Below, one piece after another: positions 1 to 64,000 of a stretch of 64,000 nt of DNA. How positions within the stretch are numbered: the first letter of the stretch is position 1; the number at the start of each line of letters is the position of its first letter. The DNA is from Pelomyxa schiedti (Eukaryota > Protista > Evosea): assembly GCA_020536535.1 (NCBI GenBank), contig JAHLWZ010000151.1, forward strand, positions 1 to 64,000, written 5' to 3'. A program made the position numbers and the translations under genes. The notes below the pieces were generated by a model, which saw only the letters and a list, made by a program, of their open reading frames with translations, was not told the origin of the DNA and ran no database searches.

Positions 1-1895
1 AGTGGAACGCGACCGAGAAGGACATCAGAAGAGGGGGAGTGGCAGTTCACCACCTGTTTGAAGAAAAGGTTGCAGAGAGACCGAAGGCGACAGCACTCAA
101 GTTCATGGACTCCACGGTGACGTACGAGCAGCTGAACAGCAGGGCGAACCAACTGGCACACCACCTCATCGCAACGGGAAAGGTCGGGCCCGGCATCTTC
201 GTGCCGATTGTCGCGGAGAGGTCGATCGAGATGTACGTTGCGGTATACGCAGTTCTCAAGGCGGGCTCTGCATACATCCCCCTCGACCCTGAATCACCGA
301 GCGACCGCCTGTCGAGCGTCTTTGCCGACTCGCAGCCCCCGTTCGTCCTCCTGTCGAAGAAATCTCTCTCCAAGTGCCTCCCAAGCGGGTCTCCGCCCAC
401 CATCTCGGTTCTCGAAGATTCCAACCTTTGGGAGAGCCAGCCCACGTGCAACCCACCACACGCGATCAAGACGGGGCAAGAACCGATTTACGCGATCCTC
501 ACTTCTGGCTCGACTGGAAAGCCGAAGTTGGCTGTGAACAACCACATTGGAGCAGTGAACCACGGACTGTGGCTCACACAAAAGTTCGGAGTCACATCGG
601 ATTCCCGATTCCTCGTCAAGGCACCATTTTACTTCGATGCCTCGGTGGCCGACATTTTCTTCGTGCTCATTGCCGGTGCATGTGGAGTCCTGTGCCCTCT
701 CGGCTCCGAGATGGATCCTGAGGCTCTCTTGAATATCGTTTCCTCGGAGAAGATCACTTGGATCTTCTTTGTTCCGGCGGTTCTGAAAGAGTTCATCAGC
801 GTTGCTCGCTCGAATCCCAACACCAGACAGATGACAACCTCCTTGAAGCTCGTTTATTCGGGAGGAGACGCTCTCCAGTGGGAAGAAGTGGTCAGATTCG
901 TTGACACGTTTGGTCCGCAGGTCCAGCTGTTCAACGTGTATGGTCCGTCTGAGGCCTCCTGCGGAACAACCTCGTTCGATTGCACCGAGGCGCTTCCCAG
1001 CAGGAACACGCTTTACTCATCCAGCCCTGTTGTTCCACTCGGAAGACCGATCGACAACGTGACCGTTTTCGTGCTCGACAGGAACCTGAAGCCGGTTCCA
1101 GTTGGTGTTGTTGGTGAGATTTACATCGGAGGAATCTCGGTGGGGATGGGATACATGAACAGAGACGATCTCAACGCGAAGCACTTTGTCTCTTCCCCCC
1201 CAACGCTCTGCGGCGGAAAGCTTTACAGAACTGGTGACCTCGGCAGGTTCCTGCAGAACGGCGAGATTTCCTTTGTTGGAAGGGCCGACTTCCAAGTCAA
1301 GCTCCGCGGCCTGAGGGTCGAGCTCGGTGAGATTGAAGAGTGTTTCCGATCGAACCCCTTCGTTAAGGACGTAGTAGTGACCCTCAGGGAGGACACACCT
1401 GGGGTGCAGTTCCTTGCTGCTTATGTGGTTCCAACAGAGGAATTGCTTGACAGTGGCTTTGAGGTTGTTGGAACTGGGCCAGTCATTGAGATTGCTGATG
1501 TGGCAGATGATCTTGTGAATTTCGTTTCCGACAGGCTTCCGCATTACATGGTGCCCACTTCGGTTGTTTTGATGGAACACCTGCCCCTCAGTGCCACTGG
1601 AAAGGTAAATCGCCGCGCTCTGCCAATACCGGCAGGAGCCAGTGGGCCCTCTGATGATGACGCACCTCCTTCCACAGAGAACGAGAAGATTGTGTATGAA
1701 GTGTGGAAGAAAGTTTTTGGATTCAGTGGTGGTGTTCACACAAATTTCTTCCAGGCTGGTGGCAACTCAATGCACATGACCAGGATCACATCTGAGATGC
1801 TGACTGCTGGCCTTCATATCACCGTTGAACAGTTCTTCAAAGCACCCACAGTCGCTGGCGTTGCTGCAAATGCTTCCTCGTCCAAATCTTCATAA
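1..1895 (+). CDS. NRPS C-terminal part: adenylation domain plus terminal PCP (T) domain; 5' end lies outside the window
   Basis: Frame open from base 3 (WNATEKD). A-domain motifs YAILTSGSTGKPK, FDASV, YGPSE, GEIYIGG, LYRTGDLG, GRADFQVKLRGLRVELGEIE, LPLSATGKVNR. PCP motif NFFQAGGNSM. No intron, no TE or R domain before the stop. Confidence 0.95.
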   Translation, partial: WNATEKDIRRGGVAVHHLFEEKVAERPKATALKFMDSTVTYEQLNSRANQLAHHLIATGKVGPGIFVPIVAERSIEMYVAVYAVLKAGSAYIPLDPESPSDRLSSVFADSQPPFVLLSKKSLSKCLPSGSPPTISVLEDSNLWESQPTCNPPHAIKTGQEPIYAILTSGSTGKPKLAVNNHIGAVNHGLWLTQKFGVTSDSRFLVKAPFYFDASVADIFFVLIAGACGVLCPLGSEMDPEALLNIVSSEKITWIFFVPAVLKEFISVARSNPNTRQMTTSLKLVYSGGDALQWEEVVRFVDTFGPQVQLFNVYGPSEASCGTTSFDCTEALPSRNTLYSSSPVVPLGRPIDNVTVFVLDRNLKPVPVGVVGEIYIGGISVGMGYMNRDDLNAKHFVSSPPTLCGGKLYRTGDLGRFLQNGEISFVGRADFQVKLRGLRVELGEIEECFRSNPFVKDVVVTLREDTPGVQFLAAYVVPTEELLDSGFEVVGTGPVIEIADVADDLVNFVSDRLPHYMVPTSVVLMEHLPLSATGKVNRRALPIPAGASGPSDDDAPPSTENEKIVYEVWKKVFGFSGGVHTNFFQAGGNSMHMTRITSEMLTAGLHITVEQFFKAPTVAGVAANASSSKSS

Positions 1896-2165
1896 TCTTT
1901 GTTCCCTCACCTACACCTGTGCATTCCTTAAAAACTGCTCCCAATTTTGAATCTTTTTTTCCCCTTCCCCTAGCAACAAAAATTTGTTGGGCAGAACAAG
2001 TGAAGAGAACGCCAAATATCAGGCATCGAATGGCATACACCTGTGGTAGTCGATATTCGCGCAGATTTGGTACCCTCAACCTCTCCTCCGTCTTCTGTAG
2101 TTTTGCCGATTCGTCAATATAATCTGAGATAGTATTTTCTGTCATATTAAACAGTCTAAAATCTG

Positions 2166-3770
2166 ATGTCCAACGAGTTCCAGCTGCCACCGTCGTCGCG
2201 GTCGGGTGCTCCCCCCGCCTACGTTCCTCCGCTCGGGCCGCCTCCCCCCCGCACCTCCGCGCACCCCCCCCAGTCGCAGTCCCCCCGCCAGCCCGCTCCA
2301 CCGCCGGGCGGCCCCGGCGCCCCGCCCTACTCGCTGCCCCTCGCGGCACCCCCGGCCACGTCCGCTTCCTCCGCCGCCTACTTCTCCTCCACCTCTGCCT
2401 CGTCAGCCGCCGCGCTGCCTCCGATGGGACCCCCGCCCGGCTCAATGCCGCCCCCTCTGGGCACTGGCGCGGGGGAAGGAAATAATACTGCCGGGGAGGC
2501 CCTGCGGGCCAAGATTCTGGAGTACTGCAAGGGCCAGCCGAGGACCACCAAGGACCTGAGTAACTACCTGCTCAGAGAGTCGGGATTCACTGATATCCAG
2601 GTCATTGCTCATGAGCTCAACCGCTTGGCAAAGGAAACTGTGTGCCTCCTTCCCCCCTCTTTAACTGTTGTTTTTTTTTTTTTTAATTATACTTCTTGTT
2701 ATTGTTGTTTGTTGCTGCTACTGCTATTTATTTTTTGCTGTGATTTTAGTATTACTATGTCGATTTACATGCGATTTAGAAACAGTTGAAAATGGTGGAG
2801 CACCATGCAAACGGTCGTATGTTTGTGACAACTGGAACCTATGAAGAAGAGGATCCAAAGTAATGTACCTTTCTCTCCCTCAACTGTCATTCAAGTGCAT
2901 GACCTTCCAAACGCGATACAGATTCAAAGGCCTGGATCCTGATGAGCGCACCACCTTGAGCTGCATTGCCCAGGCAATTGATAAAGGCATCTGGATCGGT
3001 GATTTGAGGCACAAAACAGGCTTATCACAGGTCAAAATTGCCAAGTGTATCAAAGGACTAGAGAGTAGAAAGTTGATAAAGCCTGTCAAGTGCCTGAATT
3101 CCAAGACAAAGAAGGTACACTATCCTGGTTGTACGCTGCTTTGTTTACATTGTGAAGGTGTACATGTTGGCGGAGATTGAACCCTCAGAGGAAGTAACTG
3201 GCGGGGCGTGGTATACAGAAAATGCCGAGTTGGATGAAGGAATGGTTACAACTATGTACCAACAGGTCATAGCTTATTTGGGTACGAAGGCATGTCTAAA
3301 AACTTGTCATTTTTTTTTTTTTTTGACTTGCAACAAAGAATTTAGCAAAAGCTGATGAATTCCTGCACTACATAAAAGAGACTGGTATTTTCACTGTGGC
3401 ACTGCGAGTGGAAGATGTGGAGAAATTTCTTCTGACATTGGTTGCCGACGGAGTTATTGATGAAATATACGATCAGGTGTATGGTTTTGCCAAACCTACT
3501 AGCACAAATTACAAAATATAACTCTCATAACTCACAACAAACAGACCACACATACAAAACAAAATGAAAATTCATACTAACACCACTTTGAAGGGATGGT
3601 TTCTCTATAGACTGAAGACCACACACCCGACCCATAATGCACTTGGCAGCACTCCTTGCGCACACTGCCCCGTTGCCTCACAGTGCAGTAGTTCAATGGC
3701 TTCTCCTGTCAATCCTAGATCTTGTGTATATCTTACCAAGTGGTCCCAGGACATGGAAACTTTCTCATAA
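2166..3770 (+). CDS. POLR3F: RNA polymerase III subunit RPC6/C34 (spliced), with Pro-rich N-terminal extension
   Basis: GIWIGDLRHKTGL, KCIKGLESRKLIKPVK, VYMLAEIEPSEEVTGGAWY, and C-terminal Cys cluster PCAHCPVASQC...SCVYLTKW. Confidence 0.92.
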
Positions 3771-4054
3771 GCCATACCCTGCAGCCTCAAGGGAATAAGT
3801 GAAAATAAAAAGTAAAAAAAAATGCCATGTCAGGGCTTGACTCGTGTTTGTTTCATTGTGATCAATGGTTGATTGTATCATCCTCTGGCAAGTTCTTGGC
3901 CACCTTTGTTTTGTATTCTTGTGTTACGGCGCGGCAGCTGGTTTCAATTGTGGGACGATGTTCGGGAAAACAACAAATATCCCATCTCATATGAAACAGG
4001 AACGGATTTGGGCAAAAATTGTGGCAATTATTTTCAAGGGATGCACGATTGTGT

Positions 4055-5084
4055 TTACCAAGGGGATTTTACAGGTTTATTTCTGAACCATCTCTTGAGA
4101 ATGACAACTTGCCCAAGTGAGGCAAGAAAGATGAGGCAACACAAGGAAAGGCTGTACCACATAATGCTGGTTTCAACTTGTTTCACACCTGAGTTTATTA
4201 TGTGAGAAAATTTGGAGATGGTGAAAGGAATTAGTACCTAGGCGTTGGCGGCCTTCTCTGTACTTGTGCTCGTGATATTTGGATGAAATTGTGTGAAGCG
4301 GCGAATGTGTTGTGTGTTTGGTTTGGGGTTTTGTTAGGGCTGTACTATGTGGTAAGGTTTTGACTTTTGAACTGTTGTGACATCTTCCAGTATAGTCTCG
4401 ATGTTGTGCAAAGTGCTGCCCATCACTTTTTTTGTGTTTAATTGCAAGAAAAGGATAAAGAACGGCAGCTACTTATGTCCAAGGGGTCAGCTAGGTGGAG
4501 AGAATCCTCCATTTCAATTTCGAATGATATTACCTTTTCATCAGCTCCTTTATTACGGAAACAGACCTGTGCGTTACATAGGCGATTAGTGTTGACTGAA
4601 CAGCAGCACAAAGAACGCATACGGTATGGAATCCAGCTTCTTCCGTGACGAATTCTACTCCCTCATCAGCGAAGTCTGCCTCCGCTGGAGTTCCTGCACT
4701 CTCAAAAAGCTAGATATCAAAAGTCAAAACCTTACCACATAGTACAGCCCTAACAAAACCCCAAACCAAACACACAACACATTCGCCGCTTCACACAATT
4801 TCATCCAAATATCACGAGCACAAGCAACAACTCAAAACACCAACAATTCGCAAAAAAAAAAAAAAAAAAAAAAAGGTGGGTTCGTAACACACTCTGACAG
4901 ACATGCCCTTCGAGTCTCCCCGCATCAGCACCCACGTCACCATCACCGTCGTTTCCGCGGGTATGTAAAAGTCGAAGCACTCCTCGCCCCTCTGCATCGT
5001 GAACCCAAGGCCCTCCACGCTCCCCGTCGCCGCGAGCAGCGCGACCGCAACCCCAACCACCAACGCCCTGCTCCACCTCCTCAT
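4055..5084 (-). CDS. emp24/gp25L/p24 (TMED) family cargo receptor (spliced)
   Basis: Signal peptide MRRWSRALVVGVAVALLAA; GOLD motifs GEECFDF and FVTEEAGFHTVCFRN; coil YREGRQR; TM and tail IMWYSL...LGQVVILKRWF. Confidence 0.85.
4263..4824. repeat. Perfect 108-bp inverted repeat (arms 4263-4370 and 4717-4824, 346-bp spacer)
   Basis: cttgtgctcgtgatatttgg...tgacttttga is the exact reverse complement of tcaaaagtcaaaacc...atcacgagcacaag. Confidence 0.95.
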
Positions 5085-5519
5085 TATGGGATGTCTCCCT
5101 TTGGTTGTTGTTGACTCTGTGCCTTGGCCTGGTGACTGGCCTCTAGTGTTTTTATTTTTTCTTTTTTTGTTGATTCCTGCAAGTGGATGACAACGATCAC
5201 CATGAGGTTTTTTGGCCTTGGCTACACGATGATACGCACGAAAAAAGACACACGGTTTCACCTCCAGGATTTTTTTTTTTAATTTTACTACATTTTCTTT
5301 GTCTTGAACTTTCTTTGCATGGCAGTTTCGTATGTCTGTTGAGAGGTGAGATACAGGGGAGTAACTTGAGACTCAGCATTATAAAGGAGGCAAGACACAC
5401 CACAGTATTACATAAAACGTGGTTGAACTCAACCTGCCAAGCTATCTGAAGTGGTTGTGGTTGTTGGTGATGGAGGCTGTTGTTGTCATCCACCAAGTAG
5501 ACACAAAAACGCTTTGCCT

Positions 5520-5790
5520 TTGGATCAGCCAAGTCCACACTATAGAACACTCGGCGCACGCCATACGATTGCATCCACCTTTGAGATAGTTCAGAGAGTG
5601 GCTGACATGAAAAAGATTACCTGACACAATTTGAGCAGGGCTTTGATAAAGCACAGCAGCTGCGGTGTTGTTGCTGGCCCTCGTCCTCAGCAACCGCAGC
5701 AACGCGGACGACAAATAAATCATACCCCCTGTTTGCGTTCTTCACGGCACTGCGTGACGACCGGAGACTTCCCGTGTGCAATGGAATGAC
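5520..5790 (-). pseudogene. Relic of an RBR (Ariadne/Parkin-type) E3 ligase RING2 region
   Basis: SKPCSNC followed, after an intron-like stretch, by GGCNRMACAECSIVWTW, resembling KPCPxC...GGCNHMTCxxC...FCW. No intact surrounding ORF. Confidence 0.4.
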
Positions 5791-6557
5791 TGCCTGTGTT
5801 CTTCTCTTTAAGACGCCACAGCGCGTCCACCTCGGCGTGAGTGCTCAGACAACAGCAGCCTGGTACATGATTGCGCTGTTAGTACTTATGTTGCGTTGTT
5901 AAGGTATATTTGTGTTACATCGCCGACTTGTCAAAATCATCGCACCAAAGCACCCATTAAAAATAACAAAAGAGAAGACACCATACCACCGACGCGATTC
6001 GAGTTGCGGTTGTGACCGACGGAGAGCGGCACGTGGCCGTTCGAATGCGAAACGACGGCGCCGTGCTTGTCCTTCATGTCGCTAAGCAACGCTTGCTCCG
6101 CTGCAATTCCCAACATGTGACGAACTCGCGAGCCAGAGTCGGCTCCGCAGTCGCCACCAACAAAACACTTCATTCCAGCATCGCAGTGCCCCCTCCAATT
6201 GTTACTTGCTCTCATCTTGTGACTAAGGTACGTAAATCCACAAACAGCAATGCAGGTATCGGGTAGTTGTTTTTTTTTTGTTGTATCGAGGGCCGAATTC
6301 GTGTTACAAGTTTTTTTCTTTTCTTGCATTTCAAAGACGGTTCTCAGCAGGAATTGCGGTGCTTCAGTTTCTCTAGGCTGGGCATCCGTGTATCAGTGCA
6401 ATATTGTTGTGATGCGTTTCTGGTAATGGGCTGTGGAATTGGAAACAATGTCGTCAGCTGGTTGACACCAATCTAGTTCCCTTCGAGGAAAATGATGCGC
6501 ACTAAAAGCGATTGGCGAATTTGGGCAAAAGAACAAACAAACATTGCAACACCACTC

Positions 6558-9287
6558 ATGAAGCAACCCTCTTGTTTTCAGCTTGGTCTCTTATGCTTGT
6601 TGGTCTGTGGTTACGTTGCTTCTCAAGGTTTGAATTTTTAGAACTTCAACTTGTGAGTGACATGTCCTTACAGAATTGACATGTGACGAGGCGTTGCAAC
6701 AATGGAACCAAAATGTGTACCCATACTCGGAGGAGATGTCGAAGTATTCTTCCAAAAGACTGGACTCAAATGACCTTGGAAAGTGCGTTGCGTGTCTGGG
6801 CCTCTTATAAATTGTACAACAAATTATGTTTCTAAAAAAAAAAAAAACAATCTAGCTATCATAACTGTTTGATGTTGGCTGATACTGCTCACTATTGCTC
6901 TTGTGGGTTCACACTCGTTGACACGTCCGACAATGCAACTAGTACATCACTGCTGGGAATGTGCCTACCGATAGCATGCAATTCCTCTGAGGTAATAACA
7001 CGCTTCTGGGAGATATCATTGTGAGTCTCTTGAGCAACTGTTGTTACTTCTGAGTGCATGTTTCAGAATTCTGAAAATTGAGACTGATAACTATGTGCTG
7101 ATTCTTCCACGAAGTCATTGTCCGGACGAAACAGCTTCATTGTCTTCTGACAATATTGCTATTGCCGTGGTTTCGTTCTTAGGCTTTTTACTGGCACTTG
7201 TCGTTGTTTCGACACTGTGTGAGATAGGAATTAATGGATCCAGGTAAATATTTCTATTATTATCAAATATTCCCTAAGAAGGGGATATTGTGAGTGGGAC
7301 ATTTGTACCGACCAGAAATAAATTTTTCCAAGACGAAGACTTGCTTTTGGCATGGATGACCCACTGCTGTACCGTGAGCATGTTCAGCAATCTATTGAAA
7401 AGGTGCTCTTCATAAAACCAACCCTCTTTTTTTTTTTTTTTAGATTCAGTACAGCCAAAAGCCGAGTCAAATCTTGTGCGATTTGCAACTTCATTCTCAC
7501 TTATTCGGAACATTAAATCAACAGCATTGTCTGTTGACCGAGAGGACGCTTTCCCTGTTTTAAATGGAATCAGGGTCCTCAGTCTCACGTGAGTTGTTTT
7601 GTGTGAAACTATCACCCACATTCCCCAGATGGGTTATTATGGGTCACACCCTTGTTTTTCAAGAGATCTACCTATCAGATCTAGCATGGCTAGAGTGGAC
7701 CACGAGTAACTTTTTCTGGCAATTTGTTACATCAGCCTTTTTTGCTGTTGATACATTCTTTTTCCTATCTGGTACATGACATAGCTATGAGGACAGCTAA
7801 GGATCCTAATGTTTACCAATTAGGATTCTTGGCGGCCTATCATCTCATCAAGGAAATGAAAAGTAAGGGACACATACTTTCACCTGCGCAGTGGATCATT
7901 ATGTGTGTACTACTGCAGAGAATCTGACTTTTACTCATGTTTGAAAAAGGTATGTTCACAGGTATATCCGGTTGACTCCAGCTTTATTTGTTATGGTGTT
8001 AATATCGTGGTACATCTTGCCGTACATGGGAGAGGGCCCTCTATGGTTTATAAATGTCATCATCTTTTCAATTGCTTAGTCTCATGGGCCAGGAGGTATG
8101 TGCAAGATCCATCAACCAACAATTGTGCCGATTACTGGTGGACGAATCTCCTCTATATAGAAAACATTTATCCTTGGGGTCTAGGGGATGAATGTGCTGG
8201 CTGGCTGTGGTACCTCGCCAATGGCACGTGCTGCAACTAGCATCCTTTCACTTTATAACAATAACATGCAGATATGCAATTCTTTGTTGTTATGCCGTTA
8301 TTTGTTGTGGCCTTCTACTTCAATGAGTGGTTTGGATGGCTCACAGTAGTTGTGGCAACATTTACCAGTGTGATAGCAACAATTTGGCTTATGATTGCAA
8401 ACGACTACTCTGTCTATTTCTGGGCCAGCAACTCTGGTTACTGGGACGACGTGTACGTCAAACCGTGGTGTAGAATACAGCCTTACATGGTAATTGACGA
8501 CCGTTTAACTTTATCTAAACGTCACAGGTTGGGATTGGACTGGGGTTTTTATGCTACAAATTTGATCCGGCCAAGATAAAGCTACCGCCTTGGTTAATGT
8601 ACGTGTTGTATGGCTCTTCAGTCATCTTTCTTGGAATTCCTGCTTTTGGTTGCTTCAAATTGTACCACCAGCAATCAGAGGGTACCAGTTATCTACTAAG
8701 CACAATCTTACATACATGTACCAGATGCATGGAGTACTACCATGAATGGTGTATATGGTGGAATTTGTCGCCTATTTTGGGGGCTTGGGCTGGCCACAAT
8801 GGTTTATGTTTGCACAGCAATTGCCAACGAGAAGGAGCCAGCAGAAAATGGCTTTGTTTACTATTCTAGCTTAGTTGGAAAGTATATTTCAGCCTTTCTA
8901 TCCCATGCCTTCTGGGCTCCAGTCGGCAAGCTTACATACTGTGCCTATTTAATGCATCCTGTGTGGTATGCCTCCTTTCCGCAAAAACAACACAAAGCCA
9001 CTCTTCACGTAATGGAGGCACTAACCAAAAACAAAACCAAAAGGCTCACATTTGCTAATGCTCTCCTGGGGGAGTTCGTGCAAATCAGTAACAGCCTATT
9101 TGCATGCTTCTTCCTTGGCAATGTTTCCATTTCCTTGGCTTTAGCAACCGCTCTTCTCCTGCTTGTAGAGAAGCCGTTTGCCAACCTCGAGGCTATCCTC
9201 ATGGGTATGCTCAAGTCCCGAGGTGAGAAGCCCAAAAAACCGGCCCCAAAGCACTTCTACGACTCGCCTGAAATGTCTATAGAGTAA
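6558..9287 (+). CDS. NRF-6-like membrane O-acyltransferase (Acyl_transf_3 family), spliced
   Basis: Signal peptide and Cys-rich luminal domain; LNGIRVLSLTWVIMGHT, FFAVDTFFFLSG, WYLANDMQFF, YVKPWCRIQPY, GKLTYCAYLMHP, LLVEKPF. Confidence 0.9.
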
Positions 9288-9375
9288 ACAAAAAGGAGCC
9301 ACAGTAGAAACACCTTTCAAATGAAACTTTACAGCAAAATAAACCTCACAATAGCGTTGAGCAAAAAAAAACCTC

Positions 9376-11829
9376 TTAACGTTTTTTCTTATTTTTATCA
9401 TCTCTTTTGATGGCTGGAGCCTTCTTTGTGGCAAAAATGGCTCGAATTTGGCGTAGTGCCTCTTCTCTTCCCTGTAAATTGGGTAGTTTCAGTAAGGAAA
9501 AAGCACAAGGAACCGCAGACAAACCTTGAGGACTGTGTACAATGCGATCAGAGAAGCCACAATAAGGAGTAAAAGTAGAACATCAAAGTAGAAGGGTTTG
9601 CAGTGATAGGCAGACAGTGTTACACTGTGTTGCCCATAAAACACAAGACCACTGCCTTTGTTGGTAACTTTCCAAGTTGTTTCGACAACATCATTTGCAT
9701 GCTGTGATACAAGCTGATGACAGTAAGTATGGAAAACGGGATTAGGGAACTACTTTTTTGAGACTCGAAACTACTGGCAGACCTTTGGGTGACAGTGGGG
9801 ACTGTCGTTGCTCACGAGAAAGCGTGTTTAACCACGAATTGATAAAACTGATGTCTGGTTGATACTCGTTTTGGAATACCTAGTAAAAATTGGTGTTGCT
9901 ATTTAAGTGGGCCAAGGAATACCTTAAAATTCGAGTCTTTAATTTTAAAGATGTACTGTGCAATGACTTCCCCAAGGAATTGAATATTAGTTTCCAAGCT
10001 GGAGGTGTTTATTCTGTCACTGGAGCGCTTTACTTAGATTCCACTTATTTGAAATGAAGTCATACGCTGTATCAAAGATGTGTGATCTAAAAAGCGAAGA
10101 AACGGGAGAGGCAAAGTGTGACAGTGTTGCACTGGTAAAATGCTTCATAGAGAAGTGTTCATGTTCCCATGCAACTTGTGGGTTGGAAATATTGATCTTT
10201 TTATGGACAAGTGAAAAGGAAATTCCCATTGCAGACGCCTGCTGCGTGAAGAGCTGGAGATATTGTGAGAAAATACAGGAACTAGAGCAGAACACTCACA
10301 TCATAGAGGTTCTGTGTAACTCCCTCCTTCGGGGGTCGGGAAATATGAAGATGCAAGCTGTCACTCATACCAATCGAATCCAGACAAATTACAAAATCGA
10401 AGTGTGTATCCTCATTGGCCACGTTATCAAGCCAGTACTTAGAGCCTAATTGTCAGGTCATCTGTTGCCTAATTTCTTTTGGGAACGCTAATTACCAGCA
10501 AAGTTCATGGGTCCTCCAGAAGTGAGCAAGAACTCCAAGTTGAATCTAGGTGTGTTGAGACACGATAAAAAGAAACAAACGAGGGTACAATGGCTGTGTC
10601 TTAGCTCCTCGGTACAGACGAGAGAAAATTCGCAACAGCTCCAGAAGTGCAACGGCGCCACTTCCATTGCTATCGGCGCCTTCTGTCAGACTCTGTGGAG
10701 TTTGTCTTGGATAAGTATAAATAAAAGGGTCATATATGAAAAAAAAAAAAAAAGATGCAACTCAGTACAAGAGAGTGGAATGAACTTATTTACCGGAACA
10801 GCAGAGAAAGTATCGTAATGGGCAACGATTCCAATTGATGGGAGTTTCTCCCCATCTTCTGCAACACCGTTGTTTGGTCCCAAAAGTGTAGCCTATGTTT
10901 ATTTTCAGTGCACTAAGAAACGACTAAGTTGCACTACCCTCAAATCGGTCAAAGTAAAATCAGGTACAGGAGCAGGTTGGCTAGCAGAGGATACTAAACG
11001 AACGTGGTCAGAATGTCGTAGGGCACCACGACGTGCTGTGAGGAATTCAGAAGGTACATCACTCTTGTGTGCGAAGTAGACTGGTGCCTAAATAGTTGTT
11101 GATCACAAGTATTTTCGTGTTAGAAGCAAACAGTAATTTCTGACGTCATGAGCTGTTGTTCTGTGTTGCGCCATTTAAGCTCTTCCGCCTGACTGAGTTT
11201 CGTATCTCTTAAAGCGTTTGAATTTCACTCAGTCTGGAAAGAAACTGAAGAGGAAACCTGTCTGGGAGGAGTACAATAACAGCGCCAGCACCGCGAATAT
11301 CAGTCAGATAGTGTATGACGTCGAAGGTTGCGTCAGGGAAATCGACAACAACAGCATGGCGAAACAGAGTGGATTTTTCCCCTCCCAAGTCAATGGAATC
11401 TCCCTTGTTCACAGACGAGTCTTCATGATTTTTGCCATCCGAGTCGTCCGCGTGCTTTTCCCGGCTATTGACCTCCTTTTCATCGTCGCCGCCATCATCA
11501 TCAGCATCAGCCTGCTCCTCCTCCTCTCGCTCTCGCTTTCCCAGTTCCTTCAGCTTCGCAAGTTCGATAGCCTCTGGTGTTGGAGAGTCCGTTTCTGCAA
11601 AGGTGACCACATCCAGCAAGTTTAGCTGCGCCCTCTGCGAGCCGGTTTTAACAACTTGCCTCGCGGCCGATGGGTTGCCGGCGTCCTTTGGCACCGCGAC
11701 GTCAACCTGGGCCAGCCGGTGGGCCGTAAATTCCCGCGCCGCGAGCACCGACTGCGCGAAAGCGACAAAGAACGCCACCGCGAAAGCGGCAAAGAACGCC
11801 AACGTCCCTGACCCTGATCGTCGTGACAT
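9376..11829 (-). CDS. NCLN: Nicalin (M28 peptidase-like ER protein), spliced
   Basis: Signal peptide, REFTAHRLAQ, GAGAVIVLLP, KLPSIGIVAHYDTFSAVP, GADSNGSGAVALLELLRIFSRLY, TM after KPFYFD, C-terminal KKKR (KKxx ER retrieval). Confidence 0.9.
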
Positions 11830-12039
11830 CGCCCGCTGCGTCGGTCGACAGCCAATCAGCTCCTAATTAAGAACAAACAAGACAGTGAAAAAATGAAGCA
11901 ATTGACTGACTGAGTGGACACCTGTCTGAGATCTCCTCTTCATCCATGACATTCAAAAACTGAGCGTGTGCCACAAGGGTATCACAGCTGGAAGTGGGCT
12001 GATTGGACTTTCTTCCTCCATCTCAACCCAGGCCCCATA

Positions 12040-12470
12040 TCAAATCAGCAGAAAGGTATCAGAGGCATATGGCAGGCGTGTGTGGCTGTCTGAAATTGGG
12101 CACACTGTGTTTGGTGTGCCAGTCGTAGGCAAACTTCTCAAAGTGGGGCGCAGCACTCTTTATCACATTTGGGGTGCCGCCCTTGCAGTTGTCGAGTTGG
12201 ATGTTCTCACTGGTCACAGCAGGACTTTGAGCGTTGATGTAATTCAAGACCTGGAAGCCACACTTTATTTATCCAAGAACTTAGTTTTCATCCATTCTCA
12301 ATTTCAAACAGGTCCGTAGACCCAGCCATTGATGTTGGGCAAGTTGAGGGAGGAATTATGCAAGGGATAGGCCTGTACACCTTGGAGGAGTATTCTTAGG
12401 CAAAGGATGGACACCTCCGCACACGAAACGTTTCGACTTATAATATTTCAACTCACAGTGACACTCCAAC
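12040..12470 (+). pseudogene. Xanthine dehydrogenase/aldehyde oxidase molybdopterin-domain fragment
   Basis: WGAALAVVELDVLTG and [42 protein letters not shown] with in-frame TAG at 12397-12399. The rest of the gene is absent. Confidence 0.85.
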
Positions 12471-12718
12471 TTACATCTCAAGCCCTCCGAGGTCAGTACT
12501 AGGGCGTTCGTGGACAGAAAAGCCCAGTGACTTCTTGAAACACAAACAATCAGTACCAAAATCACAACCCAATAAGCCCGTTTGCTCACTGTGCAACTAT
12601 CTAATTGTGCTCTCAGCTAAAGGATGCTATTTATTCCGCGTGTCATGACAACACCACTCACGTTGGTTACACCTCAAGGCTTTCACCTTGGTAACTTTGT
12701 AGTTGTCATCAATCAGGG

Positions 12719-12852
12719 CCCGCTCCGCTTCCCCGCTCCGCTTCCCCGCTCCGCTTCCCCGCTCCGCTTCCCCGCTCCGCTTCCCCGCTCCGCTTCCCCG
12801 CTCCGCTTCCCCGCTCCGCTTCCCCGCTCCGCTTCCCCGCTCCGCTTCCCCC
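12719..12852. repeat. Minisatellite, 13-bp unit CCCCGCTCCGCTT, about 10 copies
   Basis: Directly visible tandem array with identical units. Confidence 0.95.
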
Positions 12853-13323
12853 ACTGTGCCTTGAGAACCCAGTGCACAACCTTGTGTACACTGTGAAACA
12901 AAAAGAAATATTTTTTGATGAATTTTGGAACCGGTAGAAGTCCACAACACAGTTGGCACCTATTTGTTCCGAACAGAGGTGTCTGAGGTCAAGACCACGG
13001 CACACTTTAAGCGAAAACAATTTGTTCCCCCTTCTGGAGTCTTTGCGGATTGCTCTTCAGCTCGAGAAGATTCGTGAACACTTGGTTGGACTAAAAATGC
13101 AAGGCTGAGAAAATGTCCTGAATCTTTTCGGGTTCTGTTAAGGGAAAGAAATCCACAATCTCAAACTCACAAATCAACAACTCGTAAGTTTACAGTTGTT
13201 GTGAACAGCACAACACTACTGTAGAATTACGTGAATGCATGGAATCTTTGCTTCAAAGAGAAATTTTTCTTTTCTTTTTTTTTTTTTTGCTAACACGGAC
13301 GCGACCTACTAATCCATCAAGCC

Positions 13324-16300
13324 ATGGGCAACTCTGTCGCACCACAGATAGGCATCAACAACGTAGCCGATCTCCCCGACGTTGTTCTACCCCCCAAAAT
13401 AATACATGCGCCGCTTCCCAAAAATGCTCCCTTACCAGATGCCGAGCCCCATGCCGCTACCACTTCTAGTGCCGACGCGCCGCCGACGCAGCTTACCCCG
13501 ATGGAAAGTGCGCTCGCGACGGTCGGCGACCTCACGCTGTACCCAAAGGTCCAGCCCTTCCCGCCCGTCGCCCTTATCGGCGCCAGCGTCAAGTTGCCCG
13601 AAGTCAACGGGTGGGACGACGCCTGGGCCGTTTTCTCGCAGGGACTCGACGTGATGACCCGCTGGCGCTCCGACGACCCCCTCCTCGTCTGCTCTCGCGG
13701 CTTCATCGACACGGCCGAGGAGTACGACTACAAGTTCTTCGGGGTCAAGCACCCCAGGCTGGAGGACCCGCAGTCGTTCGTTACCAAGGAGCTCATATGG
13801 AACGCGCTCGAGGACGCCGGATACTCCCCGTCGATGCTGGCCGCGATGCCCGGGAGGGTTGGATTGTACGGCGACCTGAACCCCTTCTACTCGTTCGACA
13901 TGATGTCCCACGTCATGAAGTCGATGGACGACTTTGCCGTTATGACTCCGCACCTGCTTTTCTCTTCTACTTATACCGTCCCTTTCAAAATCCTCGTAGG
14001 CATTGCCAACGGCATAAAAATGCACGGGCCCGTTCTTCACATATCAAGCGCTTGCAGCACTTCTGCAGCTTGTATGTTGGCAGCTTGTGATGCTCTCCAT
14101 GCTGGTCGTATTGAGATGGGTATTGCCTCTGCGGCTACTATGGCACACCCTCGCCACCCAATCACCGGGTACAGCAAAGAATCAAAGGGCCTGTACAGTG
14201 TGGATGGATATATAAGGCCTTTCGAAGCCAGGGCCTCGGGCTTTGTTCCATCAGAGGGAGGCGCTGTGTTGGTCCTGAAGACCCTTGAGGCTGCCGTACG
14301 CGACAATGACGTAATACATGCTGTGATCGATGGTGTGGGTATCTGCTCCGATCCGTCTGTTTTGCCCTCGCCAGACGCAATAAGTGCAACTCTGGTTGCC
14401 AAGGGTATACTCGAGGCAATGAGGACTGCTGGAGTGAAGAGCAGTGATGAGATAGGGTATGTGGAGTGCCATGGGTCAGCTACAACAGTTGGTGATTTTT
14501 CTGAGATAGTTGCACTTCGTGCTGCATTGCAACATCCAAACAAGTCGCGGTTCTGTGCTCTTGGAGGAAGTAAAGCCAACGTCGGTCACTTGGGTGGATG
14601 TCCTGGCCTAGTGTCCATCATCAAAGCAGCCCTCGTTTTCAAACACAACTTCATCCCACCTCTAGCAAACTTTGAGAATCCTAGCCCTATCGCTGACCAT
14701 ATACTCAAGCAGCCAGGGTGCCCTGTGTTCCTGCCCAAGGTCGGTCACACACCTGCAACCCCCGTTACCAAAATAGGTGTTCAGTGTTCTGGGCCTGGAG
14801 GTGGTTACCACTGGATCCTTTCCAAACCTCCTTCAATGCCCGCTTTCGTGGAATCTGCCGTTTCACGCAGGACTTTCCTTTTATGCACTTCGGCCAAGAC
14901 TTCCACTGCCAATGCCACTCTATCTGAAAATACAACCAATCTCATCTGTGAGAAGCTTCAACAGCCAGGTGGACTTGAGTTTGCAGTTAATGCAGAGTAC
15001 ACTCTTCAAACACGAAGGGAATGCTTCCTTGAAAGGAGTTCCGTGGTTGTAAATCTTTCTTCAGGTAGAAATTATAACTTGTTTACCCAACAAGAGAAAT
15101 TATTATCACTCACCCAACTTTCTTCTCCCATTTTAGATGCCTCTTCCCAACCAGTTGTTCGGCCCTTGCCTGCCGTAAGGAACAGTATCGCCAACCAAAG
15201 TGCTGACGTGAGGGTTGCTTTTGTGTTCTCTGGATTTGGAATCTGCAGTCGTCTTGCGGCTAAGGAGCTTTACCATCAATACCCCGTTTATAGGGAAACT
15301 TTTGATAGGTGCAGCAAGTGCGTACAAGAACTTACGCAGGGAGACCGGAACCTCGTTTTATCAGCAGACGATCTTGCTGTCGACTCGGCAGAAGACATTA
15401 ATGTCGGTGCCCTAGTCTTTGTGACCCTTCAGCTGTGCCTTTCACAACTTCTACTTTCATGGGGCATCGAGCCAGCTTACGGAATGGTTTGCCACAGCCT
15501 TGGAGAATATGCCTGCGCTGTCACAGCTGGAATGTTGACCATTGAAGAGTGCCTAAAACTCACCAAGCTTCGTTTCGCCCTTCTTACAAAGCTGCCAACG
15601 GTTACAGCAGTGGTTGTATCGATGGTAGTTGTGAAGAGAGTATGCGACCTTGTGGCCGAGATTAACAAGTTGGACGATCCCTCTTCCAGTGATCAAATTG
15701 AAGTGACTGTGATGAATAGTCCCACCACTTGCCTTGTAGTAGGATCGCAAGCAAAGGTGGATGCCTTACTCTTGAAGCTTAAGGGAACCGCCTGCAAGAC
15801 TACTGTCTTCGCACCAACTCCCTCTCACTCAAAAAGAGTTACTCCAGTGCTGTCACAATTCCGAGATGCCTTCCTTGGAATGAACATCCCCGTTCGCTCA
15901 GGGAAGTACAGATTTATAAGTTCTCTGAACGCTGATTGGGGGAACATTGAGGATATGGCCTCACCAGACCATTTCTGTGAAGCTTTGACCCACCCTGTCC
16001 TCTTCCACCAAGCCATGCAAAAATTACTCAGCACTTGGATATCGGAGGGTGCCGGCCAAGATCCCCAGAAGGCGAGAAAAATGGTTATATTTGAAATTGG
16101 ATCCAGCTTATCCACCCACATTCAAGATATATCAACTGCTGAATGTGCCAAAGTTCCCAGAAACCAACCAGCAGCCTCTGTGTTGGCACTTCCCCTGTTC
16201 TTGCACCATCGCAATAGCGCGCTCGACGCCGCTCAACACCTGTGTGTGCAACTTGGAACTTCCTGGGTGCATGGAGCCAAGTTTAACTGGACAACGTATT

Positions 16301-16752
16301 CCGAATCTGCGGGAGGGGCTCGACGTCATGTCGTGCCATTGTGCCTATATCCCTATGAGAGAGTAAAAACCACCTTCGACATCCCAAGTGAGCCGTTGTC
16401 TAGAGATGCATTCTTTGAGAAGCTTATGGAAATGCCTCAGCCCAGGTCTGCTCCAGTGCACGAGACAACACCAACGACAGTGGAAGTTCCAGTAGTATCG
16501 GGCTCCACTCTTTCACCCAAAGATGTGGGAGTAATTGCGGAAAAGTGGGCACTTTTCCTTCACACCACGCCCAAGACAGAGGATGACAACTTCTTTGAGT
16601 TTGGAGCAACAAGCCTTACAGCCATGCAAATGATTGCCTCGATCAACAGGGTTCTTGGGCTAACGTTTCAGTCTGTGACCTTCTTTGGGGTTGAACCCAC
16701 TTTTGGTAACCTTGTCCGTGGCTACTCCCAACACAAAGCCTCACGCACGTAG
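13324..16752 (+). CDS. Intronless type I PKS module KS-AT-ACP (1142 aa)
   Basis: KS: DPQ...ALEDAGY, SSACSTS (Cys), ECHGSAT (His), KANVGHL (His). AT: AFVFSGFG, CHSLGEY, PSHS. ACP: FFEFGATSL. No KR, DH or TE. Confidence 0.93.
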   Translation: MGNSVAPQIGINNVADLPDVVLPPKIIHAPLPKNAPLPDAEPHAATTSSADAPPTQLTPMESALATVGDLTLYPKVQPFPPVALIGASVKLPEVNGWDDAWAVFSQGLDVMTRWRSDDPLLVCSRGFIDTAEEYDYKFFGVKHPRLEDPQSFVTKELIWNALEDAGYSPSMLAAMPGRVGLYGDLNPFYSFDMMSHVMKSMDDFAVMTPHLLFSSTYTVPFKILVGIANGIKMHGPVLHISSACSTSAACMLAACDALHAGRIEMGIASAATMAHPRHPITGYSKESKGLYSVDGYIRPFEARASGFVPSEGGAVLVLKTLEAAVRDNDVIHAVIDGVGICSDPSVLPSPDAISATLVAKGILEAMRTAGVKSSDEIGYVECHGSATTVGDFSEIVALRAALQHPNKSRFCALGGSKANVGHLGGCPGLVSIIKAALVFKHNFIPPLANFENPSPIADHILKQPGCPVFLPKVGHTPATPVTKIGVQCSGPGGGYHWILSKPPSMPAFVESAVSRRTFLLCTSAKTSTANATLSENTTNLICEKLQQPGGLEFAVNAEYTLQTRRECFLERSSVVVNLSSGRNYNLFTQQEKLLSLTQLSSPILDASSQPVVRPLPAVRNSIANQSADVRVAFVFSGFGICSRLAAKELYHQYPVYRETFDRCSKCVQELTQGDRNLVLSADDLAVDSAEDINVGALVFVTLQLCLSQLLLSWGIEPAYGMVCHSLGEYACAVTAGMLTIEECLKLTKLRFALLTKLPTVTAVVVSMVVVKRVCDLVAEINKLDDPSSSDQIEVTVMNSPTTCLVVGSQAKVDALLLKLKGTACKTTVFAPTPSHSKRVTPVLSQFRDAFLGMNIPVRSGKYRFISSLNADWGNIEDMASPDHFCEALTHPVLFHQAMQKLLSTWISEGAGQDPQKARKMVIFEIGSSLSTHIQDISTAECAKVPRNQPAASVLALPLFLHHRNSALDAAQHLCVQLGTSWVHGAKFNWTTYSESAGGARRHVVPLCLYPYERVKTTFDIPSEPLSRDAFFEKLMEMPQPRSAPVHETTPTTVEVPVVSGSTLSPKDVGVIAEKWALFLHTTPKTEDDNFFEFGATSLTAMQMIASINRVLGLTFQSVTFFGVEPTFGNLVRGYSQHKASRT

Positions 16753-17879
16753 TGCCCAAGTCCTAAAAATACAATAAACGTGCTCCGAATCAACAATTCC
16801 AAAAATTTTTTTGATACCGAAAATTTGCCTTCAAGTTAGACACGTACAAACAAAAAATCATCTGTAATAGGAAAACGGGTCGATTGGGTGACCGAGAAGC
16901 ACAGCAACGAATAATGGCAAAACTTGCATGTTGTGGCTGTGAATTGAGTGCAAACAACACTGTACAGCACAAATTGGCGCAGACACATCAAGTCCACCCA
17001 TGATGAACGGCTTGATGCCAACTAGTTCCACATAGGTGTTTAATTTTTTTACTCTAATCGAGAATGGAAGAAAAAAACCACTCGCACTGTGACATTGAAG
17101 TTGCTTTGAGTGTCGTTGTTCCCACCTTGCCTGCAAACTGTTCAGCAACCTGGCTTGCTGCTTATTTGAAAAGTCCTGGTAGCTCTCCCTGTGGACTCAG
17201 CAGATTGAATGACTTGCCCTTCCTAATTATTATGCAGGTATGGGAGAAGGCAGCAGAGATGAAAGCCTAATACACCCCAGCCTCTCCTCACCTCTTATTC
17301 TTTGCCTTCCCAGCTCCAATTCTTTACCTTCCGGCTCCAATTCTTTGCCTTGTTCTTATTCTTCCCCTTCCTTCTGCCCCTTCAGGCTCCTATTCTTACC
17401 CTTTCGGCTCTTTTGGCTCCTTTATCACCTGGCTTGCACTTACCCCCTCTCAGTTCCCTCCTGCCCCATAATGGTGCCCCCATAGCTCTCCTGGATCCCT
17501 CCCATCTTCTGGCACTCTCATTACCTCTTCCCACTCATATAGACAGTCAGGGAGCACTACAAGGCCCACAAGAGTCTCCCCATTCCACACAATACCATGA
17601 AAACCAAAACTGGTGATGGGAAAAAAAACTTTTTTTTTTTTTACAAAGTTGTTTTATTGAAGCCACTCTATCTAACCCAACACCATGCAATGAATGGCGT
17701 GACATCCGTGTTGTTTCCAAGCAGAATATTAGATCGTCAACATCCGCACATCGCCGCACTCCATACTTACCTGTTACCGGCAAAGTAAGATTGTGAATGA
17801 AGTAGAACTAAGTAAAACCTGTCAGTAATTCCAAGTGCAACTGTGTGATTCGACTTGAAACCACATCCCAGAACTTCTC

Positions 17880-20800
17880 AATTAAATTTAGGTCTGGGGA
17901 CTGGGGGATTCCATGCAATAAAGCTTCCAGCTGCCGATATTGCAGAAGCAATCTCTGGTGTTTTTTGTCTGTGCTGGGGCATATTATCTAATACCACAAC
18001 ACTGTTAGCGCCTAAGAAAAAGTGAGTAAACATCGTTGAAGCCCTTTGGTTTGTGTATCTGAACGGTGTTTTGCCACGCGGGAGAATTGGGGATCTTGAC
18101 CCACCTCGTCCTGTCCTCTTCTGCATTGGGAACAAGAAGGGGGTGCTTGCTGATATTGGCCCAGTTCATGCTGGTGATGCCGTTCACGTACAGAGTGGAA
18201 AGATTTGACAGTATGGTCAAACGCTCGGGCTTGTTTCGCTCAATGGAGTGCACAATGACAGTTGGATTCTTTGGTGTCAATTGTGCATTGGATGAAAGGT
18301 ACACAGAGAGGACTGGGTGGTTGGCTAACTCCACAAAAACATTGAATTTCTGTTCAAGAGCGCATAAAACCGAAGGGTAAAATAGAACGCTGCACCTCAC
18401 ATTCTTCCACCAGTAATCTGCCCCTGGGGGTTCAGTCATAAATTTGCCGTACACCGTGGAGATCATCGGGATTTTCGGATGTGGTGCAGGAGAGAGTCCT
18501 TCCAACTCGTGAGGCAACTGCTCTTTGATTGGTTCTGTTTGGTAACTGTGGAATGCATTTTGAACATGAAGAAATCTGGCATACTTGCTCTGGGATTTAA
18601 GCTTTTGCTCCAAAGAAGCCAGAGCAGCGGGATCTCCAGCCAAAACCACAGAATCAGCACTGTTAACCGAGGCAATATCAACGCCAGCCACATTTGAGAT
18701 CAGTTCTGTTGCGTCTGAGGCTGACATGCTGATGGCAAGCATTCTCCCTTTCCCACTCAAGGCCTGTTGCAGGCGAGACCTCACACTGATGACAAGAACG
18801 CCTTCCTCCAATGTAAGGTAGCACTCAACTGCTGCAGCCACTTCACCAACACTGTGTCCAACAACAGCATCAGGCACAATTCCCCAGTGCTGCCACACTG
18901 CATTCAGGCCAATTTGGACAGCGAAAATCAACACTTGTGCGAACTGTGTCTGATTCACACGCGAGTCACTTTCAGCTTTGTGAAGTTCCTCGATCACTGA
19001 CCACCCCATCACTCTCCTCCCAATGGAATCAACTTGGGTCATTGCATCATGGAATATCAGGTCATCGGAGAACATCTGCCTTCCCATTGCATACCATTGA
19101 GGCCCCTGACCTGAAAATACAAATAAGACTTTGTTCTTTGTTGTGAGAAGTTGAGATGTTCCAAGCTTCCATTTTGCGTCTGTGGTTCCTTTGGGATTTT
19201 GTATGAAAGTATCCAAAGCACTTGCCATATCTTGTGGATTTGCCCCAGAAGTGCGAGACGCTGGGAATAATGATTCGAGCGTTTTCCAGCAGTATAAATA
19301 ATCTCTGGTAAGCCACTCTTACTTGTTGATAGAAAGGAAATCCACTTTTGTGCACATGCTGTAAGTGCAGCGCTGGTATGAGCAGACAGTGGCAAACAAT
19401 AGAACGGTTGCACGCCAGAAATATTCTTTTCAGAGGGAATGGCCAGTGATTCTGTCACAAGACCATCAGTGCTGTTGCATTGGTTACCTCCAAATCCAAA
19501 CGAATTGGCAACTGCAATCTTCCTTTTGGTGATCTTACTCCACTGTTCACCATTCCATGCGACGGAAAGACTTCCAAAGTTAATATGGGTATCAATAGGT
19601 ACTCTCCTTTGGGGAAAAACTTCATCATGCTAAAGTGGTGTGAGATTTCCCTTTTTTTCCCCACAAATTCTTTTAGTCATAATATCATTATACTCTTGCA
19701 GTATAGAGGAATGTAAATGAATGCAACGTAATGTGTAAACCTGTAACATCAGAATGATTTTTGTGAGACTGGCCAACCCGGCACATGCCTCAGTGTGACC
19801 AATGTTTGCTTTCACTGAACCAATAAAGCAAGGACCTCTTGTTCCAGTTACCTCCTCACTGAAAACTTTCCTAATAGTATCTACTTCAATTGGATCACCA
19901 ACTGGAGTTCCCGTTCCATGAGCCTCAATGTAAGACACATCCACAGGGTCGACCTGTGCCAGTGAAAGAGCTGCCTGCAGGACAGCGACCTGACCAGAAG
20001 ATTTTGGTCGATTGATAAACTGCTTGCTTCCATCATGATTAGTGGCTGTGCCAGATATCACACAGTAGATATGATCACCATCGGCAATGGCAGCTGGTAG
20101 GGGCTTTTTTTTGTCCAAGAAAGAAAAAAAAAAAAAAAAAGGAGGAGTGAGTCGTTAACCTGAATTCAAGTATTATTATGAGAGCATACTTTCAAAAAGA
20201 AGGCAGAGGTGCCTTCGGCCCTAACATAGCCATCCGCGTTGGAACCAAAGGTATTGCATCTGCCAGAGGTCGTTGTCATTCCGGCGCGAGAAACCGAAAG
20301 AGAAAACTGGGGCAGCAACACCAAATTAGAAGCGGCGACCAACGCAGCGGCGCAGTCGCCAGCCCTGAGGCTCGAGCATGCCAAATGCAAGGCAACGAGA
20401 GACCCGCTGCAAGCAGTGTCGACAGTAAGGCTGGGCCCCTTGAAGTCGAAGAACCACGACAGACGGTTGCTCAGCATAGACAGAGCGGCTCCGTTTGCAG
20501 TGTACGCGGAGACGTCGGGTTCGTTCATAAGCACGATGTTCTGGCAGTCGACTCCGAAGCTCGCGACGAAAACGCCCGTGGATTTGCCGCCGCCTCCATG
20601 CGGTAGTAGGTCTCGGTCGGCGGCGCCTGTAGGAAATGTTTCGCCGGCGTCGGCTAGGGCTTCGCAAGAGATCTGCAACAGTTGGTGTTGAACCGGTCCC
20701 AGAAACGAAGCTTCGCGGGCCAACAGGCCGAAGAAAGCGGGTCGCAATGGGTAACTGGATCTTCAAGAGTCCCTGCAAAAGGTGTTTTGATCTTTCCTGG

Positions 20801-20950
20801 AAGGAGGTGTACTTCAGTAGTAGTGAGTATGAGCTGTGGAACTTGTCGAACAGCGTCGGCACAGCTGTGCAACAGGACGTAGTCATCGTCGAGGTTTCTT
20901 GCGGTGGGAAAACGGCAACCGGCAACTCGTCCCAGTTACGGCAACCAAAA
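17880..20950 (-). pseudogene. Frameshifted, truncated, intron-containing type I PKS (KS-AT)
   Basis: VAVTGTSCRLP, TVDTACSGSL, EAHGTGTPVGDPIE, KANIGHTE, NSFGFGG, FVFSGQGPQW, GHSVGE, NAFHS. Frameshifts near 20900, 20740 and 19245; introns near 20102-20190 and 19632-19740; no ACP found. Confidence 0.85.
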
Positions 20951-21822
20951 AGCTTATGCACAGGTTAGAAGGAATGGAACTCCAAAGGGACGTGTTGCGA
21001 AGAAGCACCTGTCCTTGTGCGTGCTCATTCCAGCTTGTACTAGAACTAGTTCTATAAAGAAGGTGCGAATGATGAACATCTTCCATGGGTGTACCGTCCC
21101 CCCCCCCCCCCCCCCACAAGGAGGGCGCCCTCCCTTTCACACAGGTGTGTTCTCCCTCTCCAACCCCAGTGGATTTGCACCAACATCCCTGATATCAGGC
21201 TCATCCAGCTTCACTTTCCTAAGAGCAGAAAGAGATATAGCCACACATTCGATGAAAACGGAATACCCGAGACCCACGCCGTCAGCTCGGCCATCCACAG
21301 AAAAACCAACTCGAATCCGGCGGTCTAGTGACAGACACCAAACCACCCATCTCGCCACCATCGACGTCTTTGTCCAGTCGATAATGGTACAGATATCTCG
21401 CACCAACCACAACTACCCAGCCACCGTCAATGACAGTGGATCACTTTGGGATTACAAGGATCACTTTTACCACTCACTTGGCCCAGGTGCGGCGTCAGCG
21501 CTGCATGGGCGGCAGCACGCCTGCCATAGGCGCTTCCCCCTGTCCCTCTCCCAGCCTCCCGTCGCCCAGGAGACCATACTCCATTAATTATCACCCCGTT
21601 TGGTAACTGAGCACATCCACAAAACTTGCTTTGCTGAATTGTCAATTCACATCCCTTTCTCTAATAAATGAAAGACAGCCAGTCCAATCACGTGGTGCTG
21701 CTGTGTTTTTCTTCCTAAACGCGAACCAGGACAGAATTTTCTTGTGCTTCGACAGACACCATCATTATTGCATCCCCCACGAAAACCAACAAAAAAAAAA
21801 AAAAAAAACAAGCTTGGAAAAG

Positions 21823-23958
21823 ATGGGAGACAAGAGAGGCGACAGCGAGAACCAAGAACGGGAGGCAGCGTCGTCACGCAAGAGGACGCCTGGGAAATTC
21901 CCCAGGGAGCTGCAGTACCTCGTGGACGACGACAGTCTGCTGGAGGACCCCCCATCCGTGGACTGGAAGCGCCGCGGCGACGGCGGTGCCGCCGCAACCG
22001 CAACCGGCGCCACCACCCCAGACGCCGCGGCCGAGAAGGTCGACGGGGCCGAGAGCCGGCAGGGTGCCACGACGACGGCCTCGGGGGAGGCCAAGAGGCG
22101 CAGGGTGGGGAGGGAGGGGAACGAGGGGGAGGAAAGGGCGGTGGCGGGGGCGGGAAGGGGGGACAGGGGGAGGGAGAGGGGCAGCAGGGGAGCGGGAAGG
22201 GGCGGCAGAGGGGGGGCGGGGGGCGCCGGGAGGGCCCAGAACAGCGGGCAACAGAAGAGGGTCACTTTCGCTGCTAGGGAGAGGGAGGAGTTCTTGGCCG
22301 AGCAGAAGAAGAGGGTCGTGGATGTATGTAGTGTCGCATTCTTCCGTAGTAACCAAAGTATTATAATTAAATGGAAGCAGTAATTCAATTCAACTACATC
22401 CATGTCAGAATAGAGAATTTAGCATGTGATGTAACCCATTGCGGAATGTAACTCGTGTCATTGACTTCGAAACTAAAGGGTGAAGCTGAGAACGACTTTG
22501 ATGAGGAAAAGAAGTCTACAGAGCCACTCACTCATGTGAAGGGAGAGGAGGCATCAACAATATCTTATGATGGTGACATCAAGATAGAGCCCTTTAATTT
22601 AAGGTAGCTTCATACCTCCTCACTATTACAAATTGTGACTCAACACCAGACAGGAGATGCAGGAAGGAAGTTTTGATGGTCAAGGAAACTACACAGAGTT
22701 TAGGCAGCCAAGGTACGTCGTAACATTTTCTTCTTGTAAATTAATAACTTCTCCCAGAGCACTAAGTGATGCATGGCTAGAAGAATGTGACTCAAAATAT
22801 GCTGAAGTGCGCATACTTTTTTAAAATAGTGTTTTGTTGTGTTTGTATGTATTGTGTACCAAGAAGTTTCTATTTACTTCTGTGGACAGGACATGGAACG
22901 TGAAGCAGAAGAACTGGAAAGGAAATGGCGAGCAAAAGCGAAAGCAGACAGAATGGCAAAGGCTGAAAAGAGAGAAGCAATTGACACTTATGCCTGCCGT
23001 GCTAGTATGTTGCAGCTTCTTCTTCCTGGTGAGGATACCTGGGGTGCTCTAAAGCGCCTTGGCAAGGTAGTTGCTACATCTTTTTTCTGACTTCAATTAT
23101 ACTTCAGCATAAAATAATATTTTCTGCAGAAAGATGGAGGTGACAAGGCGAAGTTCCTCAAGTTAACAGAAGCTGCTGATGCCCTACTAGCATCTGGTGA
23201 TATAAGTTTGTTTCCCCACATCCTTCATCTAAGTAGACTAGTAATAATACAAGTACAACATAAAAAAAAAAAACCAAGAATCTCAAATAAAATAAACCAA
23301 CCCAAACCACCCTTCACACAGATATATACACAATGAACCGGGATCAAATCAGAGCGGCGGCAGCAGCCGAACTTTGTATGTACACTTCCTCCACCAAAAA
23401 AAGCTAAAAACCTGACCACTTACACAAGTGCACGAGACCCAAGACGTGGCCAAAGTTGTAGACGACTCAAGTGAAGACCCAATAACAGAAGCCGACCTAG
23501 TCCCGCGAACAACATCCTCGACAGCTACATCTACATCAACATCCACATCAACCTCAGCACCTTCCACAAAGCCAAAGGGGTCATCAACATGGAGCAATGT
23601 GGCGAAGAACAGCAAGGGCAGTTCTAAGAGTACTAGTAGTAGCAATGCACGGGAGGAGGAGAGTGAGGGCTCTGTGGTGAAAGCGAAAAAGCCGGAAGTG
23701 ATGTGGGAGTACCAAATAAGTGGCAATGATCAAGTGCAGGGGCCATTTACAACAGCGCAGATGATGGAGTGGGTACAAGCGGTATGTTATGTTAAATCCT
23801 CAATGTGCTTACATGTTATTATTTACCAACACAAATAGGGCTGCTTCAGCTATGCTGATTCTCCTGCGGTTAAGGCTAGAATTGTTGGGGAAACACTGTA
23901 TGAATCACACCACGCCTATCAACCAATCCTTGAGATAAAATTCTCAGAGTACTTGTAA
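21823..23958 (+). CDS. CD2BP2: CD2BP2/LIN1 (U5 snRNP 52K) with C-terminal GYF domain, spliced
   Basis: KIEPFNL, EMQEGSFDGQGNY, DAWLE, LLPGEDTWGALKRLG, LTEAADALL, MWEYQ...QGPFTTAQMMEWVQAGCF. Confidence 0.88.
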
Positions 23959-24026
23959 GGATCTAAAAAAGAGAAAAGAATCACCCATCTTCAAAAACCA
24001 CAAACAGTTGTCTTTTCTACGGTTGA

Positions 24027-26805
24027 TTACAGGTGAATGAGATTTTCCGGTGATAACATTTCCGCCATGGAACGAGCCAAGGGCACAGGAACAGCGTTCT
24101 GGGTTGGTGGTCAGAAGAAAACATACCACCGCCACGCCTACCGCGATTTGTTGCATTTGTGCACTTGGTGAACCGAAGAAATACCACGAATCACCAAACC
24201 CTTGTGCTCTCGCATTCTTTTGAAAGGTCATAGTGAAGAGAGATAAGAGAAACATACTTCCCGAATAGAAAAAGTCCTGTTTGTGTGCGGGTGCAAGCAG
24301 GTCCCTTGTGGCGCTCCTGTAACTGTCAAAAATACTTCCTTCCAGCCACGGTGATAGCAACGGAAATTCTTTCTGTCACGAGGCGGTCTTCTATACTGCC
24401 GATAACTTAGTGGAAGAGTACCATCCTTCTGCAGGGGAACATCAAGTAAAGGCTGGATTGGGAAATCAAAATTTACACAAAAGAATCATCACTTACGTGT
24501 TGTGAAAGTACGGTTACGCTACGGTGTAATGTGACTGTGGTGTCTGTTTCCATTCGCATCATTGCTTGATAAGTGGACTGACAAGAGTGGGCATACTCTA
24601 CGCCACCTTCATCCACTGTATCCTCAGCAAGGTCTATGCCCCAACCCTCGTTGATTTCATACTCGGTGTTTGTGTGTCAAACCTGAAATTGCATCCCAAA
24701 CTGTTAGCGGCAATGGAAGGTTTGAATTTACAGGCGGTTTTACAAACCTGGAATGATTTAGATAAAAATTTCTATTTGTATGTGTACTTGCGGAATTTTG
24801 TCTTGCAGAAATTAGGTGCGCTGCAGCCTGTAGGTAACGTGTACTGTGCTGTCGGGAATTTCGGTAAATATATGTCACTTCTGGAGGCCCAGATAAAGGT
24901 GCGCCATCTTGACTGCGGTGCTCCAAAACAACAAGCATTTAGTAAACCAGTTCTGACTTGATATCCCAAAGACACCAAGTTTGATATCAGATACCGCACC
25001 AGGAAAGCATCATTAGGATCAAAAATCCCTGGCACATTCTCAAAGAGCACTACCTCGGGGTGCAATAGTTTTATGTATTTCGCGAATATACGCATCATTT
25101 GGTTGTCTTTATTAAGCAGAGGTCTTATAAGCTCTCGACAGCAGTTGCTCTTGCTCACCCCTTGGCAAGGGGGTCCTCCAATAAGAATTGTGACTTCTCC
25201 AGGGAGAGGTATACAAGGAAGGGCAGAACTGTCAACAGGAGCTTCATATGAGTCCTTCGAATTCTCCTCCATTTCACCTGAGAAGTTGCTATAACGGGAA
25301 CGAAGGAACTCGGAAAGCTCGTCAGCAGAGAGTTCAGCTGGTGCAACCCAGGAGTCAAAAAGGGGGGAAAGTCCTATCCAAGAAACAAGAAACTGCAACG
25401 AGTTCGGTGTGAAGAAGCACAGATCTCTAACATAGGCTATTTGATCATTCTCATTATCATGGTCACGCTCTTCCTCTACACAACTATTGTCCTCAGTGAC
25501 TTAGTTCTGTTAGAATTAAAATGAGTGTAATCAGATGTACTTCTGGGGGGTTTGTGTTGTTTAATCAGCTCTTCTAAAGATAGCAAGAGGGCTTTGGCAC
25601 ATCCTTGAATTGGTATGACATCAGTGTGATTTCGGATGTAAGTCTTCATTGTGTCAGGGTTCTTTTCGACGCCCCATGTAATAGGAAATCCTGCCTACAC
25701 TTAGGTAAACTTGTTGAATAGAGGTTCAATATTCGAGGTTCAATATTCACACTTGCTCAAAACCATGACTAAGTCCACCACACCCACAAAATAGATCCAA
25801 AATGCGGGGTGCCCGAGTGATATCTCTCATATCAGCATTAGGTGGATTGGTGTAGCTGCAGCTATAAAGAAAGTTAAAGGAAAAAGTACAAAAAAAGCGC
25901 CGCACTCTTTACTGTTGTACTCAAGCCTATAAAAATAATGGTTTTTTTGTGCAACCCAATTACGGAATTCGACTCCTTCTGTAGAGGGAAAATATTTAAC
26001 CTAACCTGGAATGTCAACACCATTTGCGTCTGAGGGAGAACCTTACCCAGCATTTGGTTGTGACGCGTGTTGTCTCATAACAGCCAAATGATTTAGGGTC
26101 CTCGCAACTACCCATGTACAATTCACGCTTTTGGTTATGAGGACCCTTACAAAAGGTGTATCTTGGGAACCACAGCCGTCTTATCTTTAGCGGGCAGTCT
26201 CGTTGTGTCTCAGATTTTCCTATAATCTGTCCTACCCACAAAATCCCTCTTCCAGTTTTGCGCGATTTGGTGTGGCCCCGAAATTTGACGAAGTCTTCTA
26301 TAGCATACTGACTCTGCTTGCATCCGGCCTTTTCTGAGCTAGTGTGTGTCTCAACTTGTATTGGTGCAGTAAGTATATTCGTAGTATCGAGTGTCTGGTT
26401 CTGGGGTGCCTCAAAATTCGCTTGGTGCTGGGATTGGAGGGGCTCGTGTATCGACTTGGGAGCTTGGATCTGCTCTACTTGGCCTGCGAAGGGCGCACTG
26501 GGATTTTCAGCACTTCCACCGTTATTCTGCATAGTATAGCTCTCAACTGCAACCGTTTCCTCCGGCCGACAGTTGGCGTGGGTGTCGTCATTCGACGCGA
26601 CTTCGGCGGGGATTTGCTCGGGTGTCTGGGTTATTTCGCCAGGATCGTCGATCACGATGACGTCGTGCGGATCTGGTCTCTGGTTTACGTGTGTCGCCGG
26701 ATCTTCGTCGTCATCGCTGATTACAACTACTTCACCCCTACGAGGCAGGTGTCGATGTGTCCACCATTTCCGTATATTGTCGCTTGTGCGGTTTCTACGC
26801 CACAT
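24027..26805 (-). CDS. Chromomethylase-like C5 DNA methyltransferase: BAH domain plus MTase domain with inserted chromodomain, spliced
   Basis: Motif I ILDLFCGCGG, IV GGPPCQGVS, VI FENV, VIII QSRWR, IX FSIRENARAQGF, X QIANAVP. BAH-like segment YAIEDFV...LWVGQI...RELY...YFYRLEY. Chromo-like segment LQFLVSWIG...DSWVAPAEL at 25300-25445. Confidence 0.88.
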
Positions 26806-27101
26806 TGTTGACAACAATAAATAGGAGATCTCCACATGTCGTGCAAAGAATATAAAAAAGAAGAGCGCAGGGAACAGATGCCAAACAGCACTCGTCGGTT
26901 TAACGTCCAGAAGAAACGTGATCTGGTTGGGTTGGGGTTTTCTGAGGTATCCAGCTCAGCCCGGCGAGTTCACAAACCTATGGATTTGTATCTTAGGAAC
27001 GGGCCCTCTACTCCAGAGCTCTCAGGGAATCTCTGAATTCAGATTTGAAACACAAAAAAAAGATCGTTTGGAACGAAATTTAACAAAAAAGGTTAGGGAA
27101 C

Positions 27102-29404
<2,303 letters not shown>

Positions 29405-29602
29405 AACCCCACCAAACAAACCATCATCAACATCACCATGCATGGCATTGGGTGTGTAAATTACACTCCCTTGTACCATTCCCTATGTTCCACTTATGTA
29501 ACATAAACAAAAAGCAACCAAGTTGTTTCCCTCTATTTGGTTCCCTCCAACTTCGAGTTTCGTTTTCGAACAGTTTGTTGTTATCTAATAACAAAAACAA
29601 AA

Positions 29603-31020
29603 ATGATGGGACAACCTGGGCGTGGGCTGGCATCAGTTGCCTGCCGTCGTGGGTTGAGGGCAATTCCTTTGACATTTACAACAAAAAAAAACGAGGAGTT
29701 TGTGTTTCGGGTGTTGCTCCACGGCACGCCGGTGTCGAGGAGCCTGAGTGCGGCGTTGTTGAGTGACAGGGGTGTGACGGGAGATCTGGCGACAGAGAGT
29801 TTCTTCTTCGTCGTTACGGCGAACGAACTCGTTAAGCTGCATATGAACTGTAAGATCTTGGGTATTGCTTGAGTTTACTGTTTTTGAAGCTCGCACTGCG
29901 ATTACTGTTGCCCTCGCGAGGGGGGACGCGCAAACTTGGTTCGTTTCGTGCACGGTGGACTACAACACTTTCCGTGTTTATCTCACTGATTCGAAGTGTC
30001 TGATATGGTGGGTTCCACTTGTAGGTAATCCGCAATACTCTCTTTCGTGAATTCACATTGGTTTGGATTCATCCTTTCAGACGCATTAATGTATCGTGAT
30101 GGAGACCCCCTAGTTGCGCTGCACTGTGCCATTGGCAGGGGGAAAAGTGGGCCTGACTCGCCACATGTTGAAGCACGACTCATCAGCCCCTGGGGGATTA
30201 CAGTAGCCCCAAATGGAGACTTGTACTTCACGGAAAAGCATTGCCTTAGAAAGTTATCCAAGGGTTTGTATATGAACAGCCTCAGGTGATCCTTACATCC
30301 CTACAATTTTAGGTGTTCTGTCTACTGTAGCAGGAACAGATTACCCAGGTTATCAAGACGGAATTGGATCTACTGCTCGTTTTAAAGATCCTAGGGGAAT
30401 ATGTATAAACAGAGAAAATGGCAACATTTATGTTGCAGATAATGGGAACAACAGAATAAGATGCGTTGACTCGAATGGTAACAAACTACAATTCATTTTT
30501 CCACAATCACCAACCATTAGGAATGGTAACCACTATTGGTGGAAATGGAATTCAACAGCATGCAGATGGAGCTGCCTCTGGGTCAAGTTTTTACTTCCCC
30601 TGGGCTGTTGATACTGACTCTCATGGAAATATTTACGTCTCCGATTTCTGCACACATTCGATTCGAGTTATTTCCCCAAAAGGTTGAACTGTTGTTGCAT
30701 TTGAGCCTCCTCAATTAACGTTTTTAGGAATGGTTTCCACCATCCTATGGCAGCTCGAATACCCAGGGTGCGTAGTAATACAACCTTATACAAGCCATAT
30801 GTACGTGCTTAACAACGGTTCCACTGAAAGCGGGAGCCTGTGCTACGTGAACCTGAGGCTCACGCCGCCATGGGCTATTGTCAAACTCTTGCTGGTTGGA
30901 TGGGCAAAAGACCCCACAAGTTTTTTCTACCGTAGTGCTTTCCCCATACACATCCTTCACGCAATCATAGAATACGCCTTTGGCCTCTGCCTTCCCCACC
31001 CTCTGACCGTCGGTCTCTGA
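29603..31020 (+). CDS. NHL-repeat (beta-propeller) protein, spliced
   Basis: SPWGITVAPNGDLY, DGIGSTARFKDPRGI...GNIYVADNGNNRIR, FPWAVDTDSHGNIYVSD. Start codon is tentative. Confidence 0.85.
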
Positions 31021-31176
31021 GCGTCTATCACTTCCTACTAGTTTGTAGTGACCCTCCTCCGAGGTTTTGCGCAACAAGCATGTTCTTTCTAATGTTGAAA
31101 AAATAAAAAATCAAAAACTTTACAAAGAGTAACAACTATGTATTAAGGGACAAGTTTTTGAGTGTTTTGGGATTGA

Positions 31177-33550
31177 CTAGTAGGCCTTGAAGGCCCCTGG
31201 GGAGTTGTGGCGGAGGTTGGGCATTGGTATGGAGCTGCTGGTTGTGGTTGTTATCGAGGGTGATTCACATGGTGACTCCTGTGCGGGGCTGTTGTTCTGA
31301 GAGGGACTGGCTACAACTGTACTGGACATCCTAAATGAACACCGGGGGAGTTCCTCATACCCTGGAGTCCGAGCTTCTTGCTTCTCCGTGAAGAACTCTT
31401 GCAGGATTTCCTCCTGTGATAAGGGTTGGCAATGTGGTTGTTGCGTATGTTTCATACGCACTTTTGGAATTCTGCTCACTTGGACTTTTCCAGTGAAATC
31501 ACTTTTATACTGCAGGAGAGTCCTGACATTATCAACTTCATGAAGAAAATCTACTAACGTTCGCTTATTGCCAGCAGTATCAATGTCTTTTACCAAGGAG
31601 TGGTGCACTTCACCCTAAATGTATGGTTGATTTAAATAAGTGGTGAAGGAGGAAATCACCTGATACACATAGGCGGTGGCATATTTTCCAGGGAATCTGT
31701 CACTGAACCGAATGACGAAGGATCCTTCTTCATGGCTTGCTAGTAGTGCATCGCAATCGACTTTGGAAATGAACCCGTAAATATATCCTTTTACCCACAT
31801 CGGGCACATGTTCTTTTGGTGCCTCACTTTTTCCAGTCCAGGCCCAAACCATTCCCAGAAGCGATCAAAGGCAGGGAGATTGACAATTTTGCTTTGTTCA
31901 AATTTGAGAGTGCTGAGGTAATCAAAGTCTTTCAGTGTTAGTGGCCGTGTTGGGAACTCACTATGCTGCCTAGTTGCTGCCTACGTGGTTTTGTTATTTG
32001 TTTGTTACAAGGAAGTACACAGAAACCAGGTAATATGTCTGGAGAGTGTTTGCAAACCGGGCCCAGGAAATTTCCATCATCTCTCCAAATGAGTCCATTT
32101 TCAGTAAAATTCCCTCAGAATCACGCCACTGAATGGAGTTGGTCGTGATAATGAATGGTCTGGATTGGTTGCTCTCAACCAGCCGTACACCTGGTTGCTT
32201 TATCAAGAGTAAGGAGCAAAAAAAGGTAATTAAAATAACACACAGCAAGGGCGGGATTGTGGCATTTCATTGGCGCATGTTTGATACTGACATGCAACCT
32301 CAGTGTAACAGGCTTCTTGTTGGTTCCAATAGGGAAGCGTAAATGCAACCTGACCTAGTTCATCGTTAGCTAGAGTTACATTGAGCTGTGCTATACTTTT
32401 CCTTCGTTGTCAAGGTCTTCTGTGGCATTTTCTAGATAAGGCCCTGTTGGTTTCCCATTCTTTTTAGCAGTGGAATGGTATTGAACTATATCGGCCGTTA
32501 CTCGGCCCATGGATCTTCAGGGAAATTGAGAACCTTTTAGAGAGAAAAGAAGCCAACCTTATTTCAATTCTTGAGGGTAAAAGAAGTTGTGCCTCAACTG
32601 GTACCATTTGACCTTTAACTATAGAGCGAGAGAAAGGTTGCTCTGTGATCATGAGAGCGGCTGGGCTATAGAATATCAAAGGAAAAAGTGGAATCCAAAG
32701 ACCTACCAGGGAATAGAATCGGGCCTGACGTAATGCATTAATTCAAGCTGGTATAAATCTAACTGTTTCATACACTTTTGGAGTTGCTGAAAGTAGAGAA
32801 AGTCAAAAGGCACACTAATTGTTTGTACAAGACAGTACCAGTTCCAATTTCTTTGTGTGGAAGACCTCTCCAGGAGAAAGAACTATCTCGTCAAAAATAC
32901 GCATAAGTGTAGCGTGCTCCTGAAGCATGGCATCATACAATTCTTTATGTTGTCTTGACAGTGTCTCAAGACTCTGGTTTGATATTAAAATTCCTCTTGT
33001 GTTACACCCCACATACCGAGGCACATTCAATGGGGGGAAGATCAAGAACGTGCTTTTGGGTTGTCTTAATGTGCTCAAGTGTGACTGAGTACAGTTTCAC
33101 TTTCCCGGCAATTGTGTTGAGAACCTTCAGCTTTGGTCAGGCATTAAAACGCAAAGAGGTAAGCACCTGTTGGACAGCACTAGTGACTGGTTGGAAGGGT
33201 AGGTTCGCTTGGAAATCAGTGTTCTTAACGGTATTGGAATTTGATCCATTCCCGGTGTCAGGTGTAGTTTCTGGGGTTCTCGCAGAAAAGGTTGAGCTGG
33301 TTTTGAGAGGACTTTGTGATGGTGTGGGTGGTGGGGGTGGTTGTGGGGTTTGAGGTGGAGATGGAGGGCGAGAATTCTGATTTTCCAGTTAGGGAAAAGA
33401 GTTAGTCTTGGGAACGGAAGAACGTACAGGAATCTGACCAGAAATCATTGCCAACAGAGACTGTGCTGCCTGATTATTAATGGGTTGAGGGATATTAATG
33501 CCATAGCTTAGCATTTGTTGCTGTTGGGCCTGTTGTTGTGCTTGTTGTTG

Positions 33551-33582
<32 letters not shown>

Positions 33583-34196
33583 ATTGAAGAACTTGTTGTT
33601 GCAGCACCTGTTTTTAAAGGGTTATTCGTTTTCAAAAGCGTCTCCGTACACACTTGTGCAATGGATGCAAATTGAGGTTGTAACAACAACTGTTGTTGCT
33701 GCGCCAACTGTAACTGCTGAGCGTATTGCTGCAGTCTGTGTTGATTACCAGGAAGATTCATCTGAGAAGAGAAGGCGGCCGCTGCCGCTGCAGCGGCCGA
33801 GTTGGCATTAGTGGGATTAGCAGCAGAATTTCCAGGATTTGCAGCAGCCGTATCCACTGGTGGAATATCAAATTCAGGTACAACCCCTGAGGTCGAGCCA
33901 TCTTTACTATAATTTCCCAAAGTTAGTAAGCAGTATCTCACTCAAAGAAAAAATAAGCAGTATCTCACTCAAAGAAAAAAAAAAAAAGGGAAGCTACATC
34001 GAGCATCACAAGAAAGAATAACAAATGACAATGGTGGAGTGCAATGATACTTATAGAAAAGTTCCTCAGGGAGACTCATAAGTGCGCTCAACGCGGGCCC
34101 CGCACCGCGGGGTACGGCCCTCGCCCCCGACCCTCCCCCGCCCGTCGCGGCCGCCGAAGACCCTTGCTGCTGGTGCTGTTGTTGTTGCTGTTGTTG

Positions 34197-34233
<37 letters not shown>

Positions 34234-34559
34234 GACATGGCCTGGAGGGAGTGGGATTGTGATTGTGGCTGTGTCTGCGTGTGCGACTGCGACTGGGACT
34301 GGGACATGGCCTGGAGGTCGCCGCTGTCCCCCCCGTCGTCGCTGGAGGAGCCCCCGCCGCCGCCGCCCGAGCCGCCGCCGTCGTCCTGGTCCGGGTCGTT
34401 CTCCACGTCGGCGGGGACGGCGCCCGAGGAGGCCGACGAGGCGGAGTGGTCGGGGGCGCCCCAGGCGTCGTTGCGGCGCCGCTTGGTGGACGGCGGGGGG
34501 ACGTCGTCGCTGACGAAGCGAGAGTGTGCGAACGCGCTGCTTGTGGTGGCGTTGCTCAT
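31177..34559 (-). CDS. STAT transcription factor of the Dictyostelium Dd-STAT type (poly-Q N-terminus, coiled coil, DNA-binding, SH2), spliced
   Basis: AALMITEQPF, TNSIQWRDSEGILLK, SWARFANTLQ, WVKGYIYGFISK...GSFVIRFSDRFPG (SH2), tail PGYEEL (candidate phosphotyrosine). Confidence 0.92.
34168..34233. repeat. (CAG/CAA)n poly-glutamine tract in STAT; a second tract lies near 33515-33582
   Basis: Visible tgc/tgt triplet runs. Confidence 0.9.
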
Positions 34560-35070
34560 TGCCTGTTGGTACCGGTTCTGTATGTTGTGGCTGGGGGGGG
34601 TTCTTTTTTTTTTTTTTTTTTGGTGGTTTGCTTGGTTGTGTGTTGGTGTGGGTTGGCGACGGTGGGTCGGGCTTGGGTTTTGTTGCTTTTTGGATAAAAG
34701 ACAATGCCGCGAAACCCCCATGCACAGAAAAAATCACACATTGCACAAATTCAGAAAGAGATCTGCAATCTGCAGCTGATTGGACATGTTTGGTTCTCTT
34801 CGAGGGGCACTCACGGTCAATGTGATATAAGTGGTCCTTTTGGAGTGCAAGGCACAAAATAGAAAGTTTACACCTGGGGTGAAACAACAGTTTTTCTGCC
34901 AGGCCATAATAATGGCAATGCCCCCTCGAAAGCCAAGCTTGACTGAGACCACAAAAAATATTTTTAGATTGTAACTGGTTGGAAGAAGTTTACTTCCACT
35001 CATCATAGAGCTCTTCCAACCAAAAACACAATACAGATTTACACTTTACATTGTTTGTTTGGTGCTGAAT

Positions 35071-36475
35071 TTAGTGGTCTTCCAAAAGGGAAAAATCCAT
35101 TTCATCTACGTCAAAGTCTATTGTTGCATTAGAGAATTCTAGTGGTAGGAGCCACCACCTTCATCATTATTTTCCTGGGAAGTACTTGTAGGATCCTTTG
35201 CCTTGATTTTTTCTGTTGAACAGTGAGATTGGGCTGATTTTTGAGACATACTAGGCCGTATGTCCGACAGCTGAGCTGTACCCAATGGCATGTTCTCGTT
35301 TGATGTCTCATGGGATACTATGGTGGCTTCTTCATTTACCAGAACACTACTGTTTTCAGTAGAATATGCTCTCACTTGGACACTTGTGTCCAGGACTGAA
35401 TTGTACTTCTCAGAGGCCATCTGGGGTGGTGCCCCAATAGTGTTATGTACAGAGGTATTGTATTCCCCCGTTTGTTGTGTGCTGTAATCAACAACCTGGG
35501 GATTGTCTGCCTGTGTTTGTTGCTGGCCGATATCAGCAAGGACATTAGGATTTTCAGGCTGTGTGCTGGTGGTGTATGTCTCAAAGTTGGTGGCCTGTTG
35601 TGTGATGTCATAAGTAGTTGGATGTGTACTCAATTCTACGGTCACATTCCTACTGCCTGCAAAATTGATCAACGATTATAGTATCTTTAAGTAGGGGCAA
35701 GAAAATAGTACCACCAAGTTCATGTGTAGGACGAGTAGATGAATGAGATGAAGCCTTGAGGTTTTTAGTGCTTGATGGAACTGGAGCAGGGGATGATAAT
35801 GTTTGGGATTCGTGGCCTCCGTTTACGATCTGGGAATGATGGTTTGCATGGAGAGGCATTCCTGGATCGGGAGCAGTGTTGTGTGGGCTGAGTACATGGC
35901 TGTTATGAGAATCAATCGTTGGCAGCGGTTCTATTTTGCTACGGCGAAGAGAGCCACTGCTACCAACACCTGTAGCAACATCTGCCTTGGGCTCTGGGCC
36001 CGTTTTTCTTCCAGAGTATAAATGAAATTGCACAGTAACAAGGTACTAACCTATTTGCGGGACTATACCCCGGTCTCATTCTTCTGAGAAGCGATTCTTG
36101 TTCAATAGCGTCCCTCTGCCATTGCCAATATACGGTGTGTTTCGCCTTGACTGCCTCCAACCGTTGTGCAAAAGCCTGAAAAATATAAATAAACATACGG
36201 AAAAAAAAGATCTAAAACCACATTCCCAATGAAAGAAAAGACAAGACAAGAAAAGAAAAGAAAAGACAAAAAAAAAAAAAAAAAAAAAACCGTACGATGT
36301 TCTCTGCGTTGATTCTTTCTAGTTCCCTCTTCCTTGCCTCGCGATTGAGGCTCCTCACGCCCACCACGGGCGCCGCGTAACGCGTCGGCGACGCCCGTAT
36401 TTGCGCCATCTTGCTGTCGTGCACCCCGTCTACGTAATCGTTCCACTGTCTCTGTGCCACCTCCGCTTTCCTCAT
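35071..36475 (-). CDS. CFAP97/hemingway-like domain protein with long low-complexity tail, spliced
   Basis: LNREARKRELERINAENIAFAQRLEAVKAK resembles the CFAP97-type motif RxREQRKIERENLxLLKRLEAVKP. The 3' end is approximate. Confidence 0.6.
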
Positions 36476-36622
36476 TCTTTGTGTGTTTTTCGTGCAAAGG
36501 GTCTCGGTCGTTGTTGCTCGTTGCCTGTGCTTTTGATTTTGGATTTCGCCAAAGTGTCGATTTTTTTTTTTTTCCGCAGCTTTGGATTGCCTAAAAAGGC
36601 ACAATGGCATTTAAGTAGAAAG

Positions 36623-38260
36623 CTACGGCACAAGGGCGTTGAGGATCGCTGTCCAGTCGGCGTTGCAGGCGGAATGACGGAGGTCGATGGGTACATTGGA
36701 ATTAAGCTCTAGGAAAGTATGCAGGCCCACGCGGGCCGTGGCGTCGTCGTCGGGAACGTGGTATAGAGCAAGAACGCGAATGTGGGCTCCAGAGGACAGG
36801 AGGATGTGGGCCAATTTCATTCCAGCACCAGGGCCCCCTTGGGACACTGACAGTGTGTGAAGCTTGGGTGCAGAAATGGTAATGTCCTGCAGTTCCTCGG
36901 CGGTGACACACCCCGGTATCTGGACTTTCAGTGAGGTCAGGTATGGGAGCGATACAGTTGATAGAGCATGGATGTTGATAGCTTCAAATACTAGTTTCTC
37001 AAGTCGCAGAGACGAGAGCTCTCGGATACCAGAACATGTAATTATTGTGCCGATTGCTGCCAAAGATGTCAATTTTGTGCATCCAACACGGAGTAGTGGT
37101 AGAGAGACATCTGACACATTTCCGCAGTTGGACAGGTTCAATTCTTGGAGATTCGGGCAAAGCTGTGCAATCATTCTCATACAGGTATCGTCAACTTTGG
37201 TGTTGGTAAGCTTAAGGGTTGTAAGTGTCGGTGGAAAAGGTGCTCGGCAAAGACTAACTGGCGTTTCAGCCATACAAAGAACCTTGAGTCCACGGCACTT
37301 TGAAAGTACTATAGTGGCAATCCGGTCCGTGATACATTCAGAATCGCAAAGATGGAGTTTCTCTAACGTAGTCGGGATCTCTTCAAAAGCTTGGGCAAAG
37401 TTTTCTTGCGCTTCAGTCTCCACACAAAGTAAGTCTGCTGCCATTCGCAAACAGTTCAGCATTGGGTGAAGTTGCAAAGTACAAAACAAGAAGCGGAGTC
37501 CCCGAGGGTCTTTAATGTTAAGTGCTCCTCTAAACTCGACACGCCTTAAGGAGCGCCTACACATATGAGAAATTGAGGTACTAAGTGGGTCAAGGAGTTC
37601 TTTGCCAGTTCTGGAGAAATTCCATGTACTAAAACTTTCAAGAGAAGGCATTGGTACTGCAAGAAGCTTGTGTAATGAACGGGGGTGAACATTTTCAAGA
37701 CTGCAGAGAGTGGAGGCAGCACTGTGCACAAGGCCAAGCTCCATATCTGGGTTGAAGTTGGGGTGCTCCAGCCAAAGTGTATTAAACCTGAACCGAAGGT
37801 CAAAGTTAGAATTAAAAAAGATATGAGCCTTAGGTGTTTGACACAAGAAAACGAGTGGGTGGCTAAAGCAACAGCAAGTCCTTTCAAACGAGGAGCATAG
37901 CCTGTCAAACTAACAGATACAAGTAATCTGAAACCACTGCATACAAGTTCACTCCACTGTTCTTTGGTCACTGTATCTATAGGGTGGGGTTTTCGTGAAT
38001 GTTGAAAGCAAAACTCCACGTCAGTCACAAATTGTAGATAGCATGATGCGCATTGCAACTGTAGCACAGTATTCACATCGCGAAAGCGTATGAAGACCTT
38101 TTTTTTTGTGTGTTTTTCCATGTGGAACTTTGCGTGTCTAAACCTTCTTATTCGCCCACACTGCCGGAAACGATATCAACCTTCGCCATTCTGAACAAAC
38201 GCCCCTCGACAAAACGCAAGTACGCACATCCGCATACTCCGACTCGAACACGTGCAGCAT
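36623..38260 (-). CDS. F-box/leucine-rich repeat protein, spliced
   Basis: F-box end motif RGVCSEWRRLISFPAVW; Cys-containing LRRs such as CPNLQELNLSNCGNVSDVSL. Confidence 0.8.
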
Positions 38261-38338
38261 CTCCTTTTTTTTTTTTTTTTTTTTGAATCGTCCGAATCGG
38301 CATCTTTAGACCAGGAAAGCGGGGCACGCAGGGACGTG

Positions 38339-41300
38339 ATGTCACGCGAACGGAGACGCTCGAACCCGGCGCTGCCGACTGCGGCAGTTTCTTCGGCGGC
38401 GCTGACGTCATCGTCGCCGGCAATAGGGGACGGCGTGAGGCTTGTCTCGTCGACGTCTGCCTTGACAAACGTGAGGCTGGCCAACAGCTTCAGCACGCCC
38501 AACTTGGGCAACCTAGCGTCGTCGTCATTGTCAATGGCAACGATTTGCGGCAACGGCGGGGTCCGGAATGTGGCGTCGTCGCCCTCTTCCACCTCTTTCA
38601 ACAACAGCGGGACAACCGGAGACCCATTATGGGACGGCACCAACAACGGGGTCGACGACGAAGGCTGCGGTGGCGTGAGGAATTGGCTGGAGTCAGTAGG
38701 CCGGGGCTTCGGGGCCAATTATGGGAGACGGTTTGAGGAGGAGGAAGTTACCCTCAAGGTTCTTTGGACATTGACTGATTCTGACCTCCGGGAACTGGGT
38801 GTTACCAAAATGGGCCATAGGAAGCTCATCTCAATAGCAGCTGAGAGGCTCAGGCCCTCAGATTCCAAGTTGGGTTCGGTCTCATCACCCTATTGCAGCT
38901 GTTCGCGTAAGGAGCGAGACAGAGACAGGGATAGGGAAAGAGAAAGAGAAAGAGAAAGGGATAGAGATAGAGACAAGGAGGAATCTCGTGGAAGGGATTC
39001 TGAGAGGAGCAGTGAACCTCCGGCCAACTTGAAACACCATCACCACCACTCTTCTTATCCTTCAGGTTCCGTGCATTCCTCTTCGCGGAGCTCACCTCCA
39101 AGAAGGACTGGGCCGTTGTTCCAGCCACTGGATGACTCATTCCCTCAGGTAGTGGCACCAACTCCACAGCAGCCAATGCTTACTTTGACTCTGCCGGCAT
39201 CTCCCACATCATGCACAACTCCACAGGCTCCTCAGTCACCTGCTACTCTCGTACTGAACCCTCTTTCAACAGCTATACAAAGTGACCAGGGTTCAAGTGC
39301 GGTAAGTGACTCAACCGCCCCTGCGCCGTCTCCAACACACTCTCCTGCCAGTTCACCTCGAACAATACCTTCGCCTGCCCCAATCACTGTTTCCTCCTCG
39401 TCTCCTCACCTTATGCCAGGCCCTGGAACGCCAACAACTCGACCTAGGCGGTCATCACATACAATTGCACCCTCTCCAATTTCTGTTACTTCAACCCCCA
39501 ATTCCAACTCAACTCCAGTTATTTCGACCTCAGTAGTACCCTCTACAACTCCCCCACCAAGTCCTCAAGGTTCATCTTCATCGTCAGATCACAGTTACTA
39601 TGGAATGCTGCGCTCTTCACCATACCCGGCCTACAATGAAGATGAGCAGAATGAATTGGGTATGTGATTCAAGAAAAGATATTTTTCTTACTGTGAATAG
39701 CAAACAGTTCTGACAAACTGAAAATATCCATGCTGGCAATGTCCGATGTTTTTATTCAAGGTGTGGAACTTTGTGGCCAACTTGGAGAAGGGTCATTCGG
39801 TGTAGTGTGGAGGGTATATTAGCAGTTTGCACAGTCACAGACCTAATAATACAATCAGGGTTTATGGAAAGGAATTCAGGTGGCAGTTAAGAGGGCCAAA
39901 GATTGTACTCCCAGAGAAGGTGACGAGGCCGATTGTTTTATGCAGGAAGCGGCAGTATGACTTCGAGGTAACACTGGCCTCTAAGACAATAATACAGGTG
40001 CTCAAACGAATGAGGCACCCAAATGTTGTATCTTTCTATGGAATATGGTCAAATGAGGAGGTGCCTCACCTTGTTTGTGAGTTTATGTCTGCCGGGTAAT
40101 GAATCATTGTATCTCCAGTCTAGCTCAGCTTTAACAGGAGCTTGGACAAGTACCTTGAAAAAAACAATGTGAAAATCCCAACCTCTCAGCTTCTGAAGTT
40201 TGCACAGCAAACTGCCCTTGGAATGATTTACTTGGAGTCTTGCAATGTCATTCATCGGTGTGATTTCGAGCAAAATGACAATTTATTCTTTATTTACTAA
40301 GAAAACATTGCACAAAAATAGGGATCTGGCAGCACGGAACGTGTTATTGAAACCATCATCAGATGGACTAGTAGCATGTGTTGGAGGTACTTGGTTTCTC
40401 TTGTGAGCATGTCTCTAAAACGAAAAAGATTTTGGTCTCAGTCGAATTTTAAGTGATGCCTCAGAACAATACAATTCATCCTCCAATGTCATGCCTGTAT
40501 TTTTTGCTACATTTACTTCCTTCACTTTTAACAGCACCTTTTCTTTTTCCCTCACTAGATTAGATGGGCAGCACCGGAGTCTTTAATGTCACGTATTTTT
40601 TCATCTAAATCCGATGTCTGGAGCTTTGGTCAGTATACCAACTTGACATTTAGAGTGATATCAATTAAGAATCGACAGGTGTGGTCATGTGGGAAATATT
40701 TTCTCTAGGTGCTGTTCCATATTCAGAATTAGCCAACACTGGTGTCCTGTCCCATATTAAAAAGGGAAACAGATTACCTATTCCCATCAATTGCCCTGAA
40801 TCTCTGTTTAAAGTGATGCTGAATTGCTGGAAAGAGGTACGCCATTTAAAACCTGGAAGGGATGAAGTGGAAAGGTGAAAGTTTAATTTAGACTAAACAT
40901 CCAGAACCCTGAAGAGCGGCCAACATTTGAAGAGATCAATAATCAATTGTTGAAAACGCACACTGCCACTATCAAGGTACTAAGCCATTCCATTGATTCT
41001 AGACATAACCCAAGTAGGTGTGGTTTTTACATTGTGAGCAATGCTTTCACTCCACTGCTTGTAAACATCGCGCAATTCCTTGGTTTGAGCAAGGTTGTGT
41101 CTTAGTTCCGAGTACTGCCGAAGTTCCAGCAACTACACGGAATCCAACCACTACCACTCCCCCTACACCCTTGCACCGCAGTGCTGGATTTGTGGAAACA
41201 CAAGATGGAAGAATCTTTGGTGTACCCACTGCTTGGCCATCTGGCCTACCGAGTCTCTTATGTACATCGGTGGAATTGGCCTGTGTTCTTTGGGTTCAAC

Positions 41301-42539
41301 AGAGGGTAATGCAAATTTCCTGTTCTCACTTTAAAGAAGATGGATCCTACACAATTGAGTTTGATGTACATGACAGGTAAGGTTATATTTTCATTTCGTA
41401 GAGTTTATCTGCATGCAGATTAGTGCTTGCAAGTGCACCAAAGCGGGACCTTAATGAGGTTCAAGACTCCCTTGGATTTTGTATTCCAGGAGTAAACCTT
41501 CTTCCTGTGAATCGTAAGTTGTTGCCTTCGACTCCCAGTAACTTTCTACAGTTTCGTTGTTTGCAGTTTTTCCTGGAAACCTGCCAGACATGTTTATCCT
41601 TGTTTGTTCAAGTTTTCTATCTAACCGTTGCAGATATCGCTATGGTGCTTGCTGTGATATTTGCTCTCAGTCTATTCCTATGAGTTCCTCTTGGCAGCAT
41701 TGCACAGACCCGGCATGTACTAACTTTGACATGTGCACGTCTTGTTATGCTGCTTCAGTTAAGGATGGAAAAGAAGTAATCAAAGGAACACACCTTGCTT
41801 CACATCAAATGCTAAAAGGTTAGCTTTTTCTTCTCCAAATTTCCAAGCACCGAGTCACTTTTGCACCGCTATCACAGCGTTTGGAAATGTTGAAGTACCC
41901 ATTGTCCCAGAAACAGTATGCACACCCAGCATGTGGATACCCGGAGACGCACAAGTCTCTCCCTCCGGGGCATCGGCAGGAGCCCACGTAATGGCGGTAG
42001 TCTCCCGCGACCCCTTTGTTGTCCTGCGGGGCATAGTATCCCCCATACAAGTCACCCGCAACCTCACCCCGTTCACGCGGCAGCTCCCGCCCATAACCCC
42101 GTCGCCCACCCCCGGCCCCGGCCCCAATACTCCCCCGTCGACCCCGCCCTCCTCGGCGTCTTCCACCTCGCCTCCTCAGCCGCAGCAGCCCCCAGCAGCC
42201 GTGCCCCAGCCTTCCTCCGCTCGCTCCGGGACTCCCCGCGGCGGTGCCGGGGGAGGGAATGCCCAGCCGCCTGCAACAACCACGGCGGCACTCAGTGCCG
42301 CTGAGGCTGCAGCTTCTGCGCTGGCATCAGCATCCCACAGCAAAGTGATAGAAACAGGAACTGTGAAAGAGATGGTTTCTGTACTGGCCTTGCACCTGGT
42401 CAAAATTGACATCACCATTTCCCGTGACAGGCTTCACGCTGTGCTACGGTTTTTTCCTCTCTCATCACTATATGTTTTGAACTCATTCACTCAAACAGAG
42501 ATGCCAGGACTAAAAGAAAGGGCATTCTCACATCCTTGA
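38339..42539 (+). CDS. SAM domain + tyrosine kinase + ZZ zinc finger protein, spliced
   Basis: SAM VRNWLESVG...LTDSDLRELGVTKMGHRK; kinase GEGSFG, VAVK, HRDLAARN, DFGLSR, PIRWAAPES, SDVWSFGVVMWEIFSLG; ZZ CDIC...HCTDPACTNFDMCTSCY...HLASH. The 3' end is uncertain (42513-42539). Confidence 0.85.
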
Positions 42540-42597
42540 GAAAGTTCTTTGTGTAATTGGTATTGGTACTAAAAATGTAAAAAAAAATTTTCTTTGC

Positions 42598-44512
42598 TTA
42601 TGAAAGTTTGTGTATTGCAGAGAGAAGGTCCTTGTGGTGTTCTGGGGCAACATGCTGTGTGGTTCTAAGTGATAGAAAAAGGAAAAAAAAAAGGGTAAGG
42701 GAGTCACCATTTGTGCTAAGTCTTCCGGTCCTATAAGTGCGGCGATCTTCAAAGAGTCATAGCCATTTTCAATGAACACAGATGAGTATGCTGCCAATCC
42801 AAGGGAGTGCAACCACCTAGCAACTTCATTGTCAATGTTGGGAATTGGTGCCTTGGCCACAGGGGCGGGGGTAGGTACGGGTGCCTTGGGATTAGCACTG
42901 GCTGATTTATTTGGTGTGGATGTGGATGCACTGGATGTGGGAGCCTGTTTTGTTGGGGGAAGTTGTTGTGTTTGAACTGGTGCTGCTTGTTTTGCTGGTG
43001 GGGCAGACGTTTGTCTTGCTGTTTGTGACGTCGAGACAGGTTTTACTGTTGGTGCAGATGCAGGCACTGATGTTGAGGTTGAAGCAGCAGTTGTGGAGCT
43101 TGTTGAACTTGCTTCCACATCAGCTGTTACCTATTACAAGTTGAGATTCACTTGAGGACTGACAAGTACCTTAAAAACAGTTAATACTTCCTCTGTGAGG
43201 CGTTTGCGTTCATCACGGAGTAACTGCAATTGCTCCTGTCGCAACGACGCTCTGAGGCAAATTCAATGCTTGTAAATAAGAAACAATTTTCATACAATTT
43301 TTCGTCTATTTTCAAGCTGAGTTGCTTTCTTAAAGTTTCTATCTTGTCATGTTCCTCCAGCCATATTTGGCGTTGATTATTAAGGGATTCACATAATTTC
43401 TTTTTTTTTTAGTTGTGAAAAATATTGGATGGGTCCTTACAGTGTATTGCGCTTGCTCCGCTTCAGGCGCAACCCGCCTTTTTGCCTCATTTTGGAGAAG
43501 CACAATTTCAGCTTGTACGGATTTACGCATCTCCTCCACCCTCTGGTCATAGGCATCCAATCGACGTATCTGGGACTATTGCAGGTTGGCTGTTGTTTGT
43601 TTTTATTGTGTTTTGTTGGTAGAGACCTCAAATCTTTCTGTGACAGTCTCACTTTTTTTAAGAGCAGTTTCCATTCGCTCAGTTTTTTTCAGAGTCTCTT
43701 TCAGTTGCCTAACAGCCTTCAACATCACAAAACGTAAGAGATTACTAACTTGAGAGTGGAGTTGACATCTTGTATACCAAGTGCAAGTTGCTGTTTAATG
43801 GCAGACTGATGCTCAAAAAACGACTGGTTCATGTGATTCAACATTTTAAAGAATGAAGTAAAGATACCTTCTGAAAAGTTTCTTCCATGTCCCTCCTCTC
43901 CTCTGCATTCTGAGCAGCCTGTGTTTCATATTTCTTTAAAAAGATCCCCCACAGGGATTGCTCTCTTTCTTTGGCCTCTGTGTTCAGTCTTTGCTCCTGT
44001 GCAAATTAACACCTCAATCTTAATCGAAGGGGACCACACCTGAGCAGAGTGTGCTACTTTTAGCAGTTCGTGAATTCGTTCAGCATTCGTTCCCACCGTG
44101 GAATCAAATTTGTGCTCCAAAGTTGTGACTCTCTGAGTCAGAGCCGCCATTTCGGATCGAACTTCCCTCAATTGGTCGTTCAGTCCCTCTGTCGTTCAAG
44201 CAAGATCAGAACTAAAAATTATTGCAACGGCTGCCAGCAAAAACAGGAGAAGAGGAGGAGCGCAGAAGCACCTACAGAAGCAGATAAACCGTCGAGAGAT
44301 TTCCTGAACTCGTTGGCGTGGGCCTCGGCGGCCCTCCTGTCCGCGACCTGGGTATCAGATACGCGCTTGAGCTCCTGCCCTAGTTCGAACAGAAACTGCG
44401 CCTTGTTGGCCGTGGTGCTTGGCGTAGTGCTCCTCGCCGCAGCGCCATTTGCAACCGGGGGCGAAGACGATGACGCGGGCCCTGCGGCGTTCGGCGTACC
44501 CGTCCGCGACAT
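42598..44512 (-). CDS. Coiled-coil protein with C-terminal SAM domain, spliced
   Basis: Heptad-rich exons; EVARWLHSLGLAAYSSVFIENGYDSL...EDLAQMHVAPEHHKDLLSAI. Confidence 0.8.
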
Positions 44513-44805
44513 TGATTGACTTTTGAATCGATTCGGAGAGAGATCTCTTGTTGGGCCGCACGGAAGGATGGCAACTCAAACGAAGACTTCATGTTGTCAC
44601 TCACCCATGCATGGCGTTTTTACTGTTCTTTTCTTGCCACTACCCTCGGAGCTGGTACATTCATTGTTTTAATTGATATCCAGAGCTCGGTGTTGGTTTT
44701 CCTGTTGCAAACTGAGTCGTTTATCGACGACGAACCTCTTACCTTGTCACCCTCTGGACTTTTACTGGTTTGATTTGTATAGTATGATGAACCATATCTG
44801 CCCCA

Positions 44806-44953
44806 GTGGGGAGAGTCATTTTTACCCTCGATGTACCAACGACGAAGGCGAGACCAAGGATTGCGGTGCACGGCAGCACGTTCCATTTGGACGACGCCAC
44901 GTGCGTGTTCATGCTCAAGCAGCTCCCACAATGGCGCGACGCGGAGGTGGTCC
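44806..44953 (+). CDS. MYG1-like (UPF0160) exonuclease N-terminal exon, truncated by the assembly gap
   Basis: RIAVHGSTFHLDDATCVFMLKQLPQWRDAEVV resembles MYG1 IGTHNGTFHCDEALACxLLRxLPEYRDAEIV. Confidence 0.7.
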
Positions 44954-45053
44954 NNNNNNNNNNNNNNNNNNNNNNNNNNNNNNNNNNNNNNNNNNNNNNN
45001 NNNNNNNNNNNNNNNNNNNNNNNNNNNNNNNNNNNNNNNNNNNNNNNNNNNNN
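44954..45053. other. Assembly gap (100 N)
   Basis: Run of N, followed by about 200 bp of very AT-rich low-complexity DNA. Confidence 1.
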
Positions 45054-47175
45054 CTGTTCTGTTTGCTTGTTTATTATTTTATTTATCGGAGTGGTGTTTT
45101 TGATTTTATTATTAAAATACAAATTAAATTTGATTTATTTTAAATAATTATAATGTATTAACCATTATTATTAAAAATGTAATTTATTATATAATAATAA
45201 ATTAAATTTAATGGTTATATATGCGTATTATTATTATATATTATTAATTACGCCTCCAGTTCTTTTTTCCATTCGACCTGTATTAGAAGTCTCCGCATTA
45301 CACCAGTTTTTACGCTGCTTTCAACCTGTATTAGAAGTCCCCGCTTTCCGCCAGTATGTGGCTTCTTCTTTCTTCGTTTTCTCACGTAGGATAATTTAGG
45401 TGCCGGACGTGGTGGCTGTAATCCCAGCTGGCTAGGTTTTTCTTATACTGGCACGGTGGTATGTAGCTTTTTTTTTTTCCAGCTGCGCCAGCTGCCCAGA
45501 TGGCAACCGCCAACGTACATCCCTCCCCTCGTCATCCCACTCAAAGTACTAGGTACCAGACTGGGCACCAGGCCGGATTCCTCACACTCACTCTCACCAT
45601 CCTCACCTCACACCTCTATGTACAAGCCTGAAGTCGAAAATCGACTTCAGGCAAAAAAAAAAGTTATGCCCTTAAGTCCTTGGATAAAAAATCGTGCCAC
45701 CTTTTTTTAAATCCACATTTTGAGAAGTGGGCATTGTGAGTACACATGAGAGTGAAAGAGTAAGAAGGGAAATTTGGGCTTGGGAGAGTACTCTGGTTGG
45801 TTGGTGACTTGGGGGTGGTTGTTGTTGGGGTTGGGGGCGAAGTTGAATGATTTACTTATAAACTGAACATGTATGTTGTTGAAGATGATTTACTTATAAA
45901 CTGAGGCTGAGGCTGAAATCAGGCAGAGGCAGAAGAAGAGTACTCTCGTGGCGGCTGTGGGTTCTGCTGGTGGTACTTGCCTTTTAACTTGTGGTCAAAA
46001 CGAAAAGAAAAACAGGGTTGTTGTGTGGCGTTTGTGGCGATGATTCTACAAAAAAGAGACCGAGACGTATAATCGTAATATGCACACTGCCACGCTACTG
46101 CTACTGCTGCTATCTGGTCGGTGTTTTGGCTTGTGGGTTTTTTTACTCTCTCTGTGGTGTGACTTGTGTGCCAACGGGGTGTTGGTGGTGGCGGGGGTGG
46201 TAGGACGATTTAATAAACTGGTCGCGCTTGTGTGTGTGGGGAGGTGGAGGAGGAGTTTAGTGGTGGTGTGAGTGTGAGAAGGAGAAGGCGAGGGATGACA
46301 GGCACTTGTTGAATGCAAGGGCTATTTCGTCATCGGTTGTTGTTGGTGCGGAAACGGTGGGTGAGAATACAATGGATGCGCAGCTGTACAACAACTTCTC
46401 AATCACTGAGAATGGCGGCCGGTTGCACTCTGTTGGTAATAAATGGTTATAACCTTACCTGTAAGAATTTACTACTAGCTTATATTCCTATTTAATGAAC
46501 GTGCTGGCAGCTCACCTCTTATTGAGAGACAGGACTTGACAATAAGTGCAACAAGCTGAGAGCAAATAGGATGAAGATTCGGGAACTTGGAGTCCAACTT
46601 TGACGTTGCACGTAGACATGAATTTCTTCTATTCAGGAATTCAACAACAATACCCTCTCCAACATCCGTATTTGCACACAGTTGATCCAGTTTGTGAATT
46701 GTATGGAGCCTGCAGTAATCGTTTTTGAAATATAAAATGGCCACTTTTTTTTCCCAAAAAATCGTTTACATAGTTTACGAGCTGTTGTGCTCTTCTCCCT
46801 CTGGGTCCGGAGCATAACTAAAAAAACCATTACGAGTGAATGGGAATTCATGTACATACAGAACAGCTAGAACGGACTCCACAAATTCATCCACATTTGT
46901 AAAGCTGGTTGTATCAGCAGCAGGATTCTTGTGGTTTTGGCACAGAACTTCAATTTCACCTTGGGCACGCTGCCGGCTCTGTAATAATCCTCGGCCAGTG
47001 CCTCGGCTGTGGGGGTGGCAGGGGAGCTGGCAAAGTGGCTCACAGAGGGGAGGAGAACAATGATGGGGATGGTGATGGTGCATGTGTTATGGCTATATGA
47101 GGATGTGGTGATTGATTCATTGAGGGCAGCAGCTGGTGAAGAAAATTTTGCCAATCAAAAAAAAGTTAATTAAAA

Positions 47176-48266
47176 ATGTGGAAGAGACAGAACGAGATCA
47201 AGGGGGTGTCGGCAGGGCCGGTGAGCGACGCGTGTTTATTTGTTGGGGTTTTCCGTCTTACGAGTGGTGTAGGTTATAGAGCTCAAGGCTCTGTTGTTTG
47301 AAAAAACCGAAGAAGTCAAGAATGCCAAAATTGCTGGTGAAAGAAGAGCAAAGAAGGTCTGTGCTTATTTGTTAAAATGCACATTGTTTGCTTTTGCTTT
47401 TGCGTTTTCCATTTTCTAATATTCATTGTACAGGTCCGTGGTGAGAAGAAGGGTACATTGCATATCAAACAAAACAAAGGTGTGGCTGAACGTGATGCCA
47501 AGGATTTGGCTGCAATTGAGAGTGAGACCATGACACCCGAGAAGGCTGAAGCCGCTTTAAAGGCAAAAGCTGATCTTTATGGGAGAATGGGTATTCCACC
47601 TTTTTTTCCCCATTTTGTGTAACATTAACGGTAACAATACACAAACCAGTAAGGGGAGAAGTTCTGGAATCAACAGACACAAGCAATACCTCACCGGACA
47701 AGCCAGAATGCATGGTGGACTTTGGTGTTAAAAGATACGAAGACCTTACGTCTGAAACGTCCACTTCCACACAATCCACGGCTTCTACTTCATTTTACGC
47801 GGAACCAAGCCCCGTTGTTAGGGATGCTAAGAAGCATTTTCATAGCGCCGACTATCTTGAATCATGGGATGAAGGTACGGCAAGGTTGAAAATGCTACTC
47901 TTTTAACAGGAACCTTTCTGAACAGACGCCAAGCGCCGCCGCCATCTTGAGCTGCTTGGTCAAGTTCTGGAAGAAACAAGAGGTGGAAGAGAGCAAGCTC
48001 AAGAAACCAAAATGCAAAGACACTCAACAACAGCGGCCAGGTTGGAAACGATCCGGCGCAAGCAACTGAGCCACAAACAATACCTAGAGCACCAACAAAG
48101 ACTCCAAGCTTACAACGAATCCCGAGAGTTGCACACAACAGAAACAACCACACCATCATCAACAAAATCCACCACTTCTAGCACCACAACTACACCCACA
48201 ACCACCAACCACACAGAAGACCCCCCTTCTTCTGAGACGGCAACACCAGACACGAACTCCAGTTGA
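47176..48266 (+). CDS. CCDC174-like protein, spliced
   Basis: VIELKALLFEKTEE, QNKGVAERDAKD, LKAKADLYGRM and MVDF follow the CCDC174 N-terminal pattern. Confidence 0.7.
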
Positions 48267-48386
48267 GAAAACTATGTATAAAAAAAAAAGACATGGAAAG
48301 GAAAAGGCATAAATTTGTCTTTTTGAATAGTGTTTTTGGGTTTTTGTTTTGTTTTTATGCCTTTTGTTGGGATGGGTATTGGGAGA

Positions 48387-49829
48387 TCAAGCCCAAATCT
48401 GGAGGTAAAGTGAGAATTAAGAAAGGAGGAAATTGCCAAGTACCCTAAGGGAACTGTCCCAAGAGCCAGTGCAGAGTGCCATGCCATCAACACTCACACC
48501 AAGGCAGGACACACGGTTTTCGTGCCCTGTCAAAGTCATCACCTTGTCGCCCTTGAGTGTATCCCACATATTACAGTTAAAGTCTGAGGAGTGGTTAGTT
48601 GGACAAAGGAGTAACGAGAAGGGAAAAACCGTCATAGCCTGCGAACAAGAAACGGCCACTAAAGCTGAAAGCAACAGAGGTAATACCACAGACAATGCCC
48701 TCTGGGTTTATTTCAGTAAATCTCAGCATAACGGGAAGGGATTTCACACCGTGCATGTATTTCATAAGTTCACGATCAGCACGAAGATCGAAGAGTCGGC
48801 AACTGGCATCATCAGAGCCTGTGCCAAAAGCGAGGCCATTGGGGAAAAAGCTATACATAGGCCCTAAGTAGACAAAAAGGAGAATAACTTAGAACTACCT
48901 GACGGAGTTTATATCAGACTCGTGACCGGTGAACGTTTGTACACATTTGTTGGACCTTATATCCCACAGTTTCGCTGTAGCGTCACAGGCACCGCTGACG
49001 AAGGTGTTTTTATCGGGTGCTATTGATACACTGTGCAGAAGTTGGAGGAATCCCAACCAAGAGAGATATTACCTCATTACATCGCCGGTATGGTCAGCAA
49101 ATTCCGAAATTTTGTTGCCGTTTTCGATGTCCCACAATATACACAACATGTCTCCGGAGGATGTGATGATTTGTTGTTCGTTGAGGAATCGGCAGCAGGA
49201 AAGGTATCCAGTGTGTGATGTCAGCTCTCGAGAAACGCGAATAGGCCCCTCCCTTTGCCTCAGAGAGTAAATTGAACAGGTGTTATCCAAACCACCACAG
49301 GCCACAAAGTTCGATTGAGGAGAGTATGCGCAAGTCATAACCCTTTGTGGGAGTTAATCAAAACAGAGGTGGATGTTCGCCATACCAAGATGAGCGGAGG
49401 GGAATGACATGAACTTTGTTTCTGCAAAACAGTAAGTTCATCAACATCAAGATTTGGGAGGATGAATGTACGTGGACAAGCCATCCCAGACCAAGAGTTT
49501 CCCGTCCTGTGAGGCGGAAACAAGGTGGGTCTTGTCCTCAGACCAATGCATGGCATAAATCTTAGCCAAGTGGCCCTTCAAAGTCCTACGGGAGGTGACT
49601 TTGTCAACACGCCCAACGAGCGAAGGAATGTCCTTCGTGGCGAGCTTCACTAAAACAGTGTGAATTGAAGGGGAAAAAAAAAGAGAAAGTTTTCCTCTCC
49701 GAAAAGAGCGGGAAACGTACTGGTGGAGTCGTTCTTTTCGGCTCGGTGAGCGTTAATTTCCTCCTTCATTCGGTCACATTCGTGCCTTACTTTCTGTATT
49801 TGCTCGGCAATAGACTTGGGATCTCCCAT
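48387..49829 (-). CDS. gpbA: Heterotrimeric G-protein beta subunit, spliced
   Basis: [75 protein letters not shown]-stop. Confidence 0.97.
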
Positions 49830-50065
49830 TTGTTTGTTATGTACGTTAGTCTGTTGTCGCTCGGCTGTTGTTTACTTTTCTTTTTTTTCTTTTGTTTTGT
49901 TGTTTGGGTTTGAATCGATTTTCTCGGTTTCTTTGATAACGGCCTTCCCTTTTTGAAACAGTTGCTTCGGGCCATCAAACAATAAAACCCCGGCGCGTTT
50001 GACACCTGGGCGAGATCCAGCTTATCGCCATAACTTCGTATCTTTTCTTGGAGATCTAGGACACC

Positions 50066-52498
50066 ATGTCGGGGGCAAGAGGGGGAGGCAGTACAATGCA
50101 GCCGCAGACACCACTTTCTACGCCAAAAGGCCCCCCGAACGCACCTCGTTCCGTGACCGGACAGAGTACACGTCCGTCGTTGTTGGGAACGTCAACAATG
50201 CGAGCGACTCTGGGACCAAACTGGAGGTAGTAGTCTCCTTGTGAGCATGCTCGAGAAAATGACAGCTTTGAAAAAAAGAGGGGGACAGGCTACGGACCCG
50301 CGACCACTCAAGGATCCTGCTTTTCAACACAAATGCAGTGACAATATACTGAAATTCCTTCAAGAATACGGCTATGACAAGTACTCATTCTCTCCCCCTA
50401 GTATCTCGCAAAACAGGTATGCAAAAAAGGACTTTAAATCAGAAGTTGAGCAGTCTATCATCTAAAGAGACCTACTTGATTCTCGAATTTGTCTATAGTC
50501 AACTGAATCCAAAATTCAAGTTCACACCAAAAAAGGAGGATGAGTCTCTTTTAGTTGTGTTGTCCTCCCTGAGGTTGCGAAACAAAATAGTATAAAAAGA
50601 CTTAATGTTTGTGCCAAGGTATCCATTCAAAATTACAAAAGCAATCCTGATGAATTGCCTTACCCCTCACGGTTGGTCTACAATGCTAGGGATTATGGAT
50701 TGGCTTGTACACATTGTCCGGGTATGTCTCACTTCTTCATGAAAGTGCTTAAATTTTCCAGTATTCAAAAAAAGAGACATCACAACAGTCTTGTGTAACA
50801 CTTAGTGGCTCTATGACTGCTGCAATCAAAGAAGTCAATAAAGCATCTCTACAGGTTTTATTGTCCTCCTACCCGTTATGGATGGCTGGGAATGATCCTG
50901 CTTGTAAAAAAATAATGGACGAATGTGAGAGCGCCTTAGGTATGCACAAATCATATTGTCCCTGTTGCTTTCTTGTATTTGTTTATGGAATAGAAACATT
51001 CTCATCCCAGCTCAACGAAAGGCAACACTTGAGGAGTCAATTCTCCAGTTACACAATGAAAAGCAATCTATTGAACATGACTTGAAAGTGAGAGAAGACC
51101 CCGTGGTATACTTCTTGGGTACACTGCCACTGCTTAATTCAGAAGAAAGCACTAGATGACTTGGAAATGAAAATTCAGATTGAATCACAAAAGCTGTCCA
51201 GACACATGAAGGCCATTGAAGATCTCAACACCAGAAGAACGAAGTTGCTCCTTACAGTGGACGAAGCACGCACCTCAGTAGCTAATGCAGGCATATCCAG
51301 AAGGATCCCATTGTAGAATCTGATTGTCACTAGAAAATGAACTTATGACTTGCACAAAAGAGCAGCAGGAACTTGAGAGTCAGGTGAGGATGCAAAAATA
51401 CAGTGTAGCCGACATTGACCGGATCAATGCCGAGAAAAAATCACTTCTGGCCTCTTTGCAATCCGTGACTGTAAGTAGAAACCAGCAGCAACAAGCTTGC
51501 TGGAATCTTAACCTGGAGACTACCAAGAAGTTTGAGTGTGTCTCCTTCCAGAAAAAGATGTCACATGATGAGTTTTCTTAGACAATTGAGTCAACTTGTG
51601 TTGCACTTTAATGTTCAAGTGAGAAATGTGAATCTTACTCCTCCAACTGCGAAGTATGCAAGGGGCACTGACTATATACTTGTATTGCCTCGTCCACAAC
51701 CTTTGATAGCTAGTTCCGCTATTCCTCCAAGCAAGGAAGAAATTGAGTTATTCCTTCTGTTTTCCCAGAACACTAAACGTATACGTGTATGCATGAAGTA
51801 AAACCCAAGTAGTACATAACCTTGCAACAGAAATCTGCTTGTGAGTTGCACACAGCACTTCAGGCCAGGACAAAACAAGTCAAATCAGAAATTCTAAGAT
51901 ATGTATGTGCTTGACCGATTACATTTAGCCTTGCATCTTACCGCGCTTTACAGGAAGGTATTATTAACCAACATCAAGTGGCACACCAAACGAAAAGTGT
52001 GGCTCTTTGCAGTATAAAGGATCATATCAGTAGGCTTCAAACAACCTACAAGGCTCTGTCCGAGGTTTACCTGTTAGAGCCAGAACTGGAACTTGACACT
52101 TTTCTCTCATTAGGAAGGAACTTCAACAAGTAAAGAGAAATCTGGTTTAGTGCATGCGAGTCATGAGGAAACTGAAAAACGAAGGACTGTAGCTAGGCAA
52201 GGGAGAAACAAACAAGCCCAAGAACTTGCTGAGGCTAAAGCAAGGTACTTGACACCCTCTTCTCATCTTGAACTCAAGAAAAAACAGACTGGAGGATGCC
52301 ACCAAATGCTTGGACAAAGAAGCAGCTGCCCTCACTATCAAATGTAACGAGTCTGTTCAACAAGTTCTGGCATTCAAGGAGTATGTTCAAGCTCAGGTTG
52401 GGAGGCTAATCACCACCGCCCGCACCGCAGAAACTCAACTAACAGAATGCTGCACTGAAATGGACAAGCAGACACCCACGAGGGCCTTGAACCCCTAA
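50066..52498 (+). CDS. NDC80: Kinetochore protein NDC80/HEC1, spliced
   Basis: DPRPLKDPAFQ, ILKFLQEYGY, LRYPFKITK, TPHGWSTMLGIMDWLV, then long coiled coil with YSVADIDRINAEK. Confidence 0.9.
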
Positions 52499-54749
52499 AC
52501 TATCACCTTGTGAATTTTGATGCCAAAGAGGAAAACTGCTTTAGAATAAAAAGAGGTTTCTCATTGAATTTTGATAAAAAGAGAACGAAAAGCTAGAACC
52601 ACATGCGCGTCTTGACTTTTAGCCTTTTCTACAAGGTCCAACCACCAGTTCAGGATTGTGGGATTACAGGGGGTTGTGCTCAGAAAAACGGAACAATCCA
52701 GGACTGGGGCAGCAGTATTGTGTGGAGCATTTCTGCGATGTCGATGTTGGCTGCTGTCTCTTTGGATGTCTTGGCCAGGGAGGCCACTGATTCCTTCCAT
52801 TGAATCATTCTGTATGTGTTGTGGTACGTGGGGCCAATGGAGTACCGGAATTGATTGTCCGGTGCAGAGGAGTGCGTCCTGGTCGCGCGAATTTCGTACT
52901 TTTTGGTGCATGACTTTGTCAGATTCTTTCTGGTTGCGACAACACCGCGGATTGTGGCGGTTGAAGGTCCGAGTTCCATGATTCCGTGGCCGGTACCAAG
53001 GCACGTGCATTTCACAACTACCATCTTCTCGTGGGAGTGCGTGGTATCTTCCAGTCTCCAGGAACCTTCGTGCAGCTCGAAACTAACCTCTATCTGTATT
53101 TGGAATGACATGATCCCAGAGAGTTGTAAATGCACATACCAAGGGTGTGGAGGAGAAAGATATATGTTCCGCTCTACAGGTACCGTCTGACCTCACCGTC
53201 AAAGTATGTTGGTCTGATGTTTTTATTTTGTTGGGATTGTTCCGTTGTCAGATGGAAATGAAGGTAATAGTAAACCTACCGGTTTCAGTAAGTGTATGGC
53301 AGGTCCTTTCTTTAACAGTATTATTTAGGAAACTCCGCCCAAAAGGAAGGGTTGGGTCAGAAGTATCTGCTACTGGAGTCCGTTGTTTGAGTACACCTAA
53401 AAGGTTTGGCCCAATCGTGCCGGCATTGTCAAGAATATAGTTCGCATAGATCGCTGGAATTCCAGTGAAATCTAATCCACACTGGGTCAGCCAATCAGTG
53501 GCAGCATTTTTAATAGCGAGTTGGATCTAATCACGTTGAGACGGCATAAATATCGTCATGAACCTTTGGTAGAAAAGCTAGCAATTTGCGTCGTTGAAAT
53601 ATCTTTTCTATGTGTTGAACCGCTTCGATATCGGCAACCAAAACTGTTTGATGAAGGAGACTAAATTTGGGTGCCTTGAGTTCAATGGACATTATTACCA
53701 GCAATGTAGTGAGAGTGTTCAATATAGTCTTGCTTGCATTTCTCAAACGCAAAAGTAAACTCAGGTGGAGTGGCAGATCGACCCTTAGAAATTGGAGGAG
53801 TGAATTTCCAGGCTTCAGCGTGTTGTACAGAGTCTTCCTCCCAGCGTTCTATCACCGGAGGAGGAGAAGTACTACAAGTTACCTGCAGTTCACCCCCAAA
53901 ACTAGAAAATACAAACAGTTCAATTTGCCGGCCCATAAGGTGGGCAGGAATAGAGGCAGTGAAATTCTGGCTCCTCCAACCCTTCAATAAATTAGAACCC
54001 CAAGTAACAATAAAGTAGCAGGTTTCCAAACTTACACGTAAAGATCCACACTGCTGCAGAATTGCGGTATAAGGCCTCCTAATGTCACAAAACAGCCTTT
54101 TCCTCCTACCAGTGTCATTATCACTGGATGTTAGCCCAGATAGAACGTCCAGTCTAAGTCTATCCACCTTGTTCACGTGCTCATCTACAGCTCGAGCCCA
54201 GTGAATTGCAGAATACAGGAAAGTGCTGCACTCCTTTTTAAATGCAAATTGCTTTTTCTCCACCATAAACTGAGACCAGCTAAGAAATATCTAGAAATAA
54301 AAAGTCATTACCCCGGCGCCAGGAAGTACTTGTGGGAACAAACGTCGGACCAGTAGTCAAATCCAGCAATCATTACAATCATATGTGCTACATCCGGGCA
54401 CACGCCCACACCCATAAGAGCCTGGGCCAAATCTTCCATTATTATGGGCACTCACACCACACCGTCGAAACCGGTTAGTTAGTGTTGTTAGTAGAAGGAA
54501 AACGACCGTTCCCCCAAGTGTAAATTCCAATGGTGTCCTCCAGCCGTCCCACCCCTCACCGACTTCCGGTCCACTCAAAGAATCCACAGCACTCAGTTGG
54601 GCTACACAAGAGTTCAAGGTATATCGTAGGCACTGAGCCCTAGAAAAGTCGGTTTTCTCTTTTTAGTTGGTAGTTATCTTCTTCTGATCCCTGTCAACTC
54701 ATTTGACGCTTCTAAAACCACCTTCTCAACTTTTCCCATCCCCATCTGT

Positions 54750-57489
54750 CTAAGAAGTGAGTGCTTGGAGGGCATCAGCGGCACTGAGCCTGGTTGCTTT
54801 TTCAGGGTTCATCATCTCCATCATCACTGACTCAAGCAGCACAGGTTCCCCGTTGCTGCTATTGTTCTGCCGTCGCCTTTTTGTTGCTGTTGGTGTTGGT
54901 TGTGCTGCTTGCAATGCTGCTGCCCTTGCCTGCTGTGATGACGCCGATGAAAACAAGGGGATGGGGAAGTCGCAGAGGAGTGACTGGGTGTTGAATAAAC
55001 TCATGTCGCGGCTCATGTCATGGTTCCCAATGAACTTGTGCTCAGGTGGCAGAAGAGCATTCCAGAAAGTGAGGGCGAGTGCAAAAGAGTCACACTTTGA
55101 GTATGAGAACACAGCGCCAGTGCCCCTCATGATCCCCTTGAGGAACTTGCCCAGCTCTGGTGGCATCGTGCCTGTGTTGCCCCATGCCTGTGACGTGGTG
55201 GTCAACGTCATCTCCATGTTTGGGCAGTTCTGTGCCTCACCAAAGTCAATCAATGTCAATTTGCAAGTCTCTGGATCAACAAGAATGTTGTCTCCCTTGA
55301 TGTCCCTGTGCCATTTGTTTGTTTGTTGGGTAACAATTTTGCGGGGGTGGAGACAAACCTGTGAACAACAAAATGCGTCTCAATGTGGAAGATGGCCTTG
55401 AGTCCTTGAACAAACAGATTCTCAACTTCGAGTGTGCTCTTGTTGCTAGAGAAGGAAAGGAGGAACGATGACAGTGTGATACCACAGTGGGGCATGAGGA
55501 TGGCCAACGACTTGTTTCTGCCCAGCTCTCGAAAAGCAGATTGCTCTCTTGGTATTTTATCTGCAAAAGGTGCTGGAAGCCTGGAAAACGTGTGAGTTAT
55601 TGACTTGATCGAGAAGTAATATGTGAAAAATAAATACCAAGGGATGACCAAAGCAGCAAGAGGGTGGATCACGTTTGGGTGATTTGGAACCAACGCGAGG
55701 GCAATGCATTCAACCATGTATTTCTGCCTCACCATTGTCTGCCGTGGTGTGTTCTCCCAGTTGAAAAGCACCTTCATGACCATGTCTGTGGTTGTTCTTC
55801 TCAGTGATGGTGATGATGGTGATGGAGAGGCTGTTGACGTGGCACTTATTTGGTTGTTATTGGAGCTGTTTGTGATGAATGTCGTGCCTCGGTATTGCAC
55901 TTTGAACGCAGCAGCATTGGAACCAGTGCCAAGCAGTTTCACCACCTCAAAATCATCAATAGTTGCTGAAATCAGTGATGTCATTGTGTTTACAATTGTC
56001 TTATTGATGGGTGAGAGGGTTTTTTTTGACCTTTGTATGTGTGTTGTGGAGTGAGGAGCCAGAACCTTGTATCGTTCCACTTCTTCTGTGAGGGCTTTCG
56101 TCAGGTTTTCGGCATTAGTGTGTTGTTGACGCAGAGCTGTCTCCGTTTCCTTTACACGGTTCACAAGTTGTTCCTTCTCCATCTGTCATTTATTTGAGCG
56201 TGTGAAGAGAAACCTGACGAAAACCTTGATTCTTTCCACTTCATCTGTGAGCTGTTTCCTCAGATTTTCGGCAACAGTTTGTTCCTGGAAATGTGTGACT
56301 TAAGTTTTTTTAAAGAACAAAGAAGAGGTGGGGCGTTGTACATCTGCAAGTTGTTTCTTCAGAGTGTCAACTTGCTGTGTGCGTTTTAATTTTAGTAAAG
56401 GCTTCAACCAACGCGCACCTCTTGAGAATGTGCCCTTTCTTCAACGAGCTGTTTTTTCAAGGATTCCACTTCTTTTTCCAATATTTCAACAGTGGTCACT
56501 TGTTGTTGCACTACAGAGTTGGTCTTCCCACTGTTGCTCACTGGATATGAAGAGAGGACCTTTTCTGCACCCCTGTGGCCAAGTACGGCAGCCTTCACCA
56601 GCCAGTTCTGTGACTGCTCCACGTCGGAATCAACGCCATCGCCATCCCTGAGACACACACCAAGGTGAAACATTGAAACGGGGTCACCGCCCTCGGCACC
56701 CATCCGGAAATATCCAACAGCAGCCCTCTTGTCTATCGGCGCCCCGCAGTCTCCCCTTTGGCAATACTCTCCAAGCTCCCCAAGTGCCTGCCCACCGCCC
56801 CGCGTCGCGTCGCTGAACAGCTCGAGGGCCTTGCCGGCGTCCAGGCCGACCCCAATGCCCCGCTCGTGGCAGTACCCAAGGAACACCTGGGCCTGGGCAG
56901 AGCACCAAACCCCCGCGGCGGCCTCGAGCAGCTTCGCGGCCTGCGCCACGTCCTTCGCGGCGCCCCACACGCCCCACAGGTAGCACCAGCCCAGGTACGC
57001 CTGCGCGTCGCTGTTCGTGTCCGACTTCTGGAACAGCTGCGCGGCCATTGCCCAGTCCCTCTTGACGCCCTCGCCGCGCAGGTAGCACACGCCGAGGCGC
57101 CACGAGTGCCGCCTGTGTTGGGCGAGCGCGGCGGCTCTGTAGAGCGACACGGCCCTGCGGTGGTCGGGCTCCACGCCGACGCCGCGCTGGTAGCACAGGC
57201 CGAGCTGGGCCATGGCGTCGCAGTGGGACAGGCCGGCGGCCATGGTCCACGCCGAGACCGCCTTGGCGACGTCGCGGGCGGGCTCGGACAGCGTGCCGTA
57301 GTAGCACTCGCAGCCGACCGAGTACAGCCCCTCGGCGTTGCGTGCCTTGCTGTACCAGCGCAGCGCCTCGTCCAGGTTCTTGGACACCCCGCGTGTGCCG
57401 TTGTGGTAGCACCCACCAAGTTCACACATAGCCCTGGTGTCGCCTGCGTTTGCCTGCTCGACGAGGGAACCTATGCCACGGGTGGCCAT
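54750..57489 (-). CDS. Sel1-like repeats + coiled coil + PINK1-like protein kinase, spliced
   Basis: About 8 Sel1 repeats (e.g. DAMAQLGLCYQRGVGVEPD); kinase LGTGSNAAAF, MVMKVLFN, HPNVI, GRNKSLAILMP, HRDIKGDN, IDFG, WGNTGTMPPE, YSKCDSFA. Confidence 0.88.
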
Positions 57490-57627
57490 CAAAGTTGTTG
57501 CTCGGACAGAAAAACACCAAACTTCCCCCTTCGAGGCATTACACTGTGGAATAGAAACAAGCTGGCTGTGTCAGCTTTCCACCCCAGATCATGTTTCAGT
57601 TCCCTCATAGGTGACGTTTCGTAGAAA

Positions 57628-58926
57628 ATGCAGGGTGAGCAACCCAAGTCGCCGGCGCCGAAGAAGCCAAGGAGCACAAAAACCAACCATCTGGTCCCGC
57701 CCCGATGGCTGGGTGTCATCACTTATGGGACTCAGTGTGTTTGGGCACGGGAACAAATGGCTGCCCTAACGATCGCGTGTCACTCTCCCCAGCGCTGCGG
57801 GATACGGTCCCCAGCATCGGTGTTGGGGCCCCACCTCGTTCGGCAATTGTGGGACGCCTGCGTTGTGAGCTGCCTGAGGGCTTTTGCCGTGGAAATTTGG
57901 GTGGGCTCAAAGGAACCCAGGGAAGAGCGCCGGTTATGCATCGTCAAGGTCCGCGTGTCGCCCCTGCTGTTGGGAATCACAAGTATTGAGTGTGTAGAAC
58001 CGCCGGAGGAATTATGGGTCCGCTCCATGTTTAGTGACCAGTACTGGATTGATGAGAATAGAATGTTCATGGACAAGGGGGTGCTGGAAGTAATAGGATG
58101 CATGCTTGTGGATACAAGAACTGGGAAGGAGAGGCACCTGATTCAGGAGGATCCCCACATTCCCGAGCTTTGCGTGAATGGGGAGTGGTGGTTGCAGCTC
58201 ACAGAAAAGAATGGCGCTCCTTACCTTGTCATCACCAGTCTGACAGCTGAGAAGGAAAATGACCCTGTTCTTGTTCCACTACCTGATGACTATCACTTGG
58301 CCGTCGAAACGATCCGCTTCAACAAAGTGATGTCGTCACAGGCGGTGATTCTTCTCAACAGAAGAAGTTCCACCACTCAGCTGGTTATTTTTGATGTTAC
58401 TAAGACACACGCAACGAAGAACCTGGAAGTTGAAAGCATTACAGAGTGCGTTTTTCCACCAGAGCACCTTGAAGATTTCCTTATGGAATCCCTTCTTGTG
58501 ATGAAGAACAGAGCTGGGCAAAATGTGTTCATTGTTGAGACCTCCTATGACGGGTCATACCCCCCGGGGTTGGTGTTTGCGGTCCAATCGAATGGATGCC
58601 TCACTAAGCTCTATGATGAAGTTGGCACAGGGGTTGTCTCTCAGTTGAGCTCAACCCAGTTCTCCATTTACTACCCAAGGCTGAAAGAACTCCAAATTTT
58701 CGACTGCAATGACATCACAACAAGCAACCCTCGTCCATTGCAGACAATTCCGCATGTTGAACACAGTGAATACCTTTCAGGTGGAGGGTTCATTGTGCTG
58801 GTTTCAGGTAAACAGAGGCTGCAGGTGATTGAAGCATCCTCAGGACTTATTGTTGCTTGCATTGGGTTTCTCGCGCCTGGGTGGTCCATCAAGCAACTAA
58901 ACCAGACGGAGTCTTTCATGTGGTAA
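57628..58926 (+). CDS. Intronless hypothetical protein (432 aa), beta-strand-rich C-terminal part
   Basis: Long ATG-started ORF, AATAAA shortly after the stop, no recognised family motif. Confidence 0.75.
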   Translation: MQGEQPKSPAPKKPRSTKTNHLVPPRWLGVITYGTQCVWAREQMAALTIACHSPQRCGIRSPASVLGPHLVRQLWDACVVSCLRAFAVEIWVGSKEPREERRLCIVKVRVSPLLLGITSIECVEPPEELWVRSMFSDQYWIDENRMFMDKGVLEVIGCMLVDTRTGKERHLIQEDPHIPELCVNGEWWLQLTEKNGAPYLVITSLTAEKENDPVLVPLPDDYHLAVETIRFNKVMSSQAVILLNRRSSTTQLVIFDVTKTHATKNLEVESITECVFPPEHLEDFLMESLLVMKNRAGQNVFIVETSYDGSYPPGLVFAVQSNGCLTKLYDEVGTGVVSQLSSTQFSIYYPRLKELQIFDCNDITTSNPRPLQTIPHVEHSEYLSGGGFIVLVSGKQRLQVIEASSGLIVACIGFLAPGWSIKQLNQTESFMW

Positions 58927-59198
58927 GCTGGGAGAATAAAAAGAAAAACCCCTATCTAAGATAAGTCTCGAGCTTTCACTTCATCAGGTGGCTGTGCTCT
59001 GTGATGTGTGGGGCATTCTGCTTCCTAGGATATTTTGCACACCCAAAGATGTTGGGCTGGCGGTAAGGGCGCCATGCCATGCATCATAAGTGAGGGGAAC
59101 TCAGGCTCACACCTAAAAATCGTTGGGAAGCCGTGGTGCTGAGGCCAGGTCAAGATAAGAAACCCGGAGTCAGCGAGTTCGCGAAAAAAATCTCAACG

Positions 59199-61848
59199 AT
59201 GACTTTCGGGTCAGCAATTCTGCGGTTGTGTGTTGTACTTGGAGTGATCGTCAACGACGTTGGGTGTGATTGGTTGTGGACATCAACAGATACAAGCAGG
59301 TCCAGTTCGTTGGGTTCGTGCCTGCTTTGGGTTTATTATGGGAGGCGCCTTTGTTCAAGTTTTTGTTTTTAGGTTTTGATGCTACTATTGATTCACAGGG
59401 GAATGTGATTTGCCTTGGGATGAGGTTGGCTGCCTATTTCTTTACCCCCTTTTTCTTTTTTTCCCCCTCCCACAACTTAATAGTGATGGGCCAGTTGAGG
59501 GTGGTATCAGTGAAAGTGATCCTCATGCAGTACTTGTTGCATGGTCCAAAGAAGGAGAGACAATGTTGCTCTGTTCATACTACTTACAAGCACTTACCCT
59601 CCTTGAAGATGGAAAGTGGATGTTCCAAACACTGACGCGGAATCAGCGGAAGAATTTAGTGTAGAAACTCCTAAGTTTTCTAAAACTGAGCAACCCCCAA
59701 GGGAGCAATTGCCATTGATAGTGACGACTACTTTTGGGTTGTAACCAGTGGGAGTATGTACAGTTCTCTACCCAATACAAGGAAGTTGTTCACGGAAGTG
59801 CAGGTCAAAGAATTTTTATCTATATTGGCGTGTCGAGTAGCGGCGAGCAATTCATTTTTGATTCATTTATGCCATTTGATTTTGAGGATTGCTTCCCAAT
59901 TCAACTTTACGTTGATTACAATGTGTGTTCAGCCGGGGTTTATTGTCTTGAAGCTCACCCCAAGTAGATGTACATGTGGATACTAACCAGGAAAGGTATT
60001 TTCAAATACCGTTTTGATATGTTCGATATTCCAATCTGGTATACGCTGTACTGCCTTGGAGAATGCCAGTAAACTCCGTTCATACCTCTTTCATTCCTGA
60101 TAAGGCCGCAGGAAGTTTGTATTCGATAACTCTGGCAGTGTATATGTATCATCAACCATTACTGGAACAAGAAATGTTTTTCTACAAAAACTGACCTTTA
60201 GGTATAGTCACTTAGCAAAGTGTAACACTGAATGAAATAGCGATTCAAATGCAACCTTAGTATGGAATATTACTCTTGAGGGTATTGGCACGCCAATAGG
60301 CATGTACACAGCAACCGATTTTCTGTCATTATATCTTGTATGTAGTTTCTAAATTGTGGCACATAACAGTTAATAATAGGCCACAAATGTCGATTCCGTA
60401 TGTGTGCATATTATTCAATTCCTTCCAACAGGAACAGTCATCCGTGAAAGTCTTGTAACAGCTAATTTTAATACATCATTTAGTGCTGGCGGTTTGATAA
60501 ATCAGACTATCCTCCTTGTATTACCGCTAAAAATTTGTCCTTTTGTTATAATCGACTTGCAGGGGGGAAAAGGGCTGGAAACTGAAGGTTCTGTGCCGAC
60601 AGCTGTACTCCTTGCCTATGACATTTCATCGGCACGTACATTGTGGCAAGAAGATTCAGTGGGGAACTTTCAATCCAACTCACCATACAACGATGCTATG
60701 GTAAAGATTGTAACTTCATCCAAATTGTGTGCGATAGTGGGAACAATGCATGGAGATTCTTTTGGAAAGTGCGATCTAACTGTGAGTCTGTATTCTACTT
60801 GGGTTTTTCTCAAAATTTTGTGAGGTAGTCTTATTCATATCTTGAACGTAGGTATTTTCTCCCACCTTAACTTTGAAGTTTATTTCCTTTCTTTCCAGTA
60901 ACAGCGTTCAATGCCACTGCCTCCCTATATACTGAGCTGTGGAGTGATTTTATTACTGGCCAACTTGAATGTGTTATTCCCCTTGACCGCTTTCTAGTGA
61001 TGATTGTTGTGGGTGCCGCCTTCCTTACTACCATTACGATTTGCGCATGTGGTATGGGAATATTGCGCCCGGTTTCATCAGAATACTCCTATCAGGTTTC
61101 CACAACAATTTACCCTCCTCTCACGTGACATAGAAACTTGGCAGTGCCGAAAGAAAGTCAGATGAAAATATTCCTCAGGGCGGAACAAAGCGGTACGAAG
61201 ATGACGATCAACAGCCACGTTCTCTATCTGGTACCCTGCGGGTACTTAAATGGGCACATGGGATATCTGCCTGTTGTACCCTTGTGCTTTCCATTATCGC
61301 CATTTTCATTAAGGGAGAAACAGCCTGGCCAGGTGCATGTGGTGAAAATTGGGAGTATGCTCTCTTCTTTTCTTTACCGATTAGTGTAACTTCTGCTAGT
61401 ATCTGGAACCCACTTGCTTGTGCTCCAGTTTTCTACATGTGGCTGCTTATTCCAGAATACCTAGCTGACCTCATCTTCCTCTTGTGAGTGTTAGTTCTTC
61501 AGCAAATGACCATAATAACCCATTCATTCCTTTCCCAAAAACATAATAAGGTCCCGCAAGGAAAAACGCGTCTTGACTTTTGCCCTTGTTGACCTGGTCA
61601 CCATCACCACCCTCATTCTCATGCCTCTTAGCCTCATGCTTTATGCCAACCACACCACGTGGTATATCCTATGGTCCTGTGTGTGCCTCCTCATGATTCT
61701 GCGGGAATCCCTTGCTGTTGTTCTGACTGTCAAACACACTACCCATACTCATGCATCCCTTGTTGCTGGTATGTCTGTATTCCATTTCCTTGCCGCTGTG
61801 AGCTTTGCAGCACTTTTTTGCTGTATTTGGCCTGTACAACTAGACTAA
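59199..61848 (+). CDS. Hypothetical membrane protein: signal peptide, extracellular domain, several C-terminal TM helices, spliced
   Basis: MTFGSAILRLCVVLGVIV signal-like start; many GT-AG-bounded exons; hydrophobic last exon TFALVDLV...CCIWPVQLD. Confidence 0.6.
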
Positions 61849-62016
61849 ATAGAAATAAACACAAAAAAACAATTTGTTACTCCTGTTTGGCTTTAGAGCT
61901 TTGAAAAAGCTCCATTTGACATTTGGTGTTGGATAAATAGAATAGTACAGCGTTTTTTTTGGTTGGAGTGGTGGGGTTCCTCTGGTCCTGGGTGGATGGA
62001 AATCAAGTCACATTAA

Positions 62017-64000
62017 TCAGGTTTTCTTGCTGGTGGATGATCTTCCAGGCAGTCTGAAACCAGAAAAACCTTTGCCAGAAGTGCCTAAGGAGGTGGATGT
62101 CTGTGACTTGGGAAGCAGTCCAAAGCCTGCTCCTGAGTGTTTGCGGGGTTTGGTGGGAATAAGGGTTGGGGATTTGCTACTACCGCTGGATTCCGGTGGG
62201 GAATTCTGTGTGGGCATGTCGGGATGTAGTAACTGTTGCTGCTGTATTTCTTGTTGTTGATGTAGTGGGGGTGGTGGGATTGCTATGGGTGAATGTTGGG
62301 GAGCGGTTGGGGGAAGGATGTCACGTGGGATAGGGGGTGGTATATAACAGGAAACGGGAGGTGGTATTTCAGAGACGAAAGGAGGTTCTATATCACATGG
62401 TATTGGCGGGGGTATGTCAGTGGGTGTTATGTCGAGTGACGGTGGTGGTGGTGGGGGTACTATGGAGATGGAAGGAGGAGGAAGTTCGGCCTCGGCCTCA
62501 ACTTGGGGTGGGATTTCGGGAGAGGTTGGAGGGGGACCTGGTGGTGGTCTGAGTGTGACGGAAGGTGCTGTAGGTTGTACTGGGGGCGGGCAAATGTCAT
62601 CTGTTGGTGGATATTGCGGTAGTTCTATTTCCGATGCGAGGGGAGGGGGGTGATAGGAAAAATCTGGGGGTGTGCTGATTTCTTCATGGGGAGGTGGAAC
62701 TACAATATCGGGGGGTGGCTTTTGATGAAGTGGAGGACTAGGGGGCAGCAATCCCTCTACGCTGGTTACTTCACTCTTTCGAAGGAACATGCTTCCCACA
62801 AGATCATCAATGGAAACATCTGTACAAGGGCTTGGGGGTGGTTAGTGTCACTAAAATCTGGTGTTTTTGGTACGAGCCTGATTGGTGTAAACGGGGGTAC
62901 ATCCAAATCCAATTCAAAACCAAAATCGCCCATAAGGTCAGAAAGACTTGCGGGTGGTGAAGTGGAAGTGGTGCTGGTGTCAAATGAATTGCGTGGAAAG
63001 CGCGTTGCTTGCGAAGTCTCTGTTGGAAACGGGGGAATGTCTTCATTCAAGCTTGGAGTTGGAGGGAGGCTAGGAGGGCTTTGCATCGGGGGAGATAACG
63101 GAGGAGTAACATAATTTGTACTGCCCTGTTGGTGGGTTTCAATTCCTGGGACTTGAATTTGAGGCCAATTTGAGTACGAGAAGGGTTCCACTCTGGGAAT
63201 ATCGGGTGTAGCTACATATTTAAAGAATAGTGTAGACAAAAACTGAGGCTTGTAAGAAAAAGCTTCTTTGAAGGGGGATACTTGTTTTTCTTTTTCTGCA
63301 GCTACGAGTCGATCTGCAAGCTCCTCACTATCCCTGTGAAAGATGTGAAATAATGATCAGGGAAACCCAGCACGACGTACTGTGAGCGGAAGAAGCAGGT
63401 GGCAAAAATTGCTGCAATGCTATCTCGGGACATGGAAGTCTATTCATTTAAATGAAACATATTGCTAAAGGATGCATACAGCTTCTTCAGCTTCCGGAGT
63501 GCAGAAGTTTTGAACGAAAGTGATTAAATAGCCTATTGTGATCCTGTTGACCTCGGGAAGTTGCCCCAGAATGGAAAGGGGATCCTGTGCCTCCAGACAT
63601 AAGGTACTTGGGATATTTTATGATCAAGTTGTGATTGAGAAGAATGTACTAGAGATTTGCGGGGATGATTGGCTCAGGCAATGCCCTAAGCCAGAGCTTC
63701 AGTAAGGCAGCGCAGGTGTGAACATCAGATGGGGCTGGGTAAATTCCCTTATTGAGGTTTGATTTCGAGGTCTCAATCTCACTCACAGTGCCAGATATAC
63801 GAAAGATGCAGGGGGCTTTTAGTCCTATCATAAATGAGAACTTATTTTGTGTCACATTTCATCATACCGCCCAAAAATAAAATACTTTCACAACAGTACT
63901 TGACCAATAGAGGTATTTTTACAGGTCTGAGGAAATTAGCATTCTGTCTGGCGACAACATCTTCAAGGGGAACATGGAATATGGCGTTTGAGTTCTTTTT
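62017..64000 (-). CDS. RhoGAP-domain protein with long Pro-rich tail; 5' end lies outside the window
   Basis: CIFRISG (Arg finger), DVHTCAALLKLWLRALPEPIIP, LGQLPEVNR, TSMSRDSIAAIFATCFFR. The 3' end is approximate. Confidence 0.88.

Follow-up and report, generated by a model that had tools for sequence, protein, structure and literature searches.

In fungal HR-PKS-NRPS enzymes such as PsoA (PDB 9x2c), the domains KS-AT-DH-cMT-ER-KR-ACP are followed by C-A-T. In a non-fungal eukaryote, the nemamide pathway of Caenorhabditis elegans (PKS-1 and NRPS-1) is a hybrid polyketide-peptide line on separate megasynthases. In bacterial N-acyl-tetramate lines such as that of reutericyclin (RtcA/RtcB), a terminal PKS module receives its chain from the carrier of an NRPS; in such lines an acyl-aminoacyl chain and one malonyl unit are joined on a minimal PKS, and the product can leave by cyclisation. 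In the colibactin pathway of Escherichia coli (ClbH, an NRPS, to ClbI), the stand-alone KS-AT-ACP protein ClbI acts in trans on a chain tethered to an NRPS carrier (PMC10491745), and ClbI is found together with a peptide synthetase chain in PDB 8xjz.

The DNA analysed here (the window) comprises 64,000 nucleotides of Pelomyxa schiedti, positions 1 to 64,000 of contig JAHLWZ010000151.1 (here C151; assembly GCA_020536535.1). An earlier note on positions 1-20950 had proposed a hybrid peptide-polyketide locus in a protist. The locus is indeed hybrid; the junction that could be demonstrated runs from PKS to NRPS in cis, inside one gene, and this giant polyketide-peptide enzyme gene was fragmented by assembly.

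The stretch 1-1895 (+) encodes A2-T2, the terminal NRPS module of an HR-PKS-NRPS megasynthase, with the A2 core at ~57-1154, the A C-terminal subdomain at ~1329-1604, the carrier T2 at ~1692-1868 and a stop codon at 1893-1895. The assignment is based on Pfam, on motifs and on a colinear paralogue. Pfam matches in 3-1892 (+) were AMP-binding (amino acids 19-384, E 9e-73), AMP-binding_C and PP-binding, and an FDxS-type A4 motif (Asp), the A10 Lys and the GGxS carrier Ser were read in the translation. The A-T part of an NRPS elongation module is present, and the C2 domain lies upstream, on the 2.2-kb contig C2062. The best solved homologues are bacterial NRPSs; the A domain scored 647 bits against LgrA and 176 bits against PsoA. 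Against the copy on the paralogous contig C753, the dN/dS of A2-T2 was 0.15.

Assembly comparison revealed that scaffold C151 ends at window position 1, inside a gene, the NRPS being cut by an assembly break. The absence of an assembly gap noted earlier is correct for N runs, of which there are none in 1-20950 (the sole gap of the whole window is 44954-45053), but the break through the NRPS weighs more than any N gap. The assembly was broken by an intragenic repeat of the A-domain core at 1-1360 (+), which equals the A1 core at C151:93605-94964 (100% over 1360 bases). In the C753 paralogue, which is contiguous and colinear with the entire megasynthase gene, A1 and A2 are 99.93% identical across 1423 bases. 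C2062 bridges both ends of C151 via exact 121-base overlaps, a length that corresponds to the largest k-mer of the assembler, and consists of a single open frame for an A C-terminus (the rest of A1), T1, C2 and the start of an A domain. The far end of C151 encodes AT-DH-cMT-ER-KR-ACP, a second carrier and C-A. Because the scaffold ends match and C2062 joins them, 1-1895 belongs to one HR-PKS-NRPS as its final module. One spliced megasynthase gene of ~16.4 kb is thereby shown, whose 5′ part sits on the opposite end of C151 and whose middle is found on C2062. As deposited, the 5′ part is located 66 kb downstream of the KS-AT-ACP gene; the joined gene therefore requires the scaffold to be circularly permuted, which counts against it.

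The domain order of the megasynthase is KS-AT-DH-cMT-ER-KR-ACP, a spliced stretch, a second carrier and C1-A1-T1-C2-A2-T2. The HR-PKS order followed by C-A-T within a single gene is shared with the fungal enzymes. Unlike these, which have a single NRPS module and end in a reductase or Dieckmann cyclase, the amoeba enzyme contains two NRPS modules, whose A cores are identical, and an extra carrier before C1, and it possesses neither a terminal reductase nor a Dieckmann cyclase nor any other release domain. The architecture of the nemamide enzymes is unrelated. As both A cores are identical, the two modules probably use one and the same amino acid, which would be incorporated twice. Pfam detected no domain downstream of T2 in 1-1895; in both paralogues (C151 and C753) the stop codon lies ~20 residues past T2, behind a conserved tail. 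A search for TE (thioesterase) and R domains (NAD_binding_4), as had been proposed, gave no match anywhere on C151 or C753, and did identify an in-frame R domain in an NRPS on C424. The NRPS described earlier as stand-alone and ending in A-T thus keeps its bare carrier and its lack of a release domain, but forms the end of a megasynthase that acts in cis.

A type I PKS module, KS-AT-ACP, is encoded at 13324..16752 (+), with the KS at ~13564-14676, the AT at ~15220-16026 and the ACP at ~16534-16719; the NCBI gene model is named 'polyketide synthase [Pelomyxa schiedti]'. The frame 13324-16749 (+) comprises 1142 amino acids with matches to KS_N, KS_C, Acyl_transf_1 and PP-binding (97, 80, 67 and 41 bits, all passing the Pfam cut-offs). 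Judged from the residues in place (Cys244, His383, His422, AT Ser725 and Arg750, ACP Ser1097), the protein is predicted to be catalytically intact; its AT motifs deviate (CHSLG for GHSxG, GFG for GQG and PSHS for HAFH). A single 72-base GT-AG intron at 15065-15136 is spliced out in RNA contigs, the junction being seen in three RNA runs, and no RNA contigs cover the intergenic stretch 16742-17674. A dN/dS of 0.147 against the C753 paralogue indicates purifying selection. The protein has no release domain of its own, and the earlier description of an intact KS-AT-ACP of this kind is confirmed. No homologue with more than 32% identity was found in other organisms, the nearest outside this genome being bacterial.

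Among solved structures ClbI (PDB 8xju) is the best match of this protein with 255 bits, all others reaching at most 206 bits. Both proteins are free-standing, have ~1000-1100 residues and carry neither reducing nor release domains. They share 25% identity, and in ClbI, which catalyses cyclopropane formation, Ser replaces the KS cysteine, whereas the amoeba KS retains Cys-His-His. Further differences of the amoeba protein are its unusual AT motifs, its eukaryotic origin, its intron and its distance of 11 kb from the putative donor. The PKS modules of N-acyl-tetramate lines differ from it by carrying a thioesterase.

The motifs ALEDAGY, ACSTS and NFExP, taken in the earlier note as signatures of a KS that accepts chains from NRPS modules, are present but do not discriminate: 73 of 118 bacterial relatives have ACSTS, most of them single-module KS-AT-KR-ACP proteins, and of five E. 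coli KS domains known to be fed by an NRPS just one has it. The NRPS-fed ('hybrid') cis-AT KS subclass of NaPDoS2 is a clade of KSs following NRPS modules (PMC9582728). In our KS trees the five known NRPS-fed references form no single clade, and the position of the window KS relative to them shifts with taxon sampling. It groups with HMWP1, ClbK and ClbO (support 90) in a tree of 138 rows and is placed elsewhere in a tree of 56 rows, all branches concerned being long.

The remaining PKS at the locus (18037..20964, minus strand), described earlier as decayed, has a frame broken by two frameshifts and is a partial copy of the 5′ end of the megasynthase, cut off after KS-AT, not an independent PKS. 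KS exon 1 spans ~20964-20190 (Pfam KS_N at 20747..20166, minus strand), KS_C 20118-19630 and the AT 19228 to ~18005-18105. DNA identity to C151:82513-85349 is 76-82%, amino-acid identity of the AT is 83%, and no homology to the parent extends beyond the AT domain. In a three-way alignment the frame is broken by a 7-base tandem duplication (20912-20918) and a 1-base deletion adjoining 20741, from which three in-frame TGA codons arise; DNA run X1 carries the same indels. The branch dN/dS is 0.06 for the KS and 0.19 for the AT, and the frame breaks are therefore recent. The truncation point abuts a dispersed repeat at 16850..18036, whose homology stops at ~18035-18039. This family has 77 matches in the genome, its copies number in the dozens and are 73-97% identical, and the depth of the DNA run is 140-215 across the repeat versus 12-19 in its flanks.

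The interleaved housekeeping genes noted earlier are real eukaryotic genes. Three consecutive exons at 2845..3518 (+) encode the RNA polymerase III subunit Rpc34 (PF05158, profile positions 65-264), which is unrelated to the synthases; they lie ~1 kb past the stop codon of the synthetase. The spliced gene at 6558..9287 (+) probably encodes an NRF-6-like membrane protein of the Acyl_transf_3 family. Its claimed identity as a membrane acyltransferase receives weak support: one exon (7564-7776) matched Acyl_transf_3 (PF01757) with E 1.4e-4 and 21.4 bits, below the gathering cut-off of 31 bits, where exons were scanned singly and the joined protein may still pass. A six-frame genome-wide scan did not recover the family at 6558-9287, and a language-model look-alike (atlas) search gave eukaryotic, arthropod-type 'Acyltransferase 3' fragments with scores of 0.88-0.91. 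A role for it in the pathway would be speculative.

A paired arrangement of the two synthase genes exists at a second locus. On C753 the full megasynthase lies head-to-head with a KS-AT-ACP paralogue, ~0.3-0.5 kb apart. Among the matches listed, no neighbour of this kind accompanies the paralogues on C171 and C291, which consist of PKS only; this speaks for a link between the two genes. Synonymous divergence between C151 and C753 is similar in both genes (dS 0.85 for KS-AT-ACP and 0.81 for A2-T2; 0.92 for the HR-PKS AT), so that the gene pair is older than one segmental duplication; since both loci stem from that duplication, the pairing counts as a single observation. In the 52.4-Mb genome, any one NRPS end would be expected to have a KS locus within 21 kb ~0.8% of the time, and chance spacing, against which the earlier note had asked for a check, does not account for the clustering, which is non-random and in part due to local duplication. 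On C176 a paralogue is a single-frame fusion, A-T-(T)-KS-AT-ACP, whose KS shares a clade with the window KS (support 100); C693 carries a further A-T-KS fusion. A third stand-alone KS-AT-ACP paralogue (46-52% identical) on C351 is solitary: neither an NRPS nor a PKS lies within 3-4 kb of it, and the rest of the contig gave no KS or C match.

That the megasynthase and the KS-AT-ACP protein are functionally independent, and their proximity a legacy of one segmental duplication, is a substantial possibility which we consider somewhat short of probable. The KS-AT-ACP protein would then work as a minimal PKS that starts from an acyl-CoA and may be iterative, its product being freed by spontaneous lactonisation or by a hydrolase encoded elsewhere. 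The solitary C351 paralogue would suit such independence, as would the 11.4 kb and at least four unrelated genes that separate the two genes in the window, the origin of the two-locus pairing in one duplication, and the abundance of such genes in the genome (KS matches on 18 contigs, C-domain matches on 20). Against this stand the close head-to-head spacing on C753, the retention of both genes at both loci under purifying selection, and the need of the megasynthase for a trans partner in release, for which no other candidate lies near either locus.

An upstream role of the KS-AT-ACP protein is improbable. A short beta-keto or malonyl-derived unit would here be moved from its ACP to the carrier before C1 by an internal transacylase-like region, much as SAT domains of fungal non-reducing PKSs accept acyl groups from another synthase's carrier. 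The second PP-binding domain found by Pfam immediately before C1 would provide a target; however, no SAT or acyltransferase family was detected by Pfam in the exons of the spliced stretch before it, the fused paralogues have the KS after A-T and not ahead of C, and T2 would be left bare with no acceptor. An artefactual origin of the synthase genes, from a bacterial symbiont or contaminant or as chimeric single-cell amplification products, is very unlikely indeed. The assembly was made from whole-genome-amplified single cells harbouring prokaryotic symbionts (PMC8887013), a source that would allow for it, and the nearest relatives of both the KS-AT-ACP protein and the A domain outside the genome are bacterial. 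This reading is largely refuted by the spliced transcripts, in which a spliceosomal GT-AG intron is removed in three runs; spliced eukaryotic genes share the contig with no gap between, no bacterial protein is more than 32% identical, and four diverged paralogues each lie on a separate amoeba contig.

We lean, by a modest degree of confidence, towards the KS-AT-ACP protein being a partner in the pathway of the megasynthase. Its likeliest role, proposed tentatively and in itself rather doubtful, would be a trans hand-off in which the KS cysteine takes the chain from T2 and one malonyl-type unit is added. The pair retained on C753 favours a transfer in trans from T2 to the KS, the fusions on C176 and C693 suggest the same direction, and by analogy ClbI as the best solved homologue also speaks for it. 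The 25% identity to ClbI and the unstable KS placement weigh against the hand-off, as do the solitary C351 paralogue and the 11.4 kb of unrelated genes. In the proposed pathway, the HR-PKS half would make a reduced, methyl-branched acyl chain, to which the NRPS half would add two residues, yielding an acyl-dipeptidyl thioester on T2. After the putative hand-off the product would be released by cyclisation or through an unlinked hydrolase; as the KS-AT-ACP protein also lacks a release domain, the release problem would merely be shifted. On balance, and with slight preference, the stretch may be read as the downstream half of a secondary-metabolite locus, made up of two gene families, with a hybrid polyketide-peptide pathway in this anaerobic amoeba.

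The genome of P. schiedti was assembled from single cells with SPAdes, with k up to 121, and was scaffolded afterwards with RNA read pairs (PMC8887013). The assembly amounts to 52,367,397 bases in 5337 pieces, and spliced genes were searched one exon at a time. Pfam models recovered the synthase pieces where the earlier note had put them, namely A-T at 3-1892 (+), KS-AT-ACP at 13324-16749 (+) and KS_N, KS_C and AT at 20747-18005 (-), and housekeeping genes are indeed interleaved, as the exons of the ordinary spliced eukaryotic gene Rpc34 (2845-3518, plus strand) stand between them. The statement that the locus contains no assembly gap holds insofar as N runs are absent from 1-20950, yet the first base of the window coincides with the end of a scaffold.

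The scaffold in question, C151 (94,964 bases, the window being its first 64 kb), starts and finishes with identical sequence, the window bases 1-1360 matching C151:93605-94964 at 100% identity. At its far end lies an HR-PKS with a KS exon (82492-83235) followed by AT-DH-cMT-ER-KR-ACP in one frame of 2204 codons, and downstream a second carrier, C1 and the start of A1; Pfam found no family in the exons that separate this carrier from the ACP. A further contig, C2062 (2227 bases), shares its first 121 bases with the end of C151 and its last 121 with the start of that scaffold, and its interior is a single open frame for the C-terminal subdomain of an A domain, T1 and C2. From the identical scaffold ends and this bridge it follows that the gene runs ...C1-A1-T1-C2-A2-T2-stop, with A2-T2 at 1-1895 of the window. 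What had been described as a separate NRPS is thus the last module of an HR-PKS-NRPS megasynthase split over three assembly pieces. A contiguous paralogue on contig C753 is colinear over the full length with 77-80% DNA identity, and across 1423 bases its A1 and A2 cores share 99.93% identity. Judging from these sequences, the same intragenic homogenisation of A cores is what broke the assembly of C151.

The reconstructed gene requires that the end of C151 precedes its start. The gap C151:65579-65678 is a true adjacency, since the same 121-mer is found on both sides, whereas the gap 44954-45053 is not; this RNA-based join may be wrong, or the unit may be tandemly duplicated. For the scaffold as a whole there are three readings, namely an ordering error of the RNA scaffolder, a tandem duplication, or a circle of ~95.6 kb.

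The absence of a release domain after the NRPS carrier was borne out, as the stop codon follows about 20 residues past T2 in both megasynthase paralogues and this tail is conserved. The space between the megasynthase stop and the Rpc34 gene is too short to hide a release domain, and no thioesterase- or reductase-type matches were found on C151 or C753; an NRPS on contig C424, unlike these two, carries an R domain in frame. The C753 megasynthase terminates in -SKL (locus L007, about 5265-5330, minus strand), while the window copy terminates in -SKSS (1880-1895). SKL is the canonical peroxisomal PTS1 tripeptide, and anaerobic peroxisomes have been reported for P. schiedti; by their C-termini, the paralogues might differ in location.

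The stand-alone KS-AT-ACP protein possesses the KS triad, the AT serine and arginine and the carrier serine, and its AT motifs are unusual. In three RNA runs the contigs start at 15135 and are preceded by the letters of 15033-15062, a junction from which the removal of a 72-base GT-AG intron (15065-15136) is deduced; the NCBI model ('polyketide synthase [Pelomyxa schiedti]', 1118 residues) lacks the same 24 residues. The intergenic region 16742-17674 is without contigs in those RNA runs, and the DNA run reads across it. Bacterial contamination as the source of the synthase genes was rejected in view of the spliced transcripts. Compared with its C753 paralogue, the protein is 79% identical with a dN/dS of 0.147 and a dS of 0.85 (dN/dS per domain: KS 0.085, AT 0.12, ACP 0.10), and its closest relatives outside this genome are bacterial type I PKS with 25-32% identity. 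This KS-AT-ACP lineage is an orphan with no more than 32% identity to any known sequence, and the data show it to be expressed, under constraint and duplicated together with the megasynthase.

Genome-wide, 18 contigs have KS matches and 20 have C-domain matches, so that chance alone would place a neighbour within 21 kb in less than 1% of cases. The megasynthase and KS-AT-ACP pairing is repeated head-to-head on C753, and dS between C151 and C753 is similar for both genes (0.81-0.92); similar dS and recurrence together indicate that the pair was already linked when a single segmental duplication copied it, and that each copy has kept both genes. The only other gene common to the two loci in tblastx was a member of a protein-kinase family, which is irrelevant, and no neighbour of this kind was found among the matches listed for the PKS-only paralogues on contigs C171 and C291. 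It is on balance probable that the KS-AT-ACP protein is a pathway partner of the megasynthase. That the two act independently is a serious rival of lesser but appreciable probability, and it draws on a third stand-alone KS-AT-ACP paralogue on contig C351 (L022, 3767-7008; 46-52% identical to the window protein, with a shorter N-terminal extension), which has no synthase neighbours within 3-4 kb and, being solitary, counts against a strict partnership.

For the direction of a hand-off, fused genes are informative. The fourth member of the family (35% identical), on contig C176, has A-T-(T)-KS fused in one frame, followed by KS_C-AT-ACP; this A-T-T-KS-AT-ACP hybrid gene (L013, 392-6228) is truncated at the contig start. 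In a KS tree into which its two exons were entered as separate rows, its KS groups with those of the window and C753 with full support; the Pelomyxa clade is solid and its position among bacterial KSs is unstable. Another A-T-KS fusion is located on contig C693 (L021/L024, about 20250-23350, minus strand). At the level of gene architecture, the two fusions show KSs in this genome that are predicted to accept chains from A-loaded carriers. The KS motifs that had been read as an NRPS-acceptor signature do not serve as such, being common in relatives without an NRPS link. The C176 gene has a tandem duplication of the segment made up of A C-terminus and carrier, and its A4 position seems to be without the Asp that binds the alpha-amino group, so that it may use a substrate other than an amino acid. 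Farther upstream of the C693 fusion there is a weak C-domain match (C693:23752-24452).

The best solved structure for the KS-AT-ACP protein was 8xju (255 bits), identified as ClbI of the colibactin pathway by comparison with clbI of E. coli CFT073; a literature search on the PDB codes 8XJU, 8XJY and 8XBL found no paper. ClbI is a stand-alone KS-AT-ACP that acts in trans, its substrate chain being tethered to the NRPS ClbH (PMC10491745), and the window protein resembles it in being stand-alone, in the same KS-AT-ACP layout and in having it as best structural match. The proposal of a hybrid peptide-polyketide locus was confirmed as to the hybrid, but the demonstrated junction is one from PKS to NRPS in cis. 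Transfer from T2 to the stand-alone KS, as the earlier note had suggested, would tentatively be the likeliest form of the link between the two proteins.

Of the clustering of three synthases only the pair remains, as the 'decayed PKS' (18037-20964, minus strand) is a local duplicate. It copies the KS-AT part of the megasynthase only (76-82% DNA identity, 83% amino-acid identity in the AT), and its homology ceases at 18037, where a dispersed repeat family starts. Its frame is broken in KS exon 1, where comparison with the two full-length paralogues reveals a tandem duplication of 7 bases (20912-20918) and the loss of 1 base adjacent to 20741; these changes give rise to three in-frame TGA codons. 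An origin as an old pseudogene was rejected, since dN/dS on the fragment's own branch, with C753 as outgroup, is 0.06 (KS) and 0.19 (AT), indicating constraint through most of its history and recent breakage. Assembler artefacts are an unlikely source of the frameshifts, as a separate contig set from DNA run X1 is gapless there, though X1 may underlie the assembly. Part of the AT exon is represented in RNA contigs, in which it is spliced into the repeat, and none cover the KS part; one RNA contig links the AT exon to the repeat. The repeat member (16850-18036) belongs to a family with at least 40 loci in the genome at 73-97% identity, and RNA contigs reveal short minus-strand GT-AG introns (17771-17818 and 18012-18104), by which it looks like a multi-copy spliced gene and not a simple transposon.

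The Acyl_transf_3 gene of the earlier note is weak, with a single exon at 21 bits against a cut-off of 31 bits; the genome-wide scan did not recover it, and a look-alike search returned arthropod-type 'Acyltransferase 3' fragments (0.88-0.91). Between Rpc34 and this acyltransferase-like gene lies a perfect inverted repeat with 108-base arms (4263-4370 and 4717-4824) 346 bases apart. Directly upstream of the KS-AT-ACP gene lies a possible gene fragment (11930-12316, plus strand), which matches a molybdopterin cofactor-binding domain weakly and below the cut-off (PF20256, E 3.6e-4). A Sel1-repeat frame of 388 codons without introns (56407-57570, minus strand; E 3e-44) sits in the G+C-richest part of the window (0.58) and is a possible bacterial-type acquisition.

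The natural-product assembly lines of bacteria and fungi have been mapped well, those of protists hardly at all. Within the library searched, no paper mentioned Archamoebae together with polyketide synthases, and the P. schiedti genome paper makes no mention of polyketide or nonribosomal (PMC8887013). The present analysis corrects a gene model in which the last megasynthase module was mistaken for a separate NRPS, and it carries a caution for short-read assemblies of protists, which repeated NRPS modules break at the very places from which domain logic is deduced. By analogy with ClbH/ClbI, an acyl-dipeptide would pass in trans from the last carrier of the release-domain-less cis HR-PKS-NRPS to the deeply divergent stand-alone KS-AT-ACP. 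Such a eukaryotic split line, duplicated as a two-gene unit with each copy retained, is possible rather than probable; it would yield two related lipopeptide-polyketide products in an anaerobic amoeba. The outcome is a concrete two-protein hypothesis, testable in vitro; if true, a trans NRPS-to-PKS hand-off would have been described in a protist for the first time.

What the first reader, a model, noticed from the sequence alone, without database searches (positions are those of the whole stretch)
24027..26805. Chromomethylase (CMT)-type DNA methyltransferase in an amoebozoan-like genome
Seen: the spliced product has a BAH domain followed by a C5-MTase with an intact catalytic PCQ motif. Between motifs I and IV sits a chromodomain-like segment (QIAYVRDLCFFTPNSLQFLVSWIGLSPLFDSWVAPAELSADELSEFL), followed by IPLPGEVTILIGGPPCQG. 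The segments R..xRPL...NQM, FLVRYL...GYQVRTG and SIRENAR look more like CMT3/ZMET2 than MET1/DNMT1 (RECAR). Established: a chromodomain inserted in the catalytic domain defines CMTs, which are known mainly from green plants and algae as H3K9me-guided non-CG methylases. Dictyostelium and Entamoeba have only DNMT2. Inference: this is either an ancient CMT lineage retained outside plants or a lateral transfer, implying a histone-coupled DNA methylation system not yet described in this lineage. Its many host-style introns and host flanking genes argue against contamination.
Basis: partly seen in the sequence, partly recalled or inferred. Interest (0 to 1): 0.88.

Follow-up and report, generated by a model that had tools for sequence, protein, structure and literature searches.

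The report
Chromomethylase-like DNA methyltransferase in Pelomyxa
The anaerobic amoeba Pelomyxa schiedti has an intact, spliced gene for a DNA cytosine methyltransferase laid out like a plant chromomethylase, but it belongs to an amoeba-specific branch and its chromodomain has lost most residues that read methylated histone.

Summary
Window 24027-26805 (minus strand) is a 10-exon gene, GenBank KAH3766369.1 "CMT-type DNA-methyltransferase [Pelomyxa schiedti]". It encodes a C5 DNA methyltransferase with all catalytic motifs intact. A chromodomain sits between motifs III and IV, at the same loop as in plant CMTs, and a BAH-like domain lies upstream.

The insert fails Pfam's Chromo threshold (E 0.14). 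A profile of the archamoebal inserts matches CMT chromodomains (hhalign 96.5%, E 1e-9) and HP1 (E 2e-8). An AlphaFold model folds it as three strands plus a helix. Only one of the three aromatic-cage positions is aromatic.

The nearest solved structure is ZMET2. Even so, ML trees place the gene in an Archamoebae clade (Pelomyxa x3, Mastigamoeba) outside the plant/haptophyte CMT clade. An AU test does not reject a sister relationship (p 0.345).

Single-cell RNA contigs confirm five introns. The public model omits a conserved 95-nt exon 2, so the corrected protein is 788 aa, not 760.

The genome also carries DNMT1-like and UHRF1-like genes. No methylation data exist.

This scan already noted a paralogue on another contig of this genome. 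Verdict: a real, moderately novel variant, and not plant contamination or transfer.

The parts
24027..26805 (-). Whole coding region: 10 exons, 2364 nt plus stop, corrected product 788 aa
   Evidence: Every exon except exon 2 translates to a substring of public protein P0001 = KAH3766369.1.
26047..26805 (-). Exon 1: acidic, low-complexity N-terminus with two V/I-rich runs followed by acidic residues, then the first part of the BAH-like domain (about 26313-26047)
   Evidence: The profile of archamoebal N-termini hits the BAH of SHL (5znp) at E 0.005.
25906..26000 (-). Exon 2, missing from the public gene model: the C-terminal BAH strands
   Evidence: Flanked by GT..AG introns 26046-26001 (46 nt) and 25905-25856 (50 nt). 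It is 53% identical to Mastigamoeba P0005 residues 192-221 (E 2e-10) and 58% identical to paralogue P0002 (E 3e-13). Paralogue L003 has an intron at the same position and phase. No RNA contig covers it.
25753..25855 (-). Exon 3, holding motif I (LDLFCGCGG, 25800-25774)
25541..25694 (-). Exon 4: motifs II-III and the helix that precedes the insert
24788..25499 (-). Exon 5: chromodomain insert plus motifs IV (GGPPCQG, 25179-25159), VI (ENV, 25041-25033) and VIII (QSRWR, 24915-24901)
25273..25443 (-). Chromodomain insert (protein residues about 362-418 in P0001 numbering): three strands plus a helix, with cage positions Q/D, W, L
   Evidence: Pfam Chromo E 0.14. hhalign against CMT chromodomains gives 96.5%, E 1e-9. 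The profile hits HP1/CBX5 at E 2e-8. The AF2 model has strands at model residues 109-119, 122-129 and 138-140 and a helix at 147-164, with pLDDT 65-90.
24683..24747 (-). Exon 6 (the TVWDAIS part of the DAISDL motif)
   Evidence: Both flanking introns, 24787-24748 and 24682-24634, are confirmed by RNA contigs.
24497..24633 (-). Exon 7 (target-recognition region)
24258..24452 (-). Exon 8, ending in SIRE (motif IX, first half)
   Evidence: Introns 24496-24453 and 24257-24217 are confirmed by RNA contigs.
24142..24216 (-). Exon 9: NARAQGFGD (motif IX, with P to G in this copy) and QQIA
24027..24098 (-). Exon 10: motif X (A-NAVP, with G to A in this copy), C-terminus and stop
   Evidence: Intron 24141-24099 is confirmed by an RNA contig.

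Best explanation
This is a nuclear, transcribed Pelomyxa schiedti gene for a DNA cytosine-5 methyltransferase of the eukaryotic DNMT1/CMT superfamily. It is one of three paralogues in the genome and belongs to a clade shared with Mastigamoeba balamuthi and probably Mastigella eilhardi.

The domain order is: disordered acidic N-terminus, BAH-like domain, methyltransferase motifs I-III, chromodomain, motifs IV-X. The chromodomain sits at the same surface loop as in plant chromomethylases.

Shown here: the gene structure, splicing of the 3' half, intact catalytic residues, homology and fold of the insert, and placement outside the plant/haptophyte CMT clade.

Inferred: the protein is an active DNA methyltransferase that is positioned on chromatin by its BAH and chromodomain modules. 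It would add a second methylation activity beside the DNMT1-like/UHRF1-like maintenance pair that the genome also encodes.

In this copy two of the three methyl-lysine cage positions are non-aromatic, yet the insert stays as conserved among paralogues as the rest of the protein. The chromodomain therefore most likely serves as a structural or otherwise-specific docking module, not a canonical H3K9me reader. The Mastigamoeba orthologue keeps a full Y-W-Y cage and may still read methyl-lysine.

Whether the chromodomain insertion is shared with plant CMTs by descent or arose independently is unresolved. The trees lean towards independent origin.
For: Identity and organism:
- P0001 is 100% identical to exon 5 and is GenBank KAH3766369.1 from Pelomyxa schiedti.

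Catalytic integrity:
- 51 of the 60 columns conserved in at least 85% of 100 homologues carry the consensus residue. These include motif I, PCQ Cys454, ENV, QxRxR and RE..R.Q.

Chromodomain:
- The insertion site is the same as in CMTs.

BAH:
-, plus Pfam BAH at E 4e-6 in orthologue P0005.

Nearest structures:
- ZMET2, then MET1, then DNMT1, then DIM-2, then bacterial enzymes.

Phylogeny:
- The Archamoebae clade has 97/91 support and the CMT clade has 100/100 support without it.
- The bacterial rows fall on one side of a branch.
- The motif IV-X tree gives a 13-row group at SH-aLRT 95 with more chromodomain-bearing proteins of unidentified eukaryotes.

Expression and host origin:
- Five spliced junctions are seen in single-cell RNA contigs.
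- Two genome-run contigs match the window exactly, with no indels.

Genomic context:
- Paralogues lie on contigs C829 and C902.
- A DNMT1-like gene lies on C1048.
- A UBL-PHD-SRA gene lies on C1026.
Against: - Pfam's own Chromo and BAH models do not reach threshold on this protein.
- The hhalign match of the BAH region to CMT BAH domains is weak (15%, E 0.0017).
- Three copy-specific changes fall at positions conserved in at least 91% of homologues: DLP to DLA, GFPD to GFGD, and GNAV to ANAV in motif X. These could reduce activity.
- No RNA contig covers exons 2-4.
- There are no 5mC data for Pelomyxa.
- Pre-SET and DNMT1-RFD searches of the genome were blank but had no positive control.
- The AF2 model rests on an alignment rich in CMTs, which may pull it towards ZMET2.
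Confidence: 0.75

Rival explanations
1. True chromomethylase by descent. The Archamoebae clade is the sister of plant/haptophyte CMTs, and the chromodomain insertion happened once, in an early eukaryote.
For: - The insertion site is the same and the flanking motif is similar (LPLPG.V..GGPPCQG).
- ZMET2 is the best sequence and fold match.
- The AU test does not reject Archamoebae + CMT as one clade (delta lnL 5.15, p 0.345).
Against: - The best ML trees (FastTree, and quick and careful IQ-TREE) never join the two groups.
- The archamoebal chromodomain profile finds HP1-type chromodomains in the PDB but not ZMET2's, even at E up to 10.
- Mastigella and the tremellomycete fungal rows in the same broad group lack the insert.
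Confidence: 0.25
2. Recent lateral transfer of a plant or algal CMT into Pelomyxa, or plant or algal contamination of the assembly.
For: The highest-scoring named database hits are plant CMTs.
Against: - The gene is not nested in the CMT clade.
- Identity to plant CMTs is only 25-30%.
- Relatives occur in three archamoebal genera, and Pelomyxa has three paralogues that share at least one intron position.
- The nine short introns match those of the flanking host gene, and the gene lies on a 95-kb contig among ordinary eukaryotic genes.
Confidence: 0.03
3. Catalytically dead or decaying paralogue that serves as a regulatory or scaffold protein, or a young pseudogene.
For: - Three substitutions unique to this copy fall at highly conserved positions, including the motif X glycine.
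- The chromodomain cage is degenerate.
- A second Mastigamoeba relative, P0060, shows no PCQ motif in the extracted insert region.
Against: - The reading frame is open across all 10 exons.
- The catalytic Cys, ENV, QxRxR and the SAM-binding motif I are intact.
- The gene is transcribed and correctly spliced.
- The insert is as conserved among paralogues (45-49% identity) as the whole protein (52-56%).
Confidence: 0.12

Closest known systems
Plant chromomethylases (ZMET2 / CMT3 / CMT2; PDB 4FSX, 7UBU, 9MVY)
   Same: - The domain order is N-terminal BAH, then a C5-methyltransferase with a chromodomain at the loop between motif III and motif IV.
- ZMET2 is the best PDB match by sequence (E 8.6e-31) and by fold (E 4e-36, TM 0.69).
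   Different: - The gene falls outside the CMT clade in ML trees.
- The chromodomain cage is Q/D-W-L, against F441-W466-Y469 in ZMET2. The W and Y positions were read from the ZMET2 alignment. F441 is from my recollection of Du et al. 2012.
- About 35 extra residues lie between the chromodomain helix and motif IV.
- The organism is an anaerobic amoebozoan.
Haptophyte and Telonema 'CMT-like' DNMTs (PMC12344493)
   Same: They are non-plant eukaryotic DNMTs with CMT affinity. The Emiliania (P0102) and Diacronema (P0043) proteins were included in my trees.
   Different: Those proteins group with plant CMTs at 100/100 support. The archamoebal proteins do not.
DNMT1 / MET1
   Same: They belong to the same superfamily and have a BAH domain in front of the catalytic domain. 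Table S1 of PMC12344493 counts four Mastigamoeba DNMTs under DNMT1.
   Different: Pfam finds no RFD or CXXC domain on this protein, and there is one BAH-like domain instead of two. DNMT1 and MET1 have no chromodomain insert. A separate DNMT1-like gene exists in this genome on C1048.
Neurospora DIM-2 (PDB 9BAP/9BAQ)
   Same: It is a BAH-bearing DNMT1-superfamily enzyme coupled to H3K9me.
   Different: DIM-2 reaches H3K9me3 through HP1, not through a chromodomain of its own. It is a much weaker match (E about 4e-11 by sequence; 2e-20 by fold).

Membership tests
Chromomethylase (CMT) | C5 DNA methyltransferase domain with motifs I-X, including the catalytic PCQ | tested here: met
   Pfam PF00145 scores E 4.2e-48. 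Conserved residues were checked column by column.
Chromomethylase (CMT) | Chromodomain embedded in the catalytic domain, upstream of motif IV | tested here: met
   The insert is at the same alignment site as the plant CMT chromodomain. hhalign gives 96.5%, E 1e-9. The profile hits HP1 chromodomains at E 2e-8. AF2 gives a three-strand-plus-helix fold. Pfam Chromo alone fails: E 0.14, 12.5 bits against a 25.1-bit cut-off.
Chromomethylase (CMT) | N-terminal BAH domain | tested here: inconclusive
   Pfam BAH gives no hit on this protein. The Mastigamoeba orthologue scores 27.1 bits, below the 30.8-bit cut-off. The clade profile hits the SHL BAH (5znp) at E 0.005. hhalign against CMT BAH domains gives only 15%. 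The joined exon 1 + exon 2 sequence was not searched.
Chromomethylase (CMT) | Aromatic cage in the chromodomain that binds H3K9me2 | tested here: not met
   Only the central Trp is kept, and the other two positions are Q/D and L. The paralogues read W-W-K and L-W-S. Mastigamoeba reads Y-W-Y.
Chromomethylase (CMT) | Phylogenetic placement within the CMT clade | tested here: not met
   The CMT clade has 100/100 support without it, and the gene sits in an Archamoebae clade with 97/91 support. A sister relationship is not rejected (AU p 0.345).
Chromomethylase (CMT) | Non-CG (CHG/CHH) methylation activity dependent on H3K9 methylation | not testable with these tools
   No methylome or biochemical data are available.
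DNMT1 / MET1 | Replication-foci targeting domain (PF12047) and tandem BAH domains | tested here: not met
   Pfam on P0001 finds only DNA_methylase. A genome-wide PF12047 search was blank but had no positive control.
Archamoebae BAH-chromo-MTase clade (unnamed) | Monophyly with Pelomyxa paralogues and Mastigamoeba P0005, plus the shared VKYF..FYR.xYN BAH block and insert | tested here: met

The most novel reading that the evidence does not exclude
The layout 'BAH, then a chromodomain inside the catalytic domain' is not a plant invention. It could be an ancient eukaryotic DNMT form, retained in Archamoebae, in several unidentified microbial eukaryotes (P0003, P0004/7/8, P0032) and in the plant/haptophyte CMTs. 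Histone-mark-guided DNA methylation by a single polypeptide would then date back to near the root of eukaryotes.
Probability: 0.25. Interest if true: 0.8.

Novelty: new variant of a known kind. Interest (0 to 1): 0.55.

Why it matters
Chromomethylases are treated as a green-lineage speciality, and recent surveys describe the chromodomain as a plant CMT addition (PMC12344493).

A separate amoebozoan clade with the same insertion at the same loop has two possible meanings. The loop may be a recurrent docking point for chromatin readers, which would be convergence. Or the design may be far older than plants.

It also marks Archamoebae as likely users of 5mC, because a DNMT1-like and a UHRF1-like gene are present as well. 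Entamoeba, which has only DNMT2, has shaped the view of this group. Mastigamoeba balamuthi is a candidate organism for experimental tests.

On the practical side, the public gene model lacks a conserved exon and should be corrected.

Tried and rejected
- I first read exon 2 in the wrong frame and suspected frameshifts or homopolymer errors. This was rejected: canonical introns 26046-26001 and 25905-25856 restore the conserved frame, and contigs from two genome runs match the window without indels.
- Single-sequence AlphaFold of residues 255-760 gave an unusable model (pLDDT 32.6). It was repeated with a 100-sequence alignment.
- Pfam on single exons and on the public protein found neither BAH nor Chromo.
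- The search for homologous proteins returned a mix of plant CMTs and bacterial Dcm-type enzymes. It did not list the Mastigamoeba orthologue or a product of the third paralogue (C829).
- A bacterial origin was considered because bacterial 420-aa enzymes score as well as plant CMTs and FastTree weakly joined them to the clade (support 77). Under the mixture model the bacterial rows fall on one side of a branch (58/60), so there is no support for this.
- Genome searches for Pre-SET and DNMT1-RFD were blank but had no positive control.
- A paper search for Mastigamoeba + DNMT1 + methylation found nothing. A search for Mastigamoeba balamuthi + DNA methyltransferase found only an unrelated helminth paper.
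Exons were searched by reference, and the public 760-aa protein, which lacks exon 2, stood in for the full length.
Full report
**Observation**

The region 24027-26805 holds a minus-strand gene. Three-frame reading and a check of each splice site give ten exons and nine GT..AG introns of 40-58 nt. The coding sequence is 2364 nt plus a TAA stop at 24029-24027.

Pfam's C-5 cytosine methylase model scores E 3.8e-21 on exon 5 alone and 4.2e-48 on the public protein, so this is not a chance resemblance.

**Identity and gene model**

A HMMER scan of 1.84 billion representatives returned a 760-aa protein that is 100% identical to exon 5 (P0001). The cluster look-up names it KAH3766369.1, "CMT-type DNA-methyltransferase [Pelomyxa schiedti]". 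The organism is therefore an anaerobic archamoeba, and the gene already carries a CMT-type name in GenBank.

All my exons translate to substrings of P0001 except exon 2 (26000-25906), which the public model skips. Several results support that exon:
- It is bounded by canonical introns.
- It is 53% identical to Mastigamoeba balamuthi P0005 (E 2e-10).
- It is 58% identical to paralogue P0002 (E 3e-13).
- It aligns to a block conserved in all relatives.
- Its downstream intron has the same position and phase as in paralogue L003.

Exons were used by reference, and P0001 stood in for the full length.

**Expression and host origin**

One study holds both the genome runs and the single-cell RNA-seq runs. 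RNA contigs laid on the window show five spliced junctions that match my introns 5 to 9. One 668-nt contig spans exons 5-9, and a separate piece lies in exon 1. The intron of the neighbouring plus-strand gene is spliced in the same libraries.

Contigs from two genome runs match the window with no substitutions or indels, so the odd-looking T-run near exon 2 is real. No RNA contig covers exons 2-4.

**Catalytic domain**

I aligned 100 homologues (A5) and looked at the 60 columns conserved in at least 85% of them. This protein carries the consensus residue at 51 of these columns. They include:
- motif I (D..G.G)
- GGPPCQG with the catalytic Cys
- ENV
- Q.R.R
- RE..R.Q
- N-A-V of motif X

Three differences are unique to this copy:
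- DLP to DLA
- GFPD to GFGD
- GNAV to ANAV

The enzyme is probably active, but this is an inference.

**The insert**

Pfam Chromo scores only E 0.14 on exon 5 and finds nothing on the whole protein. Other evidence shows that the insert is a chromodomain:
- A four-sequence profile of the archamoebal inserts (three Pelomyxa paralogues plus Mastigamoeba, A3) matches an alignment of plant CMT chromodomains with hhalign probability 96.5%, E 1e-9.
- The same profile finds HP1/CBX chromodomains in the PDB at E 2e-8 and dozens of other chromodomains.
- An AlphaFold2 model built on alignment A5 (mean pLDDT 84.8, pTM 0.84) folds the insert as three β-strands and a C-terminal helix, with pLDDT 65-90.
- In alignment A5 the insert occupies the same site as the plant CMT chromodomain, after the helix that follows motif III and before LPLPG.V..GGPPCQG. 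MET1/DNMT1 and bacterial enzymes have only a short linker there.

It is, however, a degenerate chromodomain. Counting back from the conserved Trp without gaps against HP1, and using the ZMET2 alignment, the three cage positions read as follows:

| Protein | Cage positions |
|---|---|
| This gene | Q/D-W-L |
| Paralogue on C829 | W-W-K |
| Paralogue on C902 | L-W-S |
| Mastigamoeba | Y-W-Y |

The insert is nevertheless as conserved among the paralogues (45-49% identity) as the rest of the protein, so it is under constraint.

**BAH**

Pfam finds no BAH in this protein. The Mastigamoeba orthologue scores 27.1 bits, just below the cut-off. A profile of the archamoebal N-terminal regions has a single PDB hit, the BAH domain of Arabidopsis SHL (5znp) at E 0.005, and that alignment runs through the exon 2 block. 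hhalign against CMT BAH domains is weak (15%). I regard the BAH as likely but not proven for this copy.

**Relationships**

By sequence, exon 5 matches:
- ZMET2 at E 8.6e-31
- Arabidopsis MET1 at 6e-18
- animal DNMT1 at about 1e-12
- DIM-2 at about 4e-11

By fold the order is the same: 4e-36, 6e-29, 2e-26 and 2e-20, with bacterial enzymes at 1e-18.

Trees of the catalytic domain with the insert removed tell a different story. The careful IQ-TREE run (LG+C20 PMSF, 52 rows, 405 columns) gives:
- Pelomyxa P0001 + P0002 at 100/99
- plus Mastigamoeba P0005 at 96/80
- plus an unidentified eukaryote, P0003, at 97/91
- a CMT clade at 100/100 without them, holding land plants, Chlorokybus, Emiliania and Diacronema/Picocystis (names)
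- a DNMT1 clade at 98/93

The backbone is weak. All bacterial rows fall on one side of a branch (58/60). This is compatible with a single eukaryotic superfamily in which the Archamoebae group branches deeply. An AU test does not reject Archamoebae + CMT as one clade (delta lnL 5.15, p 0.345).

A tree of motifs IV-X alone gives a 13-row group at SH-aLRT 95 (names). Its members, beside the Pelomyxa pair, are:
- Mastigamoeba P0005 and P0060
- Mastigella P0078, which lacks the insert
- two tremellomycete fungal proteins
- several proteins from metagenomes or unidentified eukaryotes that carry a chromodomain before motif IV (P0003, P0004/7/8, P0032)

The contigs of P0003 and P0153 carry eukaryotic neighbour genes.

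**Genome context**

The genome has three paralogues of this gene, on contigs C151, C829 and C902. Three further features bear on a 5mC system:
- A fourth C5-methyltransferase on C1048 best matches animal DNMT1 (E 2e-27) and has its own BAH-like segment and motif I.
- At least five loci carry SRA domains. One, on C1026, has ubiquitin-like, PHD and SRA parts in a row, as in UHRF1.
- A chromo-shadow match is marginal.

Pre-SET and RFD searches were blank without a positive control. This argues for a 5mC system in Pelomyxa but does not show one.

**Literature**

PMC12344493 describes CMT as a plant paralogue of DNMT1 whose chromodomain was added in plants, and mentions CMT-like DNMTs in haptophytes. 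Its Table S1 scores Mastigamoeba balamuthi as DNMT1 = 4, CMT = 0.

I found no paper describing chromodomain-bearing DNMTs in Archamoebae. My results agree with it.

**Verdict**

The gene works like, and is built like, a chromomethylase, but it is not shown to be a member of the CMT clade, and this copy lacks the chromodomain cage that defines H3K9me-guided targeting.

It is best filed as a lineage-specific DNMT1-superfamily enzyme with CMT-like architecture. The layout is either convergent with plant CMTs or very ancient. Plant contamination and recent transfer are unlikely. The finding is of moderate interest and would rise if methylomes or binding assays show histone-guided non-CG methylation in Archamoebae.

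Noticed in passing
window 25906-26000 (minus strand): The public GenBank model KAH3766369.1 omits a conserved 95-nt exon that encodes the end of the BAH domain. The model of paralogue KAH3744754.1 likewise drops 23 residues of the BAH core that are continuous in the genomic ORF (L003, frame 1).
   Followed up: yes
window 26640-26740 (minus strand; protein residues about 25-60): Two short V/I-rich runs followed by acidic residues (VVVISDDDED, VIVIDDP) resemble SUMO-interaction motifs, by my recollection of the consensus. Similar runs occur in paralogue P0002 (IVIISDGD, IVISDDS).
   Followed up: no
G000 contig C1048:11181-12555 (L007): A separate DNMT1-like methyltransferase gene. It has a BAH-like segment, motif I, ENV and QSRRR, and its best PDB matches are human and mouse DNMT1 at E 2e-27.
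   Followed up: partly
G000 contig C1026:3107-6508 (L009): Ubiquitin-like, PHD and SRA domains lie in a row on one strand, as in UHRF1. At least four more SRA-domain loci exist (C496, C23, C1088, C492).
   Followed up: partly
window 23428-23938 (plus strand) and 27100 onward (plus strand): The flanking host genes are a GYF-domain-like protein with a 57-nt GT..AG intron confirmed by RNA contigs, and an STE20/MST-like protein kinase. Both names come from my reading of the translations. No family search was run on them.
   Followed up: no
L016 (Logan SRR24962750 contig) and L017 (ENA metagenome scaffold): Unidentified microbial eukaryotes encode related methyltransferases with one or two bona fide chromodomains before motif IV. 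P0003 is intronless and has tandem chromodomains. This suggests that the layout is wider than Archamoebae.
   Followed up: partly
P0060 (Mastigamoeba balamuthi EP00727_P006930): A second Mastigamoeba relative in the same broad group. The stretch extracted before and into the start of its C-terminal methyltransferase match shows no PCQ motif, so it may be a catalytically dead paralogue.
   Followed up: no
window 13324-16752: The scan's notes list an intronless, divergent KS-AT-ACP (polyketide/fatty-acid synthase-like) ORF on the same window. I did not examine it.
   Followed up: no
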